Below the pieces are notes generated by a model. It did not search any database and was not told where the DNA came from. It worked only from the letters and a program-made list of their open reading frames with translations. A program made the translations under genes and the position numbers. A DNA stretch of 64,000 nucleotides, taken from the NCBI RefSeq assembly GCF_038025025.1, contig NW_027117348.1, positions 434,001 to 498,000 on the forward strand, in the 5' to 3' direction. Source of the DNA: Phyllosticta citribraziliensis. Lineage: Eukaryota. Of this stretch, positions 1-64,000 are shown in pieces (position 1 is the first letter of the stretch; each line of letters begins with the position of its first letter).

Positions 1-887
1 CGTTCTGAATTTCCTCGATCCACAATGCTCCCCTTTCTCGGCAGGGAGTTTTTCCTCTTCGCTGAATAGATCAATCGGATTTTCGCTTGCTTTGAATGTT
101 GGTACTGAGGCCGTGAGACAGGCGTGACGCCGGTGACGGATTTGTCGAGACAGCCATTGACAAACAGGACAGACGCTGCGGCTGATGAAAAGAAGCTTTC
201 CATGCTGCATCTCGCATCATGCAATTCCGGGTCAGTCAGACTGCCGGTGACGCACTTGCTTGGCCGACGTCACGTCGCGTGGCTGACTGCGCATCAAACC
301 ATTCAAGACCTTTCTTTTGACTCGGGAAGCTTGGCTGCTCGACCCAGCGCGGCGGAGTCCCGTCTTCGCATGGCAGACGAACCAGCGGTCCAGACCGTCT
401 GGTGTGGACGTCTCTGACATCATGTCATGGCGAGGCGAGTCGAGTCAGAATGGGAGGAAGAGCTGCTGCCGTTTGTCGGGAGATCTGCTGGTCGCTGGCT
501 CATGATGCCGGCACGAGGCCACAGGCAATGAAGCAACGACGCACGGCGAGTGAGAAAAGGCAGGGGGGAAGGGGGAAAAGGTACGTGAATCACAAATGCG
601 GGCGAGGCTTTTGCTGGGACTGATTCGTCGAGCAGTCTGCAAAGTCTGTTGCTCTGTGGCTCCCACTGAATCGGAAAAGCACGACATGCCTCCTCACACG
701 AGAGGCGGCATACTGTCAAGTGTTTGGTTGCAAGACATTATGCTGGTTGGTATACAACAATTTGCAAAGATCGAAAGACGAAGAGGCAAACGGCAAGCTG
801 TGCAAGAGTCGAGAGACAGAAATGCAACGACTTTCCTTCTCCGCATCCCCAACGACCCAGAAAACGGAAACCAATGGAGCAGGCCAT

Positions 888-2887
888 CTACCACAAATGC
901 AGCATCTTGAGAACGTCGTGGCGCGCAAAGAAGGCCCTGTTGCGCTTGCCAAAGACATCTGTCGAGGTCAGTACGGTCTTGGATTTTGAGACGGGACGGG
1001 TACTCACACATCAGTATCGTCGTAGCGCAGACGACGACTTGGACGCTCGCGACGGCCGTGAAGACGGGCTTGACGCCCGCAGCTACCAGCCAATCATACG
1101 CCTTCCACGTCAGGGCGAAGCAGAAGATGTTCTTAAACACCATCTGGGCGGTAAACGCCTCGACGGCGAGCTCGCGGTGCGCATCAACCACATACAGAGC
1201 CGACGCGACAGCGCCAATGACCATGCCAGCCACCACGAGGGCGAAGAAGAAGTCGGGCCAGAACCAGCCGTAGCGCGGCGTGTCCTCGCTGACGATGCCG
1301 AAGCCGTAGAGGCCGGCGCAGCCGAGGACGAACTGCGGCACGACGAGGACGGTGCGGAACTCTGGCTCGTAGACGCCCTTGTTGGCGCGGGCCATGGCGC
1401 GCGGGACGCTGTCGGCCAGGACGCCCGCGAGCCCGAAGCCCGCCAGCGCGCCGATGAAGGCGCCCGTGTACATGTAGCCCGTCTGGACTTCGGTGAAGAA
1501 GAGCGGCGGGCCGAGCATCACGGCCGCGAGCACCACGCCGATCATGACCGTCCAGCCGATGAGCACGCCCTGGATCAGACACGACCAGAGGATGCCTGGG
1601 TGCAGGAAGAGCGGGAATGGCCGCAGGAGCAGCTTGATGAACGAATCGTCAGACTTGCGGCCGTTGAAGGGCCGCAGCGTCGACAGGTACGTTGCTTTGG
1701 GCGGGAAGCGAGGCGACGCTCCAGCTTCAGCGGAAACGGCGTCAGGGGCAGGCGGCGCTGCGGCAATGTGGTGGTAGTCGTGCTCGCTCGGTGCGTTTCC
1801 CTTGTCCATGGATGCCGTGTCCTCGCGGCTGCGCGAGAGCGAATCCTTGCGGTCACTGTCCTGCTCAACCCTCAGCGAAGGGGCCTCCAACTCGTGGCCC
1901 GTCTCCTCCCCAAGCCCAATCCCGCCGGTGCGAGACTCGTTCGCAGAGCTCTGCGCAAAGTCGGTGTTGAGCTTGTTGGAGCGCACATAGGCCGTCTCGG
2001 GGCATAGAAAGATGACGGCCGGCAGCAAGGCGCCAGAGATGATGGCGACGCAGTAAAAGCTCCACTCCCAGCCAATCGTCTCGGTCATCTTACCCACGAT
2101 GACGGGAGTGAAGAAAGCACCGCCAAACAGCGCCATGTTGCTCAGGGCCATGCGCTTGCCGCGCTCGTGGACATAGTACAGGTCGCCGACGCAGGCATTG
2201 ACGAGAGCCTCGAACGGCGCCAGACCAATGCCTTGGAAAATTCGCGCCCACAGCAGGCTCTTGTAGCTGGTCCCGCTGGCGCCGCCCCATGCGCTGCTGA
2301 GGACGACGATCACGCTGCCTATCAAGAATGCGTGCCGTTTGCCCCAGACGCGCGCCGATGGCACGAACATGAAGCCAGCCAGCCCGACTCCCAGTAAATG
2401 GTATCCCGTCAGCAACGCCATGTCGGTGAAGTCGCGGCCAAAGTAGAGGGAGAGCGTCAGCGTGTTGGCGGCGAGGAGCGATGACAGCGTCGCCGCGATG
2501 ACGGACACGAGGGAGAGGATGAAGAGGATGATATCGCGCCACCACAGTGGCCAGTTCTGAAATTGTTAGCCGACTTCCACGCCATTGCGCGGGACACTTG
2601 CAAGAGGATCGTTTGGGTCATCGCTGGGCTGTGGGACGAGAATGACGGGGACAGGCCCGCTGCGGTCGTACTTGAGGTTCGGGTCAATTATGAGGTTGCT
2701 CTGATTCTTCTGTTCGTCTTCCAGCAGCACCGTGCCTGGTCATCATCAGCGACATGCTCACAGCTGCAAAAAATCAAACGCGCCTCGACACGTCTGTGAT
2801 TTCCCCTGGGGAGAAAAGACAAAGTATCAAATCGGACGTACCAGGTACACGGTCCATGCGCCGGCTCTCGAGGATACCGAGCCCCAT
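888..2887 (-). CDS. Major facilitator superfamily transporter (4 exons)
   Basis: Spliced start MGLGILESRRMDRVPG|TVLLED...VPQPSDDPNDPL|NWPLWWRD, then ORF 694-2508 with about 12 hydrophobic segments and MFS motifs (WGKR, ARIFQGIG, VGDLYYVHERGKR, GWEW, PET, YEPEFR). The last intron leads to YVFGKRNRAFFARHDVLKMLHLW*, TAG at 890-888. Intron 2557-2601 is GC-AG. Confidence 0.9.
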
Positions 2888-5555
2888 CTTGACCAGTACG
2901 CGGAGGCGCACGCTCTCCTCACGGGATTCTTGTTCGCCTTTCCAGTATGCTCTGCGTCTCCTCGCGCGCTCTTCTCTCCCGCGAATCGGGCAATCAATCT
3001 ACTAGTCTTTCAGACGACCACCAATGTGGCAGGCCGCAAACGGTCCTTTTCTGCCCAAACAATCGACGGAGCACTCGCGAGAGCTTTCGGTCAACCCAAA
3101 AGGAAGCCAAACAGCAAACAAGCACCAAACGAGTAGCGGTGAGGATGTCGACCGCGAGCAAGGTTCGTAGACTGTGCTGGCAAGCTAGCTACCTAGCTAT
3201 ACTGAAAGAAACCCAAACAGAGCAAGGTGGTGGGCGGAAGGTGGGCGGAAGCGCCTCCTGGGGACAGCAACGAAGACCGATGGGCAAAGGCGACGAGGGC
3301 GCGACTTGATGGCTTAGGACAAGGGCTGATAGACGACGTGTATATGCGGCGGCCGGATCGATAGGAAGGCTGCGCTTCGGTGTATCTGTCGGCTAGACGG
3401 TGATGGAGTGACTGGACTTGCGTGGGCTGCTGGTCGGTTGGTCGGCAGCGGCGGCGGGGCGCGGAGGTGTGGGGGAGGGCTTTGCTTGCTTGGCCTTCTT
3501 TTCGTGGAGATTCTTTGGATTATTCTTGCTTTCGAGAAGAGCTGGTGCGAGATGAAGAAGCACAACGTGTCGAAGAGACGGAGACACAACTGGTATGAGA
3601 GTGGTTGGCCAACCCGATCAGCAAACCCGTCAAACAAATCGAACCCCTTCGAAAACATGCGCGTCCAAAAGCAGCGCCGCGGCGGCGGCAGCGGCAATGG
3701 AAGGGAGGGAGGCTGTAGCAAAAGTTTATGTTTATTCGACTTCTGCGTGAGCCAATCAGGCAGTGGAGCACAAAAGCTTCTTTCCCGCGTCAATCAATCA
3801 CATCAGGGTCTGAGCGAGGCCAACGCGTCCGCCTCCAGCCCAGCCATCCAGCCTGCTTGCCGCGGTAGACGGTCCACTCTGCTCGATTGTTGGCGCGGGA
3901 TGCCGTTTGGTTTGCCGCGAGGTGTGTAGTGCTGTAGAACCAGCCATCGGCAGAGCACAAACAGTGGCCCGCGTTCCAGCCACGACACTTTCACCAATTG
4001 TGTCAATTTGTAGCGATTTTGACCTGTCGATTGCCTGCCTGCTTTATGTGTTCACTTGGTCAGTTGATTGACTCGTCAACTGCCACTCCATTCCTCCGTG
4101 TCAACGACCGCAGAGTTCGAAACCCGGGATATGTATACAACAACCACTTGCCAATTGGATCCACCCCCCACGCGTAAAAACGAGCTCTCGGACTCCTCAG
4201 CTAAGTTGTCGATAGAAGCTTCCACACGTACGTTTGCCACGCTCCAACTTGTTTCGTCCGCCCCCGCCAGAGAGGAGCACCAGAAGCTCAAGCTCCCCCG
4301 CTCCACCCACGTGCGCACCACGTACCCTGTACACAACAGCTGCGTACATGAATCAAGTTGACTCGCCAACATGGATATCCCAGCTCAAGCCAGCAAGCCA
4401 CGCGCTTATGGCGCAGCAGTGTTTGCAGCGGTCGCGGCGGTGGTGGTGGCGGCAGTGGCGGTGAGCCTGACCTTTTTTGGGCGCGAGCGGTTAGCATTGT
4501 AGGTCAGGCAGTTAGGTAGGTACATGTAGTTGGAGTGAGGCTGTACTGCTGTACATACACGTATTGGCAAAATGAGGTACTTGTGCTGTACACAAATAGA
4601 GCACCCAAACACGCTTGAGCCTGAGTGTCGAGAGCTAGGGCAATGCTGCGCAAGGTGCGTACGAGTGGCGACCAAGAGCCAAAGTAAGAACAGAGGAGGG
4701 AGCTAGTCCGAAACGGAATCGAGTCAAAGCACAACCCTGCTATCCGTCTGTAGCGGCCAGCCACATCACACCAAGTCTTCGTCAATCACAGGAAAAGGGA
4801 AAGACATTGCTGAATCATTCGAGGTATGCGCAAAGAACCAAAGTCCATCGACCACGCGGACAAAACACAGAAGAGGGGCCATCTTCAGAGCGATCAATTG
4901 ATTTAACGTCGCACATTGGTGTCCGATCAATTCCTCGCACCCATCAAACAAAGAACCCATGAACCCCAAGGCCATCTCAGTCCAGCCTTGTCCATCCCAA
5001 TCCAATCCGAAAACCTTGTCGTGAACCCGTTGCAATCTTCGCCTCGTGCTGCCCGTTCGTCTGCCTGGAGGAACCCTTCGCCATGAATCCGGATCCGCAT
5101 GAGATGATAATGATATTCGATGCCACAAGGAAAAAAAGGAGAGAACGCTAAAAGACAAGAAGAGATGGACGGAGAGGAGAGAGGCAAGAGGCCCGCATCC
5201 ACCTCTGCCGTAAGTTGATTGTTGCACTTGCGCCTGTGAGACCGTGGTATCATGCTCTGGATCCCTAGGCCGGAGTCTGCCCCATGCGCCACGACCAAAC
5301 TTTGCGCCCATGATTAACGAAAACAGAATATATCCCACTGACACCAGTCAGGAGAATGCTCAAAGGAAAGAAGAATGAAATCTTGCTAAGCTAGTCATGT
5401 ACCATGGCCACTTACGCGCACCGGTTCCGTACGCCAGGCCAAGAAAGATGAAAATGCCCGTAAAACGCCTTACCAGATGAATGCATGCATCGCAAAACAT
5501 GGCAAATGTGTGCTGCCCTACGCGGATGCAAATGTCGATGCCAGCCGCCGCAGGC

Positions 5556-8500
5556 TCAACGCGGTGGCGTACTGGTCGCAAAGGGTGAAGAAGATGGCGA
5601 CCCCTTGCCCATGATGGGCAGGCTTGCGCGCTTTTGAGATTTTTGAATCTCAATCTTCTTCCGAAGTGCCTTGAGCCGGCCCTTCATGCTTTCAATCACT
5701 GCGAGGGTTAGCAAAGGCGTGCAAAAGGATGGTGCGGCTTACATTTCAAAACAGAAGCTCGGTCCTCATCTTCGAGGCCATTGATGATCTCCTCCTCTTG
5801 ATTCTTGCCGCTGGTCAGCCTGCGTCCGGACAGATCTTCATCGCTTTCGAAAATCGCTTCTAGCATGCGGATTGCCGTAGCGTAGTTGAGCTCGCAGCCG
5901 GGAAGGTCTTCGCCGACGAGTTCATTCACGGCAGCGGCTCTGCTCATTTCAATGGCTCGGTCATACATGAGTTTTTCAGCCGTGATTCCGGTCGGCAGAT
6001 GAATGTTCTCCGCCGAAGTGTTGGCACTTGTGAGTGAAGACGACGCAGAGGGCATGTTGTTGGGGTGCGCCGGGTGATCTGCTGGCAGTTGCTTTTGCGC
6101 TTCGACAAGCTTGCGGCCGACAAACTCGGACTTTTCGACGCACTCGTTGAATCGATTGCGCACCCACTGCACGACCTGATTCATCTTGGCCCCAATAGCG
6201 GCAATGTTGGGGTTGCCAGAGCTAGAGCGGGGTAAGTTGCTGTCGCCAATGACCTCTCCTCTGTTGCGCTGGCCCCACCAGCTACCAGCTAGGTCAATGG
6301 ACTTGGCCAGCAGCGCCAATGCCTTGACGTACAAGACCAACGCCTCCTCCGATATGGTGAGCACGGCATCGACGGTAAGGTCTTCGTCCGAGTCTTCCTC
6401 GTCGTCGGGGCGGTGGGCGGTCTGGTTGATGCCGAGGCCGTGGTCGCTGGGTGGCGCAGGCAGGAGCTGCTTGTACTTGACTTCGGCGAATCCGTAAATG
6501 ACGTGACTGCGCTGCGCGAGCTCCTCTACCATTTCCAGGACACGCGTGTCCTTGTCGCGCGAGGCTGCACTCGTCTTTCCGTCGCCAATCACCAACAGGC
6601 CGCTTTGGGCGGTTGGGTAGATGGGAAACTGCGTGTAGCCCTTGGGCGGCGAGGGCCCGCGACCGGGCGGTGAGGCTCCAGTGCCAAAGATTCTGTAGCT
6701 TGCCATGTTGAGCGCCTTGGAAATGGCCGACGTAGCTGAGCCTGGGCTAGGGCCATAGCGCCTCTCGTAAGAGCTAGCGCGGTGGTGGAGAGAGCTTGGA
6801 CGGTCTCTACCGGGAGCAATCTGAATTGCTCGAGAAGGTGTACCATGGGCACCAGTGGTCGAGGTTGGCGCGCCCTGAGTCGTAGCCCGTCTCACCATGG
6901 CTCCGTGAGAGGGCGACGTGGGGCGGTCTCTGTTAAATTGCGGGCTCGCAGCCAACTCGTCTGCAAAGGCATTGACCTCGACGCTGCGCTTCTCCACCAA
7001 GACGTAGTCGCGCTCAAAGGCGATTTCCTGGGCGGCGCGCTCTCTCGCCTCGCGCTGTGCCCTCTCCTCGGCCCTCTGCGGATTGCGCTCTCGTTCCAAG
7101 TGTTCGCGGAGCATGGACGAACTTGGCGAAGGCGAGTGGCGGCTGGCGCGACGGTTCAAGGTCACGGCGGCCGCCGAGGGCGCTCGCTCCTGGGGTAGCT
7201 GCTGGCGAGCTGGAGCGGTGGCATGCGAAGTGATGGTGGGCCTGCGTTCGGCCTGAACCGGCGCGGTTCGTTCTGGTGGAGCTTGGGCGGGAGCGTTGCT
7301 GTAACGTCTGGACGCAGGGATCGGCGGCGTTCCGGGGCCAGGAGCCGTCGCCCCAGTCCGAGAGACAGGCCTTGGCGATGGGATCATCTCTGCTGCCGGT
7401 CTGGGGCGAGACGAAGTCGGGTAGGCCTGCATCTCGACGTGCCGCGGGCTAGACAAGGGCTCCGGCAAGGCATGCCTGTCCTTGGACATGGATCCTTCGT
7501 TTTGGGAGCTCCGGGGCTGGTCCTCGTCGACCAAGCCGGGGATCTCGCCGGCCACGACTTCGTCGGAGAAGAAGGACTCGTGAGATATGCGCTCGGTGGG
7601 CGTCTTTTTGAGCAGCGCTCGGCAGACGGTCTTCATGTCGCGGGTGATGAGGCAGTCGTTGAAGGTGATTCTGTCATCCTGTTTCTCGATTCTGCGCAGC
7701 AGCTCGACGTGGTTGTTTGCTCGAAAAGGCGGCTTGCCCACGAGCATCTCGTACAAGACGGTTCCGGTCGACCACAGGTCGGCTTTGGCGTCGTACTTTT
7801 CGTAGCGGAGTATCTCGGGGGCCATGTATAGCGGAGAGCCGCAGAGAGTTTCGGCCAAGGACGACTTGGGCAGCCATCTGGCAAAGCCAAAGTCGGCAAT
7901 CTTGAGCATTGGAAGCGAGGGAACGCCGACGGCGGGGACCATGGAGCCCTCGGCAGCGGCGTAGGGGATTTCGTGTGGTCGGTACTTTTGGTAGTACAGA
8001 GGTGAGGGGTTGAGAAGGAGATTCTGCGGCTTGAGATCACGGTGAACGTAATTCTTGGAGTGCATAAACTCGAGGGCGCTCGCAATCTGCTTGAGGAAGT
8101 GACGGGCGAGCACTTCGTTGAGACCTCCGACGGGCGGATTGGGGTATTTCTTCATCATGACCTTGGTGGCGGGATGGTCGGGCAACGAGGCGCGCTTCTT
8201 GATGAAGCTAGACAGGTCGCCAAGCTCGCAAAACTCGGTGACGATGTGTATGAACTTGGGCACCTCCTTGCAGTCGATGAGGGCGACAATGTGTGGATGG
8301 GTCAGGTTGCGCAGGATCTGTATCTCGGTCGAGAGGTTGTCCTTGAGCTTCTTGTTGAGCTTGGTGGTGTCGACCGACTTGATGGCCACGACGAGCTCGC
8401 GCTTGGTCTGCGAGGTGTTAGAGGGGTCATCGGAGCGAGAGGTGATCTTACCATGTGGACGCCCTTGTAGACGGTTGCGAAGCTGCCCTTTCCAATCTGA

Positions 8501-8610
8501 TTCATCCTCCTGAAGGAGCCCACCATGGTGTCCGGATCCGAGGCGGCAGAGGGATGAGTCGACGAGCGCGACGGAGCCGGATGGCGAGAGGGTTGATTGG
8601 GAGCAGCCAT
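5556..8610 (-). CDS. ATG1: Serine/threonine kinase Atg1 (autophagy initiation)
   Basis: Exon 1 IGKGSFATVYKG, intron 8408-8451, then VAIKS, HRDLKPQNLLL, KIADFGFAR, ETLCGSPLYMAPEILRYEKYDAKADLWS. C-terminal FERDYVLVEKRSVEVNAFADE and EEALVLYVKAL segments are typical of the Atg1 tandem-MIT region. A final intron near 5700-5742 leads to a stop at 5558-5556. Confidence 0.95.
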
Positions 8611-9872
8611 GATGGCGGCTGGAGAGGGTGGCGTGGGAGTGTACGGGGGCAGCGACTAGACGGGCGGTGGTGTCGCTACAGTCACCGCAGGTGAAGGGAG
8701 GCCAAGGCGGAGTTGACTTGGGACATGGGCCGCGAGAGAGGGGCGGAGCGGGACGAGACGAGGATGGCGACGAGGTCGAGGTAGAGGTCGAGTCGAGGTT
8801 GGAGGAGAGGACGAGAGAAGTAGGAGGGTGGTCGTAGGTCGAGGTCAGGGAAGTGGGCGAGGCAGCTAGAGCGGCCGGGATGCGCAACGCAACGCAGCGC
8901 AGTGCAGTGCAGTGCAGTGCAGCCAGGCGGCAACGGGCCGCACAGACAAAGAAAGCCGGGAGAGAGAGTAGAAATAGAGTCGAGTCGAGTCGAGTGGACC
9001 GGGGGCGCAGGGGTTTGCGAGGCGCAGGAGCACGGCGGGAGGTGGAGAAGGAGGAGAAGAGGAGAGGAGGCAGTGAGTGGTTGTAGGAGTAGAGCAGAGT
9101 AGGTAGTGGAGGTGACCTGATGGGACAGGACGATGTCACGGGGTTTAGATAGCGGACAGCCTCAACTGATAAGCTGCAGTTGTCAACGAGCAGAGCAGAG
9201 CAGAGCAGAGCAGGCGATGGATGAAGGCTCTCTGCAGTGGTCGTGTATATCTACCCTATTGATTCATTGATGGAGCGCATGCCGTCATGACGGCTGACTC
9301 TTTTGCAATCCATCACGGTCGTGCTGGTGGCGCGTGGAGGCGACATTGGTCATGCCGTCGCGCCCGCTCTTCTCTCCGCCGCGCACATGGACGACAGCGT
9401 CTACAGTATGTGATGTTTACCAGAACAGCCGTGACAGCCGAAGTCGAGTCTTGAATGTATGTAGGTAGGTATACATGTACTGTGTTGTGTGTGCATGTCC
9501 CACTGATTGGCTCCCAAGCCGTCCTGTCACTTTGACCGGCGCCAGTGGATGCGCCGGTCAACCAACAAAGGCGCAGATTGCGGAGAGACTGGAGTCTGAT
9601 GGTGCAATCCGGATGTTTCAACTCACTGGTATCTACATGTATTGGATATGATGTCGACGTCAACGCAGAACTGAAGTGAGCGACCGACCGACCGACCGAC
9701 CGCGGCAGCCGACGATGCTGAGTCAGCCCGTCACGTGTCTGCGCTTTCCCCTCGCGTTGCGCACGGGCCCAGGCACACAATCCCCGGCCGGCCCTCTCCG
9801 CGTCGCTCCGACTCCTCCACTCTCCACATCCCCAACGTCCACTCGTCCTCTCCACGCCCTCCCTTGCTAAGA

Positions 9873-12800
9873 ATGCCCTGGCCTTCCTTTGGCTCCGGCC
9901 GGAAACGAAAGGCTCCAGAAGTCACCTCCTACAATGGTCGTCGCTACAATCCCTATGCCTATGCCAATGCTCAGCGACGCCGCAACACCGAGGCCTCTCG
10001 CCCTTCGTCAAGCTCACGCACTACCTCCAGCTCGCGCCCTTCATCCGGGTCTCGATCTTCGTACAATTCAACGAGCTCCCGACCTCGCACTTCCACCACT
10101 CCACGGTCATCGCAAAGCTCCAGACCCGCGCAGAGCTTTCAGTCCTCGCAGAACTCCAGAGTAGACGAGTTTGGCGACGACTCCATCTTTGACAACGTCG
10201 AATGCATCGACTTGACTGGCGACACTCCAACCACCTCATTTGCTTCGTCGCAAAATTCAACCACTACTCCTCAGCGTGCTCCGCCGCGCTCTTCGCAATC
10301 ATGGCGAGTCGATGAATTTGGCGACGAGTCTGTCTTTGACCAAATCGTCGACCAATCCCAGGTCTTGAATGAACGTGCCTTTGAGCAGAGCATTCTCTAT
10401 GGTATGCTCGTCGCTGATGTCGTCTGCTGCCCAAACTAAAGCCACCCAGGCGTCTTGCCTACCAAGATTGTAGGCCTCCGCTACCACACCGGCTCTGCCA
10501 CGATTGGAGAATTGATCATGTTGCGGAGGGAGCCCCAAAATAAGGTAAGCACGCCTTTCTCGCACCACGTGGCGTGCTTGTGAGGAATGCCCCTTTTCCA
10601 TTGTCTCGATCTTTGCCCTATTGTTGTCTCATTTGATAAATGCATTTTTTTGAAATAACAATGGAGTGTGGCACTAACTCGTAGTAGTTCGATATCAATG
10701 CCATCAAGGTGCTCAATGTCTACGGCCAGCAGATTGGTCACCTCCCTCGAGTCTTGGCTGCCAAATTGGCCCGTTACATGGACAATCGGTCGCTGGTGGT
10801 TGAGGGGGCCATCACCGGCCACATGGGCACCTTTGACTGCCCTGTTGAAGTGAAGCTGTACGGAACTAGCGATCCCATTGCCCGGGCGGACCTGGTCAAC
10901 CAGATGAAGGCCGACCACTTCCCTGTCAACGAGTTCAACAAGTGGGAGAGGCTCCAGAAAGAAAGGTTCAAGGCTCACCAAGCCATGCTCAGAGCTAGAG
11001 GACTCATCGGCAGCTCTCAATTGCAGATTGTAGAGGGTGGCAGCTCGCAAGTCGGCTTTGGCTCAACCCAACAGGTCCAAAGCCTTGAAAGCATCATTGG
11101 CGAGAGTCAGAAATTCGACCCTCGCAAAGCTGACCAGGCCGTCGAGAAGTTTGGCATCAAGGAAGCCGACCTCGAGCAGATGCCACGGGCCCCACAGCCA
11201 GACTCCATCAAGGCCCAGCTCTTGCCATATCAACTCCAAGGCCTCCAGTGGATGTTGGACCACGAGAATCCCAAGCCTCCGGCCATTGGATCCACCGACG
11301 TGGTCCAGCTGTGGAAGCGAGACGCCAGGAACCCGGACAAATTCACCAACATTTGCACCAACTTCTCCGTCAATGGTTCTCCTGAATTTGCTTCTGGAGG
11401 AATTTTGGCCGACGACATGGGCTTGGGCAAGACGGTGCAGATCATTTCTCTCATCATGGCCGACCAAGCCCTGCATAGCGACAAGGGTGAAGGCCACGCC
11501 ACTCTCATCTTAGCTCCCCTCAGCGTCATGAGCAACTGGTCGACGCAAATCGAAAGGCACGTCCAGCCAGAGCATCAGCTTCGCGTGCTCATCTACCATG
11601 GCAACCGCAAGAAACGCATCGACCCGAAAGAGATTGCCAACTATGATGTCGTCGTCACCACCTATGAGACGGCCTCTTCCGAGTTTTGGGCCAAGGGCTC
11701 GGGTTCGCAGCCCAAGCCTGTTCCGAGGAAAGATGGGCTGTTTTCTGTCAATTGGCGGAGGTTGGTTCTCGACGAGGGCCACCAGATCCGCAACCCTGGC
11801 TCGAAAAAGGCACTCGCCACCTACAGCCTCGCTGCACGGTCGAGGTGGGCACTGACTGGCACTCCCATCATTAACGGATTGAAGGACTTGTTTTCTCTCA
11901 TCAAGTTCTTGCGTCTCTCTGGCGGTCTGGATCAGTTTGAGCTCTTCAACGCAGCGCTCACGCGGCCTGTCAATCAAGCTCAAGACCATGGCAACTTTTT
12001 GCTGCAGACGTTGATGCAGGGAATCTGTCTGCGCCGCAGAAAAGACATGCCCTTTATCGACTTGCGTTTGCCAGAGCTTACCCAGGTCACTCGTCCCGTC
12101 GAGTTTTCGCCCCACGAAAAGGAAAAGTACGACCTCTTGGAGGCCCAGGCCCAGGGAACACTGAGTCAGTACCGCGACCAGGCCAACACGTCAGGAGCGG
12201 ACGCGGCCAAGACCTACCGCCATTTGTTTGAGGTCTTGTTGCGCCTGCGCCAGGTCTGCAACCACTGGAAACTTGTTGGCGAAGATCGTCTTTCTGGACT
12301 CTACGACGCGCTCGCCAAGGACAAGGTGGTGGAGCTCACGCCCGAAAACTACGAGGCGCTGCAGAAGCTGCTGCAAATCAGCATTGAGTCGCAAGAGGAA
12401 TGCTCCATTTGCTTCGAGGGGTTCCACGATCCGAAGAGGCCGCTCCACTCCCCAGTCATCACTTGCTGCGCGCACGTCTTTGGATATGAATGTATCGAGC
12501 GCTGGGTCGAAGCGAACCACACCTGTCCGCTATGCCGTGCCGAGCTCCCCGGCACAAACTCGCTGGTCAAGCCTGCCCAGGAGGAGCCCGCGGCAGCGCC
12601 TGTCGACGCCGAGAACGCGGGTAACAGCTCCAAAGTGGAGCGATTGATGGAAATCCTCGAGGCTACGCGGGCCAAGGACAAGTCGATCAAGACGATCGTC
12701 TTTAGCCAGTGGACGTCGTTCCTCGACATCCTGCAGCCGCACTTGGACACGACCGGCATCAAGTACGCACGTATCGATGGCAGTATGAGGCCAGAGGCTC

Positions 12801-13267
12801 GAGACGCGTCACTCAACGCGCTCGAAAACGATGACGACACCACTGTTCTCCTCGCGTCGCTGGCCAGCTGCAGTGTTGGCCTCAACCTCGTCGCAGCATC
12901 GCAGGTCATCCTCGCCGACACGTGGTGGGCGCCGGCCATCGAAGATCAGGCCGTCGACCGCGTGCACCGCCTCGGCCAGACGCGCGAGACGACTGTGTTC
13001 CGTCTCGTCGTCGAGGGCACGATTGAGGACCGCGTGCTCGACATTCAGCAGGAAAAGCGTAAGCTCATGGCGTTGGCCTTTTCGGAGAAGGCGGACAAGG
13101 CCAAGGGCAAGGTCGGCAGGGCTGCACGCATCGCCGATTTGGAGAGGCTTCTGGGCCGCCGCAGTGCTGCGTCTGGATCTGGATCTGGGTCTGGCGATGG
13201 CAATGGCGGCGAGGAGACTGCTGGCGAAGCCTCGGCTCCAGCTGAGGCTACTGCCACTGCGGTGTAG
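9873..13267 (+). CDS. Rad5/HLTF-like SNF2 helicase with HIRAN and RING domains
   Basis: HIRAN-like TKIVGLRYH...LRREPQNK|FDINAIKVLN..GQQIGHLPR; GGILADDMGLGKT; LVLDEGHQIRN; RING CSIC...CAHVFG..CI...CPLCR; HELICc VFSQWTSFL, QAVDRVHRLGQ. Introns near 10402-10449 and at 10545-10687. Confidence 0.92.
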
Positions 13268-14667
13268 GGGGAAGTTCGATTGTGCCATGACGTTTTTGGC
13301 GTACGAAGTCACGACTAATGGCTTGATGATTGGGGGTTCGGCGCCGGTATAGACCGGAGTTTGGAGAGTTTTCTTTCCTTTCGTCCCTTTCTCCTTGGAT
13401 TTGATGCCCGTTGTTCTTTCACGCGTTCAGAGCAAGCGACCGCGCGTCTTGCTTGCACTTTTGTCTCGTCCCCAAAGAGGGTCAGTTGGGAGACTGTACG
13501 ACACTGTATCGAGTGTATGATTTGGTTGTTTAAGCTTGGATTGTACACGCACTTGTCTACGTTTTCTGGAAAAGCCTTGGACCGAGGGGCTGGTCCCCGT
13601 GCCGCCTGGCACGGCGTATGAGAGCGTCAATGGATTGACGATTGGATCTATGGCATGTCGTGTCGTCGGCGTGATGTTTGACGTTCGCGTTGCTTTCTCT
13701 TTATGCTTCAGGCCGTGCTGCCAACTTACGCCGTTCATCGCGCGCCAGGAAGCCACACGCCTACACGCCTACACGGGGCAAACCAGCGCAAGTCCTCTCT
13801 CACCCGACGATGGCCTTGCCTGTCACAGACACCTTCCTCTGCGTACACGCCGTAGACATGCGCGCACACGTCGACATCGATTCGACGTCAGCGGCTGGGT
13901 ACAAAAAACGCTGCGCAGAACCAAGACGCCAAAGACAAAAATGTCCCAAAAATACGACGCCAGGCCAGCGAGGAACCAGTCACTCAGCCAGCCAGTCACT
14001 CATTCAGTCAGACAGTCAGTCACGCATCCGATGCGGGCGTGTGGTAGAGGGAGGGAGGGAGGGGGCGTTGGTATATTAGGGCGTAGGATGCGCGAGTGGG
14101 AGGGGTGCGCGGGTCAGATGATGGTGGATCATGGATGGATGGATGGATGGATGGATGCCGTCCGTGTGGCGCATGCGGCATGCGGATCGGACGACGGCGT
14201 CCACCTACGTAGGTGGGTGCGAGGCGTCCTATGTACCTGCATGCGTGCGCGTATCGTACTGCGTATCTAGTCATGCCAGCTGGACAGGGCGAGGTGTGGC
14301 GTTGCGCTGTGCTGCGCTGCGTTGGTTGGTAGAGTAGGCGAGGTCACGACTACATGTGTGCTGTTGAAGAGATGAGGGAAAACTTGTCCCATTTGACTAC
14401 CCAGTGTATCCTAGCTGTGTTTCTCTCTGGTCTTCTTTTCCCTTTCCCTTGCTCGCCATCTGATCCTTAAGCTCGTACATAGAATCCTGCCCAGTGCCTA
14501 CGCTGCCTGCCGGTACGCCAACACAAGGTGTGATGCCACACACGCAGAAGGAGAAGACCGGTGACGCCGGGGACGAGAGGCTCATCCAAAGCGTGTTCGG
14601 CAAAATGGCAACCTCCACCCATTATGCCCCTGTTCATTCAGTCCATCAATCCATGTGTGTCGCCTCC

Positions 14668-16870
14668 TCAGTTGACACCTTTGCCAGCCTTCTTCTTGCT
14701 CGACTTGTGCTTCTTCTTCTTGTGAGCGGTTGGAGTCTCTGCGGACTCCGAAACTTCGGACGCGGCCCTCTTGCGAGATTTAGATCCAGACTGTGCAAAG
14801 ATGTTTCTTGTTAGCTTGTTCAAATGGAAGATAAGTGCTCGACCTACAGATTTGGTTGTACCACCCTGGTGATGGTCACACGTGTTCGACGGTTGCAAAA
14901 CGGCATCCGGCGCGAACTTCTCCGGCTTGTAGCTAGCCGGCGTGACATTTGAGCCCATGGCCTCGAGCGATCGAGGGTCCATGGTGATCCTTCCAAGCTC
15001 TGCGACGAGCTTCTTCATCTTGACCTTCAAAGCCGAGTTCTCTGCTTTAACCTCTCCGTTTTCGGCTCTGACTTCAGCATTCTCAGCTTCAAGCTCGGCG
15101 ATCTTCTGGAGGTGCTTGCGCTCCGCCTTATCAATCTCATCAGCGACACTTCTCTGCATGAGTGTCCTTGCCTCTTCGTACGGTGCCTCAAGATGAGCGG
15201 CCAACAGGTCCCGCATATCCTTTTCTGGCGAGTCTTCTGAGCCGGAGTCATCCGACAGCCTCTCCGGCAGCGAACGGCTTGAGCGCAGTGACTCAGCTCC
15301 CGAATGCTCCGACCGCATGGACTCCGCAGACGACGACAGCGAAGGGTTTGAATACAGTGACTCAGCTCGCGAATGCTCCGACCGCGTGGACTCTGCAGAC
15401 TGCAGTGGTTCTGCTCGCGAATGCTCCGACTGCATGGACGCTGCAGAGGACGACTCAATGTACCGGCCTGGTTTTGTCAAATCATCTTCAGAAGCTTCCT
15501 TCACCAATTTTTGTCGTTTCTGCAGCTCCATCCAGCATGTGTTGGCGTACCGTTGACGGGTCTTGTGGTTGAAGTTGAAGAAGCCCGGAAGTTTGCACTC
15601 AAGAACTTTCCGGATCTCTTTGCAACTCTTTTCCGTGCCGTCAAGCACGGTCAAATTCAAGTCCCTATAGAGTCAGAATGTGCACATTTGGAGGGTCAGG
15701 ACGCTTCAATCATACATTCTGGGGCGAAGGCTATCATCAGCAGATGACGGGACATTGGCCTTCTTTTCCTGCCTCGCTGTCTTTTGCTGCTTTTCGAGAT
15801 TTTCCCAACATGTGAGCGCAATCTGGTTTGCCCTGCTGGCGTTCAGATCCCTCTCGAATTCCGGGAAAAAATCCTCGAGCTTCTTCTCGACGTCTCTGTA
15901 GCTTCTTTCAGTACCATCGAAGCACGCGGCGTACGGTTCACTAAGTACTAAGTCAGAATGGTGACAATCTGGGGCATCAGGATGGCTCACTTGTCGCTCG
16001 ATGCAGGCACGGGGAAGTATTCGAGCAAGACAATTTGCTTGTCGCCCTCGGGCTTGGAATTCTTCGGTCGCTTGCCCTGCCTTTGCAGCGCCGTCATCAA
16101 TTTGCCGGCAAACTTCCTCCGGTCGGCGGCGATCCAGTCCCTGAACTCCGGATAGTTCCTCAGAAGTGAATCTGTGACTTGGGAAGAATTCTTTTCCGAG
16201 CCGCTAAGGTAGACAAGGTGCGCGTCCCTACAAGGTCAGAAGATGTGCATGTTTCGATTCGGCGTGTTGCCTTACAAGTTGGCGGTGGCACGAGACGCCT
16301 GGTGCTTCGCGTCTGGTTGTCCGGCAGGTTCTTTTGCTTGTGCTCCAGTTTTTTCCAGCGCTTCCTTGCAGTTGTGCACGACGACATTTTGCTTGCGAGA
16401 GGGCCAGGTCTTGAACTCTGGATGATTTTTGGAGAGAGACTTTCGGACTTCCTTGTAATCTCGTTCCGAGCCTTTGAAGTAGGCCAAGTAGGAATCCCTA
16501 GATGATCAGAATTGGTGGGCCCAAAGCAGGGTGACGGCTTACGCTTTGGCAGAGAAAGACTGATCTGCTGAAAGTGATGAATCATCAGACTCGCTACAGG
16601 AGTCATCTAAGCGGGTTTCAAGCTTCGCGTTGCCTTGATTGCGCTTTCCTCCGCGTTGACTTTCGATTGCCTGCATGCACCTGCGCGTATAACTCGTGCG
16701 TTTCGCAATTGACCAACCGACGAACTCAGGATGGCGCTTCAGAAGAGCATTCCTGACTTGGTCAAAGTCTTTCTCCGACCCGTCGAGATACTCAAGTAAA
16801 GGGTCTCTGCTTACTCGGTCAGGAAGTGTTTGTGTTGGATCATGGCAATGACTTACTTCTTCTTGGCCAT
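14668..16870 (-). CDS. Orphan 652-aa protein: five exon-encoded ~50-aa repeats, Ser-rich short repeats, coiled coil, basic tail
   Basis: Exons 16870-16857, 16806-16543, 16497-16276, 16227-15991, 15940-15716 and 15664-14668. The five GT-AG introns (45-51 nt, all phase 2) splice into one open frame of 1959 nt. Each exon after the first begins with [DE]xxxxx[LF]xG[ST]E[KR]xxxx[VI]xxxLxxxxP[EG]F. Confidence 0.8.
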
Positions 16871-17707
16871 GGCAGGCGACGGGCACCCTGCAGAGCAGAG
16901 GAGTGCGGGTGCGGTGAACGATCGATCGCGGCAGCTGAACGCGCGCGCGAGCAAGCGATGCGGATCCCGACCGACGAGTGGGGAGGGGGGTGTTGGGAGG
17001 AGGAGGGTGTTGACGACGCGTGGAGGATGGACTTTGCGCCGGCGGTGGGCGGGTCGTGGAGGTTGTCTCCAACGAGGCAGGTGGGCAGACGTCGCTTCCT
17101 GTTTGGGAAATTGCCGTCGAGGCGGGCGGTCGAGCAAACAACCAACGACTCGATGCCAGCTCTACTCACCCTCTGGATTACCTCGCGCACCAGGTGCTTT
17201 GAACTCGTTCGTCTACGCAAAGAAACAGGGTGCAGTGGTGAGTCTGCCGATGCTTTCCCCTTCGTAGAGATGCTGCAGGCAAACGGCGAGGAGGAGAGGA
17301 AGAACTAGAAGAAGAGAAAGATATGAGACGGGCCTGGCTAACCTACCTCCTCCTAGTGAAATAGAGATGTACCTCGAGGCCTAGAAATGTCCATCTCTTG
17401 AAAGCAACGTGATTTCAGCATGCACGTTTAAACCAAGCCTTGCCTCAGCGATGGCGGCAACATCACATCCAGTCTTTTCACATCGCAAGATACAACCACG
17501 GGCAAGGGGAACGACAACTCCATTTCTCCCTTCATCTACAGACAGTCTTCCCCCGTTCATGCTTTTTCCCAGCCCTCTTCCCCATGATAACCACTTTTTG
17601 CCGCAAGCTCCACTGCAGAAACCGAGAAGCAAACGCCCAAACACCATGCGCAGGCCCGTGGGCCACTCGTGTCTCGCAGCATCGCCATTGTATAGCTTGG
17701 GGCGGTA

Positions 17708-18062
17708 TTACCGCAGGCGGCGGGCCTCGCGCTCGGACTCGAGGAGGCACAAGATGTCGTTTTCGCGCACTATTGCAACGTCAGCAACCGCCATGCCCCG
17801 TCCACGTCTCCTCGTGTATGGTCTCGGGTGTCTCGTCTCGAGGTGGGGGATCGTCACGTACCAGGGCCCTTGACGTTGCGGATGATGCTGCGGGTGGTGT
17901 CGTCCATGAATTCGACGCGGACCTGGGTCACGCCGCCGCGAGAGCCTGGAGCGACGGTTAACCAGATGGTTCAGCAGTGGAATGTTGAGCAGGCAGCATA
18001 CCAGTGCGGCCCAGGACGCGAGTGACCTTGACGAGCTTGACGGGAACCTTGGCGCTATCCAT
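17708..18062 (-). CDS. RPS28: 40S ribosomal protein S28 (eS28), 2 introns
   Basis: Spliced product [68 protein letters not shown]. Confidence 0.97.
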
Positions 18063-18467
18063 TTTGAAATGCGGACAAATGGTCGACGGGTGGTGTCTGG
18101 GGTGGAGAGAGGAATTGAAGATGTTCAGACGAGGTGTTTCGGCGCGGTCCGAAGGTGAAGTCGATTGACGAGGGCGGAGGCGGAGGCGGCGAGCGGAAGT
18201 GGAATTGGTGTGCGGCGGGAAATCTTGGCGCGCCAGCCTCCGCCGCGGAACTAGGAAACGCCCCAGGAACCAGACGAATTGGGAAAGAAAGAAAGGCCAG
18301 AGACAAAGGCCAAAGTCGACCGTCAACCCCCGAGCAGCTTGGCCAACTCCATCACCATCCACATCCCGAGACAGACTCACTCCATCGCCCAAGGCCAAGG
18401 AAGCAATGACGCCCTTCGAGCCTCCGGCGGCGGCGGGCGCGGGCCAATCAACCCCACCACATGGGCC

Positions 18468-18474
18468 TGACTCA
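18468..18474. promoter_or_regulatory. Gcn4/CpcA response element in the RPS28-HIS1 divergent promoter
   Basis: Perfect TGACTCA about 180 bp upstream of the HIS1 ATG, with CCAAT about 25 bp further upstream. Amino-acid biosynthesis genes are known cross-pathway-control targets. Confidence 0.6.
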
Positions 18475-18652
18475 CTGCTAGAATTTACAGCACCGGACCG
18501 CATCGCATCGCATCATACTACCGCAAACCATCCCCACCCAATCTCGCTCCTCGCCGCCCTCCGCCGTTGACCGTCTGTCCCGGCCCCTACTACTTCTCTT
18601 CCGCATTCTCTCCCCTCATTGAACGCGACACTCTGAACTGCGCTGCTTCGCC

Positions 18653-19810
18653 ATGGATCTCGTCAACCAGTATGCTGCTCCCAAGCACCCAATGGCACCT
18701 GTCGCAACCTAACTCGACCAGCCTCACCGACCGTCTCCTCTTCGCCGTCCCCAAGAGTCCGTAGCCTCACCTCCTCTGGCGCGAGTCCTCTCCGCTGACA
18801 TTACACGCAATCCGCAGAGGGCCGCCTCCACCAAGCCTGCCTCGACCTCCTCCACGGCTCCGACATTCAATTCCACCGCCACTCGCGCCTCGACATTGCC
18901 CTCGTCAAGAACCTGCCAATTGCCCTCATCTTCCTCCCCGCCGCTGATATTCCCACCTTCGTCGGCGAGGGTCGCGTCGACCTTGGAATCACAGGCCGCG
19001 ACCAGGTCGCCGAGCACGAAGCCGTGTCCCCGCCGACTGCCGACACGGGCGTCGAAGAGGTTCTCGACCTCGACTTTGGCCGATGCCGCCTGCAGGTGCA
19101 GGTCCCCGAAAAGGGCGACATTGAGACCCCGGAGCAGCTGGTCGGCAAGAACATTGTCACCAGCTTCACGAACCTGGCGGAGCGCTACTTCTTGGAGCTG
19201 GAGGCCAAGCAGGAGGGCAAGGAGCTGAATGGCGACGCGGCTGGAAAGAAGTCTAAGACCAACATTAAGTATGTCGGAGGCAGTGTCGAGGCTGCCTGCG
19301 CATTGGGCGTTGCCGACGGCATTGTCGACCTTGTTGGTGAGTATCCCAGCTGAGCGCAAGAGGGATCGCGTTGACATGGTGCAGAATCCGGCGAGACGAT
19401 GCGCGCGGCTGGCCTCAAGGCTATTTCGACCGTCATCGAGACGACTGCCATCCTCATCAAGTCCAAGAAGGTCTCCGACCCCAAGCTCGTCGACTTGATC
19501 GCCGCCCGCATCCGCGGTGTCATCAGTGAGTTTTCCCTAGCTCTCCGCAGCTGCTTTCCCGCTGACCCAGACAGCCGCCCAAAAGTACGTCCTCTGCACT
19601 TACAACGTCGAGCGCGCACAGCTCAAGGCCGCCTGCGACATTACGCCGGGCAAGCGCGCGCCCACGGTCAACTCGCTCGAGGAGAGCGGCTGGGTCGCCG
19701 TCAGCGCCATGGTCGAGCGCAAGCGCATCGCCCTCGTTATGGACGAGCTGAGCAGTGTCGGTGCCTGCGACATTCTGGTCACGAGGATCGACAACTCGCG
19801 CACTGGTTGA
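18653..19810 (+). CDS. HIS1: ATP phosphoribosyltransferase
   Basis: Spliced MDLVNH|LTDRLLFAVPK|KGRL...LIFLPAADIPTFVGEGRVDLGITGRDQV...GSVEAACALGVADGIVDLV|ESGETMRAAGLK...ITPGKRAPTV...DILVTRIDNSRTG*; 4 introns. Confidence 0.95.
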
Positions 19811-22596
19811 GCTGCGCTTTCCAGGGGACGACGGGGATTATCGAAAAAAGAAGCATTTTACTTGCGGATCCACGTGGCGGGGTTACGTGCGTCCAAGCAA
19901 CCCTCGAGCCGGGCCGTCGCTATTCGCGATGCGGCGCTGGGAAGGGTTACGTATGGTTGCAGCACTCTCCATTGCTAGGACGGGCGCGGGCGAGAGCTGC
20001 GGAGCAAAAGTCTTAAGTGATGGTCTAGACGGGTAGATGGATTGTAAGGCTTGTCTTGCTTATATGGCGCAGGGTAGACGGTACGTGCTGTAATCAAACA
20101 ATCTCCAAATATTCGATTCGTCTACATCTCTCCGTCAATTTTCTTTCGTTTCTGAGTCTGGAAGTCCCGACTTCTCCTCATACGCGCGATGACTTTCCCC
20201 CTGAATGCCACCCAACAGCATCATCCCCCAGGGAAAAAGGTCACCATCATCAAACAATACTCGACATTCCCATCCCACCGCTCCTCTGCGCTGCGCTGCC
20301 CTCCGCATCCGCTCAAGTCCCAGCGCAAACAAAACCTCCAGAAACAGTAAAAGAAAGCCGATGGTCAAGCACAGCAAGTGCGAAAAGACACCAACAGAAA
20401 CAGACAAGTATACTCCAACAAGAATTGGGCGCACACCGCAGTTTCATGGTATCAGTATGTCGGCTCTGCATCGACGCCGTGCCTGTTACTGTGCGATGGG
20501 CTGGGGAGAAGGAGGGCAGGCGGGCGTTTTATATCAGCGTCGATGGATGCCTGGCGCGCAGGCAGGCGGTGGTGGTGGCTGCGCGTGGATGCCCCCTGCG
20601 CGTGTGATGGCCCCCTATCCGCGTGAATGCCCCCTGTGCGCGTGCGCGTGGGAATCGCGGTATTGCGTGTGCTCCAATGCACGGGGCTGTGACTCACGAC
20701 ATCACGCTCTCTTTCTCTACACCTGGCTTCCAAGGCCTGTGACTGCCAGGGCCCGGGCCTCCTTTTCTGACTGGGTGGTATAAAGGATGTTCTTCTCGCC
20801 GAGCTGGGCAGCGCACACTTATCCAAGCCTTGTCCTTGCTGGTGGGAGATGTACAGCCTACCCAAGAGTGAACTGTTGTTGGTGGCTGTCGTCTACTTCC
20901 ATTCCAGCCAAGAATCCGACTTTTCCGCCTTTGGTGCTAACTGGACGCCGTCGGATTTTATCATTCCCAGCAAACGCTGCTCAGCATTGTTTTCTGCTCA
21001 TGAAGGAGGGCGGTGGCACCCTCTTTTGCAAGATCAACACCTGCCCCGGAAGCTCTCCCTAGGAAGCAAACAAGGCGAACAGCAAGTAGGGAATTCGAGA
21101 ACGCGCCAGACCGCCCCAGCAGTGGAAACTGGAAAATTCTTCGGCCGGTGCTGTGGCAGCGAATCCTCGGGCGCATTGGCAGGAATTTGGAGCGCCGGAA
21201 GGGAGCGTTATATACCTCCTACTCCAGAGTTAGTTTCCTGTGCGTGCACCGCGTGGACATCCCTTATGTGCGACATCGGTGGCATGTGCTAGGTCACAAA
21301 GGCTTCTCATCTGCACGCGGAGTAACATGTGCTACCAGGTCACGGCAATGAGCACCGTGCTTTGGCCATTCTGTCATGTCTTCGCGCGTGGCAAAGATCC
21401 ACTAGGGAAAAGGTATAAAAGGGGCGTAACTCGCAGAGCAAAAGTTTCAACGACAGTCCTCGATTGTCCATCCATCCATCCATGGTTGACAGATTACCAC
21501 CACGCAAGATACTTGCCGTGCGTCGTGCGTCCGGGATTTGAGAATTTGCTGCAAACATGGCTGAATTGTTGTCGTCAACGTGACGGAATGCTGCTTGGCT
21601 CCATCCGCTAACAATGTGGTAGAATTTAGCAAGCCTGAAGCCTGTGAGGAGTCTGGTGAGCACACCATCATCCTTTATTGTCTTGCTGCTTGCAGGCGAA
21701 CACTTGATTTGTAAAGGGGCGAAAGAGACGAGACAGCTGATTACGTGGTGGAATCACCGTGGAGGCCAAGGGGGTGGATGAGGACCTCGCGCGTAGTGGA
21801 GAAAGACATGAGGTAGAGGGAATCTGTGGCCAGTGCGCACCACGCCCATTACAAGACATCGTGGCATACCAACGTCGGTACCAATGCGAGAGATCTCGCA
21901 GTGGGCAAACAAAATACGCGAGATTTGCGAAGAGAGAGAGAGACCTGAAATCGCAGAGAGATGGAAAGGCCTGGCACCTTGGGGCAATGTGCAGGAAGGA
22001 AGTAATTCGAGTTCTGACAATTCATCAGCGTCGAGACCTGACGGATAACGCTCTTGAAAAGGCTTCAATGATTTTTGTCTAACTCTACATCCGTGTCTTA
22101 GTCTGGTGGACTTGGATTTTATGCCAAGAAAGTCTCGCTTGAATTGAGCTGCGCCGATCTTGACTGGCCCAGAAATGGATGCGCTCAGCTACACTCATGC
22201 CCAGTCCGTCATGGTGGGTGTCAAGAGAGATGAGATCTCCTGGAACTGCGGCTCGATGCAGAGAGCGTTAATTTACTGCCATGGCTGCCGTGGGGGCCGT
22301 CATCCACCGTCACCGCCACGCCCAGGGAGTCCCGATTCTTTCGACACCCGCTGTGCTGAGGCAGTCATCAACATCCGGGGTCATCGTCTGGAGTACGTGG
22401 AGAACTCGGGGAAAGCTCGAAGTTGCTCGCGCCACGAGTCACCTCATTACGTCAATCTGCAGGGACCTCTGCGCCAAGGTCGCCATTGACGAAGTTTGGC
22501 AGAGCCTGGCGGGCGGGCGAGACGATCCATCCACTCAACCTCCGCAGCCCCGCCATCTCTGCTCCATATCCCCGTGGAGAAGGCACCTGGCAATGC

Positions 22597-23543
22597 TCAG
22601 AGCTTCCCCTCCTTGTTGGGCCGTCGCTTTGCCGTGTTCCTCGACGAGTCCAAGATCAGCGCGACCTGACTGCTCAAGGCGATAATGTCACCGGTTTCGT
22701 CCATAATGACGACCTCGAGGTCCTGACGACCGTTTCTGATCTTTTTGGCCCTGACCCGCGCAAAGAGCCATTCGACGCCCTCGGCCGGCAACGCCTTCTT
22801 GACGTCGAGGTTCAGCAAGAGCGTAGGATACCAAGAAAGAGCTTGGTCGGCGGGACTTTTGTAGGCCTCGACAATCTGCGGCCAAAGATCTGCCACAAGG
22901 CCGACGCTCTCGTTTGTGAACCTCTCGCCGTTGGGAAACCTCAGCCATTCATCGGCCAGACTGCGCATGGCCTGGCCACGGCGCGGGAGGTGCGTCCGCA
23001 CATGACCGTATACCTTGCGGAAGTTGGGAAAGGGCCGGTTCTTTTGCAACTCCCAATGCTCGTCCTTGTCCTGTACCAACCTGGCGAGATCGACCGAAGG
23101 TGGTGGCGGATGAAGGGACCAGTCGGTCTCGAGCGAGATGCCCTCTTCGGCGTGCAGGTTGGAGTTGGTGAGGTAGCCAACTACTGCCTCACGGCCGCCT
23201 TGGCTCAGCGACACGTGGATGTTGGACGTCTGCCGGCCTAATTTCAAGTCTTGGACGGTGAAGACAGCCGGGCCTTCTTGGGTGCGGCGCAGGAACTCGA
23301 GGTGCAGGGTGATGGTGTGGGGCTGGTTCTGGCGGGCCAGGGTCGTCCTGAAGTGGGCGGCAGCGACCTGGAGAAATACCGCCGTCACAAAGCCGCCATG
23401 GGGGACTGCAAGGGGTCAGCATTCGAGCCATTTGGGAGCTTGGGATACGGACCCGAACCGACACACCACGACGAGTCAAAGTTGGCGGCGTAAGAGTGAG
23501 AGGTCAAGGGCTTGACGGCAGAGGCCTCGGCGAAGGAGGCCAT
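22597..23543 (-). CDS. Thioesterase-like (double hot-dog fold) protein
   Basis: MASFAEASAVKPLTSHSYAANFDSSWCVGS|VPHGGFVTAVF, LHLEFLRRTQEGPA, KLGRQTS, WYPTLLLNLDVKK, NGRQDLEVVIMDE; ends in GKL. Confidence 0.85.
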
Positions 23544-23987
23544 GATGGGTGTGCGAAAGGGCCGAAGGCAGACCGAAATGCTGCGTCACAAGTTGCTGGG
23601 GGCTTCATCGGGGTCGAGGGAGAAATATGTTGATGGGCATGGCGGAGGACAAGGACGGTGACGCTGAGGTTCCGAACGGAGAGAAGCCTCGGCTGAGGGT
23701 CGATGTCGTTGCCGGTGACGCAGTGCGGTCTTGCTGGTGTCGCGGTCAGGACTTACGGCGTGCAAGACCTCGGTCTCAGAGCTCCCCCGGATTCTGGCCT
23801 GGGGCTCCACTTTCCGTCGTCACCTCCCCGCAAGCCCGCATTAGGTCCAGTCCAGTCCCGCTTCGCATGCCGCTTATCCTATCTCTTTTCCCAAAAAGCC
23901 CAATGGCCTCGCCGCACTGCTTCTTCTAAATTGTCTCTCGTCGCCGTCTCTGTCTCTCCGCTGTCTCAACCTCTCCTCCCACCGACA

Positions 23988-25831
23988 ATGCCTACCGACT
24001 CGCCGTACCCCGCCATTTCCGTTCCCGACGTCGACATTTGGGCCTTTTTGTTCGAGAGAAGAGACCGCCCTTTTCCGGATGACAAAGGTGGGGTTGCCAT
24101 GAGACGAGCTTTTACTGTTCGCATGCCAGCCGTCAACTTGTGAGACCAGCTTGACTCGGGGCTAACGCGCTCCAGTAATCTACCACGACCCCAACACCAA
24201 GCGCTCCTACACATATGCTCAGGTCAAGTCTACGGCAATCGACTTTGGCAAGGGCCTCAAGGGTCTCTGGGACTGGCAAAAGGGTGACGTCGTCGCCTTG
24301 TTCTCGCCCAACTGCATAGACACGCCAGCCATCACATGGGGCACCCATTGGGCGGGGGGGATCATCTCGCCGGCAAACCCCACCTACACGGTCGATGAGC
24401 TTGCCTTTCAGCTGAAAAATGCCGGGGCAAAGGCGGTCGTTACCCAATTGCCTCTGGTGCCCATGGTCAAGAACGCCGCCGATATTGCAGGCGTGCCTCA
24501 GGACAGAATCATCGTAATGGGCGATGCGCGGGACCCCAGCGGCACGGTGAAGCACTTTACGAGCATAAGAAACATTTCTGGCACAGCGCGCTTCAGGAGG
24601 ACAAAGCTGAAGCCGAATGAGGATCTCGCTTTTCTTGTCTACTCTTCCGGCACCACTGGACACCCCAAGGGCGTAATGTTGACGCATAGAAACATTGTCG
24701 CAAACACCCTGATGAATTATGCAGTCGAGGGCAAGAACCTGCACTGGGATGACGGACCACATGGACCGTCGGACAAGGTGCTTGCGTTTCTCCCCTTTTT
24801 TCACATTTACGGTGAGCAACATCCCTTTGTATCCAGTGCCGCGCTGACTGAGTAGGTCTCACGTGCCTGATACACCACAGCATGCTCGGCGGCATGGAGC
24901 TGGTGGTCATGGACAAGTTTGACTTGGAGAAGTTCTGCCGCATCGTCCAAGACTACCGCATCACATTCGCATATCTCGTCCCTCCTGTCGTGCTCATGCT
25001 CACCAAGAACCCTCTGGTCGACAAGTACGATCTTTCCTCCCTGCGCATGACCAACTCGGGGGCCGCGCCCCTCACCCAGGAGCTCGTCAACGATTTGTAC
25101 GCCAAGCGCAAGATACCTGTCAAGCAAGGCTACGGCTTGAGCGAGACCAGCCCGACAACACACGCGCAAGAATGGACTGACTGGAACAAGAAGATTGGAG
25201 CTGTGGGCAAGCTGCTGCCGAACCAGACCGGCAAGTACATGAGCCCGGAGGAGACGGAGGTGCCCGTTGGACAAACTGGTGAGCTGTGGATCAAGGGGCC
25301 AAACGTGTTCAAGGGCTACTGGAAGAACCCAGAGGCGACCAAGAATGCGCTCACGGAGGATGGCTTCTTCAGGACGGGAGACGTCGGCCACCAGGACAAT
25401 GAGGGGCACTTTTACATTACGGACAGGGTCAAAGAGTTGATCAAATTCAAGGGTGTGCATAGGCCCTTTGCGTCACATGTTCCAGTCGCTGATCCATCGC
25501 AGGCTTCCAAGTTCCACCTGCAGAGCTCGAAGGCCTCCTCGTCTCGCACCCATCCGTGTCGGACGTAGCAGTGATTGGCATCTACGACAAGCAACAGGCG
25601 ACCGAGGTGCCCCGTGCCTATGTTGTTGCGGTAGCAGGCGTTGAGCGCACCCCCGAGACGGAGAAGCAGATTGTCGACTGGTTGACGGATCGGGTCGCCC
25701 ACCACAAGCGCCTGCGCGGGGGCGTTCGGTTTGTCGACGAGATACCCAAGAGCGTCAGCGGCAAGATCTTGCGGCGCCTGCTGAAGGAGCGGGCTCTGAA
25801 AGAGGAGGAGGGCCCGAAGGCGCGGTTGTAG
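23988..25831 (+). CDS. 4-coumarate:CoA ligase-like / phenylacetyl-CoA ligase-like acyl-CoA ligase, predicted peroxisomal
   Basis: AMP-binding YSSGTTGHPKGV, LPFFHIYG, QGYGLSETSP, FFRTGDVG, DRVKELIKFKG|FQVPPAELE, IPKSVSGKILRR; C-terminal ARL fits the PTS1 consensus; 3 introns. Confidence 0.92.
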
Positions 25832-26161
25832 GCTGGCCGATGGGGTCTTGTCATAGGGCGTGCATATGTCATGTACAGCAAAGCGTGTTTATCGTAAGAG
25901 CAGAGAGATAGGGATACCCGTCTGGAATGAGATTTCGAATGAACATGGTGTCTATGTCACGGCTCTTCCAAATCAGTGCAGACGTCGTGATTGCGAAGCT
26001 GTCTTTCTCGAATTGATGCCTCCTCTTGCATCCAGACAGCTCGTTCACCTGCCTCGCAATTGCAGAACAACTCCGGTGCCTCAATCGCCCAACCCTCAAC
26101 ACTCGCTCCTCGTACCCGCAAAAAACAAAAAGCAAACACTGCGCCAAACGGCAAAAGAATC

Positions 26162-26285
26162 TGGTACGAGTGAGGATCGAACTCACGCGGACTTACGCCC
26201 AATAGGGAGTAGCTCATGTTGCAGTGCCACTTTAGTGTTTAGCTAAGCTTAAACCTATCGCCTTAAACCACTCGGCCATCGTACC
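26162..26285 (-). tRNA. tRNA-Leu(UAA) with a ~41-nt intron
   Basis: Minus strand: acceptor stem GGTACGA/TCGTACC plus discriminator A, A box TGGCCGAGTGG, anticodon stem ATAGG/CCTAT with TAA anticodon followed by an intron, long variable arm, T arm GTGAG-TTCGATC-CTCAC, and T runs downstream (Pol III terminator). Confidence 0.9.
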
Positions 26286-26993
26286 GTCAAATTATTTAAA
26301 TTAGGGCGGGGTAACGTGTTTATGTACTCACAGCTTGGTCTGTGCGATGACGCTGTGGCGCCCCTCCTCACTCGGCTCGACCAGGGCTGAGGGGAGGGAG
26401 CACCGGGTGGACCCTGTGGCGAGAAGCGAACCGCCAGGAATCTGTCAACAACATCCACCAGGACGTCTGCACTCCAGCCGCTCGACTCTCCCATTCTTTT
26501 TTCTTGAGACCCTCCGTCGAATTCACCTCACGGGCTATGCATCTCTCTTCGTCTCGTTGCCTGCTGCTCAGACACAAACTTGTCGCCCTCATTCTTGCGC
26601 GCATGCGCTACTCGTCAAAAGCTGGCATTTCGACTTCGACTGTCCGCCATGGCACAGAAAGACCTTGATTCAACCTGAAAACCTTGGACGAGGCTTCGGT
26701 TGTCGAGAATTTGAGGTTCGTCGTCCAGAAGTACTCTCACATCACAAACAGACAGCCCGTTACAGCACGCTGGTCCGACTACATCTTCTCGTCGTTTGTT
26801 TTCATGCCTGTTGGCAAAAAGACCGGGCTTTTGCTGTCTACTGACATGAGACGTCTATCATTCCAACACGACTACTCTTAGTCTTGAGGATCCAAATGTT
26901 GCTGGTTTCGCCGCGCGCCTCATCTTCATCCTACCCAGAACCGTCATCTTCGACCGCCTCACGATGGAAGCGTTTCCACGTCCTTCTCCGCCC

Positions 26994-28722
26994 TCAGTCC
27001 TTCGGCGAGATCTCAACCTTGACCCGCTCGCCCAGCCATCTCGGCATGAACATGTCTCGGAACGTCAACTCTGATGGGCTGCCCTCGTCTCAGTATCATT
27101 CTCTCACAGGTCGTGGTGTATCCTACCTCGATGCCGCCAGCTTCATATCGTTTCCGAATCGATGGATGACGTGCGCAAACGTCAGACGCAACTCTGCCCA
27201 TCCCAGACTGTGACCGGTCAGATTTGTTCTCCAGCTCGATGTTGTCAATCAACTCACGTGAGCCCCAAGCACATTCGTGGGCCTCGAGCAAATGGTACAA
27301 ACCAATTTTCCAACCCTGGTTCGTCCAGCCAGCGCTCAGGCTTGAACGAATACGGAGAGGGGAAGATGTCAGCATTCCTATGGACGAAGAAGCTTCCCAT
27401 TGATACGACTGTCTGCGAAACAATCAGTAACGGGATTTCGATAGGCTTGCTTGACTTACGCCGCCAGGAATTCTCTCTCCTGAGATGGTTGCACCCTCTT
27501 GTGGCACGACTCTCGGCAGCCCGGCTACGACACCAAAACTGAGCCTCAACGTCTCCTTGATGACAGCGTCCAAGTATGGCAATCTTTCTAACTCCTTTAG
27601 CCCCGGCGCCTTGTTCTTTCCGGACCACGCTGTTGTCAATTCGTCCGTCAATATTCGCAACTTTTCTGGGTTCTTGAGCAAATGAAAGGTCCCGATGGTC
27701 AAAGCCCATCCGACGGTCTCTGATCCTCCGAACAACAAAGACTGCGCCTCTTCCCACAGACTCTTCTCCCCAGGAGGCGCTTCGCCATCTGGATACGTCG
27801 CCGGGTCCATCAAGCGATGATATATCGTCATACCATGCGGCAGGCTTTCTAGAGCGCGCTTGGGATCTTTCATGACGTCTCTGACTTGGCTGTAAAGCAA
27901 CTTATGCAAATGGACCATGCCGGCCATTTCTGGGTTGCTCACAACCTTGGACAGCACAGGTGCCACGGCCAGAATCAGCGCCCTGTACAGCGGGAAATGT
28001 TTGAAGCGCAGGCCTATCGGGACTGAGGCATCCACGGCAACCAGAAACGGCGAGCGAAATTCAGGCTCCGCGAGCGCATTGACCGTGGTTCCAAAGCACA
28101 GGTACATTATCACATCTAGAGACAAGCAGCGGTATGCGAAGCTAAGGTCGACAGTCTTGCGAGTTTTGCGACAAGTCTCCAGGGAAGCGCAGAGCTCCCC
28201 AATCTTGTCGACCAGGAGCTCCTCGCACTGCGACACGGCTGCTGGCGAAAACGACTTGCCGATGATGTCTCTCCGCTGCTTTGCGGTGTGGTAGTCGATG
28301 TATCCGAACGAGGACTCGTCTTGGGTGAAGCTTCGGTAGAAGCGAGGATCCTTGTCCCAGCGGTTGCGTGCATTGTAAATCTCATGGTACGCCGACGGCT
28401 CGCAGAAATGAAGCTGACTTGTATGTTAGTCAAGATGCTCCCATATCATCACACACTGTCTACTTGCCTCGTTAGGCCCTACGCGCACCACCTTGCCGTA
28501 TCGAGCGTGCAGTTTCTCGAGCTCGTGAGTGAACGACTTTTCCTGCACACACTCGACCCACGCTTTCCAGTATCGCGTTGCCGCCGCCAGTCTGGGCCCG
28601 GGAAATCGCGCCAGAGGATGAAAGTAGACGTTGTACAACGCTTGCCAGGCGATCCAAGTGATGCCAATGGCAGCAGAGGTGAGCAGCAGCGTTGGAAAAG
28701 GAAGGCTGATGACCAACTCCAT
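26994..28722 (-). CDS. Cytochrome P450 monooxygenase (5 exons)
   Basis: N-terminal TM plus HPLARFPGP; VVRVGPNE|LHF; I-helix GGSET; K-helix KETLR; FKPERW; heme motif FARGPRMCLG; stop at 26996-26994. The first intron, 28414-28467, is GC-AG. Confidence 0.93.
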
Positions 28723-30592
28723 TTCCGCGGTTGAATTTCTTCGGCGTGAGAGAGCTCGATGACCGACAGCTCTGGATTTGCAGCCGGATGACTCTGTTTA
28801 TACAACGCAAGCATGGCGCGAGGTCAAAAATAGGCTTGGCCTGCTTCCCTTCGCTCGTCCGCTTAAGCCCGTCAAAGTTGGTCCGCTCTGCGCAAGTGTG
28901 GATTGGCTCAGGGTAAGGTTTCGTATGAGTTGGCGGGACGGACGGGGGAGACGGGACCAAACCGGCGGCGCCCACAAAGTCAATCCTGCATTCCTGACAA
29001 GAAGCTGACTTCCTAGCCCAAAACGCCATCATACTATGGTTTACGGCGCTCATCAATGCCTCATAGTTCTTTTCACGCACTGTCATGAACCACGACGCTA
29101 TCTTCAAGCGCGCTGCATTTGGATGCGTTCAAATCAGTAAGGTATTGAACGATGAGTACAGAGCTTGATCGCCAGCCTTGCCCAGCTCCCTCCCCCTAGG
29201 AGTCGCTGCTTCAATCCCACCAGCCCTCTACCGAAGCAAGATGATGAACTCTGCAGCGCTCTGCTCTCGGTCTACTTCTTGTCCGCCTCCCCGGAAGTCC
29301 ATCTTGTCGTGCTTCGCGATCCGGACTGCGCCTGGACTTGGCGCACCCTTTCCCCCTGCCTTTCGTTTTCGGGTTTCGGCCTCGTGTTGTTTTGCGTTGA
29401 TGTCCGCCGCCCATTTCCTCCGTTCCAGCTTGTTTCTCTTGGGCTTTCCTTCTCGTGTCCTTGTCAAATCTCGTCCTTTGGCCTCAGAAAGAGCTTGGAA
29501 AAGATTGACAGTCAAGATTTCCATCATGGTGTCTGTCTGGCCGACCGCTGGGCTTTGCATCGGTCCCTCTCGAGTATGGATTTGCGAATGTCGCTGCTGC
29601 TGATGTTTGGGGCGCTGTTTGTGGGGGTCGTGAGGAGTTGCTCAGAGTCTTGCAGTGCTTTTGCGACCCTTTTGAGTACGCCGAGGTGCTGTTGCCGGAG
29701 CCTGGCCAGAACGCCCACATTTGAACGCCGCAGAGACGAGTCTCACGCCGTAGGCATGGTCGAATGCCAGCAAAAAGCTTCCGAATGATGCTGCCGCCGG
29801 TCCATCCAGAGGTAGGCTCGTTGCGCTTGAAATTTGTGGGTGTCCGCCATGTCTGCGGAACAGATTGCAAAAGGCCCCGAGCTGCCTTCGCGGGATCTTT
29901 CATGGCGCTGATGGCCTATGCGCTTGTCGCTTTCGTTTCTCGTGAGGGCTGGATGCTTCGACTCGGAGAAAAGTGGCGGTCTGCTGGTCGCAGATTCGAG
30001 ATGCTTGCGAAGAGTTGCGCTCCACCCGGTGGTGTCGAGGAGTGCAACCTCCCAGCACTGCAGCTGCACGAGCTGTCTTTCAGCGCCAAAGATGTGTTCA
30101 GGAGCTATCCGTTTGTGTGGCATCCCGGATGCCACGTGCTGGTGCCAAAAGGGCCAAAGCTGCGAGAAGATCAGCGAACATGACGAATGTAAGCCCCGGG
30201 CTCTGGAAAACCGCGTTCGAATGGGAATGCAAGTCTTGCGAGCCATTCCGAGTCTGCAACGGGAAGTCAATCTTCTGTGCGGGCTTTCGCGAATCTTTTT
30301 GTTGCAGAATCTCCTTGTACTCACCCGAGATGCCATCAGACTGCTCCCACTTTTAACACTTTCCCGTGCCATCAGGCAGTTGGTTACACAGGCATGGTGC
30401 GAACGTCGGCGTAGCCACCCCAATGGCAAGTCCTCCCGCGCCGCTTGTCATAGGTATGCCGAGCATTCAGTACAGCCCTCTGATTTCTTCGTCGAAAGGT
30501 AAACACAACACCATCTCCCAGCGTCATCTCCGCACCCAACAACCATTTCCTCACCTCTCTCGTCCCCCCACACCATCTCGCAACACGCCACA

Positions 30593-31000
30593 ATGGGCAG
30601 GAAACGCAAGAGCAGCAAAGGGCCCAATCCCCTCAAGCAGATGGCTCGCCAGCCACGCCCGCCTCGAGAGCCAACGCCAGACTTACCAAAGCAAACCTTC
30701 GTCGTGGACGAGCGCGCCATGAACGTGGTGGAGATCATGTTTCATCGCGTCGACGGCCGCCTTCCCGGCGAGGTCAAGTGGACTGATATCCTACACCTGA
30801 TGCGCACCATGGGCTACGTGTCGACGAAGAGAGAAGGGTCGCAATGGCGATTCGAGTCGACCACCGAGGAGAACCTCCCACCCGTGACCTTCCACGACAT
30901 GCATGGCCAGCCTGTACCTCTCCGGCGCTTGTGGGAGAACGGCCGGTACTTACGAAGTCACTTCGGGTGGGACGTCGACTCCTTCGTGCTGGCCACCTAA
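30593..31000 (+). CDS. Small intronless protein with a HicA-like domain
   Basis: 135-aa ORF with a good ATG context (CACAATGG). VKWTDILHLMRTMGY..KREGSQWRF...VTFHDMH...YLRSHFGW resembles the HicA pattern (IKWxDI..L...G.....GS...F....FHxPH). Confidence 0.65.
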   Translation: MGRKRKSSKGPNPLKQMARQPRPPREPTPDLPKQTFVVDERAMNVVEIMFHRVDGRLPGEVKWTDILHLMRTMGYVSTKREGSQWRFESTTEENLPPVTFHDMHGQPVPLRRLWENGRYLRSHFGWDVDSFVLAT

Positions 31001-32759
31001 GAGGGGCGCTCCGGCGCCTCCTCACTTTTCCAGCACGGAGGAGGCCAGAGGTCGGCTCGCTGTTCTCGGTCTGACTGTTATGGTCGGGCGCAGGAATGGC
31101 CTTCTCTTGGAGATTCGGAACTGCTTGGACATCACTTGGGGATATCACGTTGGCGACTTGAGGGTTCGCGCGCCGACTGCACGCTCTCCCCGTCTGGCTA
31201 CGCAACGGGACCTAGCGGGAACATCATAGCAAGTAAGTCTCAACCCAGTCTCGGTAGATCTCCATCATCCATCGATACTGACATCTTGAGATCAGACGAA
31301 AGTCGAGCACGCGAGCCTGAAACTGTACCCTGTCACCATTTTGGACCACAATTCCCGCCGCGCTACCTGCTGTCGACCTCTGAATCACGACCTCACATCC
31401 ACCAAGCGCTCGGGCGGCTGTCTCGAATAACATTGCCTTTTTGCCGCCATTCCGTTCGACTACACCGAGACCCTGTATATCCCCGAACACACATGAGCAC
31501 CCCCAGCCTGTACATCCCCCACGATACGTCTTCGGCTTTGTCCCCGCGCTTCAAAAAGTACTTGCTGCTACAATACCTAATTTCATAATGCAACGGCCAC
31601 ATGAGTATTTGGCAACCCGGGCAACCGCGGCGACCCAGACAGCCAGCCTATTGGGACCATCGGACCTCGAATTCATCGCTCGCGCCCTTCTTCTGCTATT
31701 CTGCAATCGCTTGGCTCCGGTCAGGCTGTCTCGACCACAAAAAGTACGAACAAAACGGCATTGTCTGGCAACATCGCGGCCCTGTTTTCTTCCTCGGTGC
31801 TTTCGGTTCTGAACGACATCGCATTGTCCAGCAACAACAAGTTCGTCTTCGCCTTCTTTTTGCGATGCTACGTTGAAGATGGGCATCAACTCTGTGGGAT
31901 ACCTGGTTCGGTCGCTGCTGTTTCCGCCGGCCTTACTGCAGCACTGGGTAGGTCTCTCCCACAGCCATCCCTCGACGGCTCTCTGGCATCCATGACCAGG
32001 TGTACGCATCGGTTCCCGGCTTTCCGCGCGCGGTCCACTTTGCTTTCCAGAGCCTCCCCTACGAGCGCCGCACCACAACGAAAACAAACATGTCCGAGCA
32101 TGCAGAGCACAAGGCAGAAACTTCAAAACAACAAAAAAAAGCACAAAAGTTCGAAACAGGATCACAAAAAGAAAACGGGAGGAAGGGAGTCGAAAATACA
32201 AGGTCAAAGACAAACAGAACGAGCAGGTAGAGTGTCTTGTAGGAAGACGAAGAATATGGAGTATGGAACCGACGGTATGGGCATGAGGTGCATGCACACT
32301 GCCACCAAAATTCTTGTCAAAACCGTGCTTTTTGAACGTTGTTGCCAAGTGTACAAGTTTCCTTCGTCGTACTCGAGCTGTGCTTACCGCTGACGACGGG
32401 GGAGCTGCCTCTTTCACTCGTTGTCAAGACGCTTTTCACGAACCGTGAGTTTACAGCCCACGCGCCCGAAATGGCGAAGAAAGGGCTGGCAAGTGAACTC
32501 GGTGGTCAGGCTCGGCGGTTCTTTCATGAAACACTTGCGAACCATTTAGACAGCAGCAAGGGATCAGACGAAGAGGCATGAGATGAATGATCGGTCGTTC
32601 ATCCTACTTGTAAGTGGCTTTTGGTTCATCACACACGTCAATTGCAGATGCAGTGAGTGAACATGGAGAATTGCATTTCATTGATTTCTATTCTTGAAAA
32701 ACTCCCTTGAACAAATGTCCGGTCCGTCGAACGTCTTGATCATCCCCAGCACATGATGT

Positions 32760-32925
32760 GCGCTCGGCATACAATGCCACTCGGCAGAACCACTTTGAAA
32801 ACTCTCGGCCTCTCAGGACCAAACTCGGCATTCAGCCACTCGGCAGGAAAAGGTGAGCCACTCTGAAAACTCTCGGTCTCTCAATCGTCAGGACCAAACT
32901 CGGCAATCGAAGCCACTCGGGAGCA
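32760..32925. repeat. Degenerate ~70-bp tandem duplication
   Basis: ccact(t/c)tgaaaactctcgg(c/t)ctctca..ggaccaaactcggca...agccactcgg occurs twice, with repeated actcgg(c) words. Confidence 0.7.
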
Positions 32926-32974
32926 GGAGGCTCAACCACTCCGGACAAAGCAAGAGGCGATGTCGTCGACTCGA

Positions 32975-33743
32975 TCACTCGGGCTGGTGATCGTCGGCGT
33001 CGGCGTCGGCGTCTGGGTTGGCGTTGTCGTTGGCGTTGCCGTTGGCCAAGACGTGCATGAACACCTCGAGACGGCCCAGACGGACGGCGAGAACGTCGTT
33101 TGCGGCCTGCAGGCGGCGGCGGTCGAGCTCGCGCTCGCGCTGCTCCTCGCCGAGGGCTGCCCAGAGGTCTTGGATTTGCCTGTCGCGGTCATCGGGCGAT
33201 CTGGGCCGGAGAACAGGCGACCTGTGTCGGAGAACGGGCGACATGGACCGGCCTCTCTCGCTGCGTAGGGGGGATTGACTTCGTCCACGCAGCACTCCAC
33301 GGTGGTGGTCATCATTGGGGTTCTTCTGAATCCCACCACCGTAATACTCGCCCCAGTTCCCGCGAGGGATCTGGGGGCACTCGCGACCCACATGCTCACC
33401 GGTGTGGCAGTGGTAGCACTCCCGGGTACATCTGCGCCAGCCGACGTGTTTTCTTTGGCCACAGCGGTAGCAGGCACCCTGGCTTGGCCTAAGAGACTAC
33501 ATGTTAGCAAGCTTCATGTGGTAGGGGTAGGGGTAGAGGCAGAGAGGTAGAGAGGTAGAATGGTAAGTGGTAGAGTGGGAGATGGTGAACTGACTGATAT
33601 GGCCTTCTGTCGCGTTCGACATAGTGACCCTTGTCGCGGCCATTATCCTTGTTAGGCCTTCGCGGTGGCTGGCCGCCGCCACCGTGGGCACGCGCGATGC
33701 GCTGTTCGGGAGGGAGAAGTCTTTGGACGACTCGAGCTGCCAT
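32975..33743 (-). CDS. Orphan 220-aa protein with tandem CCHC zinc knuckles and a coiled coil (family member A)
   Basis: Exon 1 33743-33595 (MAARVVQRLLPP...GGGGQPPRRPNKDNGRDKGHYVERDRRPY), phase-2 intron 33489-33594 with GCTAAC branch site, exon 2 QPSQGACYRCGQRKHVGWRRCTRECYHCHTGEHVGRECP...QIQDLWAALGEEQRERELDRRRLQAANDVLAVRLGRLE. Confidence 0.75.
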
Positions 33744-34059
33744 TTTGGCGAGCTGGAGTTTGGGGTGTGGAGGCGGGGAGGTGTGCAGAGGATGGATGAG
33801 AGGAGATGAAGTGGAGAGGAGGAAGAGGAAGAGGAAGAGGGAGAGAAGAACATCACCAGCCGAGGGCAGCACCAGAAGGAGCGGAAAAACCGGGAGCCGA
33901 GCGAAAGCAGCAGGCGCGTCCATCTGGGTGGTGTGGGTGGCAGAGGAAGGAAGGCAGAAGGCAGAAGGCAGCCTGCGGTGGTCGTCGTGCTTTGGCGGTC
34001 GAATGCTCCACGTACTGTACCCATCCTCAATCCTCCATCTCCACTCGCCCACCCCCAAA

Positions 34060-35054
34060 ATGCCTTCAACAAGTCCCTCCGGCTCCGGCCTCCCCCGAGT
34101 CAATCCTCTCGTCCTCCCTCCCTCCAGATTCCAATGGGGTGCTGGCCCCTCGACCCAGCCAGAAAATGCCGAGTCGGCACAACAACAGCAGCGGCCTGCG
34201 AGCAAGCGGCCAAGGCTTGAAGTCGTCGAGCGTGACGAGCCGAGTGACGAGCGTATGTCTCTCCATCTGGCTCTTTCAAGCCTTTCAAGGTTTCTCTCAC
34301 TGACTGACTGTATGGGACAGGCGATCTCATCCGCAAAGACCTCGCCGAAGCTGAAGAACGCGCCGAGGCATACCGGCTCCTTGCTCAGAAGTACAAGAGA
34401 GAGCGAGACGACGCTCGGAGAGCTCTGAAGCTTCGAGACGAGATTGAGCGGCTTTCGCCCTCTGAGCAGGTCCACGCAGGACCAAGTGGTGTTGGTGCCT
34501 CGCGCCCAAGCCGAGCCTTGCAATTGCAAGAAGACGTTCGGTCGACCTCGGGTTTGCCGATGCTGGGAGCCTCACAGCCAATTCCAGCCCCGGTACTGCA
34601 GGAAACAAGTACTGCAAGCCCAGCGTTGGCAGATGTGAGTCGAGACGACGACCGCGAGAACGACCCTTTCGGGTCGAAGCGTGCCGATACGCACAAGAAG
34701 CCCACCGGCATGACCGAATACGGGACCAAGCTTCCGGTCTGCTTGCTCCATCCTCGTCAAGGCAAACTGGGCGCTCAGGAGTTTCAGCGTCAATACCCAG
34801 AGCAATGGAGAGAGGTGTTGAAGGAAATCAGAAATTGGCATCGCGCTGGTAACCTCCCACGCTGCAAGAGTTGGATCAACACCAAGAGCAAACAATGTAT
34901 GCACACCTACATCAAGCTCAGGACGAAACTCAACTCTGAGCTCTGGAACGACGACGAGCCGCACAAGCGGGAGTGTCAGCAATGCGCTGCGAAAGAACAG
35001 TATTGCGTCGTTCTGGGGCCGAATGCCGACGAGCTCATCGTTTTGCCGTCGTGA
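34060..35054 (+). CDS. Orphan 308-aa protein with a coiled coil and Cys-rich C-terminus
   Basis: Exon 34060-34252 and intron 34253-34320 (GTATGT...CTGAC...CAG) splice in frame to ORF 34518-35054. Helical LAEAEERAEAYRLLAQKYKRERDDARRAL; C-terminal C-x10-C...CQQC-x6-C; SKRPRL may be an NLS. Confidence 0.7.
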
Positions 35055-35069
35055 TCTTGGAAAGGCATG

Positions 35070-35316
35070 GCCTTCTCTGAGGAGTACCATCATCACACCA
35101 CTGTGGTGTTGCGAGATCTGCATCTGCAGGAGTGTGGTCTGAACGAACTACAAGTCTGAGTCTTTTCTCAGAAGCCCCCCCATCATACGCCGATGATGGA
35201 GGAAGCTCTGCCCCGGCAGGTGAGTGCTCTGAATGAGCCACGAGTCTGAGACTTTTCTCAGAAGTCCCTCGTCATACCTTGATGATGGAGGAAGAAGCTC
35301 TGCATCTGCAGGAGTG
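35070..35316. repeat. Degenerate ~88-bp tandem repeat (2-3 copies)
   Basis: gtctgag(t/a)cttttctcagaag...catac...gatgatggaggaag..ctctgc occurs near 35155 and 35244; ctgcatctgcaggagtg occurs near 35118 and 35300. Confidence 0.65.
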
Positions 35317-37739
35317 ACAGATTTTGTCGAGCATGTCCATTGGGGAAGTGGAAAGCTGTTTTGCGGAAACAGAAATCGAGCACTGTATTGACATGGGCGC
35401 ATTTTGATTCTCCTTGCGAATAGATTTCCGCTGGAATTGATTGCTTGTTTCTGCGTCCATGTGATGAGCTTGCCCGTGACATGTCGGGTGCGTCGACTTG
35501 CTTTCTCTCCGACAAGTTTCAGCGTGTTGCTGTCTTTTCCAGCCCATCGTGACGCCTCTTTTGTTCCTTGCGCCCCCGGCCATTTGCAGGTGACAACAAA
35601 GTCCACCCATTCACCTTCGTTGGCTTGTGCGATTGAGAAATAGACGTCTGCTTTGGCTCTACGAGGCGACCTAGTCGAAGCGAATTCTGCGCTAGCCCCT
35701 GAATGCTCCTCACGCCGCCCGGCCCCATTGTTCGATACTGGTGATGCTGACGACGGAGAGGGAGGGAGTCCGAGAAGGAACATGGTCGTGGCGAATGATA
35801 CTCAAATGAATGCACGAGGCAAAGCCATCGTCCGGTATGTATTTTATACGATATGCAACGCTCGCGGCGAAGCAGCTCGTTGCACCTCTTTACAATTAGT
35901 TGCTGCAACGCAGCCCTGTCAAGTGCTGCTCAAGCCTGGCGGCTGGCTCAGCGACCATCACTACCTCACGCTGGAAGGCAGAATTGCAGCTGCAAGCCGC
36001 AGTCAAACGAAAGGGAGCGCGTCGTCGCGAGCGCGAGGCAATAAGGCAACAAGGCACCTTTCCCAATCGGGTAATTTTGCGCAACTTCGAACGTCGCGAG
36101 CTGGCGGCCAGCCTGGCGGTGGAACAGCAGAGCAGCGAGGCGAAATGGATGAGCCACATGCTCTTTTTCTCCATCTCTCTCAATCAGGTCGGCTGTCACA
36201 AGCCCATCGTGACCGACCGACCGACTGCCTCCTCGCCTCCGCATTTCGGCGGCATGTGCTGCTGGCCACTCACTCACTCACTCACTCACTCACTCACTCG
36301 CCAGCATTGAAGCCCAGGTATAAAACCACCTTCCCTATCCTGCTCGCTTCTATTTCGTCAACACACCCGTGGGCGCGCAGCTCCTCTGCTGACAGAAGTT
36401 GAAGGAACGGACGACTGCGGACAAAGGTCTCTCACATCTGTGAACTGTTTGTTTTCTTGCGCTGTGTCTTCGTGGCTTCGTGGCCTGGCATAGACAGGCG
36501 GCGGCAGGGGAATGGAGATTCGGTGGAAGAGAGGGAAAGGAAAGGATGGAGGAGACGGCGTCGCGAAGTGATGATGATGGTGTTTTGCACGGCGGTCTCA
36601 CGCAGTGAAGCACGAAGTCAGACAGGCGTTGGACTCGTCGAAGAAGCCGTAGCGCCATTCTTCCAACACGCAGCAGTCCACGCAGACCCGGTCCTCCCAA
36701 GAGTACGCGATGTTCGAAGCATAGTGCAAGTGGGCGTAAAACAGGCACCTCCACTGCTGTCGAGGGAATTGAGGAACCGAGACCTTACACTTCAATCGCG
36801 CCTCTTATACTCCCGCCCCCCTGCCCAGGTGCGCGCACGAGCCAAACCTCCTCCCTCGCTCACAGACCCAACACATGACAATATCCGTCGCCGGCATCGG
36901 CATCGGAAACAGCATCAGCGCATGCTCATCATCCGCCATGAGTCCTGCCATGAGCCCTCGCCACGAGACCTGACCAGCCACGAGCCATCGGAGCCACCTG
37001 TAACCAGCAGACCAACAGAGCCAACGGTATAAAAAACCCCCAGCTCTTCCCTCTCCATCGACCCCATCACACCAACGCGCCGCCGGCGGCGACGAGACAA
37101 GGGGCCGCGGGACCTCCGTCAATCACTGCGGTTGGTGGCTGGTCTCGCGCGCCTCAATTCACTCTCGTCGACTGTGGCTGGTGGACTGGATGGATGTGCT
37201 TACGTTGTCGTCGGTCGTCTGGGTCCAGGATTTCGGCATTGGCTTTGGAGTGTAGATGATCAGCTTTGGTAGATAATGATGACACTCAGGGCGATGGTGG
37301 CGATGTTGGGGAAGAGAGGGGGCGCAAGCAACGTGAACGACATGTCAGACACTGCCAGGTCAACACGCAAGCACAGCCTTCGCAATCTGGGGACGAGTTG
37401 AACGGGACGAGGGAGGTGTTCGAACAGCAACAAGTCTTTTCGATTCTCATGTCGTCTACTGGCCGATCTTGTACATAGCCGCCAGTCTCGCGGTGTAATT
37501 TTCTTTTTCGAGCCAACTCGCGCAACAACAAAAAGAAACCCAATGAGTAGCGGAAAGAGAAAACAGTTGCATGAATCGGAAAAACGACCAAAACCACCGA
37601 GACGAGAACAGTGCCAAAAGGAGCGCCGAAAGCTCTGGGAATAAGAAGAGAACGAAGAAGGGGACCGGGCGCGACCGAAACCGCAAATCGGGAGGGTCGA
37701 GGGAGGAAAAACCAGTGCAATCGGACGTCTCTACGGCCT

Positions 37740-38925
37740 CTAGTCAAAGCCGCTCTTGAAGGTCATGCGTGCGTCCTCGCCGCTCGTGAACGGCACGCCC
37801 AGCTCAAAAAGCCGCATGACGCAGTTGCTGAAGTCCTTAAACCACAACTCCTGGTCCTTGGCGTACTTCTCGACCCAGGACTTCATCTTCTTGTCCTGGA
37901 TGAGGGCCATGTCGGTGGGCAGCATCATGAGGCTCTTGGTCTTGACGTCCTCGAACTGCTTGGGCCCGTTCCACTTGCGCCACTGCCACTTCTCGTCGAG
38001 CAGCAGCCGGTAGTAGTCGTTGGTCAGGGTCGTCGGCGAAAACGTCCACGGCCCGTCGAAGCCAGAGCGGTCGGCGTGGCAGCGGCCCAGCGCATGGGCG
38101 CCGCTCAGCGCCACGATTTCCTGGTCGTTCCAACCCATGCGGCCAAAGATGGCGCGCAAGTGGTTCTGTTCTTTGGCGCCGTCTGGGAGACGTCCGTCGG
38201 GGGTGCAGGCTGACACGTCGCGGTCAGAGCGGCCTGGTCGCCACGGGACCTTGGGGCCCTGCATTTCTTGAACTGCTGCTACGCCTGCCAGCGTCCAGAG
38301 GTCCGAGTATGTGATCCAGGGAAACTGTTGCTTGATGGGCTCAAGAAAGTCGCGAGCGGCCTTGAGACCAGCGTTTGCGCCGTGATCAGCCTCGGGGGCG
38401 AAGCGCATGGTGGCACCATTTGAGCCGCCAGTGCCAGTTTCCTTGTCGTAGCTGCGAATTGTTAGTTAGAATTGTCACTCGTTCAAGGAATGGTTGGGCC
38501 ACTCACGTTCCGCTGGCGTGCCATGCTAGACGAAGCACGACCGGACCGTAGCTTCCATCGTCGTAATCGTCATGCTCTTCCAATGCCTTGGCGACGGCGT
38601 CATACACCTTTTGGTAGTCCTCGTACTTTGGAGTAAAGTTGGCGAACGACGCTGAGTCGGTAGACTTTGCGCCGAATGCGGGGTTTGTGGAGTAAGCATA
38701 GTATCCGGCCCCACCAAGCACGGCGAGGAGACCTCCAATGAGGACGTTGTTGTTACTCTTTTTGGGAGAGCCGCCCTCTGATGAGTAGCCCCGTCGAGAT
38801 TGTTGGCGGAAAGCTTGGCGAGGGACGGCGATGCGTGCAGAGCGCGTGGCGGGTGTCTTGATGGAGGACGAGGCGGAACGCAGCGCGGCGTTGCGAGCAA
38901 ACAGCGATCTCGCGGCGGAAGCCAT
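37740..38925 (-). CDS. CCP1: Mitochondrial cytochrome c peroxidase
   Basis: Arg/Ser-rich presequence plus TM segment; [64 protein letters not shown]; intron 38452-38506. Confidence 0.95.
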
Positions 38926-40844
38926 GGTGTGATGTGGACGTGAGGGTGCTTGTTCGGGAACCAAGAGTGTTGGGAAGACAGAGAAGGGAGGCAGAATAAG
39001 ACAATGGGTATTTGAACAGGTCGAGAGGGGTAGCAGTGCGGAGAGGGTTGCAGCTAAGAGGCCAGATTAACTTATAATCCCGGGCGAGAGCGTGGGAGAG
39101 GGTTGATATGGACGGGGGGCGACCGGCTGGTACACACAGACGTCTGTCTGGGCACCAATGGCGAGTGAGTGATTCCCAGCATGACGCGGGCTTTGCTTCC
39201 AGCCCTGGGCCGCTGACTGAGCTCCATTGCAGACGGCCCCGTTGGCCGTTTTCCACAATGTTCGATTATGCTGCCACGAGCTCAACGGCGCCAGACAAGA
39301 GTCGTGCAGCGTCTCAGAAGGCTGAAAGGTACCGTTGCGCGTCGCACATGGCGCGTTCCACAGACTCTCCCTTTGTTTATCCCTGTGGTCCCTGAGGTCG
39401 ATATTTGCCGGACGTGCCGCCACCTCTCACCACCGCCCGCTTTCCCGAGTTGCGGGCATGGGCAGCGGTCCTCGGCTGAGATATCCGGTCGTCAGGGTGG
39501 ACTGTGTTGTGTTGCTTTATAAGTTGCGAATCCGACTCGGCTGGACCGGGGCTGCTGACAAGGAAGGGTACATGGGTCAGCGTCGAGTCTTCAGCAATCA
39601 TCGTCATGTCTGCTTTTCCTTCCAGCCAGTGCAAGCACAGACTCACGACGTGAGGCTCCATCTTCAGCTTCTTCAGGCGTCATCAGCGCCGGCGATCGAT
39701 CGAGAGAATGCATCAAGGTGGACCAGGTCGGCGTGGTTTCGGCGTGTCCAGGGTATCGTCGTCGGATGATCGACAATACCCGCCAGTCGCTTACGTCACG
39801 ACATTCCCTCCGCTGCCATTGGTCCTCCCGCGTCTTCCACCACTTTCGATACCACCCCCTCTCCATGTCATCCCGCTCTCATCGAGTCAACTTGGGTTTC
39901 AACTCGCGCGTCGCTCGCGCAGCTACGCGTTCAGTGCCGAGCCTCATACACAAACAATTCACCGCGTGGGAACAGAGCTAACTTCCGCTTTCACCATTCT
40001 CAGTCTCTACTCAGTTCGTGGTCATCTGCCGGACCAATCCACCACACCACCTACCGCCCTGCAAGCAAACCGAGCACGCAATCCCTTCGTGAAGCCAACG
40101 AGGCAGTCAGACAGGTGCGCCACCAGACGAGAGGAGAGGCAGGACCCAGCTCCCAGATCGACCGCCAAATCGAGTCGACGGCCATGACCTTTGCATCTCC
40201 CCATGGGCATCCTCTCTTCCCTCCTGCGGCCGCGCACGTAGAGCCGCGCGTCGGTCCTCGCGAGCGTGGGCATTGGGAGCGTTCGACGTGGGCGAAGGGT
40301 GAAGCTCAAAGGGAGTCGACGAGCGTCCTGACAACACAGTGAGAAAATACGCCACCAAGCTCCTCTTGTGGGGCTGGCTCACCGTGAGTCTCCACGTGCG
40401 GGCGCGAGCGCTGTAGCTTGGCGTCGTTGCTGAGAGAGGAGCTGGCTGGCCATGTAGTCTTGTTCTCTGGAGGTCTTGGAGCTGGCGGAATCGAAGACAT
40501 TGGAAAACTCGACGACTGGTGCAGGGCAAGCAGAATAGAGCTCCAAGCCCGAGTAACCATGAACGCTTCCTTTCAGCCACCAGTTTGCTGCCAACCATGG
40601 TGTCAATCGTTGGAAATCCCTGCGTCCTACAAGGTTGCAGTCGAAAGACGCTGAAAACGAACAGGGGCGCAATCTGCCCCGATTGGTATTTCGCAAGTGC
40701 AGACAGGGAGCGTTATATCCCCAATCAGCAGTAACAGAGCTCCAGCATGACGCAAAAGGTTGCAAAATCGCCGCATCCAGAAGCAACATCGAAAAAGTCT
40801 CACCATCTGAAGGCGAATTTTGAGTGGGGTGGGTTGGCATGCAA

Positions 40845-42040
40845 AGGCCGTGGCACAGAAGTCTCTCTTAGCATCCCCATTCGTCAATGACTTGAGAGAG
40901 TCCCTCTCTTAGCATCCCCGTTCGTCGACGACTTGAGAGAGTGCCTGGTGTATTTGAACGAGGCCCACACCCGTGGCACAGAAGTCCCCCTTTTAGCTTC
41001 TCCATTCGTCGATGATTTGAGAGAGTGCCCAGTTTATTTTGGACGAGGCCCACACCCATGGCACAGAAGTCTCCCTCTTAGCATCTCCATTCGTCGATGA
41101 TTTGAGAGAGTGCCCATTTTATTTATTTGGATGAAGCCCACACCCGTGGCACAGAAGTGCCCCTCTTAGCACCCCCACCGGCGACGACTTGACAGAGTGC
41201 CTGGTTTATTTGGACAAGGCACTGAAGTCCCTCTCTTAGCATTCCCGTTCATCGACGACTTGAGAGAGCACTTGGTTTATTTGGACGAGGCCCACACGCG
41301 TTTGTTGACGACTTGAGCGAACGCCTGGTTCATTTCAACGAGGCACAGAAGTCCCTCTATTAGCATTTCCGTTCGTTGACGACCTGAGAGAGTGCCAGGT
41401 GTATTTGAACGAGGCCCACACCCATGGCACTGAAGTCCCCCTCTCTCAGAGCATCCCATTCATCAACGACTTAAGAGAGTACCTGGTGTATTTGAACAAG
41501 GCCCACACCCATGGCACTAAAGTCCCCCTCTCTCAGAGCATCCCATTCGTCGACGACTTGAGAGAGTGCCGGGTGTATTTAAATGAGGCCCACACCCGTG
41601 GTACCAAAGTCCCCCTCTCTCTCAGAGCATCCCTGTTCGTCGACGACTTGAGAGAGTGCCTGGTGTATTTGAACGAGGCCCACACCCATGGCACTGAAGT
41701 CCCCCTCTCTCAGAGCATCCCATTCGTCGACGACTTGAGAGAGTGCCTGGTGTATTTGAACAAGGCCCACACCCATGGCACTAAAGTCCCCCTCTCTCAG
41801 AGCATCCCATTCGTCGACGACTTGAGAGAGTGCCTGGTATATTTGAATGAGGCCCATACCCATGGCACTAAAGTCCCCCTCTCTCAGAGTATCCCATTCG
41901 TCGACGACTTGAGAGAGTGCCTGGTTTATTCGGTGAGGCCACAACCCGTGGCACATAAGTCCTTCTCTTGGCATTCCCGTTCGTTGACGACTTGAGAGTG
42001 CCTGGTTTATTTGGAGGAAGCCCACGCCCGTGGCACAGAC
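40845..42040. repeat. 87-bp minisatellite, about 15 copies including truncated ones
   Basis: Unit gtatttgaacgaggcccacacccatggcactgaagtccccctctctcagagcatcccattcgtcgacgacttgagagagtgcctggt; period 87 bp (41401 to 41488). Homogeneous from about 41400 to 41930, degenerate and shortened at the flanks. Confidence 0.95.
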
Positions 42041-42365
42041 TTGGAGATGCCTTGCTGATTCAGAAAGAGTGTGTGATCGGGAGGGTTCCGGAGGATTCCC
42101 GCAATGTGTTCTGGACGTAGCAGGAACCAACCTCAGACGAGACAGCCAAGCAGCATTCGATGCGTCGGGTACAGACGAGGCACAAGGGGAGCGGAGCATT
42201 CGTCAGCCCGATGGCAGAACTAAAAACAAGCCATTCATAATCCAATTCCCATCGTCCAAAACGTGTGGATCACTCTCTTTTTGACATCGCATTCGTACAG
42301 GGGAGAAGAAAAGCAGAACCCCTCCCTCCCTCCATGTGGTTTTTCGCCCATCGCCCAGCGCCAAT

Positions 42366-42367
<2 letters not shown>

Positions 42368-42396
<29 letters not shown>
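42368..42396. repeat. (AC)n microsatellite
   Basis: About 14 AC units, just downstream of the aconitase stop. Confidence 0.9.
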
Positions 42397-42397
<1 letters not shown>

Positions 42398-42485
42398 CAA
42401 GAGAAGCCTAATACGTCGGTAAGTCAATCTCGCGATGATGTCTCTTTTGTCGTCAATCCATCTTCTACTCCAAGATCCCACCGTC

Positions 42486-44978
42486 TCATGCCTCCGGCTG
42501 CTTGTTCGCATTGGCAGCCAACAGGTTCAGCGCGGAGCCCGCCAGGATGAAGCCGCACTGGTCGCGACTCAGCGTGTGCTTCGTCTTGACCTCGAAGCTC
42601 TCGCCGCTCCTCTTCTTGACGAGCAGCGCAATCTCGCCCTGTCCGCCCTTCTTCAGCGTGTCGTGCAGACCCTTGGTGGCAACCTCGTCGCACGCCTCGA
42701 TGCGGTCGTAGTCGGCCTCGTTGACAAAGGTGAGGGGAACGACGCCCTGCTTCTTGAGGTTGGTCTCGTGGATGCGAGCAAAGGACTTGGCCAGGATGAC
42801 ACGGCCGCCGAGGTAGCGCGGCTGCAGGGCAGCGTGCTCGCGGGCCGAGCCCTCGCCGTAGTTGTGCTCGGCGACGACGAGCCACTCGGCGCCCTGCTGC
42901 TTCCAGCGCTTGGCCAGCTCGGGGATGCCGCACGACGAGCCGTCAAAGTCGTAGGCCGTGTTGGTCTCGCCCGTTGCCGCATTGACGGCGCCAATGAGCG
43001 TGTTCTCGGCGATATTGGGCAGGTGGCCCTTGTACTTGAGCCACGGGCCAGCTGCTGAGATCGTGTCGGTCGTGCACTGTCCCTTGACTTTGTAGAGCAC
43101 GCGCAGGCCAGACAGGTCGCCGGCTGGGAAGGGCGCGAATGGCTCGAGTACGGCAAGACGCGACGACTTGGGGTCAATCTGGACCTCAACAGAAGGATCA
43201 GGCTTGCCAGGGGTGGGGAGGAAGTCGGGGTTGCCAATCTCGAAGCCAGACTTGGGCAGGTCAACACCAGTTGGTGGTGCAAACCTGAAGGGCTCGCCCG
43301 AGGTGGTAGGGATGGAGTCGGTCATGGGGTTGAAGGTGGTCTCGCCGGCGTAGGAGAGGGCCGTGACGAGCTCAGGAGAGGCGAGGAAGTTCATCGTAGC
43401 GCGGTTACCGTCGTTGCGGGCAGGAAAGTTGCGGTTATACGAGGTGAAAATGGCATTGGCCTCGCCCTTCTTGACCTCGTCGGTGCGCTTCCACTGGCCA
43501 ATGCAGGGGCCGCAGGCATTGGCGAGGACGATGCCACCGGCGGACGAAAAGGTGTCGAGCGTCTCATCGCGCTCGAGAGTTGCCCGAATCTGCTCGCTAC
43601 CAGGGGTGATGAAGAAGTCGGCCTTTGGCTTCAAGCCAGCCGCCTGGGCCTGCTTGACCAAATGCTCCGCACGGGTCATGTCTGCGTAGCTCGAGTTTGT
43701 GCAGCTGCCAATCAAGCCAGCGCCAAACGTCTTGGGCCATCCCTTTTCCTCGACAGTGTCCTTGAACTTGCTCAGAGGCGTCGAAAGATCGGGGGTAAAG
43801 GGACCGTTGATATGAGGCTCCAGCTCAGACAAGTTGATGGTGATGAGTTGGTCGTACTCGGCATTTTGGTCGGGACGGAGGAGGTTGTGGGGACCCGGAG
43901 AGGAGGCGATTGTGCTGGCAGCGGTGGCAATCGATTCGCGGTAGGTAGCGGCCAGGTAGGGAACGTGTCCAGAGGAGAAGGGGAATAATGAAGTCGTTGC
44001 GCCGACCTCTGCGCCCATGTTGCACACGGTGGCCATGCCGGTGCAGTTGAGGGACTCGACGCCAGGGCCGTGGTACTCGATGATGAATCCGGTACCGCCA
44101 CGGACGGTGAGCTTGCCGGCGAGGGTCAAGATGATGTCCTTGGGGCTTGCCCAGCCGCTCAGCTCGCCCTCCAGCCTGACACCGAGAATCTTTGGTGCCT
44201 TGAGCTCCCACGGAGCATCAACGAGCGCGTCGACAGCGTCGGCACCACCGACACCAATGGCAATCGCACCGAGACCTCCGGCATTCGGCGTGTGGCTGTC
44301 CGTACCCAGCATCATCAAACCCGGTGCACTGTAGTTTTCCAGGACGTTTTGGTGGATGATGCCCGCGCCGGGAGGCCAGAACTCGATGCCGTACTTCTTG
44401 GCCGCGCTCTCCAAAAAGTCAAAGACCTCCTTGTTGCCCTGGATCGAGCGTGGCAAATCCGTGTCTGCGCCGCGCTCTCCGACAATCATGTGGTCGCAGT
44501 GGATCGAAGCCGGGACGGCCGTCGATGGCAGACCGCACGACATGAATTGCAGCAGAGCCATTTGCGCCGACGCGTCCTGCATGGCCACGCGGTCGGGCTT
44601 GAGCTTGAGGTTTGCAATTCCGCGAATATCCTTGCCATTGTTGGTGCCGGTCAAGAGCGATTCCTCGGGGTTGTCGAGATGCGAATAAAGAATCTTTTCG
44701 GCGAGAGTGAGCTGCCTCTCGGGTCCGAGGACGCGGCGGACTTCGTGTAGTCTCTTGAGAAGCTTGGGGTAGGGAGGAGTGCGCGAGGCAACGTCGAATC
44801 CCGGGGGAGGTTTGGGTGCGGTGGCGGTTGCGAGATGTCTTCTGCTTGGGAGTACGCGGGGTGAGGTCTGGGACGCGTTAGTGGTGATTGAGTGGTGCGA
44901 CAGGTCTCTTACCTTTGCGTTTGCGAGCCTGGCCGCCCTCAAGGCCTGCGCCCGCATGGTAATTAGCTGGGCAGCCAT
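42486..44978 (-). CDS. ACO2: Mitochondrial aconitase-family protein, Aco2/AcoB type (homocitrate dehydratase-like)
   Basis: LTLAEKILYSH, DRVAMQDASAQMALLQFMSCG (Aco2-type rather than Aco1 CQDATAQ), IHCDH, TDSHTPN, LIGSCTNSSY, NACGPCIGQW, SYNRNF, TTDTISAAGPW, NYGEGSAREHAA. Probable 45-nt intron at 44868-44912. Confidence 0.9.
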   Translation of the reverse strand: MAAQLITMRAQALRAARLANAKVRDLSHHSITTNASQTSPRVLPSRRHLATATAPKPPPGFDVASRTPPYPKLLKRLHEVRRVLGPERQLTLAEKILYSHLDNPEESLLTGTNNGKDIRGIANLKLKPDRVAMQDASAQMALLQFMSCGLPSTAVPASIHCDHMIVGERGADTDLPRSIQGNKEVFDFLESAAKKYGIEFWPPGAGIIHQNVLENYSAPGLMMLGTDSHTPNAGGLGAIAIGVGGADAVDALVDAPWELKAPKILGVRLEGELSGWASPKDIILTLAGKLTVRGGTGFIIEYHGPGVESLNCTGMATVCNMGAEVGATTSLFPFSSGHVPYLAATYRESIATAASTIASSPGPHNLLRPDQNAEYDQLITINLSELEPHINGPFTPDLSTPLSKFKDTVEEKGWPKTFGAGLIGSCTNSSYADMTRAEHLVKQAQAAGLKPKADFFITPGSEQIRATLERDETLDTFSSAGGIVLANACGPCIGQWKRTDEVKKGEANAIFTSYNRNFPARNDGNRATMNFLASPELVTALSYAGETTFNPMTDSIPTTSGEPFRFAPPTGVDLPKSGFEIGNPDFLPTPGKPDPSVEVQIDPKSSRLAVLEPFAPFPAGDLSGLRVLYKVKGQCTTDTISAAGPWLKYKGHLPNIAENTLIGAVNAATGETNTAYDFDGSSCGIPELAKRWKQQGAEWLVVAEHNYGEGSAREHAALQPRYLGGRVILAKSFARIHETNLKKQGVVPLTFVNEADYDRIEACDEVATKGLHDTLKKGGQGEIALLVKKRSGESFEVKTKHTLSRDQCGFILAGSALNLLAANANKQPEA

Positions 44979-45252
44979 TGGAGACGTGGAGGCGAGCGTG
45001 ATGCTGGGGCGGTGACAGTCCAAAAATTCGATGGGGGAGCGATAGCGGAGAAGAGCTCCAGAGTAATTGGGCCGCTGTCATTGGCAGATCTCATCTTGGC
45101 GCGACGCAACCATACAAGGGTATCTATTTCTATGTTGAATGCGACAACATCATCATCGTTCGCTCGCGTTGAATTCCTTTTCTACCAGGCCTAACTCCGC
45201 TTCCTTGCATCAACGTTCAATTCATCTCTCGTACAACTCCTCAAATGCTCCT

Positions 45253-47319
45253 CTACGACGTGTGCACATCCGCCTTGGACATGGCCTCCGTCACCTTTTC
45301 AATCGCGGGATCAGCCTCCTGCTTCTTCTCCGCTCCCTCGACGCCAGCAGCGGCCTTGGCTGCAGCCTTTTTGGCGGCCTTCTTTGCCTTGTCCTTCTCC
45401 TTGGCGGCCTTCTTTGCTGCCTTCTTCTCGGCCTCAATCTGCTTTTGCCTCTTGACCTCCTCGCCACCAAACTGCTCCCTCCACTCTTGCTCCTTCTCCG
45501 GCTTGATCTGGCTAAACAGGTATGATGCCTTGCCAATCTTGTGACCGGGCTTGATGATGCCAGCCTTCCACTCATCGGGAATGTGGGGGACCGGGTCGAC
45601 ACCGAGCTGCTGGAAGATGCCGAGAATAGGCTCTCCCTTGTCGTTGATGCCACCCCGCGCAGTTGCGGGCATGTAGGGCTCGATGACGCTTCCGAGAAGA
45701 TAAATGTGGTTGAGGGCCAGACCGACCACCGCTGCGCAGCGCTCCGGCTCCTCGGTGAATAGTCTGTTGTCAAGTTTGTTGTCCTGCAAGAGCTTGTTGC
45801 CAAGGGCGGAAATGTGCAACGCGCTCACGAGACCGGCTCTCAGCTTGACATTCTCCAGCCAGTTGTTGTACGTCTGGAGAAGCGTGTTGAGTTCCTTGTT
45901 GTAGTTTTCGAGATACTCGTCCGAGTACTTGGTCCAGTCGGGGACAACTAAACAATGTTAGTCATGAAAGACAAACTTTAATTTGAACTTACCAGAGTCG
46001 TATTTGGCCGCAACAAACTTGACGACACGGTTGACAAAGTTGCCCAGGTTCTTCAACAGGTCATTGTTGTTGGCGTCGATGAATTCGTTCCACTTGAACT
46101 CCGCGTCGCCGCTCTCTGGTCGCCTGGACAAGAGGTAGTATCTCCAGACATCAGAAGGAATGCCAGTGTCCTTGGCGTTGTTTCCAAATACGCCGATGCC
46201 CTTGGACTTGGAAAATTTGGTGTCCTCGTAATTCAGGTACTCAGTCGTGGAAAGATGGTGCACCTTGGTCCAGTTGTCTCCGGTACCGAGCTGCGAGCCG
46301 GGGAAGATGATGGTGTGGAATTGGACATTGTCCTTGCCCATGAACTGGTACAGCTTGACGTTGTCGGGGTTCTTCCACCACTTCTCCCACTGATCCGTGT
46401 ATGTTGCCGTGATGGAGACGTAGCCAATGCACGCGTCAAACCACACGTACATGACCTTTTCCTCGAATCCGGGCAGAGGGACTGCCGTTCCCCACTTGAG
46501 ATCACGCGTGATGCCTCGAGGCTTCAAACCCTTGTCGATCCATGACTGCGTGATGTGGATGCAATTGGCTGACCATTTGCCTTCGGTGCTGGCCTCGTTG
46601 AACCACTCGATGATCTTGTCCTTCAATTCGTCCAGGCGAATGTAAATGTGCTTCGTCTCGCGCTTCACTGGCGCCGCGCCATCCAGCTTGCAGCGGGGGT
46701 TGATAAGGAAGCCGGTAGCCTTGACCTCACCGGGAGGCTCAGGCTCATCCGCATTGGTAGGCGCCTTTGCTTCCGGCTCGGGCTCCAGCGGATCCAAGAG
46801 GTTGCCGCACTTGTCGCATTGGTCTCCGCGCGCGCCAGGGTCGTGGCAGATGCTGCACTCGCCCTCGACGTAGCGGTCCGCAAGGAACGAGCCGTGCTTC
46901 TCGCAGAATGGCTGCACCGTAGTCTTCTCCTCCAAGTAGCCATTCTTGTAGAGCTTGAGGAAAATGTCTTGCGCGATATCGGTCTGTTCTTTTGTCGGCG
47001 TGCGGCCAAATTTGTCAAAGCCAATGTTGAACCACTCGTACACCTCGGCGTGGATCTTGTGGTACTTGTCGCACAGCTCTTGGGGAGTGAGGCCCTCGTC
47101 AATCGCCTTGGTTTCGGTCGCCGTGCCGTACTCGTCGGAGCCGCACACGTAAAGAGTCGGGTGGCCGCGAGCTTTGCAGAAGCGCGCAAAGACGTCGGCG
47201 GACAGCACAGAGCCGATGATGTTGCCCAAATGAGGGATGTTGTTGACGTAAGGAAGCGCGCTTGTAATGAGGATATTTCGCTTGCCCTCTTGGGGCAGAA
47301 TCGGTTCGGTCGTCGCCAT
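45253..47319 (-). CDS. MES1: Cytoplasmic methionyl-tRNA synthetase
   Basis: [19 protein letters not shown] (HIGH-like), [45 protein letters not shown] (KMSKS-like), LGNFVNR; one intron near 45950-45991; Lys/Ala-rich C-terminal tail. Confidence 0.95.
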
Positions 47320-47354
47320 CGTGTGTGGTGGTGGGGTGGAGGATGCTGTGGAAG

Positions 47355-47361
47355 TGACTCA
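47355..47361. promoter_or_regulatory. Gcn4/CpcA-like element upstream of MES1
   Basis: TGACTCA 36 bp upstream of the MES1 ATG. It is close enough that it could fall within the 5' UTR. Confidence 0.5.
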
Positions 47362-47730
47362 AATGCCCCGCTAACAAGCTTCCATGATCTGATCTGATCT
47401 AATCTAATCTACCGCCTTTGTCCCCAAGCTTGCATCATAAATTTTGATATTCATAAGCACAATTTTTCACACTCTCTTTCACGTACGACCATAGCAGGTA
47501 GAAAACTCGGAACCCCGTCCGCTCTTCCATAGATAAGCTACCTTGCGGCCGATTAGTAGTTGCGTGGGTGACCAGCAGCGAATCCCGGCTGTTGTACGTT
47601 TTGCATTTTTTTGCTTGGTCACAGCGTGGGTGATGGCTCGTGTCAATGCTTCGATACGGGCCGGAGCGGATCTTTGGCTCAAGGATGGACTCAGGAATTA
47701 ATTTCAAACTTTTGCCTCTACCAGACATCA

Positions 47731-49079
47731 CTACGTCTGTGGTGAGCACGAATTCAGAATCTCCCTCACCATCTCCTTCGACTTCAATGGCACCGCATTA
47801 GTGACGCACCACCTGTCCTTCAACGAGCTCTCCGCCAACTTGTCGAGCTGTTCATCTCCTCCAATGCCAAAATCCGCCAATCGTCGGGGCATGCCCAACT
47901 CCCTAAAGATTACGTCGAGGCAGTCTGCCAAAGGCGCCTCGCCCCGACGAAAACCATGCTGATTGAAGAGTTTGGCAGTGACATCGACGCTGAACAGCAC
48001 ATCGAGAACAATGTGCTGCTTGGCGGGAATGTCGACAAGCGGCTCAACACTCTGTTGATCGAGCCCTGTGCCGGGGACGCCCTCGGCCGCATGCTTTAGA
48101 TTGAAGGCACACACGGCAGGCAGGAGAATGCAGCTTGTCTCGCCGTGGCCGACCCCCAAGGGACCGAGCTGGTGACCGATGCCGTGGCTGGCACCGAGAG
48201 GAGCGCCCGCTTTGCAGCCGGCCATTGCATCCACGACGCCGAGCTGACATTGCAAGCGCGCTTGCGTTTCGTTCAGGTCAGCTTTGGAGCGCAAAAGACC
48301 GGAGACGAGCTGACGCAGACCCGAGGATGCGGCGCGAGCTGCGGCTGAGGTGCAAAAGGGCGAGCAAATGGTTTCAACGCAATGGTCAATGGCGCGAACA
48401 CCGGAGGACAGCCAGAACCGTAGGGGTGTCGTCGTGACTAGCGCGGGGTCGAGGATAACGAGGCGAGGACCAAGGGGAGCGCCAGCGTGGCCGAAGCCGT
48501 GCTTGTGGTGAGTTTCGTCATTGGTACCACCAGCATGATCAGAAAATTCGCCGCCAGAGAGAGACGTTGGAATGGAAATGATGGGGATAGTTGGGCTGGC
48601 GAGATCGGGCCTCGGGATTGAGGGGTCTCGGTTGTTGGTTAGTTTGAGGATGGATGGAAACTCGGTCGCGTTGTTGGCGAGAGCCTGGAGAAGATGGGTG
48701 AGCTTCGCCAGAGATGCGGGATGACCCAACGTACCAGTGTGACAATTTTGGCAGCGTCAATCAGACTTCCTCCGCCAAGGGTCACGAGCAAATCGGCATC
48801 GACCTGCGTCGTCTCCTTGGTGACCTCAATACACTCAGACCATAACGTATGTGGCGTCATTCCGTTCCGAACGCCGACGACTTTATCGCCTAGCGCGTCT
48901 TGAAGTTTTCGAACGACGTTTGTTGTCCGTGCAAGGGTTCCCGAAGCTAGTATGTAGACCCTTGACGCCTTGAAGTCTTGCTCGACATGCTGGGCGCAGG
49001 CTTGCTCGAATGGGAGGCCGTGGCTGACAAAGGGATGGCTCTGCCCTTCGAAGGGTAACGTAACGGTTTCCTGGGCCAT
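47731..49079 (-). CDS. Iron-containing alcohol dehydrogenase / maleylacetate reductase-like protein
   Basis: VTLGGGSLIDAAK, intron near 48685-48733, IPTSLSGGE, PRLVILDP, SGVRAIDHCVE, GASHGIGHQLG, HGETSCILLP. Confidence 0.88.
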
Positions 49080-49203
49080 GGCAAGGTATCTCTGAACAGT
49101 TGCGTCTTGGTGCAAGTTCGTATGAACCCCATGGGGTTTAAGAACCCCACACTCGGCAAAGTTCGTCCGCCCAAGCCGACCGGCTAGATCCGAATCCCGG
49201 GCT

Positions 49204-49856
49204 CTACCATACCATTGATGCCAGCTTCTTCGCCGACCAGTATAAGCCCCAAAAAGCCACTGACCACGTCAAGAGGATCGCAATAATTGTTTTGCCCTGC
49301 AAATCGAAGGCATCGGTAAAGTGGAGTTTTGCCATTTTGCGGTGCTTCTTCCTCGTGAACCATTTGGCCTTGGTGCGGCGAGTCATTTCAATCTGGCCAT
49401 GTACGCCAGGGATGCTTCCGTCAGCTCCGCCCGCCGTGCCGGCACATTCCTTTTGCCATGTCGAATCGCTTGGGTCCTGATAAGGTTCAGGATCCAACCA
49501 CTGCCAAGGCGAGACTGTTGACCACCAAGAAGACGCAGGAGGCGGATGTTCGGCTACACGGTAAGCGCGGTCGCGGCGCTGGACGAAGAAGAGAGAGAGG
49601 ATGAATGAGGTAAAGAGGACTGGGGTCAGGATGACCTGGACTGGGTTAGCAGTGTAGGAGCAAAAGTACCAGAGTACCAGAGGCAGACTTTTGTCAGGGT
49701 CGACACGGGATGATCCGACTCTTTTTGATTGTCGTCGGGCGAGGGTAGAGGTGAAGGCAACGGTGCGCTGGCAAGGTCCTCGAAGGGATCGGGCTTCTTC
49801 TTGCGCTTCGACGGAGTGGTGGGCCGGGAGCTGGTGGTTTGGGTTGAGAGTGACAT
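49204..49856 (-). CDS. Hypothetical membrane protein (199 aa)
   Basis: Exon 49856-49689, intron 49636-49688 (GCTAAC branch site), exon 49635-49204. Two hydrophobic segments (VILTPVLFTSFILSLFFV; IIAILLTWSVAFWGLYW) with WLDPEPYQ and RKKHRKMAKLH..DAF between them. Confidence 0.75.
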
Positions 49857-50733
49857 GATGGCTGGCAAAGCGCCCGAAATTGAAGCGGTGCAACACGGTC
49901 AAGTCAAGACGAATGTTGCATCATGTGCGTACGGCGGGCGCGCGGAGGAGTCGATATTTGTTTGGTGGTGAGCTGGCGCATGTTTGCAGCGGAGACGGAG
50001 GTCAGCGGCCTGACGTCAGGCTAGGCAGCGGCTCGGGCTCGATAGCGACCCGAATCCGAGCTGGAGGCTGGCAGGCAGACGAGATGCTGCGCTGGTGTTG
50101 AGACAAAAGTCTTGCGTCGGCGTTTAGTTTGAAGCCCGTTGCAGCCAGTTCCTGCGGCCGGCTCTTTGTGTCAGGTCTCCCTTGCATTCGTCATTGTCGA
50201 CCTCAGTTGTCTGACCACCGAGTCATGGATTAGTCGACTGCCTCGCCCGGTCGCCCAACCAGTGGATGATGAGCTTGATCTTTTCGTGAATGAATCCGTA
50301 ATCAGTCTGGTCTCTGCCTCGCTGCTGTGGTTCGGGCTGTGTTGGTGGCTGGATCGTCGAGGCGTCCCATCAAAGACCAGACAAGGGACCGAACCGGTGG
50401 AGTCGTCGAAAATTCAAGCAATCATGACAGGGAACGCCCATCCTTCGACCAGCAGTCAATTCTGGGACAGGCATTGCATTGCGTCTTAAACAACAAAGAC
50501 GCGGCGGGCTCAGCTCGTCACTTAAGGGCGACGCCGCCCCCGGAATTAGTAAACCAACGCCACGGACGAAATCCGTCGGACCCTGCCGTCTCACTGTGCT
50601 ACCACCTGAGCCCCTCGCCCACACCACGTCTTACCTGTTCGCTCTTCGTCCGCCTTTTTCGAGCAACCGTCCTTCTCCACTTGTACTCTTGATATCTGTG
50701 TCCTGAATTCTGTGGCGGGTCCAGTCGTTCGAA

Positions 50734-53405
50734 ATGGCTCGCTCTGCAACGCCCGACAGTGGCCGTATTCGGGATGGTGGCATCCGAAAGAGGATGCGCA
50801 AGGGAACCCACAGCTGTTTTGAATGTAGGTCGCCGTGCCCTTTTCTCCCCTTTTCTTCCATGCTCCGGGCGAATATGGACGAAATCGTCGTCTTTTCGCC
50901 TGCTGTTTACTCATTTGGGCCTGCACTAACCGTGACTAGGTCGTCGACGAAAGATTCGTTGCATCTACTCCGACGACCATCCAGGTCAGTGCACCGAATG
51001 CTTTGCCCGTGGCTCTAGGTGTGTAGACCAAGAGCACGCGGAGAGCGAAGCCGTTGTCGACAACCGCAAAAACCTTCGTGAGAGGGTTGCCAAACTCGAA
51101 GCTCTGGTCGAGGCGTTGCTTGACGACAAGACCTCCAAACACGCCGCCGATGCATTGCGGGCTCTGGGGCAAGACATTGCCGTCACTCCCCCATCCTCCG
51201 ATGGCCCATCTCATGTCCAAGGATCTCAGAAAGATCCAGCCCCATTCCTGTCCATGTTCAACAATGACGTGGTATGCCCTTTCTGCCCGTATCTTCGACA
51301 CGTGCTGACTTTGACTAGTTGCGTCGAGCTGAGGGCAGAGGCACCGTGACATGCCCGATGGAGACACAGGACTGTGATGCCTCTCAGCCCACCGAGACGC
51401 ATACCACCCAGGTGTGTGACGTCGAGTTTACCGGCATAGGTGCGCCGCCTACCAATGGCGACACGATGAGTGAAGGCCGCAAGTCCAAAGCGAAAAAGAC
51501 TCGTGAGACGTTACTTTCAGGTCTTCCGTCCGGGGAAAAACTCGAGTCCGCCCTCACTACGAACGACGACTGGTGGCGTCTATGGCGCTACAAAATCCCA
51601 AGCATTGCCCGCGGCGACGACCTGCAGGCCTTTGCTCGTCGTGTAGTTGCAGACGGGTCCCCGCCTGAAGCTGCCGTCCTGCTGCTGAGCGTCGGCATCG
51701 CTTTGGATTCTGATGATCTCAACACGTCTCTTGCTCTCATCGACGCTCTGATTGTTTCTGACGACGAATATGGTGCCACGCTTCAAGGTCTGGAATGCAC
51801 GATCCTCATGTCCAAGTGCTACTCTGAAATTGGACAACCACGTCGAGGTTGGATTGCGGTGCGAAAGGGTCTCGCGTATGCGCAAATACTGGTATGTGCT
51901 ACGCCGCCTGCAGAAACTCAGCTGACAATCCGCAGGGCTTGCATCGCAGCCACAGCGCGTCGCCAGAATGGAACACCATTTGGTGGTCATTGTACACAAC
52001 GGACCGCTTCTTGAGCCTGCTGCTCGGCCTTCCGTACGGCATTACAGACACTCATTGCGACATGTCCGTTTTGCCTTCGGAAACCGAGGGAGAAGACCTG
52101 AAAGAATCCACTGCCAAGCTTGCCGTCCTCTCCGGCAAGGTAATTGATCGAACTCAGGGCGTGGGAGACCTCTCCTTTGCGTCGGCTCTTGAGCTAGATG
52201 ATGAACTCGACACCATCACGTCCAATCTGTCTGAGAACTGGAACGAGGAGATGCCGCTTTCTGGAAGCAGTCCAGACTGCAAGAGGATGATCACTCTGCG
52301 CGAACGCTTGCTGGTACACATCTGCTCACAACAACTCCGCATGTACCTCCATCTTCCCTTCATGCTCAAGCTTGCCTCGCTGAGCTCGAGTCCTACTGGC
52401 TGTTCCAAATTCGAATACAGCAGAACGGCGTGTTTTGGCGCTTCCCGCAAGCTGTTGGAGCTGTACAGAGTCCTCCGCACGAGCAATGGCCAGCCCCTTT
52501 ACGAGTGCAAGGTCATTGATTTTGTTGGCTTCACCGCCGCCGTGTTGCTCTTCCTCGGCCTCTTGGGCTACCGCCGGCTGGAGTCCAAGACAGGCGACGC
52601 GCACACGCAAGCCGTTCAAGACGAAAACGACTGGCGCATCATCGAAATCACCATGGACATTTTCCAACGTGCCTCGACCGAGAGGGGCGGCAAGGTCGCC
52701 GCGCAATCGCTCCGCGTCCTGCAGCAGCTCAGCAAGGTGCGCGACTTGACCATGAGCGGCGAAGACATCACCTACTACGAACGCGTCGCCATTCCGTACT
52801 TTGGTACCATTTCGGTGCAGCGAGGCAAGCGGTTTCACCACGTCGCCAAGAACAAGAATGAGCCAGTCGTCACGACCAGCGACGAATCGACTAGCACCTT
52901 CAGTCAACAATCAAACGGCATGCCTCCGCCGGCCGCCGCGACAGGTGGCCCTGATGCCTTCGACATGACTCCCGCCTATCCCGGTGCGCCTGCTGCCTTT
53001 CCAAACAACGCCGCCGCTCGTACGCCCAGCAACTCAACCATCAGCACGCCCCCGAACCCCATGGTCGCGTACGACCCGTTTGTCCCAAGCACAGGCCAGT
53101 GGTTTTTCCCCGGCGTGGCGACGATGGGCATGCAACACGGCGCCAGCGACAACACGGCCACCGCCAACGCCAGCATTCCAGCTGGCATGGGGCCAGGGTT
53201 TGGCGGGCACGCAACCGGAGCAGCAGCCAACTGGACCACGAGCGAGGACGGGCTGGACAATTTGATTGGTGGCTCGCATGTGCAAGGCGGGCCATGGATG
53301 AGCTCTAACCTCAACATGGGCATGGGCGGCGGTGCCATGGACTTGGATCAAGATTGGGCGTGGTTCTGGGGCGGCAACACGACGAGCGAGGTCTCCCCTC
53401 GGTAA
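50734..53405 (+). CDS. Zn2Cys6 transcription factor
   Basis: RKGTHSCFEC|RRRKIRC-x8-CTECFARGSRC across intron 50825-50939; coiled coil LRERVAKLEALVE; fungal TF middle region WWSLYTTDRFLSLLLGLPY; YLHLPFM; acidic/aromatic C-terminal tail. Further introns near 51272-51318 and 51892-51935. Confidence 0.92.
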
Positions 53406-54086
53406 TGACGCCGTCCAGCGGTGCGCGCTGATGTTGGTGAGACTGACTGATCTTTTGCGGTTATGGCGTTCTGGGATTTTGGTAATTGGGAATGGGGGTT
53501 CGCGGCGTTGATGGACGGTATGGCTTGGAAGACTTGATACCAAACTCACGACTCAGATACTATCGCTTCTCTCCAGAGGTTAATGCAGCACCACGCGTCA
53601 ACGGCCGTGGCAGTACACGCAAAGCACTCGAATGCTCCCTAGTGCCATGTTCACCGGACGTATGGAGCCTCCGCATGGCTACTCCTGTCAAGGGGAGGGA
53701 GCATTCCCAAGTCAGCTTACGCTGAGAGCACGAAGCCTCCCTGGCCCATCATGAGCGTCTTCATAGGCCTGGTTTGAGTAAGATATCACAGTGGTTGTCG
53801 AAAGAAATACGGCTTCCTGGCAATATGAATGCGCTTAGGGAGCATCCATTCACTGCTACAGTGGCGCTTAGGGAGCACTCATGCGCTGGTGCAGCCAGAT
53901 CCAGGGTGTCTCATTTGCGGGAGGTGGGGTGGGCAGGCGCGGAAGGTGCGCCTGCGCGAGGTCTTTGGCACGTCTCCGCCCCAGAGCCCTCCAACTCCAA
54001 ACATCATCCATCGCGTTTTTCAAGGTATTGGAAGCACAACGCCACGCAGCTGAATGGGGCTTCTTTGCTGACGTTTTCATGTGCAG

Positions 54087-55173
54087 ATGGACCCCTCAAG
54101 ACCTCCCGATCGCCCTGGCGATCCCAACTCCTCTGCCTCACGGCGTGCGCACCTCACCCATCCCCAAATCGATGAAAAGATGCTAATTTGAGCGACAGAA
54201 AACACACCACAACAACCACCACGCCAAGCAGTTGGTGGGGCCCCCGTGGCCAGACTCGGCTTCCGCGCCCAGGCAGATCTTGCGGCCGCTCGTGCAGCTC
54301 GAGGTAAGAAACCCATTTAATCACACGGCCCAAATGGACACCTGCTGACCACATGATTATAGAGGCAGTGATTGAAGCGGCCCACCAATGGGCAGAAGCT
54401 CGGGGTATCCCGACCCAGCGCGTGCCTGCGTACGCCTTTATCGACCCGCAGGCAGAAGCCCAAAGGCAGGCCGCCATTCGGGAAAACGACCGTCAGGTCA
54501 AGCTTTACGCTGCGAGGAATAGGCAGTCCGCCGAGGCTGATCGTGCTGCCCGTTTGGCGGCCGCTACTGCAGCTCGAGGTAAGAAATTTACTTAATCACA
54601 CGGCCCAATTGAATAAATACTGACCAGATCATCACAGAGGCCCAGGCCAACGCGCTCTATCAAGACGCGGCGGCTCGTGGGATCGAGCTCCACCGCGTGT
54701 CTGCGGTCCCCCTTGCCGACCCGCAGGCAGAAGCCGAAAGACTGGCCTTGCTCGAGGAAAACATGCGTCGAGTCCGCGAAGGACTCGGAGTGAACAGGAC
54801 CCAGTCCAGTTCGAGTAATCACGGGAGGGCCTCGTTCATCCCCCCACCGTTCGAGCCTCTTCGCCCCGCGACGGTGACGCCGCCCCAAGCCGCTCCCGAA
54901 CCTCGACCATCAGCGGCGGTCACCCGGGGCAGACAAACCCCTTCGGCGGTGAGAGGCCCCTCTCGTGATGAGGCTCACGCTGAGCACAATGGTCTTCCCG
55001 CTCGCCCTCAATCGTCCTCGAAAGACGTGAAGACTGTGCCAGCAACGAGCAGTTCTGGTGGTGCGGAGAGCCTCACAAGCCCGCATGCACCCCGAGAGAG
55101 CGAGTCCGACATGATCGGCCGCGAGTTTCCCATTGCCGACACTGGGCTTCTGAAGAGCAAGTGGTCACGATGA
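54087..55173 (+). CDS. Orphan 304-aa protein with a duplicated exon (DPQxE family member D)
   Basis: Exons 54087-54144, 54199-54303, 54363-54578 and 54638-55173, all joined by phase-1 introns in one open frame. Predicted 5'-UTR intron 54025-54086 ends directly at the ATG. Repeat ARGI...RV.A....DPQAEA.R.A...EN.R occurs twice. Confidence 0.7.
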
Positions 55174-55749
55174 GACCGAGAAGACATTCACGATGAGACC
55201 GAGAAGACAAAGGACTACACCGACCTCCAACGTCTTCAGTGCTGCTGCTGCCACCACCACGAGCAACCTCTCCAGCGCAGCGAGTGGCCATCAAACGGCC
55301 GAGTCGTAAGTACCGTAGTCCTACAGAGGTTGACTTACCAGAGTTTCGCGCCACAGAACAGGCACGGACGAGTAGAGCTAGATACTTGTGAAGACTAGTC
55401 TTTGGGACGTGACATGGAAGATACATGTAGCTTAGCTTGAGAGTAGATTCAATGGGACCATTTGAATGCTGTGCTTGCGGACGATGTTTGAGCTCTTCGA
55501 TTCGTGATGAATCAGATTTCGGTGCGTGAGCGGGAGAGAGGAAGCCGAGCCAGTCCTCCGTGTCCTCGGCCAACCACTGAGCCATCACACGACTGCTCCT
55601 TCTGCTGCTGCTGCTGGTCAACGCTTGCTGTCTTGCCCGCCATCGAACCTCTCCCCTCCTCCTCCTCTCTTCCTCTCCTCTTCTCCCTCACACCCTCACC
55701 ACCCCCCTCCCTCCGCGCCCTCTCCTCGCGCAATTCTCTTTCGCCATAA

Positions 55750-56507
55750 ATGGAAACACGACACGCTCCTCGCCCGGCTCCGGCCAAATCTTCAAGTGGT
55801 GCCGGCGGCCGCCCACCACGAAAGCCAGACAACAACGGCCGCAAAGGCCAAGGTCACTACACCGAAGATGGCCGAATTGGCAAACCTGTACGCCCGTACA
55901 TGTAAGTCACCTCACAAAAGCTCGCCGAATTTCAATTCAATCGGTCTGACGTTGTCCCATTAGACCAAACGCGGGCAAATGCTTCCACTGCGGAGCGAAG
56001 AGGGACAAGGACCACAACTGCAACTGGCGCAACTGTCACGAAGCATGCCAGTTCTGTCACGCTCGGGACCACCAGGGGGTCGAGTGTGAGCGCTGCCCCA
56101 ATCCTGGCGAGCACTACGGCACAATTCAGAGACTCGTTGAGGCTCAGAAGGAAGCCGGTGTGCTCAAGCAGAGCGCAAGCGCGCCACACCGTCCCACCAG
56201 CGGACAAGATCTCGGCAACGATAGCCAGATGACGCCCAGCGGGCAAGATGAGATCGCCGACCTGCGTCGGGTGGTCCAAGACCTTCAGCGGCGTTCCGAT
56301 GCCCAGCAGGAGCGTTCCGACGCCCAGCAGGTCGAGATCCAGGCCCTCCGCGATCGGGTCCAGGAGCTCGAAGCAAGACCCAGGGCCGGCCCCGAGGACA
56401 TCGAGTGGGACAGTGACGAGGTCGACGAGAACCTCAAGCGCTTGGGCAGTGAAAACCGCGCTGAGAAGATCGGTCTCCGGACCGAAGTGCTCAGTCTCCA
56501 ATCTTGA
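55750..56507 (+). CDS. Orphan 231-aa protein with zinc knuckles and a coiled coil (family member B)
   Basis: Exon 1 55750-55901 (…GAGGRPPRKPDNNGRKGQGHYTEDGRIGKPVRPY), phase-2 intron 55902-55963 (GTAAGT...CTGAC...TAG), exon 2 IPNAGKCFHCGAKRDKDHNCNWRNCHEACQFCHARDHQGVEC...EIADLRRVVQDLQRR...IQALRDRVQELE. Confidence 0.78.
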
Positions 56508-58706
56508 AACTGGCAAGTAAACTCTTTTTCGATTGAGACGATGGTTCAGCTATTCGCTACCTACCAAGTGGCTTGTATGCCAAGATGGATCCTTTCTTTT
56601 GAAAGGCCCACGAATCGTTCATGGATGGACGAAAGATCTCTTTCCGACCCTTCGGACCCGAGAAGCGTACCACCAGATAGAATGCCAATGCGATCGTTGA
56701 TGTCGAAGCTATTGTACCTGCCAGTGATACGCGTATGCGCTGAACAAGTGACCATGTCCCGTTCGTTGCAATCACTCACCTCCGTGACTGTGATGTATCC
56801 AGACCCTTCTGCCTCCACCGACAGTACCTCCCAATCTGAAGACCTGCTCCTCTTTCTTTGCGTTTCTGTGCTCACAACCCTCATTCCCAACCAGAACCCT
56901 CTCGTTGTCTTGTCCTCGCGTGGGAAATGAATCCTTTCGATGCCCGAAACCCCCACTTTCTCCGCGCGTAGTCAAACTGAAGCGCTCATGAACGGTCAGA
57001 GAGTGTGATTGCAGCAAGCCTTGAGATGGCACAGTCGCGGGCCTGCAAAACAATCGCACAAGTCTGACTGTGTAGCTAGAGGGCCACAACTCCACGCACA
57101 GCATCGACGAGCGAGAAAAAAAAAAAAAAAAAAAGGGACACAATCTCAATCCACACTCCCACCCTCCCCATTATTGCTCAGAATCCACCCTCCCATGAAT
57201 TACATAAGCAAGGGGGCCCGTGAGTAACAAAATTTTTACTGTTCTCTCGCATTATAATCTGCCTCCTTATATTTTACAAAATCTTACACTAAGCCTAGGG
57301 AGGTTGAAAAATGGCGAGCGCGCGCTCAGGAGCCTAAATAACCAGGGGGTAAAGATATACTCTCTAAGGCACGGGGGTCATAAAGGGGTATTTCGGTGCC
57401 GGCGTAGTCCATTTCCAGAGCGCGGTGATAGAATCTTAGATAACCAGGGGGTAAATATGGCCGAAGACGTGCGCGCGTGAGTGAAAGTATATTGGTAGTG
57501 GTGGTGGTGTGGTTTTGGTAGTGATTACGAGAGAACTTAAAAATAATAAACGACTTGCCTAATCGAGACTAGATATAGGGAGGGTGTATTTAGTTTAAGA
57601 GGGTGGATGGTGAGCGGGGTGGTACAATGTTGTGTGGATTGAGAATATAACCCAAAAAAAAACGCATGATAAGCCCGACAGAGTGAGGACTGCGACGAAA
57701 TGAGCTTTTCGGCATGAGTAGAGCCCTGTTGAAGAGCATCAGCCGCAGTGATGGCCCCAAAACGACGATACCACGCCGCCGATGACTTCCAAACCGCCCC
57801 ACAAGCAAGCCCGCCAAAGTTTTGCTACATAGCCCAAAAAACGCGGTTCGTTCCTCCATAACCGCCAGTGAGTTGGGGCGCCGCGGCGCAGTATGACGCT
57901 GCTTCGGCTGCGAATGATTCTGCCAGGCGCCACCCGGTAAGCTGGCGGTTACTGTATGATGAGTTCGACCGACCCTCGGGTCGGACGGTAGACGTAGGGC
58001 GCGGGCTCCGGACCGTGGCTGAACTGTTTTGCCATTCTTTTTTGCTGTTTTTGCTGTTTTGGCGACAACCAAGAAGCGAGAAAGACTGGGGGAAGCAAGC
58101 ACCGCCGTTTGTTTTGCCGATTCAGCCTTCCCTTGCTATCATAGAATGTAGCGGAAGGGTGCGCTCGTTTTCAAGTTCGGTTGGCCCTCGCCGGCGGTTT
58201 TGCTCGTGTTCCTGGCTGGGGCTTGGAAGCATTTATGTTTCGAACGAAGGATTCTTCAACGGCAGCGGGCTGGGTCTCTTTTCGTAGTAGAAGGCACTGG
58301 AAATCAAGAAGTGGTCGTCAGGTTTGGGAGACTTGGAGTGGCAGGTCACTGGTCTTGGTGCAAATTGCCGCAACGAAGTCATCACTGCAGGCATCAACTC
58401 CATGCGCATCATTGCTGCGGAATACCATCGATTTGACTTTCATGACTATGGACTCCAGCATTAAATGCACATCGGGGGTATGACCTTCGAAACAAGTACA
58501 TACCAGGTTGATTCAACCTAAACTCGTGGATTATCCACACTCGGCGCACAGCCTGTCCAAGAATTAGCATCATGACATCTCAATCCCTGGCATGTTTTTG
58601 CTTCTCACCTACTCACTGAACATGGTGCGAATACCAATCATGTGGTAACAGAAACTCGAGCACGTGTCGCAATGGCTCTTTCTCGTGGCAGTCCGTGAGG
58701 GACTGC

Positions 58707-59496
58707 TCACACTCGGTCTGCGTCGTTCGGATCGTCGCCCTCGAACATTCGTCCTTCGACCACGTATCTGCAAAGCAGCAAGTATTCCGCAAATTCCTGC
58801 GCGAAGGCGTCCATGGTCCTTCGGTGGACATTTTCGTCGTGAAACTGGGGAATCTGTCGCAGATCCGCGACCAGGGCATCCATATCTACGGCGAGGTCCT
58901 CGAACTGCCCTTGGATATACCTCTGTTGTCTCTGTTGACGATTGCTGATCGCCTGGGCTTCATCGACTACCGCGACCAGATCATTGAAGACCTGATCCAT
59001 TTGCGCCCAGGCATTTCGTTCGTGGAGTGCGTCCTGCATACGGTTGTCAATAAACTCGGCAAATGCCCGCTCAGCTTCGCGTGCATGCCGCTCGAGGTCA
59101 TCGACCTCACTCTGGAGTCTACGCTCTGCGTTGCGTGCGCGGTCTCGGTCTTGCTGTAGGTCAGCAGCAGCTTGACGCACCAACATGGCGTTGGCCTGCT
59201 CCAACTCTCTTACTCGCTCGGATTGATCCTCGAGCACTCGCTGTGTAGCACTAGACCGCTTTCGCGATCTCCTTTGAGCTCCGGAGCTCAGTCTGAACAT
59301 CAAACGTCAGTAACGAGCATAGAATCGTGGAAGGTCCATCATACCTTGACCGAAGAGTCTTCTTGCTCGGGCGCTCGACGTAATGTCCGAGTCCCTGTCT
59401 GTGGCTGTTTGGCTTTCGAGGCGGCCGGCCACCACCGCCGGAGGAGGACGGTGCTTGGAGGGGGAGGAGTTGTCGGCGCATTCTGATGCGAGCCAT
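58707..59496 (-). CDS. Orphan 245-aa coiled-coil protein (family member C, no knuckles)
   Basis: Exon 1 59496-59345 (MARIRMRRQLLP...SSSGGGGRPPRKPNSHRQGLGHYVERP), phase-2 intron 59293-59344, in frame with the helical ORF 58707-59303. Confidence 0.72.
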
Positions 59497-60993
59497 TTTT
59501 AATTTCTTTGCCAGAAATGGCGATTGAATGATGGGAGATGGGGGAGGCGAAGGTGTGTCTGGTGTTGTGGACGGAAGAAACGGGAGTGGGTGGAGAAGAT
59601 GGACCCGCGACGGGCGGCAGCCGCAGGTGCTCTTTCCTGTCCAAAAAGTTCCCCAGGCATTCATCCCCACTACTCCGACACAGCCCCGGCAAAACTACTC
59701 TCGAGAATTGCCTGGTGCTCTTCTTTAACGTGTCTTTTACCCACGGCAACAAACCACTGGCAGGTCTTCGCGAGGTGGCTTTGAGAAACATGGGGATAGC
59801 AAAAACTTGGCCCTCGCTTCTAACAACGTATCCTCATCATCATAGCTGACGCTGTCGCCTTCAACACCAGCTCCACCAAGAGATCCACATGAGGATGTCC
59901 CCGAGGCTCACAAGGCCCGCGAGCTCGCACAAAGACATCTGCAAGTACAAGGGGTGGAGGGGTGGTTAGTTGCTGGATGCTTTTGGAGAAGACAAAAGAT
60001 GAGATGGACTACGGAGATGCGGCAGGGCAGGGCTCGGTTCACTAGTCAGAAGCTGTCTTGAGACGTTGGCAGGGCAACGAACAGCTGGACCAACGGCCCG
60101 TTGGCCCGATGAACTCATGCGTAACCCTAATTCAACGTCGTACTGTTCTGCGCTCCATCTCTTGATCCATCATCTAAAAGCCCAGATTGACCCCCAAAAT
60201 AATCCCCCCATCTACCTGTATTCAGACCCGGGGACTACCCGTGAAGACTTGCCTTGACCATTGTGTTCGAGCATAATCACCCGAGGGTAGTGAAGGAGCT
60301 GCTGGAAAGAGGGCGAGAACGCTGCGGAGCAGGGAGGGGCGGTCGACTTCGATGGGCTCCTTCACGCGGGGCGCGGAGCCTGGCACCAGCCTGATGGCGA
60401 CATCGAGGTCTGATCGTAGCAAGCTCTGTTATGGTGTCACTCATTTCGGCTGGCCATTTGGGGGGATACCTTGGCCGACACTCTATGAGCCCTGGCGCTG
60501 TTGATTCCCGTCCCATTTTCATAGCCGGCTCCCAGGAGGCGGTGGTGTTGAATCGATCCGCATTGTCACAACGAGGGTCGAGGTCGAGGGTGAGTGACGA
60601 GAGTGGAGCGGTGAACTGGTGGGTTTGCGAGCTTCTCTTGAATCTTGGCCAGGAGGGAACGAGGAAGTTGAGCAACAAAACTTGAACGGTGAGGGTTGAG
60701 CGACGAACCGGTGGTGTTCCTGAGAGCTTCTCTGGCACTGATGCACAGCCAGGAGCAGAACTCATCGTTCAAGCCGGGGCTAGCTCAAGGGAAGAGGAGG
60801 CCCACTGGAATAGGATGGAATCTGGTGGTGGAGTCGAGGCAAGTGCGGAAGGTGCGCCTGCGTGCGACGTCTTGGACGCGTCCCCGCCCAGAACCTTTCA
60901 ACTCCAAACAAACCATCGTGCAAACGTCAAGGTATTGCGAGCTCAAAGCCATCCAGAGCAATCCCGACTCTTCACTAACGTTTCTACGCGTAG

Positions 60994-61401
60994 ATGGCTC
61001 AGCAACACGGCCCTCCGCATTCTCTTCCTCCTCATGCGGCTTCTGCTGCTGCAGCATCACCGCGTACGCGTCTCGCTCCCACCCTCAAGTCACGGCTATG
61101 CTAACCCTGAACCACAGAGCCAATCATGCCCACCCCGCCAGGTGACCAGGCCCAACGGGCCAGACAGACAGAACGCGTTGCCTTCTGGGCGACGCAGGGA
61201 GTCGAGCTGTTCGATGTCTCGAATGGACCGTTGTCAGACCCACAACAAGAACGGGTCAGTGTCTTCTGCCAGGCGGAGAACAAGCGAAGACTCCCATTCG
61301 ATGAGAGGGAGAGCCTCTTTGCCGATACACAATTGCGAAGTTCCCACAACGCTTTGGAGCCAGACGGTCAGCATGGCCACTGGATATGTGGTGAGAGATG
61401 A
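60994..61401 (+). CDS. Orphan 117-aa protein (DPQxE family member E)
   Basis: Predicted 5'-UTR intron 60932-60993 (62 nt) ends at the ATG; phase-1 intron 61064-61117 (54 nt). Both lengths equal the matching introns of the gene at 54087. Contains QGVELFDVSNGPLSDPQQE...AENKRR. Confidence 0.6.
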
Positions 61402-64000
61402 AGAAGGCGGCGGTCCCACAGTGGTTGTAGAAAGAATGAGGCATCGTTTACTGCCAGAGTTGCGCCTAGGGAGCGTTCATCCACTGTTACAGCGACGCGA
61501 TGGAAGCAGTCATTTGCATTGACAGTGACGCGTAGGGAGCAGTCGTACACCATCACACATGCGCTTGAAGAACTGTGTTTGTTGCTGCAGCCATGGAGAC
61601 CCGGGAGTCCCATTTCTTGCGACACCCACTTGCTGTGACCTGTGGCCCTTTCGATCAACAACTGATCATACATGATTCGCGACATCGGGAACCGGGAGAG
61701 ATGCCGCGGTGCAGCTCATCAAGCTACATCGATCAGGGTTTGGGAAGCCTCGACGCCGACCGACCATCCGCAGAATGGTAGTGATGGGACTGGCGCGTGC
61801 AAATGACGCGAGACGCCTTGCCAATCGGATTCGAAGACGACGGGCGACGATCTGAGATCATCATCCTCACTCGAATCCTCGAGATTCGGTAGAGCGTTTC
61901 TCGAAGCGGGAAGCTGGCGATACTCAGGGGTCATGAGGAAAACGTCTGCAGCATTTGTTGCATACTTCGTACCCTTTGCCCCTTTGACGCATCCAATGAA
62001 CAGAATCTTGCTTGCTTGCGCCTCGCCTCCTGCACACGGCCATCAAAACTGCCAAACAACTCCATTCGCGGACATCACGAGCCACATGTCCGGCACTTGT
62101 TGCTTGGCGAGTCGAGACACTAGCCGCCGGCGGGACCTTTTTTCTGTGACTCGAAGGGGCTGGCTTACGATGATGAATCGATGATGATGGCGAGTGCCGC
62201 AGAAAAGACCAGCAAGCCTCCCCGAGACCCCGACTTTCCACGTGCAGTCGGTCCCGAACTTCGGCCTTTCCCGCCCGGATGATCTGTACCGATTTGGCCA
62301 ATCTTCCGCTTGGCAGTTGTGTAGGCGCGACGGGGGGGATGTGTTGACTGTCGAGAGTTGGAGCAGCACGACAAGCTCCCATCTTTGCCGGAGACGAAGG
62401 ACCCAATGTAGGTTCGCAGAGCCCCTGCTCGTCGAGAGCCTGCCTGCTCCGCGGCAAAAGAGTCATGATGAAGACAGAAAGAAAGACGGCGCGTCATTCT
62501 GGCGTCAACTTCTCAAGTATTTTGTGCTGACGTCCGTCAGACTTTTGCGGCATTCTGTGTGCTGATCAGCTCGCCAAAAAAAAAAAAAAAAAGATCGTCA
62601 GGTACAGCGGCTGACGGTCTCAGCCTGATGCAACATCCACCATCGAGAAACAGGGCTTTGCGAGGGAGTTGCCGTTTCGCCGTGCCAACAACCGAAGAGC
62701 CCAGACTATCGGCAAGCCGATCGGGACGAATGCCAACGCCTTGGCTCGCTTGTGTGGCATCCAATACCGCCCCTGAAGACGACAAGGAGAACGCGGTGGA
62801 GCGTTTGGTCAGCGAGATTCTGCCTTTTGGATGTCGAGTTGGAGGGGCGCGAGAAGACGTGGCACTGGCTGCGTTAAGCGATCGGGAGCGACAGGCAAGT
62901 GGAGACGGCATATGTAACGCTGCAGCTCAATTACGAAAGCAGTCTGAGGGTGGATCTTCTTTGTCGTAAGTGTTTCACATCTTTCTCCGCATCTTTTACT
63001 GCAACAGCGAGCGTTCAAGAACATGGCAGGGCCCAAGCCCAATCGCGATTTCGAACGACTGCTCCAGCCCGCGACGGTGGGTGGCAGCTCCCTTGGTGTA
63101 GTCCGGTGGCGAAGGACAAATCTCTGCCCACATAAAGTCCCTCAGACGGAGAAGCAACCCGAGAGTAGTGAGGGAGCCCTGTTGTGCATTCATCTGTCCA
63201 ATGTCGGCTTCGCTTCTTGATTTCTCAGCCCGGGTCTTTTCTTCTGCCGCCTGTGTTTTGTGAAGACCCACCAGTAGACAATGGATTCGGAAGTGACGAG
63301 TTCGTGTGGTCAACGGCATGAGTAAAGACGATTCTGCGAAAGGTAGAAGCGCGATGACTTTTTGGAACAATTTTCTTCTCAAGGTGGTTTTAGGGGCGCG
63401 GGCGCGGTCGCGGTTGCGTGTCGCGCAGCTCGCGTCGTGTTGGCGTCGGGTGGTTGCAACGTCCTCGCCGCTGGTTGTCACTCACACGATACTCCCCTCG
63501 ACAAGCTTTTGGATAAGCACCGATGCTGGTCTGGATGGCACCCCTTTCCTCAGCCTTCAAGGTCTCAATTCAGCGCTGATGAGGCCGCTTCACAAGGCCC
63601 ACGCCTTCATTCTCCAGGAACGGCGCAGGATTCTTCGAGCGTTTTCGAGAGGTCCCCAGGCGCTAGAGGACAACACAAAGACAGTTTGAGCATGGCCACA
63701 GAGCTTCCAGACATGTTTCCCCTCGGCTAACCACATGCCAATCGCAGGTTCTTGTCTTTTTCCTGATATCAGATTGTGGTCGCTCAGAACCTTCGATAAG
63801 AGTGCGGCATTTTCCAACGTTCCAGCAAACCAGCATCTCCTCGGACGTTGTTCCGTTCTGCCGGGCCGTACCAGTCAGGGCAGCAAGCTTATCTGGACGT
63901 GGGCAACCTTCCGAACAAGCGGATGACGGCGGTGACATTGGATATCCGGCACTTTGGAAACGGTCCAGCAAGACGGCACGGGGCGGCTCGTTCAGGAAGG

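Follow-up and report, generated by a model that had tools for sequence, protein, structure and literature searches.

CCHC-type zinc knuckles have an established role in nucleic-acid binding. Lin28 contains two of these knuckles, which bind GGAG in pre-let-7; Air1/Air2 contain five consecutive knuckles and CNBP/Gis2 contain seven. Nucleic acid is not the only ligand, as some knuckles of Air1/Air2 hold Trf4 in TRAMP. In this study, we analysed a 64-kb stretch of DNA from Phyllosticta citribraziliensis (the window), in which three genes, A, B and C, had been described in an earlier note as dispersed paralogs with a common first exon, possibly derived from a retroelement Gag protein. Phyllosticta is a genus that includes citrus pathogens and endophytes. 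Our best reading is that A, B and C belong to an undescribed, real, fungal family that is small and fast-evolving. Slightly better than even confidence is attached to a fuller account, in which the three genes are old paralogs that arose by gene duplication at the DNA level and the family combines an N-terminal peptide, a double knuckle and an aromatic patch, binds RNA or single-stranded DNA through the knuckles and oligomerizes through a helix.

Gene A (32975..33743, reverse strand) encodes 220 amino acids in the spliced model made from the sequence, with a first exon of 149 nt (33595-33743), an intron of 106 nt (33489-33594) and a second exon that includes the stop codon (32975-33488). Gene B (55750..56507, forward strand), a model of 231 amino acids obtained in the same way, comprises exon 1 (55750-55901, 152 nt), an intron of 62 nt (55902-55963) and exon 2 with the stop codon (55964-56507). 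Gene C (58707..59496, reverse strand; 245 amino acids, likewise a spliced model) comprises exon 1 (59345-59496, 152 nt), an intron of 52 nt (59293-59344) and exon 2 with the stop codon (58707-59292). Since the first exon of each gene leaves a remainder of 2 nt, all three introns are in phase 2. The intron donors of A, B and C are GTCAGT, GTAAGT and GTATGA, respectively; branch-like sites are present as CTAAC or CTGAC, and AG closes each of the three introns. The reading frames of A, B and C are intact. The exon lengths, intron phases and coordinates claimed in the earlier note were all reproduced from the sequence, and the three first-exon peptides it quoted were found as quoted. Its description of the genes as dispersed holds only in a relative sense: 2.2 kb separates the convergent neighbours B and C, and the distance to A is 22 kb. 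The neighbours of the three genes are housekeeping genes.

The spliced products of A and C are identical to deposited proteins, namely P0007 ('hypothetical protein BC567DRAFT_265352 [Phyllosticta citribraziliensis]') and P0009 ('uncharacterized protein J3D65DRAFT_606055 [Phyllosticta citribraziliensis]'). The orthologue of B is P0008 from P. citrichinensis (212 amino acids), labelled 'CCHC-type domain-containing' in UniRef, and its exon junction falls at the same point as in the B model. The intron of C, which the earlier note had wanted checked against RNA, is absent from contigs of runs X1 and X2, in which position 59292 is joined to 59345 and 52 nt bounded by CT..AC are skipped. These contigs come from two studies and are of RNA type by their behaviour rather than by record; they also skip GT..AG introns in genes neighbouring C. 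Gene C is transcribed and spliced as modelled. The comparison with these contigs took in B and C but not A. Most of B falls within the bin 56007-56673, which has zero cover in both runs, and no inference on expression was drawn from this.

A, B and C are paralogs with a common intron phase and place, and within the window their similarity greatly exceeds what chance would give. In tblastn searches of the window, exon 1 of C matched exon 1 of B (E = 5.3e-10) and of A (E = 4.0e-7), the next match being at 0.037, and exon 2 of A matched exon 2 of B (E = 1.6e-14); by BLASTP the latter pair share 29 of 86 residues (E = 2e-13). At the DNA level, similarity amounts to 65 nt at 72% between A and B and 28 nt at 82% between B and C, with none between A and C. 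This similarity does not extend beyond the segment of exon 1 that codes for the motif, which marks the duplications as old. The tblastn search also pointed to 60190-60231 (E = 0.12) as a potential fourth copy, but this was taken as a chance match, its three-frame translation containing neither knuckles nor the motif.

The consensus common to the three first exons is GGGG-x-PP-x-x-P...GHY-x-E. The motif occupies residues 21-43 of A (GGGGQPPRRPN...GHYVE; 33615..33683, reverse strand), 17-39 of B (GAGGRPPRKPD...GHYTE; 55798..55866, forward strand) and 20-41 of C (GGGGRPPRKPN...GHYVE; 59374..59439, reverse strand), and tblastn found only these three copies in the window. In the AlphaFold2 model of A, residues 1-50 have pLDDT values of 51-58 and are probably disordered. 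The knuckle region (residues 51-90) is modelled confidently, with pLDDT values of 76-92. The double knuckle of A (residues 56-87; 33377..33472, reverse strand) reads C-x2-C-x4-H-x5-C, a three-residue linker and C-x2-C-x4-H-x4-C; that of B (residues 57-92; 55980..56087, forward strand) has the same linker and second unit. In both A and B, the second unit indeed has the exact spacing that was previously called 'perfect'. The first unit is noncanonical in both, with H-x5-C in A and four additional residues in B. C contains no Cys/His pattern, in line with its earlier description as lacking knuckles, and the knuckle region has only two copies in the window (A and B; tblastn). Beyond the knuckles, AlphaFold2 predicts a long C-terminal helix in A (residues 148-200; 33038..33196, reverse strand; pLDDT 90-96), a candidate coiled coil, and renders C almost entirely as one long helix (residues 45-196 and 204-229). 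In B, a candidate helical or coiled-coil stretch (QDEIADLRR...QELEARPR; 56244..56384, forward strand) was read from the sequence; its Pfam matches are weak coiled-coil noise, for example HAUS-augmin3 at E = 5.7e-4, under the cutoff of that model. A crude heptad score gave a weak signal, being matched by five of 200 shuffles for A, 12 of 200 for B and 12 of 200 for C, and the best heptad window of B lies downstream of its candidate stretch. In a wide VIA-align search with the A model only the long helix was matched, by coiled-coil fragments with Z of 5.5-5.7, under the meaningful level for helices. The coiled coils proposed earlier are borne out only in part, by the long helices predicted for A and C.

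To survey relatives, a family profile was built from A, the B orthologue P0008 and C, and 1.84 billion proteins were searched with no length limit. At E <= 1e-3 the profile matched 15 proteins, comprising the three inputs and 12 others (E from 1.7e-9 to 7.8e-4), the latter being clusters at 50% identity. The earlier suggestion of a family of intron-bearing paralogs with CCHC-type knuckles at its core is supported. As a library of this size is surely rich in knuckle proteins, the small number of matches indicates that the profile recognizes the whole module rather than knuckles in general. Twelve of the 15 members retain the double-knuckle pattern with all its eight zinc ligands (the pattern of B being counted on P0008), at least one exact C-x2-C-x4-H-x4-C unit is present in ten, and the N-terminal motif precedes the knuckles in 11; in most relatives it is followed by a double knuckle with a three-residue linker. 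The members are very divergent (21-39% identity to A). Two cysteines are lost in P0016 and the second unit of P0011 is a variant; the ability to bind zinc may thus be missing from some members. Word-based homologue searches with the exon-2 proteins, limited to length classes other than 'longer' and 'shorter', returned one of 143 candidates for A (A itself), one of 150 for B (its orthologue) and one of 634 for C (C itself). Two scans of metagenome contigs gave 595 and 113 pattern-matching stretches, none of which was confirmed by tblastn. No Pfam model covers the N-terminal motif together with the double knuckle, and no report on the family was found in search listings for the Phyllosticta citribraziliensis genome, fungal tandem zinc knuckles and the locus-tag prefixes.

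Among solved knuckle domains, every match of the family is marginal or fails to reach significance. Foldseek with the A model against the PDB gave nothing at E <= 0.001 and listed only Lin28 (3trz_A and 2li8; E of 4.8-6.4); phmmer likewise gave the Lin28 zinc-knuckle domain at E of 0.6-1.4, with 2cqf_A as the top match of the relative P0015. Both Lin28 and the family have two adjacent CCHC-type knuckles with 'C-P' after the second. However, the family lacks a cold-shock domain (no CSD match in Pfam), its linker is three residues compared with a longer one in Lin28, and it has variable spacing in the first knuckle, its own N-terminal motif, an aromatic patch and a C-terminal helix. The exact second unit is shared with zf-CCHC proteins in general, for example CNBP/Gis2, Air1/Air2 and the 9G8/RSZ type of SR proteins. 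The family nevertheless scores below the Pfam cutoff and lacks both an RRM and an RGG box: zf-CCHC (PF00098) reached 13.4 bits on exon 2 of A (E = 0.084), under the gathering cutoff of 20.8 bits, and was reported in none of the 15 members at E <= 0.01. The only leads in the ESM Atlas, all below 0.9, were to zf-CCHC-like clusters.

Retroviral and retrotransposon nucleocapsid proteins resemble the family in their tandem CCHC knuckles, short basic linker and small basic character, and the earlier note had raised the possibility of a domesticated Gag-like module. On this hypothesis, the knuckles would come from the nucleocapsid of an LTR retrotransposon or from a LINE ORF1 protein that was captured as a host gene and then gained an intron, which we consider very unlikely. 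Its main attraction is that the best match of the family profile among solved chains is the nucleocapsid region of a 'Gag polyprotein' (6t61_A, which we take to be equine infectious anaemia virus Gag; E = 0.0064), with tandem knuckles and a similarly short linker; a Foldseek search of BFVD gave nothing at E <= 0.001, with a few Gag entries among non-significant rows (E >= 1.2). The 6t61_A match spans the two knuckles only, however, and an E value of 0.006 over about 35 residues dominated by Cys and His is attainable by any tandem CCHC pair; the N-terminal motif and the aromatic patch have no counterpart in it. A capsid domain (Retrotrans_gag or Ty3_capsid) was matched by Pfam neither in A, B and C (E <= 1) nor in the 15 members (E <= 0.01), and the members are 112-533 amino acids long, none being polyprotein-sized. 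No Pfam match to reverse transcriptase, integrase, protease or gag was obtained in 69 open reading frames of at least 130 amino acids, among them the ones lying up to about 5 kb from A, B or C, and none of the three genes is flanked by LTR-like direct repeats; here the earlier observation of introns with no pol or LTRs nearby was confirmed. As for LINEs, Pfam matched no RRM, the ORF1p-type feature, in A, B, C or the 15 members, and the surrounding open reading frames contain no ORF2-type reverse transcriptase. With no capsid, no pol, no LTR-like repeats and housekeeping neighbours, the idea of Gag domestication is left without support, the likeness being that of knuckles generally. The main negative result is that A, B and C are not a hidden retroelement.

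For the reading that we prefer, nucleic-acid binding is probable by analogy, given the role of CCHC knuckles and the nearest solved analogues (Gag nucleocapsid and Lin28). The conserved unit consists of a disordered N-terminal peptide (GGGG-x-PP-x-x-P-N...G-H-Y-x-E), two CCHC-type knuckles three residues apart, whose eight ligands probably hold two zinc ions, and a short aromatic patch ([WF][YW]-x-x-[YH]-G). The tails beyond it are variable and carry a long helix as well as stretches that are RS/SP-rich or of low complexity. The tandem knuckles may grip single-stranded RNA or DNA in the manner of retroviral nucleocapsid and Lin28, while the C-terminal helix could mediate dimerization or oligomerization and so make the protein multivalent. 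The basic, disordered N-terminus might provide non-specific nucleic-acid contacts or act as a targeting or docking signal. C has kept only the N-peptide exon, joined to a long helical rod; either the knuckles were lost from C or it acquired another second exon.

Alternatively, the knuckles may serve mainly as a protein-protein adaptor in an RNA-processing complex, the RS/SP-rich stretches pointing to a nuclear role linked to splicing or decay. Such a stretch lies between the knuckles and the helix of A (residues about 116-148), RS/SR/SP dipeptides are numerous in several relatives (14 in P0015 and 17 in P0020), a feature shared with the knuckle-bearing SR proteins of the 9G8/RSZ type, and the binding of Trf4 by Air2 knuckles provides a precedent. 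We nonetheless regard this adaptor role as unlikely: Pfam reported no similarity to an Air2-type knuckle family (AIR2-like_ZnK4) or to an RRM, each family protein has two knuckles and not the five of Air1/Air2 or the seven of CNBP/Gis2, and no partner has been identified. It is rather improbable that C, lacking knuckles, has the regulatory role raised in the earlier note, in which it would act as partner or dominant negative by pairing with A or B through the helices or by competing for whatever binds the N-peptide. C does retain the motif exon at the same length and phase as B, is expressed, is predicted as nearly all helix and lies close to B, but the helical parts of the three proteins lack significant mutual similarity, the B-C tblastn matches (E of 0.013-0.06) resemble coiled-coil composition, and homologue and profile searches found no other knuckle-less relative. 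A complex prediction for the helical tail of B with C, made without control runs and scoring 0.00, speaks neither for nor against such pairing. More remote still is the proposal that A, B and C are drifting orphan genes of little or no function, with the motif as a slowly decaying trace of duplication. The B orthologues of two Phyllosticta species share only 38 of 50 residues over exon 1 (76%), compared with 144 of 159 over exon 2, word-based searches gave almost nothing outside the genus and disorder is predicted over large parts of each protein; against drift stand the eight-ligand module, kept across such divergent members, the intact reading frames and the correctly spliced transcript of C.

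If the preferred reading is correct, the family represents a compact, uncatalogued CCHC arrangement in fungi, consisting of a family-specific N-peptide, a pair of knuckles separated by three residues, an aromatic patch and a helix for oligomerization; domain libraries could include the module, and tests for targets among RNA or single-stranded DNA would become possible. Given the citrus pathogens and endophytes within Phyllosticta, a genus-enriched RNA-binding family could, speculatively, bear on differences in lifestyle. A more tentative idea, which we consider possible but doubtful, is that exon 1 is itself an autonomous, undescribed docking or targeting peptide (GGGG-x-PP-x-x-PN...GHY-x-E) that defines the new fungal family, driving a two-zinc double knuckle with a three-residue linker in most members and recombined in C with an unrelated helical rod. 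The lower conservation of the motif exon than of exon 2 between B and P0008 speaks against tight constraint on a docking peptide. Were exon 1 such a module, A, B and C would show a filamentous fungus reusing a module at the level of exons, with two classes of protein competing for one partner.

Genes A, B and C, three paralogous intron-bearing genes of the window, encode members of a protein family which, judged from its sequences, appears to be a variant on the known tandem-knuckle theme uncatalogued by Pfam. The host, Phyllosticta citribraziliensis, belongs to the Botryosphaeriales (Dothideomycetes); the window has a G+C content of 53–62%, and its introns are short, run from GT to AG and carry branch sites resembling CTAAC or CTGAC. 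In the spliced models, gene A (minus strand) comprises exon 1 at 33743–33595 (149 nt), an intron at 33594–33489 and exon 2 running to a stop at 32975; gene B (plus strand) comprises exon 1 at 55750–55901 (152 nt), an intron at 55902–55963 and exon 2 to a stop at 56507; and gene C (minus strand) comprises exon 1 at 59496–59345 (152 nt), an intron at 59344–59293 and exon 2 to a stop at 58707. The intron is in phase 2 in all three genes; the exon lengths and phase read by an earlier note are confirmed, and the three peptides that it quoted are found in A, B and C exactly as given. Exon 2 of A shows 100% identity to the deposited 220-residue 'hypothetical protein BC567DRAFT_265352 [Phyllosticta citribraziliensis]', as does exon 2 of C to the P. 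citribraziliensis 'uncharacterized protein J3D65DRAFT_606055', and the spliced translations of A and C match the deposited proteins of the two genes (P0007 and P0009, respectively) in every letter. The junction sequence of the B model is shared with its orthologue from P. citrichinensis (P0008). The C-terminus of B at 56440–56507 (...ENLKRLGSENRAEKIGLRTEVLSLQS) is unlike the end of the deposited orthologue (...ENLKRSR, 212 aa), and the difference could lie in the gene model or be a genuine one between the species.

Part of the 55.6–59.6 kb region is covered by contigs from two sequencing runs, which carry no RNA designation on record and were compared over 44001–64000. In neighbouring genes, these contigs leave out numerous short intervals bounded by GT..AG or CT..AC and thus behave like transcript assemblies. 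In both runs, which come from two studies, 59292 is joined to 59345, and the 52 nt skipped, with CT..AC ends, are exactly the intron of C. The bin over most of B has zero cover in the two runs, and A lies outside the region compared. In one run only, a further 56 nt bounded by CT..AC (58552–58607, minus strand) are spliced out about 100 nt downstream of the C stop, possibly as a 3′ untranslated-region intron. RNA-type contigs also cover 59497–62567, upstream of C, where no long reading frame is convincing; one of them extends from exon 2 of C across the spliced intron to 60931, and another spans 60992–62567. This stretch may belong to C as a very long 5′ leader, or represent an overlapping noncoding transcript or merged neighbours.

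Tandem zinc knuckles had been proposed for A and B; the second Cys/His unit is indeed an exact C-x2-C-x4-H-x4-C in both, whereas the first deviates from CCHC spacing, reading C-x2-C-x4-H-x5-C in A and being four residues longer in B. The Cys/His pattern is absent from C, as the same reading held. None of the three exon-1 peptides had a Pfam match, and exon 2 of A matched zf-CCHC only, at 13.4 bits and under the 20.8 cutoff; the family agrees with zf-CCHC in spacing but not in score. A profile built from A, the B orthologue and C was searched against 1.84 billion representative proteins (E ≤ 1e-3) and returned 15 proteins, namely the three queries and 12 further relatives of 112–533 aa (E = 1.7e-9 to 7.8e-4), matched mostly at profile positions ~15–100. 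The sequences and their alignment reveal a common order in the relatives: an N-terminal motif consisting of a Gly run, PP-x-x-P-N and G/S-H-Y-x-E, followed by C-x-R-C-G...H..W..C-x3-C-x2-C-x-T-x2-H-x-G-x2-C-P and an aromatic [WF][YW]-x-x-[YH]-G. By simple pattern matching, the full double knuckle is present in 12 of the 15 members, the exceptions being C, P0011 (a variant second unit) and P0016 (two cysteines lost); at least one exact CCHC unit is found in ten and the upstream N-terminal motif in 11. No Pfam family covers this module in any of the 15, their only Pfam matches being to coiled-coil families on single tails. The tails vary; in several, RS/SR/SP dipeptides are numerous, long coiled-coil-like stretches are predicted or the end is rich in Lys/Glu. 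In four relatives (P0010, P0015, P0017 and P0020) the Lys/Glu-rich C-termini carry repeated hydrophobic-K-x-E/D motifs, up to four per protein, which we take to resemble the SUMOylation consensus; A, B and C have none.

In an AlphaFold2 model of A made with a 15-row alignment, residues 1–50 are of low confidence (pLDDT 51–58), the knuckle region (residues 51–90) is confident (pLDDT 76–92), residues 100–139 form a low-confidence linker and residues 148–200 a single long helix (pLDDT 90–96). In C, folded alone, helices are predicted at residues 45–196 and 204–229. With VIA-align the helix alone was matched, to coiled-coil fragments, and a crude heptad score lends modest support to a putative coiled coil; a BFVD search returned nothing at E ≤ 0.001.

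When the six exon translations were compared with the window by tblastn, exon 1 of C matched that of B at E = 5.3e-10 and that of A at E = 4.0e-7 (next match 0.037), and exon 2 of A matched that of B at E = 1.6e-14; the N-terminal motif is therefore present three times in the window and the knuckle region twice. Exon 2 of A and B share 29 of 86 residues (BLASTP, E = 2e-13). At the DNA level, the three loci resemble each other only where exon 1 encodes the motif, which, together with the common intron phase, points to an old DNA-level duplication rather than retroposition or recent transposition. Between the B orthologues, exon 1 (38/50 identical) is less conserved than exon 2 (144/159), which speaks somewhat against a peptide signal under tight constraint. 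C retains the N-terminal motif exon only, having either lost its knuckles or acquired a new exon 2; a weak hint of loss is that its 'SGAQRR' aligns under the first-knuckle 'CG(A/Q)(K/R)R'.

The earlier note had also entertained a domesticated Gag-like module. A 'Gag polyprotein' chain (6t61_A) is indeed matched by the family profile over its tandem knuckles (E = 0.0064). Among the 69 stop-to-stop ORFs scanned (at least 130 aa each, those within ~5 kb of the three genes included), there was no match to reverse transcriptase, integrase, protease or gag, and A, B and C are not flanked by any pair of direct repeats, which agrees with the first reading that no pol or LTRs lie nearby. The surrounding genes are ordinary ones, encoding an MFS transporter, an Atg1-type kinase, a Rad5-like SNF2/RING helicase, a P450, a peroxidase, an aconitase, a methionyl-tRNA synthetase, an iron-type alcohol dehydrogenase and a fungal transcription factor. 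On the membership tests applied, the family did not qualify as Gag, LINE ORF1p, Lin28, Air1/2, CNBP or an RRM-bearing SR protein. The Lin28 knuckle domain was the sole Foldseek PDB match of the A model, not significant (E = 4.8 and 6.4), and Lin28 was the first phmmer PDB match of relative P0015 (E = 0.6–1.4). Source annotations call the family proteins 'hypothetical', 'uncharacterized' or 'CCHC-type domain-containing', and no description of the family was found at record level in the literature searched.

In both nucleocapsid and Lin28, CCHC knuckles are known to bind single-stranded nucleic acid at its exposed bases. The architecture seen here is a conserved eight-ligand Cys/His module, preceded by a conserved, probably disordered N-terminal peptide and followed by a predicted long helix, and by analogy the family seems to act like a tandem-knuckle nucleic-acid binder; given the established behaviour of CCHC knuckles, RNA or ssDNA is the probable ligand of the double-knuckle module. 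The module would grip the nucleic acid, the C-terminal helix would make the protein multivalent and the basic N-terminus would add contacts or act as a signal for docking or targeting. In A and several relatives, the RS/SP-rich stretch is suggestive of a nuclear RNA role under phospho-regulation.

Several repeats were observed in the neighbourhood. A tandem array at 40860–42000 (period ~87 nt; families of 6–12 copies, 60–93% identical to their reference copy) overlaps long open frames on both strands (41309–41995, plus; 41579–42202, minus) and may represent a minisatellite or else coding sequence that contains repeats. Directly upstream of B, a plus-strand gene at ~53800–55410 has introns at 54145–54198, 54302–54360 and 54577–54635 backed by RNA-type contigs, and an Ala/Arg/Gln-rich open frame of at least 309 aa that contains an internal duplication (54282–54499/54557–54774, 71% identical); the two stop-to-stop ORFs scanned, 53726–54175 and 54613–55173, had no Pfam match. 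Two short, dispersed DNA repeats, 53932–54090/60838–60997 (72% over 163 nt) and 53787–53882/61417–61513 (71% over 100 nt), each have one copy upstream of B and another, oriented alike, upstream of C. A joint from 53857 to 61603 with 13 extra letters occurs in RNA-type contigs of the two runs and probably derives from related copies elsewhere.
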